A stretch of 64,000 nucleotides of DNA from Squalus acanthias (GCA_030390025.1 CM059452.1:8308001-8372000); one strand, 5' to 3'. Numbered from the stretch's first letter, positions 1 through 64,000 are shown. Numbers and translations: made by a program. The notes: generated by a model from the sequence alone, not told the origin.

Positions 1-720
1 TCTCTGTTCATATTACACTAGGCCTTGTCTCATTTATTACTGCACTAGACCCTGTCTCTGTTTATATTACACTAGATCCTGTCTCAGTTTATATTACACT
101 AGACCTTGTCTCGTTTATTACTGCACGAGACCCTGTCTCTGTTAAAATTACACGAGATCCTGTCTCTGTTTATTTTACACTAGACCCTGTCTCTGTTTAT
201 ATTACACTAGGTCCTGTCTCTGTTTATATTACAGGAGACTCTCTCTCTCTCTGTTTATATTACACAAGACCCTGTCTCTGTTTATATTACACTTGGCCCT
301 GTCGCTGTTTATATTACACTAGACTCTGTCTCTGTTTATATTACACTAGACCTTGTCTCTGTTTATATTACACTCGGCCCTCTCTCTGTTTATATTCCAT
401 GAGACCCTGTCTCTGTTTATATTACTCTAGGCCCTATCTCTATTTATATTACACTATACCCTGTCACTGTTTATATTACACTAGACCCTGTCTCTGTTTA
501 TATTAGACTAGACCCTGTCTCTGTTTATATTACACTAGACTCTGTCTCTTTTTATATTACACTAGACGCTGTCTCTGTTTATGTTACACTAGACCCTGTC
601 TCTGTTTATATTACACTAGGCCCTGTCTCTGATTATATTACACAAGGCCTGTCTCTGTTTATATTACACTAGACACTGTCTCTGTTTATATTGCACGAGG
701 CCCATTTTCAGCTATCATTG
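1..720. repeat. 26-bp minisatellite (CTAGACCCTGTCTCTGTTTATATTACA)n
   Basis: Tandem units directly visible; same family recurs at 1363-1900, 2900-3320 and inverted at 17385-20190. Confidence 0.95.
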
Positions 721-2537
721 TTCCAGACCATATCTCTGCTGGATGGATAGATAGGTATTAATGTAAATAAAGATATATGTGTGAGTGGGCAGGAGGATGC
801 AAACATTTATGATTGGAAGCATACCTTTACTGCTGTTAATAAGTATCAGGAGCAGTGTACAATTTCTAATTGAACTGGTATTTTGTCGGTAATATTTATG
901 TTGAAAGGATGGGGCGAATCTTGGAACAATCCCCCAGAGATGAACTGGGATTGAGGGGCAGGACTAAAGGTGAGAAATAGTGCACTGCCCTTTGCACTAT
1001 TTAGTGGCAAATTCCGTTGTGTTAAAGTTTACTAATTCACACTTGTGTTGCAATGTGCCAATTGCTCACAATTTTTTTAATGTTAAGGATTTTTTCCTGC
1101 AGTATTTTCTATTTAGCATTCACGTCACCCACTGATTGTGTGACATTACCTGGAACCGTGACCTCACAGCACCACCGCATGGGCGGCTGCAGGGTCCTAA
1201 TGTCCAGCGGATCATTTACCATCTGTTTAAGAGGAACAGCTGAAAAAAGCACAGACAAAGTGTTTGCTATATGTGTGAGTGTGAGTGTGTGTGTACAAAA
1301 TACATAATTTTTACTGTTTGCAAGTGCATTCTGCAATGATAAATGATTATCTTCATAATTGTTGATCCTGTCTCTGTTTATTTTAGACTAGACCCTGTCT
1401 CTGTTTATATTACACTAGGCCCTGTCTCTGTTTATATTACAGGAGACTCTCTCTCTCTCTGTTTATATTACACAAGACCCTGTCTCTGTTTATATTACAC
1501 TTGGCCCTGTCGCTGTTTATATTACACTAGACTCTGTCTCTGTTTATATTACACTAGACCCTGTCTCTGTTTATATTACACTAGGCCCTCTCTCTGTTTA
1601 TATTACATGAGACCCTGTCTCTGTTTATATTACTCTAGGCCCTATCTCTATTTATATTACACTAGACCCTGTCACTGTTTATATTACACTAGACCCTGTC
1701 TCTGTTTATATTACACTAGACCCTGTCTCTGTTTTTATTGCACTAGACGCTGTCTCTGTTTATGTTACACTAGACCCTGTCTCTGTTTATATTACACTAG
1801 GCCCTGTCTCTGATTATATTACACAAGGCCTGTCTCTGTTTATATTACACTAGACCCTGTCTCTGTTTATATTGCACGAGGCCCATTTTCAGCTATCATT
1901 GTTCCAGACCATATCTCTGCTGGATGGATAGATAGGTATTAATGTAAATAAAGATATATGTGTGAGTGGGCAGGAGGATGCAAACATTTATGATTGGAAG
2001 CATACCTTTACTGCTGTTAATAAGTATCAGGAGCAGTGTACAATTTCTAATTGAACTGGTATTTTGTCGGTAATATTTATGTTGAAAGGATGGGGCGAAT
2101 CTTGGAACAATCCCCCAGAGATGAACTGGGATTGAGGGGCAGGACTAAAGGTGAGAAATAGTGCACTGCCCTTTGCACTATTTAGTGGCAAACTCCGTTG
2201 TGTTAAAGTTTACTAATTCACACTTGTGTTGCAATGTGCCAATTGCTCACAATTTTTTTAATGTTAAGGATTTTTTCCTGCAGTATTTTCTATTTAGCAT
2301 TCACGTCACCCACTGATTGTGTGACATTACCTGGAACCGTGACCTCACAGCACCACCGCATGGGCGGCTGCAGGGTCCTAATGTCCAGCGGATCATTTAC
2401 CATCTGTTTAAGAGGAACAGCTGAAAAAAGCACAGACAATGTGTTTGCTATATGTGTGAGTGTGAGTGTGTGTGTACAAAATACATCATTTTTACTGTTT
2501 GCAAGTGCATTCTGCAATGATAAATGATTATCTTCAC
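156..2537. repeat. Near-identical tandem duplication of ~1.2 kb (156-1356 / 1363-2537)
   Basis: Unique segment ~700-1350 repeats at offset 1181 (ORFs 1053 and 2234 nearly identical); could be a recent duplication or an assembly artefact. Confidence 0.9.
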
Positions 2538-2899
2538 AATTATTTTTGAACATTTTCTTTTATTCAAAATGTAATTGCAAATTGCTCAATATCTTCAACA
2601 TTTATTAATAACCGATTTTCTTGAGTGCTCTTGTTTACAAAGCGATGTCACTGACCAGTCCGTTACCAAGTCAAGCATGACTGTCCGCGGTAATCAGTTG
2701 GAAAGGGGATTAAATCAGACCGAGGATAATGAGCAGCTACCCACCAGTCTCTGCGCATTATTGCCCAGTGATCACCTCAGCATCACACAGAATCTCCTGA
2801 TATTTACCTCGAGTGTGTGATGATTGGTACAAGTGATGGTAAAAATGAAACTGTACCTGTACCTGACATGAGGTTCATAAATTTATAGTTATCTGACAA

Positions 2900-3320
2900 T
2901 TATTACACTAGACCCTGTCGTTGTTTATATTACACTAGACCCTCTCTCTGTTTATATTACACTAGACCCTGTCTCTGTTTATATTACACTAGACCCTGTC
3001 TCTGTTTATATTACACTAGACACTGTCTCTGTTTATATTACACTGGACCCTGTCTCTCTTTATATTACACGAGACCTGTCTCTGTTTATATTACACTAGA
3101 CCCTGTCTCTGTTTATATTACACTAGACCCTGTCTCTGTTTATATTACACTAGACCCTGTCTCTGTTTATATTACACTAGACCCTGTCTCAGTTATTACT
3201 ATACTAGACCCCGCCTCAGTTTATATTACACTAGTCGCTGTTTCAGTAATTATTGCACTAGGCCCTGCCTTATTTGTTACAGCCCATGACTTTGTTTATA
3301 TTATAATAGGCCTCATCTCA
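2900..3320. repeat. 26-bp minisatellite
   Basis: Same unit as 1-720. Confidence 0.9.
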
Positions 3321-3324
3321 GGTA

Positions 3325-3855
3325 ACATAAGAACATAATAAATAGGAGCAGGAGTAGGCCATTCGGCCCCTCGAGCCAGCTCCGCATTGAATAAGACCAT
3401 TACTGATCCTCCACCTCAACTCCACTTTCCTGCACTATCACCATATACCGTGATTCCTTTAACATCCAAAAATCTATTGATCACTAACGACTGAGCCTCC
3501 ACAGCCCTCTGGAGTAGAGAATTCCAAAGATTCACCACCCTCTGAGTGAAGAAATTTCCCCACTCATCTCAGTCTAAATGGCCGACCCCTTATTCTGAGA
3601 CTGTGACCCCTGTTTCTAGACTCCCCAGCCAGGGGAAACATCCTCCCTGCCTCTAAACTGTCAAGCACTGTAAGAATTTTGTATGTTTCAATGAGATCAC
3701 CTCTCATTCTTCTAAAATCTAGAGAATATAGGCCTATTCTACTAAATCTCTCCTCATAGGACAATCCTCCCATCCCATAAATCAGTCTGGTGAACTATCG
3801 TTGGACTCTCTCTATGGCAAGTATATCCTTCCTTCAGTAAGGAGACCAAAACTGC
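3325..3855 (-). mobile_element. CR1-type LINE 3' fragment
   Basis: ORF 3564-3773 LSYEERFSRIGLYSLDFRRMRGDLIETYKI is the CR1 ORF2 C-terminus; (TTCTTATG)n tail at ~3325-3340. Confidence 0.9.
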
Positions 3856-5490
3856 AGGATGCAGGGTGTCCTTGAAGCGTTTCCTCTGCCCACCTGGGGC
3901 TCTCTTGCCATGTCGGGATGAAAGACTTCAGTTACGTGGAGAGACTTGAGGAACAGGTTTTGTTCCTGAACCAATTCAACACGTGACCGACATCACCGCA
4001 CCCTGATTATTGTATCTGCTCCCCTTCCTTTACCGTCAGTGGTCGTTGATTAAAGGCATACAGAATTCTCGGTGTCACCATCTTGCTTTTTAAACAAATA
4101 TTGTGCCAAACTGGTGACTTGTCGGGTCCTCTGTGTTTCAGATCTTCACATCAGGATGTTGATTTCGATCGAACCCTTTTCCACTGCAATAATTTCCGGC
4201 ATCCGACTGGTTCCTCATATTCAGTTGACAAACTCCATCTTAAACTAAGGCGGGGACTTCACTGAGCGGAAGGGTGGAGTCCCGCCGCCCCCTGGTGGCT
4301 GGCCCAAACATTGCACGCGGTGCTCCGGGACAGACTCTTAAGAAAAAGCCAGATAAGAATAAGAAAAATGTGAATTTCGCCGTGTCCTGGCAATTAGAGC
4401 TTAAAAAAGAAATAAACTGCGCTTGCTAGAAAAGGTGATGCTAGTAACAGGAATAAAACAACTTTCAAAATTTAGATGAATCAAAATAACCATGATAGGT
4501 GGTTTATTCAGATAGAAATCAGTCTAAATATGTAACTCAATGATTACTTGACCACACACCAGAAGCGCTTTGGGGAATCTGAACACACTGGATAAGGCTT
4601 TATGTAAATATATAGTTTCTGATCATGTTTGCTGCACACAATCAGCGCGTTTCCTCGGTGTTATAGACCTGCCACTGGGTTTGCCTGGTGTGTACAGCTC
4701 CTTGAACGGTTGGAGCACAACATCACGTTGTTTGGGCAGAAGATTCTCTCTGTTAGTGACACCTGTAAGAGGAAGTTTGTGTATCTTGTGAACTTACCGG
4801 TTAATAGAGCTGCAGCTGCGACGACTGAGTAAAAAGACACACCCAACATGTTTGCAGAGAGTTGATGACGGATTTGAACATAACGGGTTGAACATGTAAT
4901 TGTTTTAGTCAAGAGCTGGGAAGATATTGAGTAATATCCGGTCTCACTGCCGATTGGTTCATTCCTGACAGAGTCAACAGATGACATTCAATCAGCTCAC
5001 GTGTCCTTTGTTCTCCAATGCATCCAATCAGATCACAGCTCCTTTGTTCTCCAAGTCATCCAATCATCTCACAGTTCCTTTGTTCTCCAACTCATGACGT
5101 CAGAGCGGAGAGCGGGGCACGGAGAGAAATTGTTCTCCTTACAACAGTGAACTGGAGTGGGATTAAACCCAACGCTGGCCCTTTAACATGGTCAATCTGT
5201 GAGGTGGAGGCAGTGAAGGGAAATAGTTCATGTTGTTTGGTATAAGTGCCGGAAAGTCCCATTAAAAGAGCTGCTCTCTGACCATGAGAACTCCCACAGC
5301 CGATATAAATGGGAATAATACATATAATTACAGAGTGTACAGCACAGAAACAGGCCATTCGTCCAAACTCGTCTTTATAATTTGGTTTGCGTTATATTAT
5401 CTGATCATAATCCAGGTCCAAAATCTGATTCAATGAAAGGAGGTGAGAGTTTGTTTTTGTACGGACTGACTGCGCCCCTGTAACAGTGTG

Positions 5491-5928
5491 GGGCTTAGCG
5501 CACAGAAATACTCGGCACAGTCAGAGACAAGAGCCCCGGAGACAATTAAAAGAACCGTTTTCTTGTCTTGGTCCAAATCAGCAGAGAACCGGTCTGGGGT
5601 ATCTGGAGACCTTACCCCCTGCCCCTTGCCGTATCTCTTCAGTAAATATATCGGAGCTTCCCCGGGGTACTGGATGTACCAGAAGAGAGTTGAGCCACCG
5701 TACTCTGCCGAGTAACTACAGTTCAGTATTATGGTCTGTCCTTCCTGAGACGTTAATTCTGGCGGATCCTGAGAAACTGAATCTTCGCCACTCGTTCCTG
5801 TAACAAAATACAAAATATGTGAAAAGCCTGTGAGTGAATACAACCCATGGAACACACACTGGCCATTTAAACATGGACTCACCGGGCAGCACGACCATTA
5901 TTATCAATAATGAACATGGGGAGCACAT
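5491..5928 (-). CDS. TRAV: TCR alpha/delta V segment, apparently functional (leader 5928-5883, V exon 5797-5491)
   Basis: Leader MCSPCSLLIIMVVLP with GT-AG intron; Cys23, WYIQ, DCAEYFCALS; RSS CACACTG (5490-5484), 23 bp, ACAAAAACA (5460-5452). Confidence 0.9.
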
Positions 5929-6197
5929 GGTGTCTGGTTTAGAGTTCGACAGAAAAGAACACAAATTTCTAAACATGTGTGATATTAAAGATTACACCCA
6001 GATCAGGGGCAGGCTTCACTTATTGAGAAACTGAGGGGCGTCTCCCAGGGACAGGATTGGCTGGTCTCTCAGAACTGTCTTCAGTTTTGCACCAATGAGT
6101 GTTAATTGTGTCCAATTACTGCAGGATCTCTCTAAACTCTTTCCTTGCCTGTCTGTTTGTGGCATTGTCTCGCTCTATATATGTCTATTTAACTCGG

Positions 6198-6261
<64 letters not shown>

Positions 6262-6469
6262 CTGTCTTTTCCTCTCATTGTATCTCTGTCGCTCTCGCAT
6301 TAAGGTGAAAAGTGAAGAAATTCCTGCAGTCACTGTGTCCCATTAATAGTTGCAATCTTAAGAATATGAATTAAATGACATACACACACGCCAACATTAA
6401 CAAAAATACACAGATTTTTTGATATCTGTGGAGGTTATTGACGTATATTCAGTTGTACTTTGCTTGAGA

Positions 6470-8519
6470 AAGAAAGACTCTAAGAGAAGGATGAACCATC
6501 CGTGGCTAACTGAGGAAGTAAAGGATCGTATCAAATTGAAAACAAATGCATACAATGTTGCGAAGAATAGTGAAAGGTCAGGGGATTGGGAAATTTTTAA
6601 AAACCAACAAAGTACGACTAAAAAAGAAAGGTTAAAGAGAGAGAAGATAGCTTATGAGAGTATAATAGCAAGAAATATAAAAACAGACAGTAAGAGCTTC
6701 TACAGGTATATAAAAAAGAAAGAGAGTAGCTAAAGTAAACGTTGGTCCCCTAGAGGATGAGTCTGGGGAATTAATAATGGGAAACAGGGAAATGGCAGAG
6801 ACTTTGAACAAATAGTTTGTATGGGTCTTCACGGTAGAATACATTAAAAGCATCCCAATAATGGACAATCAATGGGCTATTGGGTGGAGGGGGAACATAA
6901 AACAACCGCTATCACTAGAGAGAAAGTACTAGGCAAACTAATGGGACTGAAGGTGGACAAGTCCCCTGGACCCGATGACCTGCACCCTAGAGTCTTAAAA
7001 GAGGTGGGGGCAGAGATAGTGGATGCATTGTTTGTAATCTACCAAAATTCCCTGGATTCTGGAGAGGTCTCAGCGGACTGGAAAACCGCAAATGTAATGC
7101 CCCTATTTAAGAAATGAGGGAGACAGAAAGCAGGCAACTATCGACCAGTTAGCCTAACATCTGTCATTGGGAAAATGCTGGAGTCCATCATTAAGGAAGT
7201 GATAGCAGGACATGTGGAAAATCATAATATAGTCAAACAGAGTCAGCATGGTTTTATGAAAGGGAAATCATGTTTTACAAATTTGCTGGAGTTCTTTGAG
7301 GATATAACGAGCAAGGTGGATAAAGGGGAACCAGCAGATGTCGTGTATTTGGATTTCCAAGGGGCATTCGATAAGGTGCCACATAAAAGGTGCTACACAA
7401 GATAAGAGCTCACGGGGATAGAGGATTGGCTAACTAACAGAAAACCGAGAGTCGGGATAAGTGGGTCATTTTCAGGTTGGCAAACTGTAACTAGTGGTGT
7501 GCCGCAGGGATCGGTGCTTGGGCCTCAACTATTTACAATCTGTATTAATTACTGGGATAGAGGTACTGAGTGTAATGTAGCCAAATTTGCTGATGATACA
7601 AAGATAGGTGGGAAAGCAAATTTTCTGGAGGACGCAAATAATCTCCAAAGCGATATAGATAGGCTAAGTGAATGGGCAAAAATCTGGCAGATGGAGTTTA
7701 ATGTGGGACAATGCGAGGTTATCCACCTTGGTAGGAAAATATGAAAGCAAATTATTATTTAAATGGGGAGAGATTACAAAATGCTGAAGTACAGTGGGAT
7801 CTGGAGGTCCTTCTACATGAATCACAAAAAGTTAGCGTGCAGGTAAGCAAGCAATTGGGAAGGCAAATGGAGTGTTGGCCTTTATTGCAAAGGGAATGGA
7901 GTATAAAAGTAGGGAAGTCCTGTTACAACTGTACAGGGCGCTGGTGAGACCACACCTGAAGTACTGTGTACAGTTTTGGTCTCCTTATTTAAGGAAGGAT
8001 ATACTTGCATTGGAGGCAAGTTCAGAGAAGGTTCACGAGGTTGATTCCGGAGATGAAGGGGTTGTCTTATGAAGAAAGGTTGAGCAGGTTCGGCCTATAC
8101 TAATTGGAGTTTAGAAGAATGAGAGGGGATCTTATTGAATCATGTAAGATTCTGAAGTGGCTTGACACGGTAGATGCAGAGAGGATGTTTCGTCTCGTGG
8201 GGGAATCTAGAATTAGGGGGCATAATTTCAGAATAAGGGGAGCCCCTTTTAAATCGGAAATGAGGAGGAATTTCTTCTTCCAGAGGGTCGTGAATCTGTG
8301 GAATTCTCTACCCCAGAGAGCTGTGGCGGCAGGGTCATTGAATATATTTAAGGTGGAGATAGACAGATGTTTGAACGATAAGGGAGTCAAGAGTTACGGG
8401 GAACGGGCAGGGAAGTGGAGTTGAGGCCAAAATCAGATCAGCCATGATCTTATTGAATGGCGGAGCAGGCCCGAGGGGCCAAATGAACTACTCCTGCTCC
8501 TACGTCTTAGGTTCTTATG
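6470..8519 (+). mobile_element. 5'-truncated, frameshifted CR1 LINE (RT region through 3' tail)
   Basis: Fragments KSPGPDDLHP, VYLDFQGAFDKVPH, PQGSVLGP, KFADDTK, RMRGDLIE; tail TTCTTATG; TSD-like TTGAGA/TTGAAA; empty site in paralog at ~55815. Confidence 0.95.
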
Positions 8520-8599
8520 TTGAAATGTAAGCTATTTAACAAGTGATCAGAGAGCGCACTCCTGCGTCAAGTACAAGCCTCACACAGAGTACTGGAAAC

Positions 8600-9005
8600 A
8601 AGCACATGACCACAGACACCCACACACAGACACACGCACACTCAAACACACACACACACTCAAAGCACACACACAAGCACAGGCACACTCAAACACACAC
8701 ACAGACATGCACACATTCATACACTGAAACACACGCACACTCAAACACACACACACTCAAACGCACACAAAGACACACATACATAGACACACACACATTC
8801 GTACACTGAAGCGCACACACACTCAAACACACACATACGCAGACACTCTTACACACCCAAACACGCACCTAGACACACATTCACACACACGCAAACACGC
8901 AACCAGACACACACTCATACATACACACGCACACACACACACGCACACACACAGAAACACACAAACACAGATAGACACACACTCAAACACACACAGACAC
9001 ACATA
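8600..9005. repeat. (CA)-rich low-complexity expansion
   Basis: Degenerate CA repeats; much shorter in the paralog at ~55670-55730. Confidence 0.85.
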
Positions 9006-10397
9006 CCGGAATAACCACAGACTGGCACACAGTGATTCTTATCTTGTGGACGTTATTTATATATATTCAGTTGTAAATTGTTTGAGATGAATGAGGAACA
9101 GACTCGATGTAAACTCTTCTAGAATTGGATTCATTCCGTCTCTCAACAATGTGCCAAAAGGTTTCCCAACCAATCAGACAATCCCTGAGGATCATGTGAC
9201 AAGCTGCACCCGCCCATCCCTGAATCACGGGTTGTATATTTGTCCTTTCACACTTCTCTTCCTAGACACAATCAGCACAGCCCCGTTCACTCGGTGCGAT
9301 CTACTTGCTGCTGTCTTTACCTGATAAGTGCAGGTCCCTGAACGGATCAAATCATTAATCTCATATTGTTTGCGCAGCAACTTGTCCACATTCTGTTTTC
9401 AGATGCAATGGGATCTAAATTCACTAAACAGGTGCAATCTCTGCGATGGGGGCAGTAAAGGGAACGAGTTAATGTTGTTCTGGTATCAGTGCCGGAGGCT
9501 CCGATTGAAAGAGCTGCTCACTAATCATCAGATCTACCCACTGCTGATATAAACAGGAATATAGACGGCCAGCAGGTCCTGAGGGACTTGAACACAACGA
9601 TACGGTAAATTGTACAAACGCCACCTGTTATATGAATGAAATGGGGAATGACTGACATGTTTGAGCAGAATGGGAGGATGCGAGCAGCGGATAGGCTCAG
9701 TGATACCAACATGTCATTAATAATACATTAATAATTCACAATAATGTTAAAAATAAAACAATGCTTCCATTTGAATTTAATGCCTTTACTTCTGAATCTC
9801 TTTATTAAATAACGGAACTGAACGGTGTTGTCCGTCTGTAACTCGCCCTCACACTGAAACCAACAGTGAACACATCCGCCCACTGCCCTCTGGTGGCGAC
9901 TACCTGTAACTACAAGCTACAAATCCCGCCGTGTTGCAGTTCACCAGATCACTGAGAATGAGGGAGGCCATTCGGTTTATCTTGTCTCATCCATCCAGAG
10001 AGATCCTAACTCCCGCCCCTCACTGCAGCCTCAAACTTTTCCTTAAACGATTCCAGGGTATTTCCCTCGGCCACTCTATGCAGAAGTATATTCCACACAT
10101 TAATCACTCTGTGTGTGTGTGAAGAATTTCCTGGTGCCCGCCCTAAAATTAGCTTTTATACATTGACCCCGTGTCCCCAGCTTCTACTTCCACAGCTCAG
10201 TTTAAAGTAATATTGCGGGTTCGGATTTAATGCTGATACTCCTCTTGGAGTCATTGCAGTCGGGCACTGGGACACGCTGCTGCTTAAAACAGCTCCTGTG
10301 TCATCTGCTTCATCATTCCACTTCAGAGAAAAGGCTCATTGCGAGAGAAAGTGAGCACCAGGCGACTATTTCCTTCTTCTCACTCAATCTTCATCAG

Positions 10398-10900
10398 CCC
10401 CGCCCACAACTTCCGTTTGCTGCTCTCGCTCTGACCCGCCTTGCCTGCCCTGTGTTATTGGAGGGATTGCTGCCGCTGTTCCCTGTTTGGCATTGGTTGG
10501 ATCAGAAGTGCAGTGGGGCGGGGATCTGTATTTCTGCTCCCACAGAGGATTTTCCGGACTGCAGAGTTACAGACTCAGGGAGCATCATGCGGAACCGTCT
10601 CGCATCGCTCCTCATCATTATATCACTTCTCAGTAAGTATTTCCTCCCCAGTAAACAGCCATTCTCCCCCTGACTGCTGTAACCCAGGTGTTATTGTTGG
10701 TGAAATGGTGATGATGATGGTGGATCAACACACATTTCATCTTGTCTCTAATTTCCAACACGGTATGAATCTGAATTTTAAAAACTCGCTGGTCTGTCCT
10801 TTTCCTGTTTCAACATGTTTTTTTCAGATCTGAATCATGGTGATTCTGTCATTCAGACGCTGTCTTCAAGAGTTAAGACAAAACGAGAAGCGGTGACTTG
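10398..10900 (+). pseudogene. Family-A promoter/leader joined to a truncated 5' stub of a family-B-like V exon
   Basis: Leader MRNRLASLLIIISLL/GTAAGT, then ttttcag/ATCTGAATCATGGTGATTCTGTC (DLNHGDSVIQ), ending before Cys23. Confidence 0.75.
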
Positions 10901-11067
10901 TGGAGTGTTCTGTTTTCTCGCCCTTTTTAGAAGGTCCCTGTGACTCTCACTGTGGAGACTGAATTATCGCTTGTTTATCGGCGTGAGAGCGCCCTCTGGT
11001 GAGCACTAACCGGAACTCTCAGTGTGGGGTTTTTGTACGGGATGCGCTATATCTCTGAAGCAATGTG

Positions 11068-11583
11068 GGGCTCATGGCACAGAAATACACGGCAGTGTCG
11101 GAGATCCGGACTTTGCCGATCGTTAGCTCGGTAATCTTGGTAGTTTTATTAAACCTAGAATTGAATCGGTCAGTAACGTCATGGTTCCGGTTCACATTCC
11201 CTCCGATAAGATGAAGTACGTACTGTGGTGGCTTCCCGGGGTGCTGACTGTACCAGTACACATAAGGGTTAGTATCGCTTGTTTTCAAGGTGCAGGTTAG
11301 TGTGACATTGCTTTCCTCTTCAACCGTCATTTCAAGGACCGTCTGTTCCACTGTGTCTTGGAGGCTACATTCTAAAATAAAATAACAGTAATAGTGATTA
11401 TCACCACCATCACCATCACCATCACCATCATCACCATTACCATCAATGTCATCTTAAGCAACATAATCATCATCATTTTAGCAACAATAACATCTGGGTT
11501 ACAGCAGTCAGGGGGAGAATGTGAAGGAAATACTTACTGAGAAGTGATATAATGATGAGGGGAGAAGTGATACGGGTCCACAT
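11068..11583 (-). CDS. TRAV: TCR alpha/delta V segment, family A (leader 11583-11538, V exon 11371-11068)
   Basis: VTLTC...WYSQHPG...DTAVYFCAMS; RSS CACATTG, 24 bp, ACAAAAACC (11067-11028); CTCF motif ~10988-11002. Confidence 0.9.
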
Positions 11584-12426
11584 GATCTTCCCTCCGTCTG
11601 TAAGTCTGCAGTCCGGGAAATCCACTTTCGGAGCAGAAATACAGATTCCCGCCCCCACTGCACTGCTGATCCAAGCAATGCCAGACAGGGAACAGCGGCA
11701 GCAATCTCTCCAATAACACAGGGCAGGCAAGGCGGGTCAGAGCGAGAGCAGCAAACGGAAGCTGTGGGCGGGGCTGCAGCGGGCAGTATCACCGCAAGAT
11801 TTGTCTCTATAATTTCCAGTTGATGACGGCGAGAAACACGTGACCACGGCGCCCTCTGCCGGTGATTCTGAGAATTTTACACCGTCGGGAAAATCGGTAG
11901 AGTAAAGTGTGAGTTTATCGGTGGGGCAGTTTCCAGAGGCCTGTTATTGGGAGACAATGTGTATTGCTTCAGACAATTCAGCTTTGTAAACAGGGGGAAG
12001 GGAAATGCGAGTGAATTTAAAGGAAATACATTTTTCTTTAATTCTGAATCTCTTTATGGCTTTTTCTTACCTTTTAACTTTATGTTTCTCACTCGTTATT
12101 TCTCACATTCTTTCATTTCTCTTTCCCTCCTTTCCTAACCTGCTGTCCTCTACACTCTCATTATTACACCGCTTTTTCTCTTTCTCTCATTCCCTCTTTG
12201 GTGTATTCTCTTTCTTTTCCTCTGTCTATGTTTCCAACTCTCTTCATTTCTCACTTTCTTTAAATCATTCTCTTCAATATATCATCATTGTTCTGTGCTC
12301 AGTCCCTCTGTCCTCCGATTATTATAACCGGGCCCCTCCCAATCCCGTTACTCCAAACACAGCAGAGCGGCGCTCCCCCTCGGGGCAGGTTTCTGTGCGG
12401 ACTCTCCGCCTGTTTGTTACACTGTG

Positions 12427-12760
12427 GGCTCACGGCGCAGAGATAGGTGGCGCTGTCTGTCACTCGCGCGTCTCTCACAGTCAGGACACTGAGTTTATTG
12501 CCTCCCCCGATTGAAGCAGTGATCCTCCCGTGTTGATCGGTCCCGCTTGTGGCCATCACCAGATGCTGGAGGGTCTGATCCGGGTTCTGTCTGTACCAGT
12601 GCAGGACGGTAAACGCAGCGGTAGCGGAGCAGTTGATGGACACGATTCCCTCTTCACTAACAACCACCCGCCGAGGGAACTGCTCCATCTCATCTTCACC
12701 GCTCACATCCGTACAGATCAGAGTGTAAATCAGCAGGGAAACTCTGTAAATCCGGAGCAT
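12427..12760 (-). CDS. TRAV: TCR alpha/delta V segment, family C, leader and V in one exon
   Basis: Continuous ORF MLRIYRVSLLIYTLICTDVSG-EDE...SINC...WYRQ...DSATYLCAVS; RSS CACAGTG, 23 bp, ACAGAAACC (12426-12388). Confidence 0.85.
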
Positions 12761-12934
12761 TATCCGATCAGATGAAGAGGAGGCTGAAAGAATTGCACAC
12801 GGAGGTCGGGTTAGAACCAGGACTCTGATATTATATCCAGGAGAATTAGGAAGGAGACAAACTTCCGCTGCATGTCCAACTCAGAGACTTCTTCCTGTCG
12901 AAATAACGAAACAATCTGCGTCTCGGGGTTTACC

Positions 12935-13190
12935 TAACCCGGGCCGCCCACACTCAGTGTTTCTCACTGACACCAGATCACACTGTCTCTGAGCTCACCC
13001 CGGGCCGCTCACACTCAGTGTTTCTCACTGACACCAGCTCACATTGTCTCTGAGCTCACCCCGGGCCGCTCACACTCAGTGTTTCTCACTGACACCAGCT
13101 CACACTGTCTCTGAGCTCACACCGGGCCGCCCACACTCAGTGTTTCTCACTGACACCAGCTCACACTGTCCTGAGCTCACATCGGGCAGC
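12935..13190 (-). repeat. 61-bp VNTR upstream of family-C V (~4 units)
   Basis: Same unit as 35559-36005 and 51490-51735. Confidence 0.9.
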
Positions 13191-13745
13191 AGTACAACGG
13201 CCCCTCGTTATGTTAACGGTGAGCCATATTATAGACATAGTATTCGGTATCTTTTTAAACACAATCTGAAAACTATTAAGCAGCAGTGTAGGTTCACACT
13301 GCCCTCTTGTGACTTTTTTCTGATGCACATTTCAACTTTCGGTGCAATGAATGTAACGTGGATTGGTCTGTCAGGACACCGCGAGGTTTATTTTGGGTCG
13401 TTTGTACGTGTCGTGTGAAAGACAGAATGGAGACACTCTTCAGGAATTCATTCTCAATGAATCTTAATATATTAAAACACAAAAAAGGTGATTAAGCCCA
13501 TCAAGTCTTCACTTCCGTTCTCGCATCCTGCTCTTTAATAATTCTCTCAGTACCCAATATGCTTCTTTATAAAAGAATAATTGATGGAGTCTGCGTCACT
13601 AACAGTGTCTGGCAGAGAATTCCAGCTTCTCACCTCCCTTAAATAGGAATCTTTTTGAAGAATGAACTTCAGTACGAAGGTTTTTTCCCTCTTTCCGAGT
13701 AGTTCCGGGATGTGTCCAGGACATTGTGGGTGAGGCCGGTAACGG

Positions 13746-13885
13746 TCAGACAGAATCCTCACCCATTCCCGGGATCGGATGATCAGATGTCCGGGACAAA
13801 GCAGAACAGCTCACGGAGCCTGTGTGCCGGGGCCGCGGGCAGTGATGATGAACACAGACAGCGACAATGATCACCGGCAGCTCAT
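13746..13885 (-). pseudogene. Possible decayed leader and V start relic
   Basis: Minus strand reads hydrophobic LPVIIVAVCV then GMGEDSV*; cut off by a LINE-like remnant at ~13480-13700. Confidence 0.3.
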
Positions 13886-14036
13886 TGAAACCAGGCTCTT
13901 GGTTTGATTCAGGAAATGACGGGGACTCCGTGTGCTGACAGAAACACTTCAAATTCTCCCCTTCAGTCCGAAAGCTGCAACTGAGAGGAGGCACCGGGTG
14001 AAGTGCGGGCTCCCAGTGTGGGAGACTGCGGCCATT

Positions 14037-14818
14037 ATGGAGTTCGGGCTTTTCGTTGTTTGGGGCCTAACAACGCTGTTATTCGGTTAGTTTATTTATT
14101 TATACATCTGTGTCTGTCTGTCCATTCCACTATTGACACAAGTGTCCTCTGTTCATCGATCTCCATATCTGCCCACCTATCTCTCTAATTGTCTATCCAC
14201 CTGTCTCTCTACTTGTCTGTCTCTTTATGTGTGTATCTCTCACTGTCTGTCTCTCTCTCGCTCTCTGTCCTTTATCTGCCTGTCGGCCTGCTTTTCTCTT
14301 TGCCCCCTGCTGTCTGTCTGTCTCTCTGCCTCTCTGTCTGTCTTACCCTCTGTCCACCTGCCTGTCTATCTATATCCAGCCATTTATCTGATGCTTTCTC
14401 TTTCTTTCTCTTTGTCACCCTGTGTACACACAGAGAGATAGACAGATGTATTGTTAAAGAAAGAATAACGGGTGATTTGTTCTTCTCTCTGTATCCATGG
14501 GTAACTGGGAATGTTTTCTGCAGGACTGAGTTCTGGAGACTCCGTCGATCAATGGCCAACAGAAGCCCAATATCCGGAAGGAACCTCCATGAGTATTAAT
14601 TGCAACTATTCAACCTCCGAAACGGACTACTACCTGGAGCTTTATCGTCAGAACCAGGACAAGGCTCCCACTGTCATAATTCGAAGACATTCCTATGGAA
14701 AGGACGAAGTTAACGGCCGTTTCTCTGTCATTCTGAACAAGTCGAAAACTGTCGCTGTTTTCACCTTGACTCAGCTGCAGCTCGCTGACAGCGCCGTGTA
14801 CTACTGTGCACTGAGGCC
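14037..14818 (+). CDS. TRAV: TCR alpha/delta V segment, open but Trp41 replaced by Leu (leader 14037-14085, V exon 14524-14818)
   Basis: Leader MEFGLFVVWGLTTLLF/GTTAGT; GDSVDQ...SINC...LELYRQ...DSAVYYCALR; RSS CACACTG, 23 bp, ACAGTAACC (14819-14857). Confidence 0.85.
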
Positions 14819-14898
14819 CACACTGAGAAGGGTCTCGGGACCCCTCGTACAGTAACCGTGTTCTGTGAGATCAGCTCAATGAAGCTGCTTTAAACCCG

Positions 14899-14915
14899 GC
14901 CACCAGGTGGCGCTG
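14899..14915 (+). promoter_or_regulatory. CTCF-binding motif downstream of RSS
   Basis: GCCACCAGGTGGCGCTG matches the CTCF core consensus. Confidence 0.75.
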
Positions 14916-15502
14916 ACAGAGCGCGGACTCCCAACGCCGGTCACTTTCCATCAACCAATACTGACCGACAATCCCTCAAAATAATTAACGTGAAAATTCT
15001 TTTTATTTCATATTTCTGCTCATTAATGTTATCCAATCCCTTACAGTTGAATAATTTCACAAGTTAGTTACGTGTAAATGAGATGTGCACCTGGCTTTAA
15101 TCCAATTCACTGATGAAGATTTCCGTGACTATTGAATAACATAATAATTCTGCAATTCCTGTCGCGAGCCTGCTTGTCCCGAATTTGTAATAAATGTGAA
15201 AGTAACGCAGCCCTTATAGAGAGGCAGAGTTATAACATTTCCGAAGGGGACATTGTTATTGAATTCAGTTCCTCACAGGTGGATCCCACATGTGACAACA
15301 CTGCCCGCGGCAGCCCCGCCCACAGCTTCCGTTTGCTGCTCTCGCTCTGACCCGCCTTGCCTGCCCTGTTTTATTGGAGAGATTGCTGCCGCTGCTCCCT
15401 GTTTGGCATTGGTTGGATCAGCAGTGCAGTGGGGTGGGGATCTGTATTCCTGCGCCGACAGAGGATTTCCCGGACTGCAGAGTTACAGACTCAGGGAGCG
15501 TC

Positions 15503-16005
15503 ATGTGGAACCCTCTCGCAACGCTCTTCGTCATTATATCACTTCTCAGTAAGTATTTCCTTCCCAGTGAAATCCATTCTCCACCTGACTGCTGTAACCC
15601 AGATGTGAATGTGGTAAAATGCTGTTGATGATGATGACTATTACTATTATTTTATGTTAGAATGGAGCCACCAAGACACAGTGGAACAGCCTGTCCCTGA
15701 AATGACGGTTGAAGAGGAAAGTAATGTCACACTAACCTGCAGCTTGAAAACAGGCTATGCTAACCCTTCTGTGTTCTGGTACAGTCACCACCCCGGGCAA
15801 CCTCCACTGTATGTGGTTTATCACTATGTCGGGATAGTGAACCCGGGCACCGGCTTCACTGACAGATTCTCTTCTACATTCAATCAAACAACCAAGATTA
15901 CCGAGCTAACGATCAGCAATGCCTTGATCTCAGACGACCGCCGTGTATTTCTGTGCCATGAGCCACACACTGCTGCAGAGATATAGTGGATCCCGTACAA
16001 AAACC
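15503..16005 (+). pseudogene. Family-A V pseudogene with a +1 frameshift in FR3
   Basis: Leader 15503-15548, exon from 15661; GACGACCGCC instead of GACACCGCC removes YFC from frame; RSS 15966-16005 with 24-bp spacer. Confidence 0.85.
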
Positions 16006-16204
16006 CACACTGAGAGTTACAGTTAGTGCTCGCCAGAGGGCGCTCTCACACCGATAAACAGAAGCGACAATTCACCCTCCACAATGAGAGAGGCAGAGAC
16101 GTTCTTAAAAGGTCGACAAAACACAATACGCAACAAGATTGCAGCCTCATTACAGCCTTGGTCCAAACATGAACAAAACAGCTGAATTCCAGAGGTGAGG
16201 TGAA

Positions 16205-17050
16205 ATCAAGGCAGCATTTGACCGAATGTGGCATCAAGGAGCCCCAGTAAATTTGGAGTCAATGTGAATCGGGGGGGGGGGGGGCGCGGGGGGGCAAATT
16301 CTCCACTGGTTGGAGTCATACCTCGCACAAAGGAAGATGGTTGTGGCTGTTGGAGGTCAATCATCTCAGCCCCAGGACATCGCTGCAGGAGTTCCTCAGG
16401 ACAGTGTCCTCGGCCCAACCATCTTCAGCTGCTTCATCAATGACCTTCTCTCCATCATAAGGTCAGAAGTGGGGATGTTCTCTGATGATCGCACACTGTT
16501 CAGTTCCATTTGCCACTCCTCAGATAATGAAACAGTCCATGCCTGCAAGCGGCAAGACCTGGACGACATTTAGGCTTGGGCTGATAAGTGACAGGTAACA
16601 TTCACACCACACAAGTACCGGGAAATGACTATCTCCAACAAATGAGAATCTAAACCCCTCCGCTTGACATTTAACGGCATTGCCATCGCCGCATCCCCCA
16701 CCATGAACATCCTGGGGGGTTCACCAATGGCCAGAAACTTAACTGGACCAGCAACATAAATACAACAAGAGCGGGTCAGCGGCTCAGTATTCAGCGGGGA
16801 GGTATTCTCCTGTCGCCCCAAAGCTTTTCCACCACCTACAAGGCACAAGTCAGGAGTGTGATGGGATACTCTCCACTTGCCTGGATGAGTGCAACTCCAA
16901 CAACACTCAAGAAGCTCGACACCATCCAGGAAAAAGCAGCCCGCTTGATTGGCACCCACCCCATCCACCACCTTAACCATTCCCTCCCTCCACCACCGGC
17001 GTACCGCAGCTGCATTGTGTACCATCTACAAGATGCACTGCACCAACTCG
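16205..17050 (+). mobile_element. CR1-clade LINE RT fragment (second family)
   Basis: GVPQDSVLGPTIFSCFINDL, GMFSDD, YSPLAWMSATPTTLKKLDTIQ. Confidence 0.9.
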
Positions 17051-17384
17051 GTTAGAGTGGTGAGGTGGTGGGGGTGTTGAAGGAGACGGATTGAGGCAGA
17101 CACAGAGATTAAACACCATCTCCACCCATTCCCAAACTTCCTTCCACACCCTTCAGAAGGGTCGTTATTACTTCCCGCGCTTAACCAGATGTGCTATTCC
17201 ACCACATGCCTGAACTCCAGAAGTTTAGATGAAAAGCAGCACAGTAACAGAAGGAAAATGCCGGAAGAATCTTGGGTCTGATCAGAAACATCTGGATATG
17301 TTCCCATGGCCGGGAGGCTCCGAAATAATCCGATGAGACAGCGAATAACGTCTGAGAGACAGGGAGGTTAAGTCAGTTATGGCC

Positions 17385-20190
17385 TGGTGGAATATAAACA
17401 GAGACATTATCCAGTGCAGTAATAATTGAGACAGGGCCTAGCTTCACATAAACAGAGACATGGCTTAGTGTAATATAAACTGAGACATGTCCTAGTGCAG
17501 TAATAACTGAGACAGGGTCTAGTGTAATATAAACAGAGCTGGGTCTAGTGTAAAATAAACAGAGACGTGGCCTAGTGTAATATAAACAGAGATGGGGCCG
17601 AGTGTAATATCAACAGAGACAGGGCCGAGTGTAATATAAACAGAGAAAGGGTCTAGTGTAATATAAAAAGAGAAATTGTCTAGTGCAGTAATAACAGAGA
17701 CACGGTCTAGTGTAATATAAACAGAGACAGGGTCGAGTGTAATATAAACAGAGACAGGGCCCAGTGTAATATAAACAGAGATAGAATCTAGTGCATTAAG
17801 AAAAGAAACATTGTCTACTGCAGTAATATCTGAGACAGGGTCTAGTGTAATATAAACAAAGACAGGGTCCAGTGTAATATAAACAGAGAAGCGGTCTAGT
17901 GCAGTAATAACTGAGACAGGGTCTAGTGTAATATTATCAGAGACAGGGTCTAGTGTAATATAAACAGAGACAGGGTCTAGTGTAATATAAAAATAGAAAT
18001 GGTCTAGTGCAGTAACAACAGAGACACGGTCTAGTGCAGTAATAATGGAGACAGGGCCTAGTGTACTTTAAACAGAGACGGGGCCTAGTATAATATAAAC
18101 AGAGACAGGGCCTAGTGTAATATAAACAGAGATAGAATCTGGTGCATTAATAACAGAAACATTGTCTAGTGCAGTAATAATTGAGACAGGGTCTAGTGTA
18201 ATATAAACAGAGAGAGGATCCAGTGTAATATAAACAGAGACAAGGTCTAGTGTAATATAAACAGAGACAGGGTCTAATTTAATATAAACAGAGAGAGGGT
18301 CTAGTGTAATATAAACAGAGACTGGGTCTAGTGTAATATAAACAGAGTCAGGGTCTAGTGTAATATAAACAGAGACAGGGCCTAGTGTAAAATAAACAGA
18401 GACAGGGTCTAGTGTAATATAAACAGAGACAGGGTCTAGTGTAATATAAACAGAGACAGGGTCTAGTATATTATAAACAGAGACAGGGTCTAGTGTAATA
18501 TAAACAGAGACAGGGCCTAGTGTAATATAAACAGAGCCAGGGTCTAATGTAATATAAACAGATACCGGGTCTAGTGTAATATAAACAGACACAGGGTCTA
18601 GTGTAATATAAAAGGAGACAGTGTCTAGTCTAATATAAACAGAGACAGGGCTTAGTGCAATATAAACAGAGACAGGGTCTCATGTAATGTAAACAGAGAC
18701 AGGGTCTAGTGTAACATAAACAGAGACAGGACCTAGTGTAATATAAACAGAGCCGGGGTCTGGTGTAATATAAACAGAGACATGGTCTCGAGTAATATAA
18801 ACAGAGACAGGGTCTAGTGCAGGAATAACAGAGTCAGGGCCTAGTGTTATTTAAAAGGAGACAGTGTCTAGTGCAGTTATAACTGAGACAGGTCCGAGTG
18901 TAGTATAAGTGGTCATGCCCTGGTGCATTAATAATTGAGACAGGGCCTATTGTAACACAAACCGAGGCAGGGCCTAGTGCAATAATAACTGAAATCGGGG
19001 CCTAGTGTAATATAAACAGAGACAGGGCCTAGTTCAGTAATAACTGGCTCCGTGCTTAGCATAATATAAAAATAGACAGGGTCTAGTGCAGTAATAACTG
19101 AGCCATTGTCTAGTGTAATACAAATACAGATACGGTCTAGTGGAGTAACAAATGTGACAGGATGTAATCTATTATAAATAGAGACAGTGACTACTGCAGT
19201 AACAACTGAGATGGGCCCTATTGTAATATAAACAGAGACATGGTCTAGTGCAGTAATAACTAAGACAGCGCCTACTGTTATATATAAAAGACAGGGCCTA
19301 GTGTAATATAAACAGAGACAGGGTTTAGTGTAATATAAACAGAGACAGAGTCTAGCATTTTATCAAAAGGACAGGGTCTTGTGTAGTAATGACAGTGACA
19401 GGACCTAGTGTAATATAAACCGAGACACGGTCTAGTGTAATATAAACAGAGACAGGGCTTAGTGTACGATAAACAGAGACAGGGTCTGATGTAATATAAA
19501 CAGAGACAGCATCTAGTGTAATATAAATAGCGACAGGACCTAGTGTAATATAAACAGAGACGGGGTCTGATGTAATATAAACAGAGACATGGTCTACTTT
19601 AATATAAACAGAGACAGGGTCAAGTGTAATATAAACAGAGACATGGTCTAGTGTAATATAAACAGAGACATGGTCTCGTGTAATATAAAGAGAGACAGGG
19701 TCTAGTGTAATATTAACAGAGATAGCGTCCTAGTGTAATATAAACGGAAACAGGTTCTAGTGTAATATAAACAGAGACAGGGCCTAGTGTAATATAAACA
19801 GAGACAGCGCCTAGTGTAATATAAACAGAGACAGGGCCTAGTGTAATATAAACAGAGACAGGGTCTAGTGTAATATAAACCGTGACAGGGTCTAGTGTAA
19901 TATAAACAGAGACAGGGTCTAGTGTAATTTAAATAGAGACAGAGCCTAGTGTAATATAAACAGAGACAGCGTCTAGTGTAATCTAAACAGAGACAGGTCC
20001 TAGTGTTATATGAACAGAGACAGGGTCTAGTGTAAACTAAACAGAGACAGGTCCTAGTGTTATATGAACAGAGACAGGGTCTAATGTAATAAAGACAGAG
20101 TCAGGTCCTCGTGTAATATAAACAGAGACAGAGTCTAATGTAATATAAACAGAAACATGTCCAAGTGCAGTAATAACTGATGCTGGTCCT
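17385..20190. repeat. 2.8-kb 26-bp minisatellite, inverted relative to 1-720
   Basis: (TGTAATATAAACAGAGACAGGGTCTAG)n directly visible. Confidence 0.95.
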
Positions 20191-20353
20191 AGTTTATGAT
20201 CGACACAACTGTCTCTTTGTTTATGACACACTGAGGAAACATTTTGAATTGAGTTATTGTTATCCTCACTCATCGGTCCTCGCAGTGAGTTTAGACCATG
20301 AAATACAATGAAACCGAGAGTTCGCTGTCAGTATCCCGTGCCGTAACACCTGC

Positions 20354-20545
20354 AGTTTATGTGTTGGCTCTTGCCCTAAATACTCCGCTGTGTGCGGTGT
20401 TAAAACACAGAAGTATTTCCTGGAACCTCCAGCTGTCAACTTTGACACCGTTTCCAGACGGTCTGCAAGTGTTGGGCAAAGAATTGGTGCTGTAGCGCCA
20501 TCCAGTGGCGTGAGCGGGTAACTGAAATCCTGTCTGTGAAACATT
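20354..20545 (-). pseudogene. Decayed family-E V relic with RSS
   Basis: VSKLTAGGSRKYFCVLTP resembles the 47.4 and 62.8 kb segments; RSS CACAGCG, 23 bp, ACATAAACT (20392-20354). Confidence 0.7.
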
Positions 20546-21014
20546 GATTCTCAATTTATTAACGAATACTGCTGCGTGAATATTCTGGATTATTATTATG
20601 CCAGTTTATTATTGTTATAATTTTGTTATTATTACTTTAACTGCTGCCATTTATTGATTTTGCTTTTGCTATCGTTGCTATTTGATATTAATGATGAGAT
20701 TTCATGTCTCAGTTTTCTGGTTTGTCCAAGTCACGAACACAATACCTGTTCATTTGCATAAACTAGATGAACTTCACGTTAATAATTCCACAATTGGCAA
20801 TTTTATATTCTTAACTTCGTAAAAATGAAAGTTTGTCTACATTTCTAATCATCCAATATGGAGATCAATCGCAATTCAATAATTCCATGAATCAAAGATG
20901 ATTCATATTATGCTGCGGAGGATTAACCTGAATGTTGAATCAAAACTATATATATTCCTAATCAAGGTAATTTTTTTAGCAATATTGCGCTTCAAATACT
21001 CCCAGTCAGGAACA

Positions 21015-21290
21015 ACATAGGTTAGATACAGAGTAAAGCTCCCTCTACACTGTCCCATCAAACACTCGCAGGGGAGGTACAGCACGGGTTAGATACAGAG
21101 TAAGGCTCCCTCTACACTGCCCCATCAAACACTCCCAGGGCAGGTACAGCACGGGTTAGATACAGAGTAAAGCTCCCTCCACACTGTCCCATCAAACACT
21201 CCCAGTGCAGGTACAGCACGGGTTAGATACAGAGTAAAGCTCCCTCTACACTGTCCCATCAAGCACTCCCAGGGCAGGTACAGCACGGGA
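21015..21290. repeat. 67-bp tandem repeat, ~4 units
   Basis: GGGTTAGATACAGAGTAAAGCTCCCTCTACACTGTCCCATCAAACACTCCCAGGGCAGGTACAGCAC repeated. Confidence 0.9.
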
Positions 21291-21514
21291 GAGATAATCT
21301 GGAAGTTCCGTCACGATCAGGGCCGATTATAGGTAAATATCTGAAAAAAATGAACTTGTATTTCCAAATAACCAATAAATCATATATTTATTCCATTAAT
21401 TGACTCTGAGGATGCATTTAATTCATTTTAATTACCTTGTTACTGATTGTACTTGTATCGCTCTCGCTTCTGAAACCCGTGGGCCGGGATTCTCCTCGGT
21501 CCCCGCGATGAGTG

Positions 21515-21833
21515 AGTTCTTGTCCAGGCTCCTCACCTCTTTGTTTCACCGTGTCTCACCGCACTGTAATACAGCGCGGCCTCTGACAGGCGAGCCGTGT
21601 TCACGGTGAGAGTGGTGGAGCCTTTCTCAGGGCCACAGACACTTTAAACCTGCCCTCAACTCTTTCTTCTCTGAATGTGGAGCTGAGATACTCGGGAGCC
21701 TGATTGGAGAACTGCCGGTACCAGAATACGATCTCATTTGTCGCGAAAGTAGCTTTGTGATGAAGCGAAATGGTTTGTCCTTCTGTTCCCCGATAAACCG
21801 ATATTTGGAATGTCTCCGAGTGACAAGGAGCAG
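21515..21833 (-). pseudogene. V pseudogene (both canonical Cys lost, frameshift)
   Basis: EGQTISLHH...FWYRQFSNQAPEYL...GRFKVS, frameshift, then EAALYYSAVR; RSS CACGGTG, 23 bp, ACAAGAACT; leader probably in the N gap. Confidence 0.8.
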
Positions 21834-21975
21834 CTGCCAAACCAAGAACAAGAATTAACATAATGATACATGCAAGGAGAATGTAACAAAGTGAGTGGAT
21901 ACAGACAGAATGATCGACTCTATCTATCTATATGTCTATCTAACTATCTATCTGTCTGTCTGTCACTCTGTCTGT

Positions 21976-22268
21976 NNNNNNNNNNNNNNNNNNNNNNNNN
22001 NNNNNNNNNNNNNNNNNNNNNNNNNNNNNNNNNNNNNNNNNNNNNNNNNNNNNNNNNNNNNNNNNNNNNNNNNNNNNNNNNNNNNNNNNNNNNNNNNNNN
22101 NNNNNNNNNNNNNNNNNNNNNNNNNNNNNNNNNNNNNNNNNNNNNNNNNNNNNNNNNNNNNNNNNNNNNNNNNNNNNNNNNNNNNNNNNNNNNNNNNNNN
22201 NNNNNNNNNNNNNNNNNNNNNNNNNNNNNNNNNNNNNNNNNNNNNNNNNNNNNNNNNNNNNNNNNNNN
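21976..22268. other. Assembly gap
   Basis: Run of N. Confidence 1.
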
Positions 22269-22528
22269 CTGTCCATCTATTTACTCTGTATGTTGTACAA
22301 CCAAACATAGAAAATCTTAGTTAATATGTTTCGATTCACTGTCTCTGTAGTTATAACTATAAGATATTGTAACTTTATCCAGATGGAAGTTTGAACACGG
22401 GAAACTAACATTTCTGACTGTCACCGGCATTTCTAAAGTACTTGATTTGAGGAAAGGTTAAGGGTGCAGCGGAGACTCGGCAGCAAACAGGATATTGTGC
22501 AGCTGGAGCCGCTCTTTGCCTCACTGTG

Positions 22529-22956
22529 TCCCCACCGCACAGTGATACACTCCGGCGTCTCTGGCCGAGGTACCGTCTATAGAGATGGTGTTGGACTTCT
22601 TCGCTCGGTCAAAGGAGAGTTTGTAGCGTCCTGTAGTCTTATTCCCCTGGTATATGGAGCCGATAAATGTCGGCGCCCCCGTCAGTGCTTGTCTGTACCA
22701 GACTACGGTATCCCCAGTACCAACGGAGAGCCGGCAGTCCAGTTCAGCCCGTTCCCCTTCCCGAGACACCACCTGCTCAGCGGGTGAGATCCGATCCTCA
22801 CACCGAACGGCTGTGAACAAAACAAACTCACTCAACAACCACAAGCTATTAAGAGATGAATGAAACAAGGCGTCTGAGCTGATAAATGAACTCACACAAC
22901 ATCAACAGCACCAGGGCTCCAACTGGAAACAGGTCTTTGCCGAGGTTCCTGTTCAT
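22529..22956 (-). CDS. TRAV: TCR alpha/delta V segment, apparently functional (leader 22956-22896, V exon 22810-22529)
   Basis: Leader MNRNLGKDLFPVGALVLLML/GTGAGT; ELDC...WYRQ...DAGVYHCAVG; RSS CACAGTG, 23 bp, ACAATATCC (22528-22490); CCAAT and TGACGTCA upstream at ~23113-23142. Confidence 0.88.
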
Positions 22957-23309
22957 GACGATGAAGATGGACAAAAGGCGGATCAATCCGGGTCTGATTT
23001 CCAGACTAGACCTTGTTGCCGAGTCCCGGACTTTCAATGGTTGGGAGCGGGAGGAGAGGGGAGAGCTTCACTTTCACCCCGTACAGTGTGGGAGTGATGG
23101 GCGACATTCTTACCAATCGGCCTATGTTGTCACCTGACGTCATTCACAGTCCCACTCGGGGATTGGCTGTCTGTCAAACCAGAGACCCCTTGAATCGTCA
23201 CTGGGAAGGAATTCCACTGGTAGCTGTGTGTAACGACAGATTAAATTGTTCAGGAAGATTTGATCTCTGTCGTATTTCTATCTCAAATGATCATCGTGGT
23301 CTTAGAATC

Positions 23310-23680
23310 ATAGTGTGTGCCATCTACAAGATGCACTGCAGCAAGTCACCAAGGCTTCTTCGGCAGCACCTCCCAACCCCGCGACCTCTTCCACCTAGAA
23401 GGACAAGGGCAGCAGGCTCATGGGTCCACCACCACTCCAAGTTCCCCTCCAAGTCACACAGCATCCTGACTTAGAAGTAAGTATATCACCGATCCTTCAT
23501 CGTCGCTGGCTCAAAATCCTGGAACTCCATACCTAACAGCACTGTGGGAGTACCATCACCACACGCACTGCAGCGGTTCAAGAGGGCGGCTCAACAGCAC
23601 CTTCTCAAGGGCAACTAGGGATGGGCAATAAATGCTGGCCTTGCCAGCGAAGCCCAGATCCCATAAGCAAATAATAATAA
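23310..23680 (+). mobile_element. LINE 3' end, same family as 16205 and 41810
   Basis: IYKMHCSKSPRLLRQHLP and 3' UTR shared with 42280-42635. Confidence 0.85.
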
Positions 23681-25222
23681 AAAAGGATATTGGTTCTGAA
23701 ATTCCCGCGATATCGATTGTCTGAAAATCCATCTGTATCACTAATCAATTCGATAACTATATTTTTAATTTGTCAGCGACTGGCAAAGGCGGCCGCCTCT
23801 TATAACTTTGTTCTTCAGCATCCAATTATCAGACGGCTGACGTGTTTCTCACCGACACAGCCGATATTCGGGCTGCTTGGACTTTGTAAACGTCAAAAGC
23901 GATTGATGTCTGTTCACTCTGGTGGGCGAAATCGTGTCCTTGCAATGACTCCGAAGCCAATCTCTCACCCTCTGGGACTCTGTGTTCAAACGCGGTCGAG
24001 ACAATGGGGATGGAGCCTCCTTTTCTGGTGGGATGACTGGGGTAGGCAATTTGCCCGACAGATTCACTGATAATGTACCCGGGGCTACCGAATACAAGGG
24101 AGAACTGAACATTAGCGGTCCCGTTGAATGGACTCACCCACCGAGAGAGAGAAAAATACAGACCCTTATGGTCGATGAAACTTAATCTAGAAAAGTGTGA
24201 AGTATTGTACATGAGAAGGGACAATGAAGAACATACATACATCATGAGTGGTGTGGAAATAGCTAAGGGTGAATCTGAAAGTGCTGGGAGTGTAAAGGGC
24301 CCACATGTGCAGGGAATGCGGTGAAGAACACGTGGAATACTCGCCAGGATCTGGGGTCACTTTACAAGGAATGTTCACATTGATAGGGTCAAACGGATTT
24401 AATATCTGTTGACGCCGTTTGTTTAATTGCAACATTCAGCTGTACAACACACAGACAATACATACATATGTCAGGAAATTACTTCAATAATAATGTCCCC
24501 ATTGGAAGTCATATAATTCCGCTTCTCTATAAGAACTGTGTTGCCCCCAGGCTCGCGAAAGGATTTGCAGTTATTATATTAGCTACAAGCATCTTCATCA
24601 CTGGGCTGGGATTAAACTATGGGGTTAGAAACAGATGTTGGATTATATAACAAAAATCCAACCGATTCCGAATTGTAATTATTAATGAGAAATGTATTTA
24701 ATTCAAAACTGTCAACTGGAGGTTGCGAAGTAATGCGTGAAATTATTACACTGTTATTGACGATATAATATCAATGAACAGAAATCTAAGAGTTGAAAAG
24801 GAATTTCTTGTTAATTTATATGAAAACATATGTCAGGCAGCATTGGCTGATGCAACGTGACCGGCGGTGGGAAGCAGCGGTCTGTCAGCGCCACCTGGTG
24901 ATCGGGTTTAAAGTAACTTCTTTGGGCTGATCTCACAGAACACTGTTCATTTTTCGAGTTCTCTCTGTTCCCATTTCCAGGTCGGATTCAGGATGACCTG
25001 CCGATGCTCTGGCGCATGCGCTCTCCTCACCCCAGTCTCCATCAATGCTGAGCCCCGAGCTCCCCTCACAGGTTCACTTTTTGTGTTCCAGAGACCGTGT
25101 GTGACGGGCACAGTGCCGCGGTGTCAGGCTGAGATTAATACACAACAGCGCTGCCTTCTCCAGGAGCCTCTCTCGGCCTGGATCTGCCGACAGTCACTTT
25201 ACACAAATCGATAGGATCCGAC

Positions 25223-25854
25223 ATGAAGCTGAGCTTCACTTTAGTGATTATCTCCCTGGATTTCTTATTCGCCCCTCCGTGTGAGTGTCGTCACAATCTC
25301 TGTTTATCGGGAATATTTTACATCTTATATACATAATATTTATTTATATATTATTATGTTATGTTAGATTAAGTTATGCTATGTTATATTGTATTTTATT
25401 ATTCTGTATTATCTTCTATTATGTCAGATTATATCATGTTATGCTATATTATGCACTATATTATATTGAATTATATTGTATTAATTATAATATAATGCAC
25501 TGTATTAATTATATTATATTAATATCAACATACTCTTTTCAGGTGCCACTGGCAGTGCAGAGGTATCGCAGTCTTCCGAGTCAGAGGTTGTTACCGAGGG
25601 AGACACTGCATCGTTGACCTGTTCCACCACAGTCGCAGGACGGATGCTACAATGGTACAGACAATACCCGAGGCGAACCGTGCAGTACCTGGCGACCGGT
25701 ACCAGCGATCAGAGCAGGATCACGGCTCGCTTCAGCTCAGTAGAGGAGCGCACTGCTCTGAATGTTAGCGACGCTCGAGTGACAGACACCGCCACCTATT
25801 TCTGTGCGTTGGAGATGCAGTGCAGCAAAGATCAGCAGAGACCGTACAAAAACT
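25223..25854 (+). pseudogene. V segment with open frame but defective heptamer (leader 25223-25280, V exon 25543-25815)
   Basis: Leader MKLSFTLVIISLDFLFAPP/GTGAGT; SLTC...WYRQ...DTATYFCALE; heptamer TGCAGTG, 23 bp, ACAAAAACT. Confidence 0.8.
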
Positions 25855-26033
25855 CGAGGCTGTGCCATTATCAGAGCGCTGGGTGTTTTATAACACTGTC
25901 CCTGGGAACCGCCCCCAGTCTCCGAATAAGTGAAGTCTGCTCCTGATCTCAGTTTGCACTTTAATATCAGACGAGAAGGGTCAACGTATTTTTAATAATC
26001 TGCTATTTTCTGTCGAACTCTAAACCAGGCATC

Positions 26034-26430
26034 ATGTGCTCCCCAAGTTCCTTACTGATAATAATGGTCGTGCTGCCCGGTGAGTCTAAGTTTAAATGGT
26101 CAGTGCGTGTTTCATGGGTTATATTTACTGCCAGACTTTTCACACAGTCTGTGTTTTGTTACAGGAACGAGTGGCGCAGACTCAGTGTCCCAGGATGCGT
26201 CTGAATTAACGGTTGTGGAAGAACAGACCCTGATACTCAGCTGTAGTTTCACCACATACGATAGGTTTCCCCACCTCTACTGGTACATCTAGTAATCCTG
26301 GTAAGCTCCGAGATATTTACTGAGGAGATATTGCTCAGGACAGGGAGACAATTCTCCAGATTTCCCAGATCGGTTCTCCGCTGATTTGGACAAAGACAAA
26401 GACAAGAATATCCTCTTTGATATAGAAACC
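26034..26430 (+). pseudogene. 3'-truncated V pseudogene, paralog of the 5.5 kb V
   Basis: Leader MCSPSSLLIIMVVLP; exon from 26165 with stops after LYWYI; no YYC and no RSS. Confidence 0.85.
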
Positions 26431-26521
26431 TGACAATCTTAGGTCTCTGTGGGCTTGGGATCAAAGTAACCCACAGATAAAAACACAAAGAACACTTAAT
26501 GAAGCTGTAAATACTCGCTGA

Positions 26522-27068
26522 GGTTTGTGTACGGGGCCTTTACTTTTATCTGACGCCTCACTGCACAGTAATAGACCGCCCCGGCCTCCACACTCAGGCC
26601 GCTTATATTGAGGTAACCATACTTTCTAGATGTGATAGCACCCGACAGATATTCTCCTGAGACTTCTTCACCCTTATGTGCTACTAGTTTGCTAATTATC
26701 CAGCTTAGAGGCTGTGCCGGTTTCTGTCGGTTCCATTGCATAGTGTAAATATTCGGGGCTGTATATTCGCAATCTAACTGCACCGAACTCTCTTCTGACA
26801 CGGCTATTGTCACCAGAGACTGTGTTGCTGGATCTGCACCTAGTCCGCCTGTGAAGATAGGGAACAAAAGAGCAGACGGTTGAACTGGATCGATCTAAAC
26901 TTGTGTCCCTAACCTCCCATCTACCCAGCTGTCCATCATATGGATATTTCTAATGAGTAATTGCATTAAATCCTTGCACAAGATCTTTGCATCAATCGGT
27001 TAACGTGTGTTATTTGATATAATCCAGTACTTACTGTGCAACACAGCCGCCAGTATTATTAGCAACAT
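26522..27068 (-). pseudogene. V segment with open frame but deleted heptamer (leader 27068-27035, V exon from 26848)
   Basis: Leader MLLIILAAVLH/GTAAGT; VQLDC...QWNRQ...GAVYYCAVR; 23-nt spacer and ACACAAACC present but heptamer reduced to C..G; CRE TGACGTCA at 27189-27196. Confidence 0.8.
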
Positions 27069-27796
27069 GAGTGACTCAATCCCTCGCAGTGAATTGGAAT
27101 GGAAGGGGTCAGAGATTGAAGCGAGCGGTAACCCGGGCTGTTCAGATCATTGTTCCACCTGCACACTGCAGGGGGGCTGACTTCGTTATGACGTCACCCA
27201 GATTACCGATTGGCTTTGGCGTTTGCATCGCGTGACTTTCTAAGCCCCCCTGCTTGAGTTTGGTGCCCTCTGCTGGCGGATTCTGTTATATCGATTTAGT
27301 ATGAGGTAATTGAGGGGAATTCGGGTTTGTTGATCATATATAAAAACACGTGTGTCCGATATTGTGGCTCAAAAATCTATATTATACCTGATTAAACACT
27401 GTCATTATTTATTATGCTTCTTTCATTTCCCTCTCACTCTATTTGGTCCCAGTCACTTTCTCAGTGAGCAGTAGCAGGTTTACCACAGGCTTCTCGAGAC
27501 CCAACCATCGCCCTTTCCGTTCCATCAGCTCCGAGTGCAGCTGAGCGGCGCCGCGCACTTTCTGCGGTTACACAGAGCCCTGAATTCGCTCAATATTTAG
27601 TCTGAGGCAGCCCCACCCACAGCTTCCGTGTGCTGCTCCCGCTCTGACCCGCCTTGCCTGCCCTGTGTTATTGGAGAGATTGCTGCCTCTGTTCCATGTT
27701 TGGCATTGGTTGGATCAGCAGTGCAGTTGGTGGGGTCTTTATTTCTGCTCCGACATAAGATTTTCCGGACTGCAGAGTTACAGACTCAGGGAAATC

Positions 27797-28280
27797 ATGC
27801 AGGATCGTCTCGCACCGCTCCTCATCATTATATCACTTCTCAGTAAGTATTTCCTTCCCAGTAAAATTCATTCTCCCCCTGACTGCTGTAACCCCGATGA
27901 TATTATTGGTGAAATGATGATGATTATGTTGATTCAGGTGATGATGATGATGACTATTACTTTTATTTTATGTTAGAATGGAGTCACCAAGCCACAGTGG
28001 AACAGCCGGTCCCTGAAATGACGTTTGAAGAGGAAAGTAATGTCACACTAACCTGCACCTTGAAATCAAGCGGCAGTAGAACTTATGTGTTCTGGTACAG
28101 TCAGCACCCCGGGCAGACCCCACAGTACGTGGTTCGTATTATCGGCGAGAATGTAAAAAGGAACCCAGACATCACTGATCGATTCTCTTCTACGTTTAAT
28201 ACCATTACCAAGATTACTGAGCTAACAGTCAGCAATGCCCTGATCTCCGACACCGCCGTGTATTTCTGTGCCATGGACCC
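27797..28280 (+). CDS. TRAV: TCR alpha/delta V segment, family A (leader 27797-27842, V exon 27977-28280)
   Basis: Intact frame; RSS CACACTG, 24 bp, ACAAAAACC (28281-28320); CTCF motif 28345-28358. Confidence 0.9.
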
Positions 28281-29924
28281 CACACTGCTGCAGAGATATC
28301 GCGGATCCCGTACAAAAACCCACACTGAGAGTTTCAGTTAGTGCTCACCAGAGGGCGCTCTCACACCGATAAACAGCAGCGATAATTCAGCCTCCACAGT
28401 GAGAGTCACAGGAACCTTCTTAAAAGGGCAAGAAGCACAACACGCAGGTAAACTCCACTTGCTGAATTGTATTAGTTGGTGATTTCAACTCGCATTGATA
28501 ACAAAAATTAACTTCACAAATCCATCTGTGGTGCATGAACTCCCCTTTTATCTTCGATGTCCTTTCCGTGCCTACTTGTCCCTTCTCATCCCTTGTCTCC
28601 ACTCTTTACCCAAAATCATGTACATTTTCTTCTTCCAGTCTTGAGTTTAACGATGTAAAACGTTTGCTGCTGTTCGACGTATTAATTCGGAACCGCTCCA
28701 ACCCAGTTAAGCATAAAGAGGAACTGGAGACAGCTCATTGACTAAACACAGAATATCCGCCAGAGGGCGCCGTGTTCACGTGTTTCTCTCTGCTCAAATG
28801 TGCAAAACCATCAACATTTGAAACCTGTTTATGTCTGTGTTTGTGTTCGTGGGGTTCAGTAAAGTTTTCCCTCACTGTTGTTTTTACAGCTATTCATCGT
28901 CACAATCTCTCCCCATCACACTTATGAATTATTTTCTTATCCTGCAAATCTTAAAGCAACTGCGAGTGAAGTTTTTGGCAGTTTTGTAAAGCTATCGTTT
29001 GAAAAATACCTGGAAAGAAGGACATACCCATGGAGACAGGACTGTAACCGGGTGAAGAGCTTCTCCCGTGTCACTAACCACCGTTTCCCTCCCCGTGATA
29101 TCAATTTCAGCACAGTGTTAGTTTCAGGCAGACATTAATCTAACGGGTTCAGTGATATTCGGGGAAGGGGCGCATACTCCTCTCCGAGAAATTGCCATCA
29201 CAATCTGATGATGACAGTAAGATGTTGTCTCAAAGTGACAAAGATAGGATTTGAAAGTAGATGACAATGTTCAGTTAATTTTACTCACTGTCACTAATCA
29301 GACTGAGGTGGTTGACGGGGTTCGGGTTTGATTAACCTTCAGCTGGGGACACAAGGGGATGATTTCCTTTGGTCTCTCAGTTTTAGTGACATCGCAAATA
29401 GAGTGGCAAATCTTTGGTCGCTGTTTTAGAATATTTCGTGCTGCTCCTGTGGGACTCCCAATCGAAAGTGCTTTCTTTTAGAAAGCGATCAATATTTAAT
29501 TAGAAACAGAGACCAGATGAAATCTACCCCACAGAGCGGGTACCTCGGTGTAAACACGAATGTTACAGGCGATGCTCTTGATGAGCCTTCTTACATCGAC
29601 AGAAAATAAACCAGCACTCAGCAAACTGACTGATTTGCGCCCATTAAATAAATCCCCAAAACTCAGCAAAGCTGAAGCTTTACTCACCCCGAAGACTGCG
29701 CGGAGTGACGGACTCCACCCTCAGATATATTAAGCTGTGGATGAAAGGGCTTCAACTGACACTTGACTCTCATTCGAATCCTATTTCAATATATGGCGGG
29801 ATTGGATATTACATCATTTGAGGGGAACAATGAGACAAGGAAGTGACCTTGAACCAATAGGAGCCACTGACGAGGTCTATTCCGGTCCTGGATTGGGCTT
29901 TTAACGGGACCGACAGGTTCGGAC

Positions 29925-29985
29925 TCGGCAGCGGCTATTGAGCGCCTGGGTTGTGTTTGGGGTGTTTATTGTCGGTAAGGATGAG
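29925..29985 (+). pseudogene. Orphan decayed leader exon
   Basis: WVVFGVFIV/GTAAGG; it and ~1.2 kb upstream match 44775-45990 inverted; no V exon follows on this strand. Confidence 0.65.
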
Positions 29986-30364
29986 TCCAATCATGTAGTG
30001 TTCAAACTAAAGTGTTACTATTATTTCACTGACACTTTTTAATACTCGATCCATAACTTTACGGGAAAACAGCTGATCCGAGGCAGAAAGGACAGTTTAA
30101 CCGGTCGGTTCATTCTGTGATCGATCTTTCGGGCCGATTGGATTCTGCAGTTTGTTTTCTCGGCCGCTCCTGGAAACAGTTGGGTGACAGTTTGATCCGA
30201 GGTTAATTTGGTTTCCTCTCGGTGTGTGTTTGAGCGCCTGACAGCGCGCTGCACATTGTGGCTGCATCTGCCCGCGATTCCACACAACCCCAACAGACAG
30301 GAGCTCCGCCCTACAGTCCAATGGCAGTTTTTGTACAGGGCTGAGACTGCTTTCCATCACTGTG

Positions 30365-30828
30365 AGTCTCAGGGCGCAGTAATACACGGCAGCGTCAGTC
30401 AGCTGCAGCCCGGAGATGGTTAAACTGGTGAATTTAGTCGAGGTCTGGAGCTCAGCAGAGAAACGGGTTTTAGCAAAATCTGCTTTATCTTCAGCACCGC
30501 TCGAGTATTTCCTCAGTATAAACTCGGGCTGTGTGTCTGGGTGTTGCCGGTACCAGTATAAATAATAGCTGCTCAGTGTAGTATCATAGGTACAGCTTAA
30601 AGTCACCGCTTCTCCTTCTGTCTTAACTCCTGAGGACAGCGGCTGAGTGACAGAATCTCCAAGACTCAGATCTGAAAAACATGTTCAAACAGGAAAAGAT
30701 CAGACCGGCGGGTGTTTAAAATTCAGATTCAAACCATGTTAGAAATGAGAGAAAAGATGAAATGTGTTTGGTCCACAATTACCTGTCAGAAATGCCCCCC
30801 ACACAGCCCAGATGCTGAGTAGCCGCAT
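30365..30828 (-). CDS. TRAV: TCR alpha/delta V segment, family B, apparently functional (leader 30828-30783, V exon 30671-30365)
   Basis: Leader MRLLSIWAVWGAFLT; GDSVTQ...TLSCTYDT...YLYWYRQ...DAAVYYCALR; RSS CACAGTG, 23 bp, ACAAAAACT (30364-30326). Confidence 0.92.
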
Positions 30829-32717
30829 TGTCGCTGTCCGCTCTGTAAAAGGGGGGTTGGATATTTGAAGACACCCGTTCTAATCCCCGCCCTCAATAAT
30901 CTGCTGTCGTGTCTCAGGATGCTCTGACCTCACTTCCTTGTGTCCCCAGTGGTGCTGTGAGACCGGTAGGTGGTGAGCTGGCTGCCAGTGAATGGAAACA
31001 CCCCGAGCTGGGCAACAGTCAGTGTGCTTATAGGGGAATGGTTCCGCTTTTACAGACCGGGGTGGGAATGAAACCCTTGTCTGCTTATTGTGACCGGAAA
31101 TCTCAGGATTGTTAATGAATTATGGTTTATTCCGGGGTCAATTCTTTCTCCAGAATTCCGTTAGTTTGACCGTCGGGACACCGGTAACCGTGACTCTAGT
31201 GAGCTTTCCCTCACGGGTCCATTTACTAGTGAACTATCAATGACCCGGTATTTTATCGGAGTGATTTATAGATCCGTGATATTAGAACGATGATGTCAGC
31301 TGTTACTGAACAAACTATTGAAGGGACATGAAGAATAAGCTCTCCCTGTAATTTAAGCAGTGTTTCAAGCACCGTCCCCTTCTGTGGTTTGCATTCAAAA
31401 TGTTTTCAGTTATATCTGGTGAATTGGGGCCATCTTTGTGCCTGTAATGATTAATTTAAGGATCCCTAATTTTCACTTTTTCGATTTGCAATGAGAGAGA
31501 ATGGAGGGAGCGGCGCTTTTCAGCAACTTACCGCTCATCTGCTTAAAGTGCCCGGGAGCAGAGCGGCGGGACCGGGGTCAAGCCCCCAGGGTGAGGTGTC
31601 GGGCGGGATCTCGTTAACAAGAGCTCAACACCAGCAGGACATGAAAAACTGTCCTTTCAACTTTCACTCTTATTAGAAAAGGATGTGGCGCCGGAAAAGA
31701 AACAAACAACAGGCGGTTCCGGTTTGTCTTTCGCTCCTTTAACATCGATCTCCACTATCGGTACAGTTAATGGCTTCAGAAATCAGATCTCAGGATGTGT
31801 CTTTCACTCACATTTTATTATTCCTTTCCCCATCTTCCACATACTACCACTTACTTGTCCTGCCCATTGGTTAGTTTCAGAATTAAATCCTTCGATATGA
31901 TGGATGAACCTTTGTGATGATTATTGCCCGACGTACCGAGCCAGTCCATTGTGGCAAGTGGATTTCAAATGTTAATCTTCAATTCATTCCAACATTTGCA
32001 CAACAATTCGAGAAACAACATTTAACTCAAAGCCCCGGGGTCTGAGCCACAAAAGGAATATTGTGACCTGACGCCCTCTGGTGGATATTCGGAGAACTGT
32101 TCAGATGCCGGTGCACAGGGTTTGAGAAATTCCAGCCGAGAAATTTGTCCCGGGCAGTGGCTCAAGACGGGCGGTATCGGATCGGCCGCCGGTTATACGC
32201 AGCGCCTGATATTCAGTTCCATGGACCGAGACGAATCTCTAGACCACTGTGTTTATTGACTGCCCTGTCTGCAGTTCCTGTTTTGGGAAGCTGGGTTGGA
32301 GCGGTTCTGAATGAATATGCCGAGCAGCAGCAAAGGTTTTACATCGTTAAACTAAAGACTGGAAGAAGGAAATTCATATGATTATGAGTAAAGAGTGGAG
32401 ACAGGGGACGAGAAGGGACAGGCAGGCACGGAAAGGGCATCGAAAGACAAAAGGCGCCGCAGATGCCTTTGCGCAATGTATTTTCATTATAACTGCGAGT
32501 TAAAATCACCAACTAATATAATTCCACCGGTGAGCCTCACCGGTTATGGTTGAGAGTTTTGTTTAATTGGCCTTTTAAGAAGGTCCCTGTGTCTCTCACT
32601 GTGGAGGCTGAATTGTTGATTCTGTTTATCGGGGTGAGAGCGCCCTCTGGTGAGCACTATCTGGAACTCTCAGTGTGGGTTTTTGTGCGGGAGCCGCTAT
32701 ATCTCTGCAGCAGTGTG

Positions 32718-33185
32718 GGGCTCATGGCACAGAAATACACGGCGGTGTCGGAGATCAGGGCTTTGCCGATCGTTAGCTCGGTAATCTTGGTAGTTCGATT
32801 GAACGTAGGAGAGAATCGGTCAGTGAAGTCAGCATTCCGGTTTACTATCGCTCCATAGAGCACGTACTGTGGAGTCTGCCCGGGGTGCTGACTGTACCAG
32901 AATACAGAAGGGTTAGGATCGCTGGTTTTCAAGGTGCAGGTTAGTGTGACATTCCTGTCCTCTTCAACCGTCATTTCGGGAATCGGCTGTTCCACTGTGT
33001 CTTGGTGGCTCCATTCTAACATTAAATAATAGTAATAGTCATTATCACATTATCATCTTCATCATCATTTCACCAATAATAACACCAGGGCTGCAGCAGT
33101 CAGGGGAGAATGGATGTTTACTGGGAAGGAAATACTTACTGAGAAGTGATATAATGATGAGGAGCGGTGCGAGATGGTTCCACAT
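32718..33185 (-). CDS. TRAV: TCR alpha/delta V segment, family A (leader 33185-33140, V exon 33015-32718)
   Basis: Intact frame; RSS CACACTG, 24 bp, ACAAAAACC (32717-32678); CTCF motif ~32640-32653. Confidence 0.9.
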
Positions 33186-33800
33186 GATGCTCCCTGAGTC
33201 TGTAACTCTGCAGTCCTGGAAATCCTCTGTCGGAGCAGAAATACAGATCCCCGCCCCACTGCACTGCTGATCCAACCAATGCCAAACAGGGAACAGCGGC
33301 AGCAATCCCTCCAATAACACAGGGCAGGCAAGGCGGGTCAGAGCGAGAGCAGCAAACGGAAGCTGTGGGCGGGGCTGCCGCGGGCAGTGTTGTCACACGG
33401 GATCCACCTGTGAGGAACTGAATTCAGTAATAATGTCCCCATCGGAAATTATACAACTCTGCCTTTATATAAGGGCTGCGTCACTTTTACATTCGTTACA
33501 AATTCGGGTCAAGCAGATTGGCGACAGGAATTTCAGATTTATTATATTATTCGATAGTTGCCAAAGTCTTCAACAGTGAAGTGGGTTAAAACCAGGGCTG
33601 AAACTAGCGGTGGGAAATAGAAAAAAAAACTGTAAGGAAATTATAAAATTAATGAGCAGAAATGTGAAATAAAAAGGAATTTCACCTTAATTAATATTGA
33701 GAAATATAACTGCGGATTGACCACCGCCCTTTGCCTGAACTGGTCGATTTCGGGACCGATTTGACTGTCACCCAATCTACCAAGGCTTTGCTCAGAGAGG

Positions 33801-34324
33801 AGATATTGTAGGAGAGCGGGGCCTTTCCCCCACACTGTGGCCCACGGCACAGTAATAGATTCGGGTATCTGCCAACTCTGCCTGGCCGATACCGAGTGTG
33901 CTCAGACTTTGATCCCGGTCGGTGTGGATCTTAAACCGGCCTTGGTGGCGCTCTCCTTTGAATCCACAATGGATGTATCCCGGGGCCTCGCTCACCAGTC
34001 GGCTGTACCAACAGGTGTTGTCGGTGTTGCTGAACCCGCACTGGATCCTATCGGGGTTTCCTTCCACTGCGAACTCTCGGGCAGGTTGAGAATTCTGGGC
34101 CAAACTCGGAGCATCATTGGACACAATTTAAGAATTACACAGAATGTACAACACAGAAACAGGTCATTCGTCCCAACTGGTCTATACCTGTCTTTGTGCT
34201 CCACACGAGTCTCCTCCCAACTCCATTGACATTGAAAAACAGCAGTTTATAGAGCAGAATGATTAAAACCAGTTAGGTAACACGCACATGATAATTAGAG
34301 CAGGAAGAGGTGAATATCCCCCAT
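33801..34324 (-). pseudogene. V segment with open V frame and RSS but damaged leader/acceptor
   Basis: RIQC...TCWYSR...IHCG...DTRIYYCAVG; RSS CACAGTG, 23 bp, ACAATATCT; leader-like ATG at ~34324 runs into a stop; no clear AG acceptor. Confidence 0.7.
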
Positions 34325-34869
34325 GACTGATTTATACTGTTTACTCAAAGCTCCGTCTCACTCTGTATTAAAGCTGGCGGTGATTATTGGAGGCTGCAAC
34401 TTGCCCAGACTCCATGAGACCGCGCTCTCTGCTTCTGCATAACTTCCCTGCAATAGTACAGGAGCCAGGAGACATCACGATAGAAGGCCACGGTTTCTCA
34501 CCTCAGTTTCGCTGTCAGTCATACGGGATCTGCTAGAGTTAATGTCAGTGACAGTCTCACATCTTCTGCTTCAGCTGAAACTCAATCGGTCATCAATATA
34601 TCGATTACTTTGCCCAGCTGGCTCCCGTAATCAGAAGGACCACATTGGACCTGTGACAGTTCTCCGAGGAAACTGTTCACTCAGTCCAATTCTTCTCCTC
34701 TTTCACTACACACGTGAGTTTCTTTTTCAAATATTAACCTATTTACGTTTTAAACGTTATTATGGATTCAGCTTCTTCGCGGCTTTTGGTTGGGAATTTT
34801 ATGTCCCAACAATCCTCTGTGTCAAAAAAGAACCTTCGTTCTCATGGTAGGGATCGTAGCACTGAGTAC

Positions 34870-35540
34870 TGTAATACAGCGATACACCAGCTGAGGGAGC
34901 TAGATAAAGGTGTGACTGAGCACAGTGATACAGAGAGACACCAACAGAGGGAGAGAGATAAAGGTGTGACTGAGCACAGTGCTACAGAGACACCAACAGA
35001 GGGAGAGAGATAAAGGTGTGACTGAGCACAGTGATACAGAGAGACACCAACAGAGGGAGATAGATAAAGGTGTGACTGAGCACAGTGATACAGAGACACC
35101 AACAGAGGGAGATAGATAAAGGTGTGACTGAGCACACTGATACAGAGACACCAACAGAGGGAGAGAGATAAAGGTGGGACTGAGCACAGTGATACAGAGA
35201 GACACCAACAGAGGGAGATAGATAAAGGTGTGACAGAATATAGTGCAACTGAGAGACACCAACAGAGGGAGATAGATAAAGGTGTGACTGAGCACAGTGA
35301 TACAGAGACACCAACAGAGGGAGATAGATAAAGGTGGGACTGAGCACACTGATACAGAGAGACACCAACACAGGGAGATAGATAAAGGTGTGACAGAATA
35401 TAGTGTAACTGAGAGACACCAACAGAGGGAGAGAGATAAAGGTGTGACTGAGCACAGTGATACAGAGAGACACCAACAGAGGGAGAGAGATAAAGGTGTG
35501 ACTGAATCCAGTGATAAAAAGACACCAACAGAGACAGATA
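34870..35540. repeat. 52/54-bp minisatellite (~12 units) containing CACAGTG
   Basis: Unit GAGCACAGTGATACAGAGA(GA)CACCAACAGAGGGAGATAGATAAAGGTGTGACT. Confidence 0.95.
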
Positions 35541-35558
35541 GATATATTTGTGCGAAAC

Positions 35559-36005
35559 ACTGAGTGTGAGCAGCCCGGTGTGAGCTCAGAGACAGTGTGA
35601 GCTGGTGTCAGTGAGAAACACTGAGTGTGGGCGGCCCGGTGTGAGCTCAGAGACAGTGTGAGCTGGTGTCAGTGAGAAACACTGAGTGTGAGCGGCCCGG
35701 TGTGAGCTCAGAGACAGTGTGAGCTGGTGTCAGTGAGACACTGAGTGTGAGCGGCCCGGTGTGAGCTCAGAGACAGTGTGAGCTGGTGTCAGTGAGAAAC
35801 ACTGAGTGTGGGCGGCCCGGTGTGAGCTCAGAGACAGTGTGAGCTGGTGTCAGTGAGAAACACTGAGTGTGAGCGGCCCGGTGTGAGCTCAGAGACAGTG
35901 TGAGCTGGTGTCAGTGAAACACTGAGTGTGAGCGGCCCGGTGTGAGCTCAGAGACAGTGTGAGCTGGTGTCAGTGAGAAACACTGAGTGTGGGCAGCCCG
36001 GTGTG
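35559..36005 (+). repeat. 61-bp VNTR upstream of family-C V (~7 units)
   Basis: ACTGAGTGTGAGCGGCCCGGTGTGAGCTCAGAGACAGTGTGAGCTGGTGTCAGTGAGAAAC repeated. Confidence 0.95.
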
Positions 36006-36172
36006 GGTAAAGCCCGAGACGCAGCAAGTTTCGTCAGTTCGACAGGAAGGAGCCTCTGAGTTGGACATGATGGGAGTTTGTCTCTTGCTAATTCTCCTGA
36101 TATAATATCAGTGTCCTGGTTCTAACCCGACCTCTGTGTACATTCTTCAGCCTCCTTTCATCTGATCGGATA

Positions 36173-36506
36173 ATGCTCCGGATTTGCAGAGTTTCCCTGC
36201 TGATTTACACTCTGATCTGCACGGATGTGAGCGGTGAAGATGAGGTGGAGCAGCTCCCTCGGCGGGTGGTTGTTCGTGAAGAGGGAATCGTGTCCATCAA
36301 CTGCTCCGCTACCGCTGCGTTTACCGTCCTGCACTGGTACAGACAGCACCCGGATCAGACCCTCCAGCATCTGGTGATGGCCACAAGCGGGACCGATCAA
36401 CACGGGAGGATCACTGCTTCAATCGGGGGAGGCAATAAACTCAGTGCCCTGACTGTGAGAGACGCGCGAGTGACAGACAGCGCCACCTATCTCTGCGCCG
36501 TGAGCC
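36173..36506 (+). CDS. TRAV: TCR alpha/delta V segment, family C, single exon
   Basis: ORF from ATG through DSATYLCAVS; RSS CACAGTG, 23 bp, ACAGAAACC (36507-36545). Confidence 0.85.
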
Positions 36507-37341
36507 CACAGTGTAACAAACAGGCGGAGAGTCCGCACAGAAACCTGCCCCGAGGGGGAGCGCCGCTCTGCTGTGTTTGGAGTAACGGGATTGGGAGGGG
36601 CCCGGTTATAATAATCGGAGGTCAGAGGGACTGAGCACAGAACAATGATGATATATTGAAGAGAGCGATTTAAAGAAAGTGAGAAATGAAGAGAGTTGGA
36701 AACATAGACAGAGGAAAAGAAAGAGAAAACACCAAAGAGAGAATGAGAGAAAGAAAGAGAAAAAGCGGTGTAATAATGAGAGTGTAGCTGACAGCACATT
36801 AGGAAAGGAGGGAAAGAGAAATAAAAGAAAGTGAGTAATAACGAGTGAGAAACACAAAGCTAAAAGGTAAGAGAAAGCCATAAAGAAAATGGTTCGGAAA
36901 TAATGTAAAATCCTTTAAATTCACTCACATTTCCCTTCGCCCTGTTTGCACAGTTGAATTGTCTGAAACGCGACTCCCAATTTATCAAGCCGCTGGCAAC
37001 TGTCCCGTAGATAAACTCAAACTTTGCTCTGCCCATGATGCTGACAGTGTACAGTGCCGGGTCACCGCCAGAGGGCGCCGTGGTCACATGTTTCTGGCCG
37101 TAATCAACTGGAAATTATAGAGACAAATCTTGCGGTGACACTGCCCGCGGCAGCCCGCCCACAGCTTCCGTTTGCTGCTCTCGCTCTGACCCGCCTTGCC
37201 TGCCCTGTGTTATTGGAGGGATTGCTGCCTCTGTTCCTTGTTTAGCATTGGTTGGTTCAGCAGTGCAATGGGGCGGGGATCTGTATTTCTGCTCCGACAG
37301 AGGATTTCCCGGACTGCAGAGTTACAGACTCAGGGAGCATC

Positions 37342-37841
37342 ATGCGGAACCGCCTCGCACCGCTCCTCATCATTATATCACTTCTCAGTAAGTATTTCCT
37401 TCCCAGGAAAAATGCATTCTTCCCCCGACTGCTGTAACCCAGGTGTTATTATTGATGGAATGATGGTGATGATGATGGTTATGTTGATTGAGGTGATGAT
37501 GATGGTGACTATTACTATTATGTCATTTTAGAATGGAGCCGCCAAGACACAGTGGAACAGCCGGTTCCTGAAATGACAGTTGAAGAGGAAAGTAATGTCA
37601 CTCTAACCTGCACCGTGAAAACAAGCACTACTGTAACTACAGTGTTCTGGTACAGTCAGCATCCCGGGCAGCCTCCACAGTACGTGGTTTATATTATTGC
37701 AGGGATAGTAAACAGGAACCGCGACTTCACTGACATAGACCGATTCACTTCTACATTTAATAAAACTACCAAGATTACCGAGCTAACGATCAGCAACGTC
37801 CTGATCTCCGACACCGCCGTGTATTTCTGTGCCATGAGACC
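37342..37841 (+). CDS. TRAV: TCR alpha/delta V segment, family A (leader 37342-37387, V exon 37532-37841)
   Basis: Intact frame; RSS 37842-37881 with 24-bp spacer; CTCF motif ~37907-37920. Confidence 0.9.
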
Positions 37842-39111
37842 CACACTGCTGCAGAGATATAGCGGATCCCGTACAAAAACCCCACACTGAGAGTTCCAGT
37901 TAGTGCTCACCAGAGGGCGCTCTCACACCGATAACCAGAAGCGACAATTCAGCCTCCACAGTGAGAGAGAGACAGAGTCCTGCGAGGAACTTGTGTCCGT
38001 CTCTTTACCAATAACCTGCTGCTGCTCTGTTGCACAAACACTTTACAACAAACTCAAATGGGTATATTGAATCGATGTTAAACAGCCTGCTTGTGGCGAG
38101 GTTACCGGGACCAGCTTCAACCGGTCATTATTTTCCAATATTACAAACCAAACTTTACATCCTCATTCTGTCTTCCTTTTATTCAGTTTTCTATATAATT
38201 ATCTCTCATCTTTACATCGAGATTGAGGGAGACACACACACAGAGGCGGACCGAGCAATTTCCGCGGACCAAAGGTCCACATTATCTCTCTATATATTGG
38301 TGCAACTCTTGTGTAGGATGCTGCCTTCCCTATAAAAAGGAATTTGAAAATGGAATTTGATATATACATGAAAAGGAAACATTTTCAGGGCTATGGGGAA
38401 AGAGCAGGGCAGTGGCACTAACAGCACAGGCACGATGGGGCAAAGGTCACCTTCCGTGCTGTAAGACTCTATGTTTCTATGAAATGAGCTCAGAAGGAGA
38501 GTTAAAGAGACACTAGGCGGTAACAGTGATCAAGGAGAGCAGTCAGCATGTAGTTTCCGGCTCCGTCCAAGTGGTGGCGCCGTGGAGCGAATTTCCTTAG
38601 TCTCTCGGTCGTTATTTGCTACATCAAACATCATTTATTGTCCCCGGGTAACGCTAAGGGCAGCTCAACACTGTCTATGTAAAATGCCACTGCTACATGC
38701 AATGACCTAAATGACTAAGGAAGGGGGATAGTTTCTCTGCTCACTGAGTGCAGGGAATGGTACATTGTTCCACGAAGATTCCCTCTGTTCTCCCTCTAAA
38801 TGAACCTTAAATACGTTTTTTGTGAAATTCAGTTATTCAAAAAGGAAGAGTTTATGATTTCCCTGAAAATACCGATCAGAGGAATCTCCATTGAAATATT
38901 TCGGATGTTGCTGCACACACAGTGACCAGAGCAATTCTCCCCGCTCCCTGATGGTGTGAAATTATCCCAAACGGATGTGACATTGTTGCAGGGTCACTTC
39001 CTTTTCTATGCCTGTCACAGGGTTTAATAGTTCAGCTTGGTCCTGTACTGGTGGCAGTTATTGCGACAGCAGAGAAGGGGTCGATGCTCATATTGTGACC
39101 CGCGGACAGCG

Positions 39112-39555
39112 ATGTATTTCCCTGTTTATTTCAGTGTGGTGTTGGCGCTCTCTGTGCTGTGTAAGTACATGTGGAATCCGAGTAGAAAACACACCAATAG
39201 GTCCGGTTAGTGGTGCGGATATTTGTAAATGATTATTTTCTCTTCCAGCCAATAGCGTTGGCGGCGATTCCGTTCACCAAGACTATTCGACCAGGATGGT
39301 GCGGGAAGGAGAAGCGGTGACGCTGAATTGTAGTTTTAAAACAACAGATACAAACCCTGAGCTTTTCTGGTACCGGCAACTTCCCGCTCGGCCTCCGGTG
39401 AACGTGTTGTTTATCACCAAATACGGCACCTTCCCAGCCGACTTCGCCAAGGACCGTTTCACAGCAGAGCTGAGCGCAGAGGAGAGCGCGGTTCGACTGA
39501 CAGTTTCTGGGGCGGAGCTGTCAGACGGCGCCGTGTATTACTGCGCTCTGAGACC
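39112..39555 (+). CDS. TRAV: TCR alpha/delta V segment (leader 39112-39160, V exon 39249-39555)
   Basis: Leader MYFPVYFSVVLALSVL/GTAAGT; GDSVHQ...TLNC...FWYRQ...DGAVYYCALR; RSS CACAGCT, 23 bp, ACAAATACT (39556-39594). Confidence 0.88.
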
Positions 39556-40309
39556 CACAGCTGCACAGCTCTGTGCCCGTCCTGTACAAATACTGCAGCA
39601 TACCGCGTGTAAATAGAACAGTGTGTGGCCGGAATACCCGCCTGTCATGGTCTGATTAGGACAGTTACTGTCAGGACAGAATATTCCCACAGGACAGCTC
39701 CCAGCAGCACTCAATAGAGGAGTATGGTTTTAGATTTCATTCACTCTATAATGAGGGAGGAACAGGAGGAAACCCGCGCAGGTTTAATAGGCCAATGTAC
39801 CGTCTAATGTCTGTTCAATTTCAAGTTTCCCTCTTCACTGCCGCTGTGTTTGTTTCATTTTCACAACCCTTACACCAGCACAGAAGTGTGCAGCTTTGCT
39901 TAGATTTGGGATTATATTCAAAGGGCTCTAAACTTTCCCTTTTCTGCGTGTTGGTTTAATTTCTGACGGTGTGTGACGGCTCACCGAGAGCAATAATCTC
40001 ATTCTCCTGTGATATTCGTGTCTACACCGAGGTGTCCGCTCTATGCGGCAGATTTCCCCTGGTCGCTACTTCTAGTGACATAGTGAACGCGTTCTAAAAC
40101 AATGAATGACGATTCTACTAAACTAGCGATCGGTCGAGATTTCCCGCTGTGTTTGGAAGACCAGAGGAAATCTTCCCCTTGTTTGTCCCCAGCAGAAGGT
40201 TAATCAAACCCGAGCCCCGTCAACCACCTCAGCCTGATTACTGACAGTGAGAGAAACACGCTGAACATCTTCATCTACATAATCACAAAAAATCCAATGG
40301 TGAATTCTG

Positions 40310-40550
40310 GAGAAACGTCTTTACCAAGGTTAGAATGCAGAATCCGCTGCCACAAGCAATAGTTGAGGCGAACAGCATAGATTCATTGAAGGGGAAGTTA
40401 GATAAGTACACGAGGGAGAAAGGAATAGAAGGATATGTTGATAGGGGGAGATGAAGAAGGCTGGGTGGAGGCTCGTGTGGAGCATAAACACGGCATAGAC
40501 TGGTTGGGACAAATTACCTTTTTCTGTGCAGTAAATTCTATTTAATTTTA
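40310..40550 (+). mobile_element. Degenerate LINE 3' end fragment
   Basis: Resembles the CR1 C-terminus/3' UTR (GAGGCGAACAGCATAGATTCATTGAAGGGGAAGTTAGATAAGTAC). Confidence 0.6.
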
Positions 40551-40640
40551 TGTAAAACTCGCTGCGCATTTTCACCGTCAGTTGGTTCAGTTTGAACCTT
40601 TAACCGATGATTTCCGCTTTGTTTTAACCGTGTGTTGCAG

Positions 40641-40983
40641 ATCTGAGCGATGGAGATTCTGTTACTCAGCGGGAATCCTCGCTCACACAGACAGAGGGAG
40701 AAGAGGCCACTTTAACCTGCACCTATCCCGGCGATGGTTATTACTTGTTCTGGTACCGCCAATACCCAGGCAGACAGCCCGAGTTTGCAGTCCAGAAGTA
40801 CACGAGCGGCGGTTCTGAATATCAGGCGGATTTCGCGCAAGGCCGGTTTTCTGATGCAGTCCAGCAGTCAGACAAGTTGTACCGATTGACCATCTCGGGG
40901 CTGCGGCTGACTGACACCGCGGTGTATTACTGTGCACTGAGGCTCACAGTGATGGGAACGAGCTAAAGCCTCGTCCAATAACT
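40641..40983 (+). pseudogene. Open V exon with RSS, leader not found
   Basis: ttgcag/DLSDGDSVTQ...TLTC...LFWYRQ...DTAVYYCALR; RSS CACAGTG, 23 bp, CCAATAACT; a LINE remnant lies where the leader is expected. Confidence 0.75.
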
Positions 40984-41574
40984 GCCGCAGGTTTCTGGGT
41001 CACAGCTGCTGCCTGTTGTGGGCTGTTTATCACAGCGGGTCAGACACTGACACGTGACTACATTCCTGTGCGCGCAGACCCCGAGCAGAATCCACATAAA
41101 ACTCATATAAAACCGTTCACATCGAATACTGATTCCGTCTGATTATTGTATTAACTGCATGAGATCAAAAATGGTTGATGTGTATTTCTGTATCTTTAGG
41201 AAGCGCCAGTCCCATTGAGAATAAACACACCTGCGGGTGGCCTGTATCTGGTGCACCGCTGCTTCGGATATAACGCACGGCAAACGGACAAATAATGATT
41301 GGTTTAAAATATCAGTCTACAGTGTAGACAGAGATAGGTCGGGTGGGGAAGACCCGTATAATTCTAATAACTTTATTGAACATTTCTCAAAATTATAGAG
41401 ACTTGCCCATATATAAAGTGAAAATCTGCAGTAAAAGCAGGTTCCAGAAGGTCAAATTCAGGACAAGAGAAGAAGCTGATGAACAAACATTAATCGAATA
41501 ATAATCTCTAAGGACACACATGGTGTGTTCTTGGCTCCGTGCCAGATAGTCAGAGGACCGACTGAATACAAAAG

Positions 41575-41700
41575 ACTAAGAACATAAGAGCATAAGAAAT
41601 AGCAGCAGGAGTCGGCCATTTGGCCCTTCGAGCTTGCTCCGCCATTCAATAAGATCATGGCTGATCTTCTACCTCAACGCCACTTCCCTGAACTATCAGT
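41575..41700 (-). mobile_element. CR1 3' tail fragment
   Basis: TAAGAACA repeats and 3' UTR matching 8420-8519 inverted. Confidence 0.8.
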
Positions 41701-41809
41701 TTAAATTCAGTTAATTAAAATAAATCTGAAATAAAAAGCTAGTATCAGTAATGGTAACCATGAAACTATCGTATTGTTGTAAAAAACGATTTAGTTCACT
41801 AATGTCCAC

Positions 41810-42635
41810 ACCATCGCCGAATCCCCCACCATCAACATCCTGGGGGTCACCATTGACCAGTAACGGTTATTGGATAAGCACATGGAGCACACCAGAATGA
41901 TAGGGAGTGGGATAGCTTGATCTTGGTTTCGGACAATGCTCGGCACAACATCGAGGGCCGAAGTGCCTGTACTGTGCTGTACTGTTCTATGTTCTATGTA
42001 AACTTAACTGGCCCATGGTGTGGCAACAAGAGCACGTCAGAGGCTAGGTATTCTGCGGCGAGTGTCTCTCCTCCTGACTCCCCAAAGCCTTTCCACCATC
42101 AACAAGGCACAAGTAAGGAGTGTGATAGAATACCCTTCACTTGCCTGGATGAGTGCAGCTCCAACAAGACTCAAGAAGCTCGACACCATCCAGGACAAAG
42201 CAGCCCGCTTGATTGGCACCCCATCCACCACCTTAAACATTCACTCCCTCCACCACCAGCGTACCGTGGCTGCAGTGTGTACCATCTACAAGATGCACTG
42301 CAGCAACTTGCCAAGGCTTCTTCGGCAGCACCTCCCAAACCCGCGACCTCTTCCACCTAGAAGGACAAGGACAGCAGGCACATGGGAACACCACCATCTA
42401 CAAGTTCCCCTCCAAATCACACAGGATCCTGACTTAGAAGTATCGCCGATCCTTCATTGTCGCTTGCTCAAAATCCTGGAACTCCCTCCCAAACAGCACT
42501 GTGGGAGTACCTTCACCACACAGACTGCAGCGGTTCAAGACGGCGGCTCACCATCACCTTCTCAAGGACAAATAGGGATGGGCAATAGATGCTGCTCTTG
42601 CCAGCGCCACCCACATTCCATTAACGAATAAAAAA
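41810..42635 (+). mobile_element. LINE 3' portion with a nested short retroposon tail (~41862-42000)
   Basis: ORF 42020 KAQVRSVIEYPSLAWMSAAPTRLKKLDTIQ; polyA signal ~42627; nested TTCTATG tail. Confidence 0.88.
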
Positions 42636-44139
42636 ATGTCTGCAGTCTGTTTGTGTGTCCCTGAGTTTCAGCCAGCGTCACTCTCTCTGCCAGTGTCCGT
42701 GTGAGTCACTCTACCTCAGTCAGGCTTTGTTTAATCAGCCCTCTCATTATCCATTTGTATTACACAGAACAGTGCCGATCCCTTTACCCCGCTGCACGGC
42801 TTCCGGGGTTATCCTCGTGGGGGAATAGTCAGCACAACCCTTATTAAACTGTTCCCTTTTTGTGACTTTATATTTATAAATACACGCCTGATTCAATCCC
42901 TCTGCTGGTGTCTCTCTGTCTCACTGTACTCATTCTCACCTTTATCTATCTCCCTCTCAAAGTGTACAGACTGGCAAAGAGCTGATCGATGGAGGTGGCT
43001 TCATTCACCTGCACAGAAACATTGCTCAAATCTTTAACCAATGAGAGCAGACAGACACTGAGCTGGTCCACAGTGAGGGGCCTCATTCACTTGTATATGT
43101 ACAATGCTCAGATATTTAAACATGGCGAGCAGACATGGGTGGGGCTGATCCACCGAGGGGTTGCTCACTCACCTGCACGAGTACATTGATCAGATATTCC
43201 TTTCAATCAATCACTTCTATTGTTCCTGTTCAGAATTTGAACCTATTGTTTGTTTTTCCGTTCCCCGTCTGCTTTTTCCGTCTATTTATCCCCATCTTTT
43301 CTGCTTGTCCTCACGCTCATTTCTCCCCATCACCTCCATTCCCTTCACAAACCCCAGATTTTCCTATTCCCATGTCCCCTGGTGACATCGTGCAGGCTGC
43401 AGTCTGTATGGCGTCAGTCTGCAGTCTCTGTGACGTTAGTCTGCAGTCGCTGTGACGTCAGTCTGCAGTCTCTGTGACGTCAATCTGCACTTGCTGTCGA
43501 CGGTACCTATTAACGTGTACAGCCAGAAGGGATCATCGGCGTCAAAACATTAAAGATGACTGAAGTACAATTAATCATTTCTCCCATTTCTATTCTGTAA
43601 TCTTGAAGAATATGCAATGTAACATTGAGCTTCAGTCAGCGTTAGACTCTCCCGCTTTGTGTTTGCGTGACGTCAGTCTGCAGTTTGTGTGACGCACGTC
43701 GGCCATGTTTGTGTGACGTGCTGTCGGACATGTTGAAGTGATGTGCCGTCGGCCATGTTTGAGTGACGTGCCTTCGGCCATGTTTGGGTGACTTGTTTCG
43801 GCGATATTTGAGTGACGTTTGAGTGTAAGCGACCACTTTCTCGGAACAAATCTGAACATCGATCCATGATTTTAAAGGGAAAACAGCTGATGAGAAGCAG
43901 AAAGGACAGTTTAACCGGTCGGTTCATTCTCTGATCGATCATTTGGGCCGATTGGATTCTGCAGTTTGTTTTCTCGGTCGCTCCTGGAAACAGTTGGGTG
44001 ACAGTTTGATCCGAGGTTAATTTGGTTTCCTCTCGGTGTGTGTTTGAGCGCCTGACAGCGCGCTGCTCATTGTGGCTGCATCTGCCCGCGATTCCACACA
44101 ACCCCAACAGACAGGAGCTCCGCCGTACCGTCCAATGGC

Positions 44140-44821
44140 AATTTTTGTACGGGAGTGAGACTGCTTTCCATCACTGTGAGTCCCAGGGTGCAGTAATACA
44201 CGGCAGAGTCAGTCAGCTGCAGCCCGAAAATGGTTAAACACTTGAATTTAGTCGCGGTCTGTAGCTGAGCAGAAAAACGGATTCCGAAACCTTTTCCTCT
44301 CCGTTCCTGTGTGTCCCAAGACCGTCTCCTGATTACAAACTGGGGCTCCTTCTCTGCTTGGTGCTGGTACCAATATAAATTATAATAGTTTTCTGTGGTA
44401 CTGTAGGTACATCTTATATGCGGAGATGCCGGTGTTGGACTGGGGTGGACAAAAGTGAGAAGTCGCACAACACCAGATTATAGTCCAACAGTTTTAGTTG
44501 AAATCACCTGACGAAGGAGCAGCAGCTCCGAAAGCTTGTGATTTCAAATAAAACTGTTGGAGTATAACCTGGTGTTGTGCGACTTCTCACATTTGTACAC
44601 CTCGTAGTTACCGCTTCACCTTCTCTCCTGCTGACTAAAGTCTGGGACTGAGTAACAGAATCTCCATCACTCTGATCTGTAACATGTGTTCATTAACAAG
44701 ATAAAACCGAATATTAAAAGCTGAAATAATATTAACACTTTAGTTTGAACACGACACAATTGGATTAATCCTTACCGACAATAAACACCCCAAACACAAC
44801 CCACACGCTGAATATCCGAAT
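44140..44821 (-). pseudogene. V pseudogene interrupted by an insertion at Cys23; start codon is ATT
   Basis: Leader IRIFSVWVVFGVFIV/GTAAGG; DGDSVTQ...VTTRCT [insert] RCTYST...LYWYQ...DSAVYYCTLG; RSS CACAGTG, 23 bp, ACAAAAATT. Confidence 0.85.
44418..44594 (+). mobile_element. Penelope-like pseudo-LTR fragment (palindromic) with minimal hammerhead ribozyme
   Basis: ~55-bp inverted arms flank CTGACGA-A-GGAGC-AGCA-GCTCC-GAAAGCTT; imperfect TSD GTACATCT/GTACACCT. Confidence 0.75.
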
Positions 44822-46611
44822 GGCCGCTGCCGAGCCCAAACCTGTCGGTCTCTTTAAGAGCCCCATCCCGGACCGGAATATACCTCGTCAAGGGCTCTTA
44901 TTGGTCCAACGCCACTTCCTGCTCCCATTGTTCCCCTCCAATGACAACATCTCCTATACACCCGCCATATATTTAAATGAGATTCAAGTGAGGCTCATGG
45001 CTCAGTTGAAGCCCTTTGAACCACAGCATAAAGTATCTGAAGGTGCAGCCAATCACTCAGTAAGCGCTGCCTGAGGTTCGGGGATTTATTTAATGGGCCC
45101 GAATTGGTCACACTGAGTGTTTGTTTATTTTATGTCGGTGTGTGACGGCTCACCGAGAGCATTAACTTCTTTGTCCTGTATCATTCGTGGTTACACTGAA
45201 CTATCCGCTGTGTGTGGTAGATTTCCTCTGCTCCCTATTTCTAACGAAATAGTGAATGCATTCTAAAATAATAAACGTGCGATTTCGTTAAAACAGCTTG
45301 TGGATGAGATTTACAGAGAGAGACCAGAGGAAATCTTCCCACTATGGGTCCCCAGCAGATTAATCAAACCCGACTCCCCATCAACCACTTCAGTCTGATT
45401 AGTGGCAGTGATTGAAATAAACAACATCTTAATCTACTTTCAAACCAATATATTGTCACTTCGAGATAATATCTTACCGCCATCATCCGACTTTGTTGGT
45501 AATTGCTTGGAGGGGAATATGAGCCCCTTCCCCAAATATCTGCTGAACCCGTTAGATTAATGTCTGCCTGAAACTAACAGGAGGCGTCATTCCACTATCC
45601 TGAAATTAATCACATGGGAAGGGAAATGGTGGTTATTGACACGGGAGAAACTCCTCACCCGGGTTACAGTCCCATCTCTCTGAGTGTGTCTTTCATTCCA
45701 GATTTTAATATATAAGGGTTTTTTTTTAAACGGCAGCTACCAACGAAGTCACTCGCAGTCGCTTTAAGATATGCAGTATAAGGAAATAATTCATAAGCGT
45801 GGTAGAGATTGTGACGATGAATAGCTAACAAAGTAAAAGAGATGGGGGGAAAGCTTTGCTGAATCCCACGAACAAAAACTCAGATACAAGTAGGCTTTGG
45901 AATTGTGATGCGTTTACACAAATCAGGAAGAACAATGGTTCGAGTCCCGAGGGAGCAGCGAGAATCATGGGACCACGGCGCCCTCTGGCGGATACGATGA
46001 GACCTTTTACATTGATCGGATATTGGGTGAAAACAGACAATAAGTGTGTGTATGAGGCAGTGTCCTTTTATGGGGAGGTGTGTTGCGGGGATTCTGATGG
46101 CGAATGTCGAGCCGTGTACATCATCACTTACAGGGACGAAAACATTAATAAGAGGAAGTGGAGCTTGGAAACTGACATTTTCCGCTGGGAGATTTGACCC
46201 TTTCTGATCCGCACAATAAACAACAACAACCCGCAATCCGCATTCACAACAACTGACTTTCATTTCCTTTCAGTTCAACTGGTGCTGGATGCCTGTGATC
46301 TTTGTGCGTGCACGGGCTCCAGTCAGTATGATTTCCCTCCCGCTTTTCCCGGTGACCAGTGATTCCTTTCTCTGTGTCTGCACTGGGGAAACCCTGATAC
46401 AAGCTGCACCACCCCCCTGCTGAGGGAGAACAAGTGAGCGAGGCCCAGAGAGGCCGCTGTCCATCTGTCTGTCAGTCATCAGCCTGGTTACCTCAATAAA
46501 GGCATTTCACTCATCCAGCTGCATTTGTATATAGATATTATACATTTATTATTAATAAAGGTACACATAAATTATAATGAACAGAACAAGGTCTAATCTA
46601 CAAGTACTAAG

Positions 46612-47070
46612 GGGTCATCCTTGGCTCAGTTGGCAGCACTCTCGCCTCTGAGTCAGAACATTGTGGGTTCAAGTCACACTCCAGAGACTTGAGCACAAAA
46701 TCTAGGCGCACCCTTCCGATGTCAGTACTGAGGGAGTGCTGCACTGTCGGAGGTGTAGTCTTTCGGATGAGATGTTAAACCGAGGCCCTGTCTGACCACT
46801 CAGGAGGACGTAATGAATCCCAATATTTCGAAAAAGAGCAGAGGAGTTACATTGGTCAATATTTATCCCTCAAGCAACATTAGTAAAACAGATTATGTGG
46901 TCATTATTATGTTGCTGTTTGTGGGAGCTTGCTGTGCGCAAATTGGCTGCCGCGTTTCCTACATTACAACAGTGACTACACTTCAAAAAGTACTTCATTG
47001 GCTGTAAAGCGCTTTGGGACGTCCGGTGGTCGTGAAAGGCGCTATATAAATGCAAGTCTTTCTTTCTTTA
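46612..47070 (+). mobile_element. tRNA-derived SINE with Deu-like central domain (SacSINE1-like)
   Basis: A box TGGCTCAGTTGG, B box GTTCAAGTC, core GTCTTTCGGATGAGATGTTAAACCGAGG, tail GCGCTATATAAATGCAAG(TCTT)n. Confidence 0.85.
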
Positions 47071-47371
47071 AAAGGGAGGTGAGAATATGGAATTTTCTGT
47101 AGAAAGTGTTGTTGACTCAGATTCTTGTGGAGGATCAAATGGATTTGGGAGTCCAGGGACTTTCCAAATATTTTCAATCTGTTGTCAACAATAACAACAT
47201 CATCCGCCCACACAATGTTCTGTCTGACTGTCTGTCTCTTTATGACACGTTCAGAAAGCATTTTGGATGGAAGAATTGTTGTCCTCCGTCGGACTACACA
47301 GTGACATTGGACCATGAGATACAATAAACCAGAGAGTTCACTGTCACAGTCTGCCGCGCCGGAGCACCTGT

Positions 47372-47717
47372 AGTTTATCTGTCGGCTCATGCTCTAAATA
47401 CAGCACCGTGTGAGGTGTTATGACCCAGAAGTGTTTCCTGGAATCCGCAGCTGTCAGCTGTGAAACCCTTAAACTGACGGCTCTGTAAGTTTTGGCCAAA
47501 GATGAGGTGAAGCGCCGTCTTGCAAAGTTCGCATCGTCACTGAACCGGTCGGTGCAGTGGATGAGGATATTCTCCGCGCCCACGGACCGACCCTCCTGCT
47601 ACCAGGACAGGCAAACTCTCGTCACCTCTGTATAGGAGCAGGTTATTGTCGCGATCTCTCCCTCCTGAGCGGTCACCTCTTCCATTGGCCAATGGGCGAT
47701 CCATCCAAAGACGCCGT
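47372..47717 (-). pseudogene. Family-E V pseudogene
   Basis: Stop after LSW, Cys104 replaced by Trp; RSS CACGGTG, 23 bp, AGATAAACT. Confidence 0.8.
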
Positions 47718-48277
47718 CTAAAGGACAGAGAGGGAAACGTTTAGATAAAGTTCCAATAACTGTCAGTAATAAATCCCAACAGGCGGTGAGATTGTCGCTC
47801 ACACAACAAAAGCGGGATAGCATTTCGGAATAGGAGTTCTCAGAGTGACTGTATCCAAACAGAAATATATGGAGAGTTTTGATGAAGTAAATAAGGAGAA
47901 ACTGTTTCCACTGGCAGCAGGTTCGGTACCCAGAGGACAAACACATTGAAGATACTGGGCAAAAGAATCAGCGAGAAGATGAGGAGATTTGATTTTTTAC
48001 TCAGTGAGTTGTTGTGATCTGGAATTCACTGCCTGAAAGGGCGGTGGAAGCAGATTCAATCATAACATTCAAAGGGGAATTAGATAAATCCTTAAAAAGA
48101 GAAAAATTGCAGGAATAAAGATACCTATATATTAGAATTAACAGCCCAATGTCTAATTAGAAACACAGGGACCAGCTGAGACTCGCTCCTGATCACAATG
48201 TTCCCCTGACGCGCTGATATGTTGAGCGACTCTCTGACAGTTTTTGTACAGGTCCAGCCCAGCTCCGTGTCTCTGTG

Positions 48278-48709
48278 GGGCTCAGTGCGCAGTAATACAC
48301 CGCGGAGTCTGTCAGTTGTGTTTCAGACACATTCAGCGCGACGGTTCGGCTTCGATCATCGACCTGAGCTGAAAAACGGACCACTGGAACTTTCCCTTCG
48401 TTCTTGCTGTATCTGTTTCTCTGCAGCAGAAACTCCATGGATCCGCTGGGATACTGACGGTACCAGTATAGGTAAGGAGTGCTGGTGCTTGTAGCTGTAT
48501 AATTACAATGCAACTGAACATCGTCTCCTTCACTGACTGTGTTTGCAGCCGGTGTCTGTGAAACTGAATCTCCTTGACAATATCCTGCAAGATGCAAGAG
48601 CGATATTAAATTAAACAGCGTCACTTCACTGTGTCTATCCCCCAGAATCAGCCCGTCACCCCCAACACTTACCTGCGAAGTAAATCAGGGCAGTTAAACA
48701 GAAATACAT
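48278..48709 (-). CDS. TRAV: TCR alpha/delta V segment, family D, apparently functional (leader 48709-48673, V exon 48584-48278)
   Basis: Leader MYFCLTALIYFA/GTAAGT; GDSVSQ...QLHC...YLYWYRQ...DSAVYYCALS; RSS CACAGAG, 23 bp, ACAAAAACT (48277-48239). Confidence 0.9.
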
Positions 48710-49574
48710 TTCCCCACAGCTCAGGGGCTGTGATCGGGATCAGTTCCTCACCTTCACCTCTTGTGATGTGAAGGGAAAACTCCAAACGGTCTGTGGGTTT
48801 AAGACTCGTGTGTCTGTCAAAGTCCGTCATTGGCTGCGGCGGGACGGATCGGGTCTGTCTGCCATTCACCTGTAATCTCACCTCAATTCATCCGCTTTCA
48901 TTCATTGGGGGAGATTGTCGAGTGCCCCTAAACAGTGTTCAGTGTTGAATCAAGGTGGAACCGGATGGTTTTCTTCACTTCGTGTCAATCTATTGATAAC
49001 CTTGTGTTCCGGGAACTGACCGATTAAATATAATGTATGATACAGACGTGAAACACAATGTCGTGTAATTTGCGAACTTACCAGTTAAGAGAGCTGCAGC
49101 TGTGACGAATAAATAAAATGTAACAGCCAACATGTTTGCAGAGAGTTCATGTCGGATGACGGGTTGAACCTGAAATTGTTTTAGTCAACAGTTGGGATGA
49201 TGTTGACTCATATCCGGCCTCTCTGCCGATTGGTTCATTCCTGACAGAGTGAGCAGGAGATATCCAATTACGTCACGGTTCCTTTGTTGTCCAATTTATC
49301 CAATCAGCTCACAGCTCATTTGTTCTCCTCACAACAGAGAACTGGACGGGGATTAAACCCAATGTTGGCCCATTAAAAGTTTCAGTCTGTGAGGTGGGGC
49401 CAGTGAAAGGAATTTTTTAATATTGTTCTGGCAGCAGTGCCGGAGGCTCCCATTAAAAGAGCTGCTCACTGACCATTAGAACTACCCACAGCCGATATAA
49501 AGGGAGGTAGAGACGGCCAGTTGATCCTGAGGATTTGAACACAACGATGCGGTAAATTAGACAAACGCAACCTT

Positions 49575-50375
49575 TTATATGAATGAAATGGGGAGTTTAT
49601 GTACGAGCGTTTAACGGGTTTCCATCACTGTGAGTCCCAGGGCACAGTAATAAACTGCAGTTTCGGTCAGCTGCAGCCCCGAGATGGTTAAACTGTGAAT
49701 TTAGTGGAGCTGTCGAGTTGTGCTGAAAATCGGGTTGGGGCAAAATGTGCTTTATCTTCAGAACCGCTCGAGTATTTCATCAGTATAAACTCGGGCTGTG
49801 CTCCAGGGTGTTGCCGGTACAAGTACAAATTATAGCCTCACCCGCTCCATGTAGTATCATAGGTACAGTTTAAAGTCACCGCTTCTCCTTCTGTCTGAAC
49901 TCCTGAGGACAGCGGCTGAGTGACAGAATCTCCAAGACTCAGATCTGAAAAACATTTTCAAACAGGAAAAGATCAGACCGGCGGGTGTTTAAAATTCAGA
50001 TTAAAAACATAATAGAAAAGAGAATAAAGCTGAAATGTGTCTAATTCACCATCATTGTCATCATTTCACTAATAACAACATCTGGGCTACAGCAGTCAGG
50101 GGGAGAATGGATGTTTACTGGGGAGGAAATACTTACTGAGAAGTGATATAATGATGAGGAGCGGTGCGAGATGGTTCCGCATGATGCTCCCTAAGTCTGT
50201 AACTCTGCAGTCTGGGAAATCCTCTGTCGAAACATTAACACAGATCCCCGCCCCACTGCACTGCCGATCCAACCAATGCCAAACAGGGAACCGCGGCAGC
50301 AATCTGTCCAATAACACAGGGCAGGCAAGGCGGGTCAGAGCGAGAGCAACAAACGGTAGCTGTGGACGGGGCTGC
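49575..50375 (-). pseudogene. Chimeric V pseudogene: family-A promoter/leader with family-B V exon
   Basis: Leader MRNHLAPLLIIISLL; exon DLSLGDSVTQPLSSGVQTEGEAVTLNC with in-frame TGA, Trp to Leu and an FR3 frameshift; RSS CACAGTG, 23 bp, ACATAAACT. Confidence 0.82.
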
Positions 50376-51489
50376 CGCGGGAAGTGATGTCACACGTAGG
50401 ATCCACCTGTGAGGAATTCTCGCGCTGTCCTCACTTTCTCTCACAATGTTCCCTTTCTTCTTTCTTTGAAATAATCAATTCCAAAAAACCGAGCGATTGT
50501 GATTGCTCGCGGATGTGCGAGAGTTTTAATCAGCACCGTATCCCAGTGCCTGACTGTAATGACATCTAGAGAAGTATCACACAGTTGATGTATTAAAACC
50601 ATATCCCGCAATATTACTTTAAATTGAACTGTTTGCAGTAGAAAAGGGAAGCACGGGTTCAAAGTATAAAATGTAATTATAGCACAATATCTTCTTCACA
50701 CGCAGAAATTTGTGAATGTATGGAATAAGTTTCCGAATACAGTGGTGGAGGAACATATCCTGGAATTTTTTGAGGAAAAGTTTGAGGCAACATTCGGGCC
50801 GAGTGATAGTCTCTCTCTGGATGGATGGGACAATACGGGCCGAATGGCTTCCCTCATTCAGAATGATCTTGTGAACTGGAACAGGGCAGGACTTGTATTT
50901 TGTAGTTACAGGCAGTCGCCACCAGAGGGCAGTGCGAGGATGTGTTCACTGTGTTGGTTTCAGTATCGAGGCGATTTACAGCCTGAGAACATTGTTCAGT
51001 AACTTTATTGAAGGGATTAAAGAAGCAGATTCGGAAATAGGGGCATTATTTTGAAATTACTATCAGTGTTTATGTGGCTTATTATCCATTTTCATTATGA
51101 TTTATCAATGTTATTATTATTATTAATATGTTGTAAATATTAGTATAAAATATTCCCACTCCATCCTTCTGGGAAAGAACACGGGTTAAAATTATAAAGG
51201 GACATTTTATAACTGGTATCAGGAAATTCCTCTTCACATACACAGTGATCAATGTGTGGCATAAATTTTCATTTAGAATGTGGGAGGAAAATATACTGGA
51301 ATCGTTGGATGCTACAATGGACGTCGAGAGCTGGGATCGCTCTGAGTGACGCAGTCATCCCTAGCGGGAGCGAATAACCGTTCTCACTTGTAACTATCTT
51401 GTGCAGTGCAAATGATCGGGAATTCGAGTCAAAATTGCACCTCGAAATTACCAGTACAGGCCACCTGATAATAGGGTGAAACGGTGAGA

Positions 51490-51735
51490 AACACTGAGTT
51501 GGCGCGGCCCGGTGCGAGCTCAGAGACATTGTGAGCTGGTGTCAGTGAGAAACACTGAGTTTGCGCGGCCCGGTGTGAGCTCAGAGACAGTGTGAGCTGG
51601 TGTCAGTGAGAAACACTGAGTTTGCGCGGCCCGGTGGGAGCTCAGAGACAGTGTGAGCTGGTGTCAGTGAGAAACACTGAGTGTGGGCGGCCCGGTGTGA
51701 GCTCAGAGACAGTGTGAGCTGGTGTCAGTGAGTCA
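51490..51735 (+). repeat. 61-bp VNTR upstream of family-C V (~4 units)
   Basis: Same unit as 35559-36005. Confidence 0.9.
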
Positions 51736-51913
51736 CACTAAGTAAACCCCAAGATGCAGCTTGTTTTGTTTACTCGACAGGAAGAAGCCTCTGAGTTGGA
51801 CATGAATCGGAGTTTGGCTCCTTGTTAATTATCCTGAATATATTATCCGTGTCCTGGTTCCAACCCGACCTCTGTGTACATTTCTTTCAGCCTCCTTTTC
51901 ATCTGATCGGAAA

Positions 51914-52247
51914 ATGCTCCGGATTTACAGAGTTTCTCTGCTGATTTACACTCTGCTCTGCACGCATGTGAGCGGTGAAGATGAGGTGAAGCAATTTCCG
52001 AGGCGGGTGGTTGTTAGTGAAGAGGGAAGCGTGTCCATCAACTGCTCCGCTACCGCTGCGTTTACCGTCCTGCGCTGGTACAGACAGCACCCGGATCAGA
52101 CACCCCAGCACCTGGTGATGGCCACAAGCGGGGCCGATCAACACGGGAGGATCACTGCTTCAATCGGGGGAGGCAATAAACTCAGTGCCCTGACTGTGCG
52201 AGACGCGCGAGTGACAGACAGCGCCACCTATCTCTGCGCCGTGAGCC
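51914..52247 (+). CDS. TRAV: TCR alpha/delta V segment, family C, single exon
   Basis: Open ORF; RSS CACAGTG, 23 bp, ACAGAAACC (52248-52286). Confidence 0.85.
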
Positions 52248-53093
52248 CACAGTGTAACAAACAGGCGGAGAGTCCGCACAGAAACCTGCCCCGAGGGGGA
52301 GCGCCGCTCTGCTGTTTTTGGAGTAACGGGATTGGGAGGGGCCCGGTTATAATAATCGGAGGGCAGAGGGAATGAGCACAGAACAATGATGATATATTGA
52401 AGAGAGAGAGCTAAAGTAAGTGAGAAATGAAGAGAGTTGGAAACATAACAGAGGGAAAGAAAGAGAAAACACCAAAGAAAGAATCAGAGAGCGAAAGAGA
52501 AAGAGCGGTGTAATAATGAGAGTGTAGAGGACAGCAAATTAGTAAAGGCGGGAAAGTGAAATGAAAGAAAGTGAGAAATAACGAGTGAGAAACACAAAGC
52601 TAAAAGGTAAGAGAAAGCAAGAAACAGATTCAGAAATAAATTAAAATGTATTTTCCTTTAAATTAATTCACATTTCCCTTCGCCCTATTTACAAAGCTGA
52701 ATTGTCTGAAACAATACACATTGTCTCCCAATAACAGGTCTCTGGAAACTGCCCCATCGATAAACTCACACTTCACTCTGCCGATTTTCCCGACAGTGTA
52801 AAATTCTCAGAGTCATCGGCAGAGGGCGCCGTGGTCACATGTTTCTTACCGTCAACAACTGGAAATTATTGAGACAAATCTTGTGGTGACACCGCCCGCG
52901 GCAGCCCCGCCCACAGCTTCCGTTTGCTGCTCTCGCTCTGACCCGCCTTGCCTGCCCGGTGTTATTGAAGAGATTGCTGTCGCTGTTCCCTGTTTGGCAT
53001 TGCTTGGATCAGCAGTGCAGTGGGGAGCGGATCTGTATTTCTGCTCCGACAGACGATTTCCCGGACTGCAGAGTTACAGACTCAGGCAGCATC

Positions 53094-53592
53094 ATGTGGA
53101 ACCGTCTCGCACCGCTCCTTATCATTATATCACTTCTCAGTAAGTATTTCCTCCCCAGTATAGCTCCATTCTTCCCCGACTGCTGTAACCCAGGTGCTAT
53201 TGTTGGTGAAATGATGATGATTACGTTGCTTGAGATGACAGTGTTGGTGATCGTGATGATGATGACTATTACTGCTATTTTATTTTAGAATGGAGCCACC
53301 AAGACACAGTGGAACAGCCTGTCCCTGAAATGACGGTTGAAGAGGAAAGCAATGTCACACTAACCTGCACCTTGAAAACAAGCCATCCTAGCCCTACAGT
53401 GTTCTGGTACAGTCAGCGCCCCGGGCAGCCCCCACAGTACGTGCTTCGTCTTATCGGAGAGAATGTAAACCGGAACACCGACTTCACTGACAGATTCAAT
53501 TGTACGTTTAATAAAACCAGCAAGATTACCGAGCTAACGATCGGCAAAGCCCTGATCTCCGACACCGCCGTATATTTCTGTGCCATGAGCCC
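53094..53592 (+). CDS. TRAV: TCR alpha/delta V segment, family A (leader 53094-53139, V exon 53289-53592)
   Basis: Intact frame with an extra Cys in RFNCTF; RSS 53593-53632 with 24-bp spacer; CTCF motif ~53658-53671. Confidence 0.9.
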
Positions 53593-53764
53593 CACACTGC
53601 TGCAGAGATATAGCGGATCCCGTACAAAAACCCCACACTGAGAGTTCCAGTTAGTGATCACCAGAGGGCGCTCTCACACCGATAAACAGAATCGATAATT
53701 CAGCCTCCACAGTGAGAGTCACAGGGACCTTCTGAAAAGGGCGAAAAAACAGAACACTCCACAA

Positions 53765-54265
53765 GTCACCGCTTTTTCTTCTGTCTTAACTCTTGAAGAC
53801 AGCGTCTGACTGACAGAATCACAATAATTCAGATCTGAAAAAACATGTTCAAAGAGGAAAAGGACAGACCAGCGAGTGTTTACAATTCAGATTCAAAACA
53901 TGTTGGAAATTGGAGAAAAGTTGAAATGTGTGTTGATCCACCATCATCATCACCATTTCACCAACAATAACACCTGGGTTGCAGCAGTCACGGGGAGAAT
54001 GTATGTTTACTGGGGAGGAAATACTTACTGAGAAGTGATATAATGATGAGGAGCGGTGCGAGACGGATCCACATGATTCACCCAGAGACTGTAACTCTGC
54101 AGTCCGGGAAATCCTCTGTCGGAGCAGAAATACAGATCCCCGCCCACTGCACTGCTGATTGAACCAATGCCAAACAGGGAACAGCGGCAGCAATCCCTCC
54201 AATAACACAGGGCAGGCAAGGCGGGTCAGAGCGAGAGCAGCAAACAGAAGCTGTGGGCGGGGCTG
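53765..54265 (-). pseudogene. Family-A promoter/leader with truncated V stub (inverted paralog of 10398-10900)
   Basis: Same structure as the 10.4 kb copy. Confidence 0.75.
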
Positions 54266-55948
54266 ATGAAGAGGGAGTGAGAAGAAGGAAATAGTCGCCT
54301 GGTGCTCACTTTCTCTCGCAATGAGCCCTTTCTCTGAAGCGGAATGATGAAGGGGATGGTCACAGGAGCTGTTTTAAGTAACAACGTGTCCCAGTGCCCG
54401 ACTGCAATGACCCCAAGAGGAGTATCAGCATTAAAACCGAACCCGCAATATTATTTAAACTGAGCTGTGGAATTAGAAGCTGGGGACACGGGGTCAATGT
54501 ATAAAAGCTCATTTTAGTGCTGGCACCAGGAAATTCTTCACACACACAGAGTGATTAATGTGTGGAATATACGTCTGGATAGAGTGGCCGAGGGAATTAC
54601 CCTGGAATCGTTTAAGGAAAAGTTTGAGGTTGCAGTGAGGGGCGGGAGTTAGGATCTCTCTGGATGGATGAGACAAGACAAGCCGAATGGCCTCCTTCAT
54701 TCTCAGTGATCTGGTGAACTGCAACACGGCGGGATTTGTACTTGTAGTTACAGGTACTCGCCACCAGAGGGCAGTGGGCGGATGTGTTCACTGTTGGTTT
54801 CAGTGTGAGGGCGTGTTACAGACAACACCGTTCAGTTCCTTTATTTAATAAAGGGATTCTGAAATAAAGGCATTAATTTCAAATGGAAGCGTTGTTTTAT
54901 TTTTTAATGTTAGTGTGAATTATTAGAGTATTATTAATGAGATGTTGTAAATATTTTAATGACCAGCTCTCCTTAGTATCACTGAGCCTATCCGCTGCTC
55001 CCATCCTTCCATTCTGCTCAAACATGTCAGTCATTCCCCATTTCATTCATATAAGACGTGGCGTTTGTACAATTTACCGTATCGTTGTGTTCAAGTCCCT
55101 CGGGGCCCGCTGGCCGTCTATATTCCCCTTTATATCAGCAGTGGGTAGATCTGATGATTAGTGAGCAGCTCTTCTAATCGGAGCCTCCGGCACTGATACC
55201 AGAACAACATTAACTATTTCCCTTTACTGCCCCCACCGCACAGATTGCACCTGTCTAGTGAATTTAGATCCCATTGCATCTGAAAACAGAATGTAGGCAA
55301 GTTGTTGCGCAAACAATATGAGATTAATGTTTTATCCGTTCAGGGACCTGCACTCATCAGTTAAAGACAGCAGCAAGTGGATCGCACCGCGGGGATGGGG
55401 CTGTGCTGATTGTGTCCAGGAAGAGAAGCGAGAAAGGACAAATATACAACCCGTGACTCAGGGATGAGCGGGTGCAGCTTGTCACATGATATTCAGAAAT
55501 TGTCTGATTGGTTTGGAAATACTTTGGCACATTGTTGAGAGACGGAATGAATCCAATTTTAGAATAGTTTGCACCAAGTCTGTTTCTCATTCATCTCAAA
55601 CAATTCACAACTGAATATATATCAATAACATCCACAAGATATCAATCATTGTGTGCACGTCTGTGTTTAATCTGGTATGTGTGTCTGTGTGTGTTTCAGT
55701 GTGTGTCTGTCTATGTGCAAGTGTCTGTGGTCATGTGCTTGTTTCCAATGCTCTGTGTGAGGCTTGTACCTGACACAGGAGTGCGCTCTCTGATCACTTG
55801 TTAAAGAGCTTGCATCTCAAGCAAAGTACAACTGAATATAAGTCATTAACCTCCAAAGATATCAAACATTCTGTGTATTTTTGTTAATGTTGGTGTGTGT
55901 GTAATGTAATTCATATTCTTAAGATTGCAACTATTAATTGGACACAAC

Positions 55949-57453
55949 GGCCCAAAAATTCGGCTGAATACAGGAGAGTACGAACTGTGTGCTCTCGCGT
56001 ATTCGGTCCCGAAGTGCCGGTTTCCTGCTTGCACTGCGCATGCGCGGGAAACCGGCACTTCCGGTATGGCGAATGGGGCGGCTCCTTAGTGAACCGCGTG
56101 CGCACTACAGGCTGTGCGCACGCAGCACACTTAGGTTTTTTTTCAGGTTTCAACGCGAGGGTAAGTATGGAATATTTTACACATGGGCCCAGAAATTAGA
56201 CTTCGATGGTTGCCGCGGGGGTAAGGATCGTGCGCGATCTTACCTACCGCGCCTGTCTTTATGGTTCGGGCCCACACGAACTTCTGGTCCTGGGCCTCTC
56301 CCTGTTGCCGGTGCGCAGTGTGTGCGTGTCCCAGAGGCACAGTTAGTTCGATGCGACCTCTGGGATCACGTGGGCCAGTTAGAGCCAATGGCAGCACACC
56401 ATCTTTCATTCTTAGTTTTGACAGAAGAACTGTCAAACCTATGAATACAACTTGCCCCCAAAAGAACAGCTAAACCTCAATTAAATTTCAAAAAAACCCA
56501 TAACTATAGTTAAATAAATTAACCACTTTAAACAAAAATTAAAATTTTTGAAAAAATTTAAATTCTTTTTAAAAGTTATAAAAATAAACTTACCTTTCTT
56601 TAAAGTCTCTAAAAAAGATAAACCTGTTGAAAAAAATTTCAAATAATACTTAATTAACTACTTACCTTGTTAAAAGGGGGTCTTACGCCTCCTGTTTTCA
56701 TGTGTAAAATCTTCCACACTTACCCTCGCGTTCAAACCTGAAAAAAAGCCTAAGTGTGCTGCGTGCGCACAGCCTGTAGTGCGCACGCGGTTCACTTAGG
56801 AACCGCCCCCTTCGCAATATCGGAAGTGCCGGTTTCCCGCGCATGCGCAGTGCATGCAGGAAACCGGCACTTCGGGACCGAATATGGGTGAGTACACAGT
56901 ATTCGGCCGAATTTCTGGGCCATTAAGAAAGGAGGCGTAAGACCCCATTTTAACAAGGTAAGTAGTTAATTAAGTATTATTTTAAATTTGTTTCAACAGG
57001 TTTATCTTTTTTAGAGACTTTAAAGAAAGGTAAGTTTATTTTTATAACTTTTAAAAAGAATTAAAAAAATTTCAAAAATTTAAATTTTTATTTAAAGTGG
57101 TTAATTTATTTAACTATAGTTATTTTATTAATGTGATGGGGTTTTTTTTACAATTTATTTGAGGTTTAGCTGTTCTTTTGGGGGCAATTTGTTTTCATAG
57201 TTTTGACAGTTCTCCTGTCAAATCTATGAATGAAAGATGGTGTGCTGCCATTGGCTCTCCATGGCCCACGTGATCCCAGAGGTCGCATCGAACTAACTGC
57301 GCCTCTGGGACACGCACACACTGCGCGCCGGCACCAGGGAGAGGCCCAGGACCAGAAGTTCGTGTGGGCCCAAAACACAACGGCCGGCGCGGAGTGCGAT
57401 ATCGCGCAAGATCCTTACCCCCGCGGCAAGCCTCCGAGTCAAATTTCTGGGCC
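55949..57453. mobile_element. Harbinger-type MITE (outer, ~765 bp without the nested copy)
   Basis: TIRs GGCCCAAAAATT / AATTTCTGGGCC; TSD AAC...AAC; empty site in paralog at ~6330. Confidence 0.88.
56186..56921. mobile_element. Harbinger-type MITE nested in inverted orientation inside the outer MITE
   Basis: Perfect TIR GGCCCAGAAATT...AATTTCTGGGCC; TSD ATG/ATT; body is the reverse complement of the outer MITE. Confidence 0.88.
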
Positions 57454-58367
57454 AACGACTTCAGGAATTTCTTCACATTTCACCTTAGTTAGAGAGCGAC
57501 AGAGATAGAATGAAAGGAAAAGACAGAGAGAGAGACAGAGAGGGAGAGAGAAACCGTGACTCAGATAGAGACACCGAGTTAAATAGACATATATATAGAG
57601 AGAGATAATGGCCCAAAAATTCATCCTGGTGCGCGAGAGTACGCACTGCGTACACTCGCGTATTCCCTCTGCAATTGCCGGTTTTCTGCATGCACTGCGC
57701 ATGCGCTGAAAACCGGCACTTCATGTCGGGTCAGTTTCATGGATATGCGAGTAATCGCGTGGGCTGGTGATTCTGCGCGTGCGTCGGAAAATTCATGTAT
57801 TTTGTGAATGAGAGTAGTGTGTGTAAGCTCCTAGCAGTTACACATTTTAAAACCAGGAGCAGCAGCCATTTATACATTTACGGAGATAGTAGGAGGAAGA
57901 AATCCTTTTGGAGTGGGGCTACTGAGGTGAGTTTTTTAAATCTGAAAGACACAAAAGTTTTAAATGAAGTCTTATATAAGTTAAGAATTAAAAAAAAAAA
58001 TTAAAAACGGGTTTTGACCATTTGGAGTAGTATAGCAACTGTGGGTGTGTACAAGGCATATTTAGGTATCTATCTGTGAAAATGAAAGTTTAAAAATGAA
58101 CTGTTTACGTTTCAAAAAGTTTTAAAGATGAAAATGAGTAAGTAAGTATGTATGTATGTATGTATGAATTTATGAAAATGTTACAGTTTTGGAAAATCAG
58201 CTAGGGCCGTGTGGCGGGTAGATGTGTTCCCAAGCTGATAGCGCACGTGTCCCACCATAGCCTGACCTGATATTATAGCCACTCACTTAACTAAAGTTAC
58301 TTTAACAACTATTTCCATTTTTTCATTACAACTTTCAGTTTGAAGAGGAAGCCTGTGTGAGAGAAAG

Positions 58368-59517
58368 ATGCCCTTTTGCAATCGATTCCTGTTCCTCCTC
58401 TGTGGGATTGCGTATCTGAGAATTTTCGAATACAGACAACTAATCAGACGGAGGAACCAAGCCCGTCTCCTCCAGAGAAGGAGAAACTACTACCCACCAA
58501 ATAGAGTGTACAGGCAGAGGCTGTCATTTGAGATGCTGTCGGAGGAGCTGTGTGTGAGGAGGCTGCGCTTCAGTAAAGAGTCAATTGGCCGAATCTGTGA
58601 GATGTTAAAGGAGGACCTTCAAACACGCACGAAGAACCGCAATGCATTGTCACTGAGCATGAAGGTAACCACAGCACTGAACTTCTTTGCAAGTGGGACT
58701 TTTCAGGCAAGCACCGGTGACATTTGCAACATATCCAAGAATGCTGCGAGGGCCTGCATTCACCAGGTCACAGAAGCCATTTTCCGTAGGGCTTCTGAGT
58801 TCATTAAGTATGACTTGTCTGCTCGCCATCAAAAGGAGATGGCGCTTGCATTTCATAACATTGCTGGATTCCCCAAAGTGATTGGGGCTGTCGATGGAAC
58901 CCATGTAGCATTGAAGGCACCCGGGGTTGCACCTGTGACATTTATCAACAGGAAGGGGTTTCATTCACTGAATGTCCAGATTGTCTGTGATGCGCATCTC
59001 AGGATCTTAAATGTGAATCCAGGTAACCGTGGAAGTAATCATGACTCCTTCGTCCTCCGTAACTCTGACTTATATGGCGTCCTCAACGCATTGCCTCCAG
59101 GATCCGCATGGATATTGGGCGACAAGGGCTACCCGCTAAGACCATGGCTGATGACTCCCTACCGCAAGACCAATAATGAGGCTCAGGAGAGATACAACCA
59201 GGCACACGTGTCCACACGGCAAGTGGTGGAGAGGACAATTGGAGTTCTGAAATCACGCTTCCGGTGCCTGGACAGGTCAGGGGGGACCTTGCAGTATTCT
59301 CCTCAGAAAGTGGCAAAGATTGTGGTGGCCTGTTTCGCTTTGCATAACTTTGCCCTGCAGGAAGGACTGACCCTTAACGCTGCAGATGAACTACCTGCAG
59401 AAATGGAGGACGTGGACAATGCCAATGTGCCTGTGGGAAGGCATGATGGGGAAGAGCCAACTGCTGCTCAAAGTAAGGCTGCTCGGGAGCAGCTGGTAGC
59501 CAACACCTTCACGAGGT
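58368..59517 (+). CDS. Harbinger DDE transposase (HARBI1-like); stop codon lies in the N gap
   Basis: RRLRF, ALNFFASG, FPKVIGAVDGTHV, NRKGFHSLNVQIVCD, HDS, LGDKGYPL, VERTIGVLKSRFRCL, LHN motifs; no stops in ~383 codons. Confidence 0.95.
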
Positions 59518-59689
59518 NNNNNNNNNNNNNNNNNNNNNNNNNNNNNNNNNNNNNNNNNNNNNNNNNNNNNNNNNNNNNNNNNNNNNNNNNNNNNNNNNNN
59601 NNNNNNNNNNNNNNNNNNNNNNNNNNNNNNNNNNNNNNNNNNNNNNNNNNNNNNNNNNNNNNNNNNNNNNNNNNNNNNNNNNNNNNNNN
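59518..59689. other. Assembly gap
   Basis: Run of N. Confidence 1.
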
Positions 59690-60180
59690 TAAAGGTACAG
59701 ACACAATTTAAAGTGAAACAGTGCTCTTTTATTGCAGCATTACAGACTTCTGAGGTTCATTGTTGCTTTACATAGTTTATAACTTTTCAATGTTAACTAG
59801 CTACTTTTCAACTTTGTAAACAATCGTAAACAGAAATAGGTTTTTAAAAAATTTGTTAACAGTTCTCAGTAACTTTTTTGCTTCGTTAATGCAGTAAAGA
59901 CATTCAAGATGGGAAATAACTCTTTCCTAAATGTAAACAAGTTTAAATGTTCAATTTTTTTGTGAAAATAAACAATTTGAATTTTTATAAAGTGACTAAA
60001 GGCTGTACTTTTTCAATGAAAAGCTAACTTTCAGTTTCAGTGTCAAATATATATATAAATAAAGAAAAATGTAAACATGTAAGTTTTAAATAAAACTAAA
60101 AATTAAACACTTGAAAAATTTAACCACAAATAAACTATTCCTGAGGGTCAATGGATGTGCATTGTGGAACATGCAACACC

Positions 60181-61794
60181 CTAACGTCTCTTGCGCTTTC
60201 TTGATTGCATCATCGTTGGTGGCTCTTGGACCTGCACTGATTCTGCGCTGGGAGCAGGTAAGGTTGGTTCTGAGGGAGTCACAGTAATTGCAGCAGAAAT
60301 TATTTGCATGAGTCCTTCAAGAGACTTATTTATTTTACTAAGCTGCACTTCCACATCGGGTTTCTGCAACAGTCCTTCAAGAGACTCATTTATTTTACTA
60401 AGCTGCACTCCCACATCGGGTTTCTGCAACAGTCCTTCAAGAGACTCATTTATTTTACTAAGCTGCACTTCCACATCGGGTTTCTGCAACAGTCCTTCAA
60501 GAGACTCATTTATTTTACTAAGCTGCACTCCCACATCGGGTTTCTGCAACAGTCCTTCAAGAGACTCATTTATATTCTTAAGCTCCATTCCCAGATTTTG
60601 AGCTATGATATGATCTTTCATTTCATTAAATGACATGCACAGACATTCCACTCCCTGCTTGACCAAGGTAAGACAATCAATTTCTTTCTCTGAAAGAGAA
60701 GAGATCGATTGAGTCAAGCCTTCAAGATGGTGGATGTGACCATGCATCTCCTGTTCTGCTGCATATATATCTGTGTCTCCCACAGGCACTGTAGTATCAA
60801 GCTGCTGTCTGTTTGGCACAGAGCCAGAGGGGCCAGGAGTTGGAGAGGAAGATTGAGAGGACCTCTCCTGCAACCCAGATTCCAGAACCTCCATGTTTAA
60901 TTCAGCAAAAAATTCCTCCTGCTGCTCCTCCACCACCACCTCACTCGCATCTCCCACTGGCTCAACATGCCCTTCACCAATGACCTCTTCGGCTGCAGAC
61001 TCAACGCACTGCTCATCCCGTGACTGAGAAGTATGCTGTAAACCTATGTAAAGGAAACAGTAAAGATTAGCAAAGGTAAAGCATGATGTGCCACATCACA
61101 GAAGCTATTCAGCACACATCACCTTTGTCGAATCGTTCATTTCCAAAGGGACATCCGCTAAGATATCCAAAGATATGCTCGAGCCTTTCCTCATGTTCGG
61201 TTAAAGCCCTTAACGTGACAACACCACCGCCTGTCAGTGAACGTTCTCTGGCGTTGTGAGCAGTTTTACTCTAAAATTGAAAATGAAAATCTGAAATGTA
61301 AGGGTTTTTACACCAAAACTGCATTGGCACTCACACAGTTAACTCAGTAAGCAACTCAAAGCATTTCAATCAAGATGACATTAGCATTTTATGAGACTTG
61401 CCTGGCTACAAAAGCCATAAAAATTTATGGGAGCATCTTGTGACTTCAGTTAACTCAGCTTAGCAAACAAACACTTTTTCAAGGCTTTTCATTTTAAATG
61501 TAAAGACATTTTAACATTGACTTTTGTTATAACTATACAAACCTTCAGCGTTCGATATAAATCGCTGAATTTTTTGCGACATTGCTCAGCTGTACGAGGA
61601 ATGGTCGAGGTTGCGCTCACACTTTGAGCAACCTCTTTCCACGCTGCCATTTGGCCTTTTCGCGGCGGCTTGGACTTCTGAGTTCCAATTATCCGTAAAC
61701 GTTTCGATTCTACCTCGTCAAGAAGTGTACGGAGATCATCATCACTGAAATTCTGTGTTCTTTTGATAAATTGGATAGTGCTGATAGCAGCCAT
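60181..61794 (-). CDS. Harbinger Myb/SANT-like DNA-binding protein, 3 coding exons (61794-61543, 61270-61123, 61043-60181), ~420 aa
   Basis: NFSDDDLRTLL...AWKEVAQSVSA...RTAEQCRKKFSDL; exon 2 has ERSLTGGG; GT-AG introns (phase 0, phase 1) keep frame; acidic region and C-terminal SRKRKRR. Confidence 0.88.
60305..60590 (-). repeat. 60-bp coding tandem repeat (~4.7 units)
   Basis: KINESLEGLLQKPDV(G/E)VQLS repeated. Confidence 0.95.
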
Positions 61795-61939
61795 TTTCGT
61801 TTGCTGATTATAAACAGTTAAATCTCTGAAAAAAATGATTTCTGGGCTTTTAAAACTATTTAAATTACTTTAAATCTCTTTGCAAATGTTTAACATTACT
61901 CAAATTATACTAAAAATCTTTAAAAGTTTACAAAACCAT

Positions 61940-62682
61940 GGCCCAGAAATTGATCTCGCTCTGTTCCCGCGGGGGTAAGGCTTTCCCGCGATCTCTCACC
62001 TCGCTTGTGCTTTTTCAGATCCAGCTCGCACGAACTTGATGTTCCAGACATCAGCTGGGCAGTGCTTGCGTATCCCAGCGGCGTAGTGAATTCGTGCGAG
62101 CTGTGGGATCACGTGACTCAGTTAGAGCCAATGGCAGCACACCATCTTCCATTCATAAGTTTCACAGCTCCGCTGTGAAATCTATGAATCTTACACCCCC
62201 CCAAAATAACAGCTAAACCTCAATTAAATTTAAAAAAAACCCATCACATTAATAAAATAAGTATAGTTAATTAAATTAACCATTTTAAATAAAAAATTAA
62301 ATTTTTGAAAAAATTTAAAATCTTTTAAAAAGTTATAAAAATAAACTTACCTGTCTTTAAAGTCTCTAAAAAAGATATACCTGTTAAAAAAAATTCAAAA
62401 AAATACTTAATTCACTACTTACCTTCTTAAAAGTGGGTCTTACTCCTCCTTTTTACATTTCCAAAATCTTCCGTACTTACCTGCGCGTCCACAGCATGAA
62501 GTGCACAGCGTGCGCGCAGCCTGTAGCGCGCACGCGATGCACCGAGGACCCGCCCCCTTTTCAGAAGAGCAATTGCCGGTTTTCAGCGCATGCGCAGGGC
62601 ATGCAGAAAACCGGCAATTGGAGTGGGAATACGCGAGAGTACGCAGTGCGTACTCTCGCGCCCCGGGATCAATTTTCGGCCC
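61940..62682. mobile_element. MITE-like unit forming the right end of the autonomous Harbinger
   Basis: Internal TIR GGCCCAGAAATT at 61940; body colinear with the 56186-56921 MITE. Confidence 0.8.
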
Positions 62683-62731
62683 AATAAACCAGAGAGTTCA
62701 CTGTCACAGTCTGCCGCGCCGGAGCACCTGT

Positions 62732-63077
62732 AGTTTATCTGTCGGCTCTTGCTCTAAATACAGCACCGTGTGCGGTGTTATGACCCAGAAGTATTTCCTG
62801 GAATCCGCAGCTGTCAGCTGTGAAACCCTTAAACTGACGGCTCTGTTAGTTTTGGCCAAAGATGAGGTGAAGCGCCGTCTTGCAAAGTTCGCATCGTCAC
62901 TGAACCGGTCGGTGCAGCGGATGAGGATATTCTCCGGGCCCACGGACCGACCCTCCCGGTACCAGGACAGGCAAACTCTCGTCACCTCTGTATAGGAGCA
63001 GGTTATTGTCGCGATCTCTCCCTCCTGAGCGGTCACCTCTTCCATTGGCCAAAGAGCGATCCATCCAAGGACACTGT
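62732..63077 (-). pseudogene. Family-E V segment, open frame but Cys104 replaced by Trp; leader unclear
   Basis: ATITCSY...VCLSWYRE...IRCTD...DSRKYFWVI; RSS CACGGTG, 23 bp, AGATAAACT. Confidence 0.78.
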
Positions 63078-63598
63078 CTAATGGACAGAGAGGGAAACGT
63101 TTAGATAAAGTTCCAATAACTGTGAGTAATAAATCCCAACAGGCGGCGAGATTGTCGCTCACACAACAAAAGCGGGATAGCATTTCGGAATAGGAATTCC
63201 CAGAGTGACTGTATCCAAACAGAAATATATGAAGAGTTGTGATAAAGTAAATAAGGAGAAACTGTTTCCACTGGCAGGAGGGTCGGTACCCAGAGGACAA
63301 ACACATTGAAGATTCTTGGCAAAAGAACCAGAGAGGCGATGAGGAGATTTGATTGTTTACTCAGCGAGTTGTTGTGAGCTAGAATTCACTGCCTGAAAGG
63401 GCGGTGGAAGCAGATTCAATAATGACTTTCAAAGGGGAATTGGATAAATACTTAAAAAGATACAAATTGCAGGAATAAAGATACCTATATATTAGAATTA
63501 ACAGCACAATGTCTAATCACAAATACAGGGACCAGCTGAGACTCGCCCCTGATCACAATGTCCCTCTGACGCGCTGATATGTTGAGCGACGCTCTGAC

Positions 63599-63944
63599 AG
63601 TTTTTGTACAGGTCCAGCCCAGCTCCGTGTCTCTGTGGGGCTCAGTGCGCAGTAATACACCGCGGAGTCTGTCAGTTATGTTTCAGACACATTCAGCGGG
63701 ACGGTTCGGCTCGAATCATTGAGCTTCGCTGAAAAACGGACTCCTGGACGTGTCTCTTGTTGCTCGCCATATTTGCTTCTCTTCAGCAGATACTCTATGG
63801 ATCCGCTGGGATACTGACGGTACCAGAATAGATTAGGATCGCTGGTGCTTGTAGCTGTATAATTACAGTGCAACTGGACATCGTCTCCTTCACTGACTGT
63901 GGTTGCAGCCGGTGTCTGTGAAACGGAGTCTCCTCGAGAATGCC
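63599..63944 (-). pseudogene. Family-D V pseudogene (CAA to TAA in FR3); leader outside window
   Basis: VSET*LTDSAVYYCALS; RSS identical to the 48.2 kb copy. Confidence 0.85.
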
Positions 63945-64000
63945 CTGCAAGAGGCCAGAGTGATATTACATTAAACACTGTCACTTCATTGTGTCTATTT

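Follow-up and report, generated by a model that had tools for sequence, protein, structure and literature searches.

The 64,000-nucleotide stretch of Squalus acanthias DNA analyzed here (the window) lies within a shark TCR alpha/delta V array several megabases long. Its V exons have 23-type RSSs, are TRAV/TRDV-like, and show 63–72% identity to shark proteins, one of which is named TCR alpha-like. V families of the window recur on C911, where D-delta, J-delta, and an extended J-alpha array are linked to them; C911 holds family A, family C, and further families, together with one D, 13 J at 558–576 kb, and 107 J at 681–779 kb. Protein similarity and D/J linkage both agreed with the first-pass annotation, which had called a shark TCR locus. 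We sought a link between C911 and C29 via DAD1; DAD1 was on C8, and C911 terminated in satellite. Because C911 is unplaced relative to C29, J-ward and J-away directions are not assignable to the window V genes. A D-beta-like pattern match on C3 proved not to be a TCR locus (150 kb there was reused as background), and J-like matches on C3751 were a tandem repeat.

Each of the six family-A V segments in the window has a CTCF motif immediately beyond the nonamer and on the same strand as the V (14.8–20.1 bits; Table 1), as scored with a 19-bp matrix (JASPAR MA0139.1). The motif starts 22–23 bp from the last nonamer base, and its core, CACCAG, lies ~25 bp after the nonamer, the spacing previously described. 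The copy at 16027 reads CGCCAG (one mismatch), and its V is frameshifted. The family-A RSS is itself non-consensus, with a 24-bp spacer and heptamer CACACTG (one mismatch); RSSs of other families vary. Exact pattern matches to the family-A cassette numbered 78, of which 72 were confined to C29 6.49–10.32 Mb (34 + and 38 −) and the remainder lay on C449, C911, and C3620; on this ground a genome-wide repeat was rejected as the source of the motif.

Table 1. V genes, RSSs, and CTCF motif matches in the window.
Feature	Position	Strand	Details
Intergenic CTCF motif	4283..4301	-	24.9 bits; 1.15 kb behind minus-strand V
Intergenic CTCF motif	9881..9899	-	23.4 bits; paralogue of 50916 and 54758
Family-A RSS-adjacent CTCF motif	10987..11005	-	17.9 bits
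Family-A TCR alpha/delta V gene	11028..11583	-	Leader ATG 11583, V exon, RSS 11067-11028, 24-bp spacer
Promoter-side CTCF motif of family-A gene	11847..11865	-	~280 bp upstream of ATG; also ~520 bp behind family-C RSS
Weak CTCF-like match abutting family-C nonamer	12370..12388	-	11.5 bits; RSS heptamer at 12426
Family-B V RSS	14819..14857	+	23-bp spacer
Family-B RSS-adjacent CTCF motif	14897..14915	+	26.3 bits, top score in window
Family-A V gene, frameshifted near 3' end	15503..16005	+	RSS 15966-16005, 24-bp spacer
Family-A RSS-adjacent CTCF motif, one mismatch	16027..16045	+	14.8 bits
Intergenic CTCF motif, absent from first-pass annotation	20493..20511	-	16.8 bits
Paralogue of family-B site without adjacent good RSS	24886..24904	-	20.5 bits
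CTCF motif opposite to adjacent family-A gene	27261..27279	-	23.4 bits; 536 bp upstream of its ATG
Family-A V gene, intact	27797..28320	+	Leader ATG 27797, RSS 28281-28320, 24-bp spacer
Family-A RSS-adjacent CTCF motif	28342..28360	+	Collinear with horn-shark P0002; also spanned in contigs from four other organisms
Second downstream CTCF motif	28754..28772	+	434 bp behind family-A nonamer
Second downstream CTCF motif	32069..32087	-	591 bp behind family-A nonamer
Family-A RSS-adjacent CTCF motif	32638..32656	-	RSS 32717-32678, leader ATG about 33185
Weak family-C match	36545..36563	+	RSS 36507-36545
Promoter-side CTCF motif	37062..37080	+	Family-A gene with ATG at 37342
Family-A RSS-adjacent CTCF motif	37904..37922	+	RSS 37842-37881
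Intergenic CTCF motif related to promoter-side family	45976..45994	-	–
Intergenic CTCF motif	50916..50934	+	23.4 bits
Weak family-C match	52286..52304	+	RSS 52248-52286
Promoter-side CTCF motif	52813..52831	+	15.4 bits; family-A gene with ATG at 53094
Family-A RSS-adjacent CTCF motif	53655..53673	+	20.1 bits; RSS 53593-53632
Intergenic CTCF motif	54758..54776	+	23.4 bits; 1.13 kb behind family-A nonamer

Every motif listed by the first-pass annotation was found at its place and strand. The family-B motif lies 40 bp past the nonamer on the V strand (39–40 bp across family B), behind an RSS as described, although the heptamer is at 14819 rather than 14.5 kb. A weaker match does abut family-C nonamers, but it reaches 11.5 bits (p about 2e-5) in only 8/12 copies and is lost in 4/12, and it was not counted as a CTCF site. 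The claim that such motifs accompany V RSSs in general was too broad: a strong RSS-adjacent site occurred in 7/23 window V segments having a good RSS and in 34/152 V segments overall (about a fifth), and was absent from 118/152. All 34 trace to just two ancestral cassettes, those of the unrelated V families A and B, and to a chimera; the RSS-plus-site cassette has been transferred as a whole to a further V family. No RSS-adjacent site was found in any of 31 V segments of the locus judged IgH-like by appearance rather than by a tree (0/31), or in light-chain V segments (0/4); at the gene level, these absences lend no support to the suggestion that the control is ancient. A promoter-side class was also present, 12/25 family-A genes having a forward site 242–282 bp upstream of the leader ATG. 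Thus, the contrast drawn earlier with mouse Tcra is only partial. A tRNA/SINE origin of the motif at 45976 was rejected, as ARAGORN detected no tRNA gene.

Motif density and constraint

Matches to CACCAGAGGGCGC at ≤2 mismatches numbered 19 in the window versus 0.83 in 100 shuffles (maximum 4), and matrix matches of ≥15 bits numbered 20 versus 0.5 in 40 shuffles. Strong motifs (≥16.9 bits, p < 1e-6) were 27-fold denser in the V array (106 in 664 kb) than in non-V samples (2 in 340 kb); this background included the 150 kb of C3, and one of 20 C29 samples was removed from it for containing V genes. The scan against shuffled and non-locus background that had been suggested therefore showed enrichment on both counts. 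A minisatellite at 34.9–36.0 kb, with many 9.7- to 12.6-bit matches and no core constraint (10.5/11.0), was left out.

The 128 sites sorted into 22 flank families, which are not all independent: families 1, 2, 6, 12, and perhaps 0 have flanking words in common. At homologous places located by flanks alone, the motif was kept in 32/34, 21/21, 13/13, 12/12, 9/10, 9/9, and 8/10 cases. Parsimony changes per site (core/flank) in seven families were 0.38/2.08, 0.31/1.50, 0.23/0.99, 0.23/0.86, 0.38/0.62, 0.08/0.66, and 0.38/1.50. Cores were thus 1.6- to 8-fold less variable than flanks, with the steepest drop directly after the motif; family 4 showed the least constraint (0.38 vs 0.62), with 20% of other windows equally conserved. 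We relied on these per-family figures, because a pooled core-versus-flank test (p = 2e-12) counts the minisatellite and assumes independent columns. An upstream CTCF module (≥5 of 8 against the consensus, at 5–6 bp spacing) was matched in 7/21 site families versus 6.7% at other offsets; family A scored only 4 of 8. RSS, linker, and site are homogeneous as a block, with 3.5–5% variability in spacer and linker, so gene conversion may contribute. The first-pass annotation had asked whether duplication of one ancestral site could account for the enrichment; given the stronger constraint on cores than on flanks, duplication by itself is not a sufficient explanation of the motifs.

Comparison with other species pointed the same way. 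A horn-shark read-through protein, P0002, is collinear through the RSS and family-A site with no indels and with a P>A change at the codon over a C/G-degenerate motif position, implying that a candidate motif sits at the same place in horn shark; a search for further read-through proteins of this kind returned P0002 alone. Contigs from four other organisms also bridge V, RSS, and site. We judge it very probable that the motifs are real CTCF sites under selection.

Site orientation and V(D)J joining

Within 100 bp of an RSS we found 34 forward and 0 reverse sites, 17 on + genes and 17 on − genes, which supported the proposal that motifs are oriented with V in both polarities. Strong sites in three C29 blocks were likewise bidirectional (59 + and 47 −), and near-V site families were forward in 14/16 (p = 0.004). 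The two strands did not differ in intactness, either for all V (55/79 on + vs 52/73 on −, p = 0.86) or for V with an RSS-adjacent site (13/17 on each). Differences from the majority sequence were 1.0% vs 0.0% in the core and 15.8% vs 14.7% in the downstream flank (+ vs −). Inversions can be young (one inverted duplicate of 9.3 kb stands at 96.6%), so this symmetry may merely reflect too little time to decay. V segments with and without a strong RSS-adjacent site were intact at similar rates (26/34 vs 81/118, p = 0.52), showing that the site is not required.

There was no single locus-wide direction facing D-J; site orientation was polar only close to J. On C911 at 70–600 kb, 75/83 V and 24/32 strong sites face the J genes, and the most J-proximal V array (370–520 kb) had no strong site. 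One strong reverse motif (C911:664074) lies 17 kb upstream of about 107 J-alpha segments, within a CTCF-poor 340 kb.

We suggest that the RSS-adjacent candidate CTCF sites likely help their V segments join during receptor assembly. The selectively maintained motifs would probably bind CTCF in thymocytes; at or near V segments, bound CTCF would then stall cohesin loops, and V segments of either orientation would come close enough to the J region for RAG to capture them by short-range diffusion, as in Igk or Tcrb. The reverse site at C911:664074 may be a TEA- or Cer-like loop anchor, and the family-A site may offset its non-consensus RSS. The array could have begun one-way and been scrambled by inverted duplications carrying V and site together. 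Skate TADs reportedly display a CTCF orientation code (PMC10115646), and inversional Vk joins are described as needing CTCF barriers (PMC12820099). Whether cohesin stalling with orientation-independent V capture would be the main job of the sites strikes us as evenly balanced. Two observations sit awkwardly with this proposal: the site is kept on 6/6 broken family-A genes, unlike the pattern reported in mouse (PMC6746451), and diffusional joining has been tied to strong RSSs (PMC11153149), whereas the family-A RSS is non-consensus. A bolder version, which we hold only tentatively, is a portable RSS-plus-CBE cassette that would work in either orientation, rescue the 24-bp-spacer RSS, be transferable to other V families through germline crossover, and loop to the TEA-like anchor. 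If true, CTCF-guided V selection would date to the jawed-vertebrate root and be older than one-way RAG scanning.

A purely local role, in which bound CTCF keeps the RSS and V promoter open (by nucleosome phasing, or by protection from methylation or neighboring repeats) and boosts cleavage of a non-consensus RSS with no long-range partner, seems unlikely. It would fit the fixed spacing, the transfer of the cassette as a unit, the tracking of gene rather than locus orientation, and the CTCF/RAD21 reported at the RSS of mouse state-A VH genes (PMC4914699). However, many strong constrained sites lie 0.4–1.4 kb from any RSS or promoter, and the lone reverse site upstream of the J-alpha array suggests loops. 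Local opening and cohesin stalling are compatible with each other.

We consider it similarly improbable that RAG scans linearly from a J-alpha center, with J-facing RSS-adjacent sites stalling extrusion and inverted V-site units riding as passengers until flipped back. Site distance and co-orientation do match VH sites (RSS-to-CBE about 18 bp in mouse, 19 or 48 bp in human; PMC6746451), the J-proximal region is polar, non-consensus RSSs such as that of family A have been proposed for scanning loci (PMC11153149), and mouse Tcra/d is reported to join by deletion only (PMC10772921). Igh-type scanning nonetheless fits poorly because V genes and their sites are evenly divided between the two orientations and show the same decay in each. 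In mouse, scanning is reported to use deletional RSSs only, Igk joining by diffusion (PMC11153149). Under linear scanning, half of the V segments on C29 could not be used, yet the two strands do not differ in intactness or constraint; on this point we depart from the first-pass annotation. Teleost TRAV are also reported to join by inversion, salmon using both blocks (PMC8559430), and the V array closest to J lacks a strong site.

Functionless hitchhiking, in which a few chance CTCF-like words were multiplied by V duplication and homogenized by gene conversion, is very improbable: it accommodates the two ancestors of the 34 sites, the relatedness of some flank families, the co-orientation that follows from linkage, and the sites on broken genes, but not the constrained cores, the upstream modules, or the retention of the site in horn shark and in four further organisms.

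Comparison with known systems

At mouse and human loci, CTCF is known to control V(D)J recombination; RSS-associated CBEs of IGHV segments were reportedly treated by Jain et al. in 2018. A search of titles and abstract openings in non-subscription journals found no literature on CTCF at antigen-receptor loci of sharks or other non-mammals. A cross-species survey of RSS-associated CBEs extends to rabbit and chimpanzee at most (PMC6746451). A constrained CBE layout in shark TCR alpha/delta would broaden CTCF control to include the oldest lineage that has RAG-based receptors. With nearly identical V-site units present in either orientation, the locus offers a natural test of scanning versus diffusion.

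The Igh-like placement proposed earlier was borne out. As reported for mouse and human IGHV clans II/III (PMC6746451; PMC4914699), the motifs lie in V sense at a fixed short distance behind a 23-RSS, in some families only, within a CTCF-dense array. Unlike those clans (PMC6746451), the shark sites are on TCR alpha/delta V, have polarity about 50:50 versus >98% one way, are array-wide rather than J-proximal, are kept on broken genes, and are absent from the IgH-like V of the locus. RSS-side placement is more likely to have arisen independently, by convergence with mammalian Igh, than to have been inherited.

In the shark locus, features that mice have at different loci occur together: RSS sites like those of Igh, promoter and pre-J sites like those of Tcra, and two-way V genes like those of Igk. 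Mouse Tcra/d, as reported (PMC5859386), shares promoter-side forward V sites, a CTCF-rich array, and a V-facing site upstream of J-alpha (a TEA-like position); its sites, which are upstream or intergenic, point toward J-C in 129/144 cases, whereas the shark adds an RSS-side class and a bidirectional distal array. Mouse Igk, with its Cer/Sis elements and diffusion-based joining, resembles the shark in its megabase array, deletional and inversional V, and CBEs in both directions (PMC11153149, PMC12820099), but Igk CBEs are reportedly mostly intergenic and do not track V orientation (PMC5859386), whereas shark sites track V at RSSs and promoters and the family-A RSS is non-consensus. Mouse Trbv1 offers a parallel among TCR V genes: downstream of it lies a CBE reported to anchor loops, promote long-range joining, and still permit joining when the RSS is inverted (PMC10772921). 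Trbv1, however, is a single distal gene in a one-way locus, whereas on C29 of the shark a single cassette recurs at least 72 times, facing either way.

Locus identity and excess of CTCF motifs

The window, G000:C29:8308001-8372000, contains 23 V segments, distributed over both strands, whose 23-type RSS could be recognised. A family-A V segment shared 63–72% identity with proteins of horn shark and catshark, among them one named TCR alpha-like. The window's V families were found across contig C29 (at least 6.46 to 10.32 Mb) and were shared with contig C911, which also has one D segment, 13 J segments at 558–576 kb and 107 J segments at 681–779 kb. From the V similarity, and from the linkage of these V families to D and J segments on C911, we concluded that the window's V array is part of the shark TCR alpha/delta locus. 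An attempt to position C911 relative to C29 yielded no placement. The table includes DAD1, the gene that flanks TRA/D in mammals, and the repeats and RSS-like sequences encountered.

All of the motifs named in the first-pass annotation were located in the window. Scored with a CTCF matrix, the six family-A sites reached 14.8–20.1 bits and started 22–23 bp past the nonamer end, the family-B site reached 26.3 bits at 40 bp past its nonamer, and the family-C match reached 11.5 bits. The family-A core, with two mismatches or fewer, had 19 matches in the window versus 0.83 in shuffles. The proposed comparison with non-locus background likewise gave an excess: matches at p<1e-6 numbered 106 in 664 kb of V array, compared with 2 among non-V samples totalling 340 kb (C29, C3; one sample was excluded as V-bearing) and with 3 when the V-array sequence was reversed. 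RSS-side CTCF motifs are a real feature of the shark TCR alpha/delta array. Our literature searches turned up no publication dealing with CTCF sites at the antigen-receptor loci of sharks, and the nurse-shark TCR alpha paper gives only 17 germline V sequences and does not use the term RSS (PMC5931798).

Positions of features in the window and on other contigs of the assembly
Feature	Position	Remarks
Family-A RSS heptamers	window 11067, 15966, 28281, 32717, 37842, 53593	
Chimeric V genes	G000:C29:6476732, 6629391, 8267427, 8420864, 10188163, 10288159	exon from the V family represented at window 5490
Inverted duplicate, 9.3 kb	window 22269-31519; G000:C29:8384084-8393273	96.6% identity; several V genes aboard
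Inverted duplicate, 4.3 kb	window 8965-13190; 51504-55716	89.9% identity; inside window
Minisatellite	window 34860-36005	52-54-bp unit with CTCF-like word (9.7-12.6 bits), no constraint; source of false positives in motif scans
Satellite blocks	window 1-3330; 17375-20200	long, 27-bp period; break up V array
RSS-like sequence	window 30252-30364; 44074-44178	weak, opposite strand; overlaps flank of family-E RSS at 30364
IgH-like V array	G000:C911:377000-520000 (L091-L100, L068-L072)	29 segments in tandem, ~4-kb period, all +; directly upstream of D-delta
J segments	C911 562794; 571578	23-bp spacer fits better than 12
Reverse CTCF motif	C911:664074 (L027)	23.1 bits; GC-rich patch; 17 kb before first J-alpha
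J-alpha-type segments	G000:C911:681000-779000	107, many in tandemly repeated units (3 to 4 types)
Tandem repeat	G000:C3751:467600-473300 (L145)	44-bp unit like a 12-bp-spacer RSS, >80 copies
DAD1	G000:C8:78893176-78895029	neither on C29 nor C911

V segments that carry an RSS-side site

The survey covered three C29 blocks (664 of ~3,900 kb), in which 152 V segments had a good RSS; a site was counted as RSS-side if it scored at least 14.5 bits and lay no more than 100 bp behind the nonamer. Such a site was found in 34/152 segments, and its sense was that of the V in 34/34. Carriers were family A (24/25), family B (5/5) and a chimeric group (5/6); in these blocks, none of the remaining 22 V families on C29 had one. 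Because the site was confined to families A and B and to A-tailed chimeras, the RSS-side cassettes derive from two ancestors. Thus, the annotation's description of motifs beside V RSSs, oriented with each V gene, held for orientation but not for generality. The chimeric genes combine the exon of another family with the last FR3 codons, RSS and site of family A, and their junction, near the FR3 end, is apparently present in four other organisms. In 12/25 family-A genes, a separate site family lay on the promoter side, 242–282 bp upstream of the leader ATG; the annotated motifs at 11848, 37063 and 52813 belong to this promoter-side group. V segments without a site were intact at a rate similar to site-bearing ones.

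No site was found behind the RSS of 31 V segments that are IgH-like by appearance (29 on C911) or of 4 light-chain V segments on C75. At gene level these counts give no support to "ancient" in the annotation's "ancient or convergent"; RSS-side placement is likely convergent with mammalian Igh. Across 150 kb, the C911 IgH-like array was free of strong CTCF motifs.

Family A is the largest of the V families. Its RSS spacer was 24 bp long in 24/25 sampled copies, with horn shark implying likewise, and a second heptamer-like word, CACACTG, stood directly after the nonamer. Off-length spacers reduce joining in reporter studies, as reviewed (PMC7753069), so the CTCF motif may offset a weaker family-A RSS.

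Constraint and orientation

Homologous places were located via their flanks alone, so that decayed copies were recoverable. In the seven largest site families the motif was retained at 32/34, 21/21, 13/13, 12/12, 9/10, 9/9 and 8/10 places, and per-site parsimony changes, 13-bp core versus flanks, were, respectively, 0.38/2.08, 0.31/1.50, 0.23/0.99, 0.23/0.86, 0.38/0.62, 0.08/0.66 and 0.38/1.50. No 13-bp window was as conserved as the core in five families; 5% and 20% were in the other two. The minisatellite bearing CTCF-like words had no such core-versus-flank dip. An upstream CTCF module matched at the expected spacing in 7/21 site families versus 6.7% elsewhere. The RSS spacer and linker were homogeneous too (3.5–5% variable), so gene conversion may contribute to cassette homogeneity. 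Duplication alone, which the first pass named among its refuting conditions, does not explain the constrained cores.

In horn shark, the read-through protein P0002 continues past the RSS and aligned without gaps to window 28252–28410; going by codons, its residues would imply an RSS spacer of 24 bp, as here, and the same motif except for a single change, at the C/G-degenerate position. Contigs of four other organisms span V, RSS and site, and 0 of the 40 listed differences (48 more are unlisted) fell inside 28342–28360. All four contig sets had loose ends at 28244, similar to the chimera junction.

Sites were bidirectional, as first described: on C29, counts were near even for strong sites in the three blocks (59 +/47 −) and for the family-A pattern (34 +/38 −). 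Intact V genes numbered 55/79 on the + strand and 52/73 on the − strand, and core constancy was equal on both. Strand symmetry within a family results from inverted duplication, part of which is young (9.3 kb at 96.6%). Fourteen site families near V genes, some of them related, were mostly forward and two reverse. On C911 at 70–600 kb, 75/83 V segments and 24/32 strong sites faced J; the sole strong site at 520–864 kb, 664074, faced back toward the V and J-ward sites. We infer that the ancestral array was one-way, with its order retained near J and scrambled distally.

Candidate roles and known systems

The reading that fits the shark layout best is one of candidate CTCF anchors: cohesin would be stalled by them at V genes, and V genes of either orientation could then be captured for joining; judged from sequence, we give this about an even chance. 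Mouse Igk V genes of both orientations are joined by diffusion once loops bring them to a CTCF platform (PMC11153149), inversional Vk joins need CTCF barriers (PMC12820099), and the Trbv1 downstream CBE anchors loops, an inverted RSS there joining nonetheless (PMC10772921). Salmon uses TRAV from both blocks (PMC8559430), and skate TAD borders show a CTCF orientation code (PMC10115646). The off-length spacer and putatively weaker RSS of family A would be in tension with joining by diffusion.

Igh-type scanning seems unlikely. VH RSS sites lie ~18 bp (mouse) or 19 or 48 bp (human) past the RSS, >98% in a single orientation (PMC6746451; PMC4914699), and linear RAG scanning in mouse is restricted to deletional RSSs (PMC11153149). 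A purely local role of the sites in opening is also unlikely. Neutrality is very improbable, given that cores fell below flanks in parsimony changes in all seven families.

Compared with these alternatives, we prefer anchors that would allow capture in either orientation. In mouse Igk, CTCF-site orientation does not follow V orientation (PMC5859386). Mouse Tcra sites are chiefly upstream of V promoters, 129/144 face J-C, and the one at TEA points toward the V genes (PMC5859386). The shark site at C911:664074 occupies the position corresponding to that of mouse TEA.
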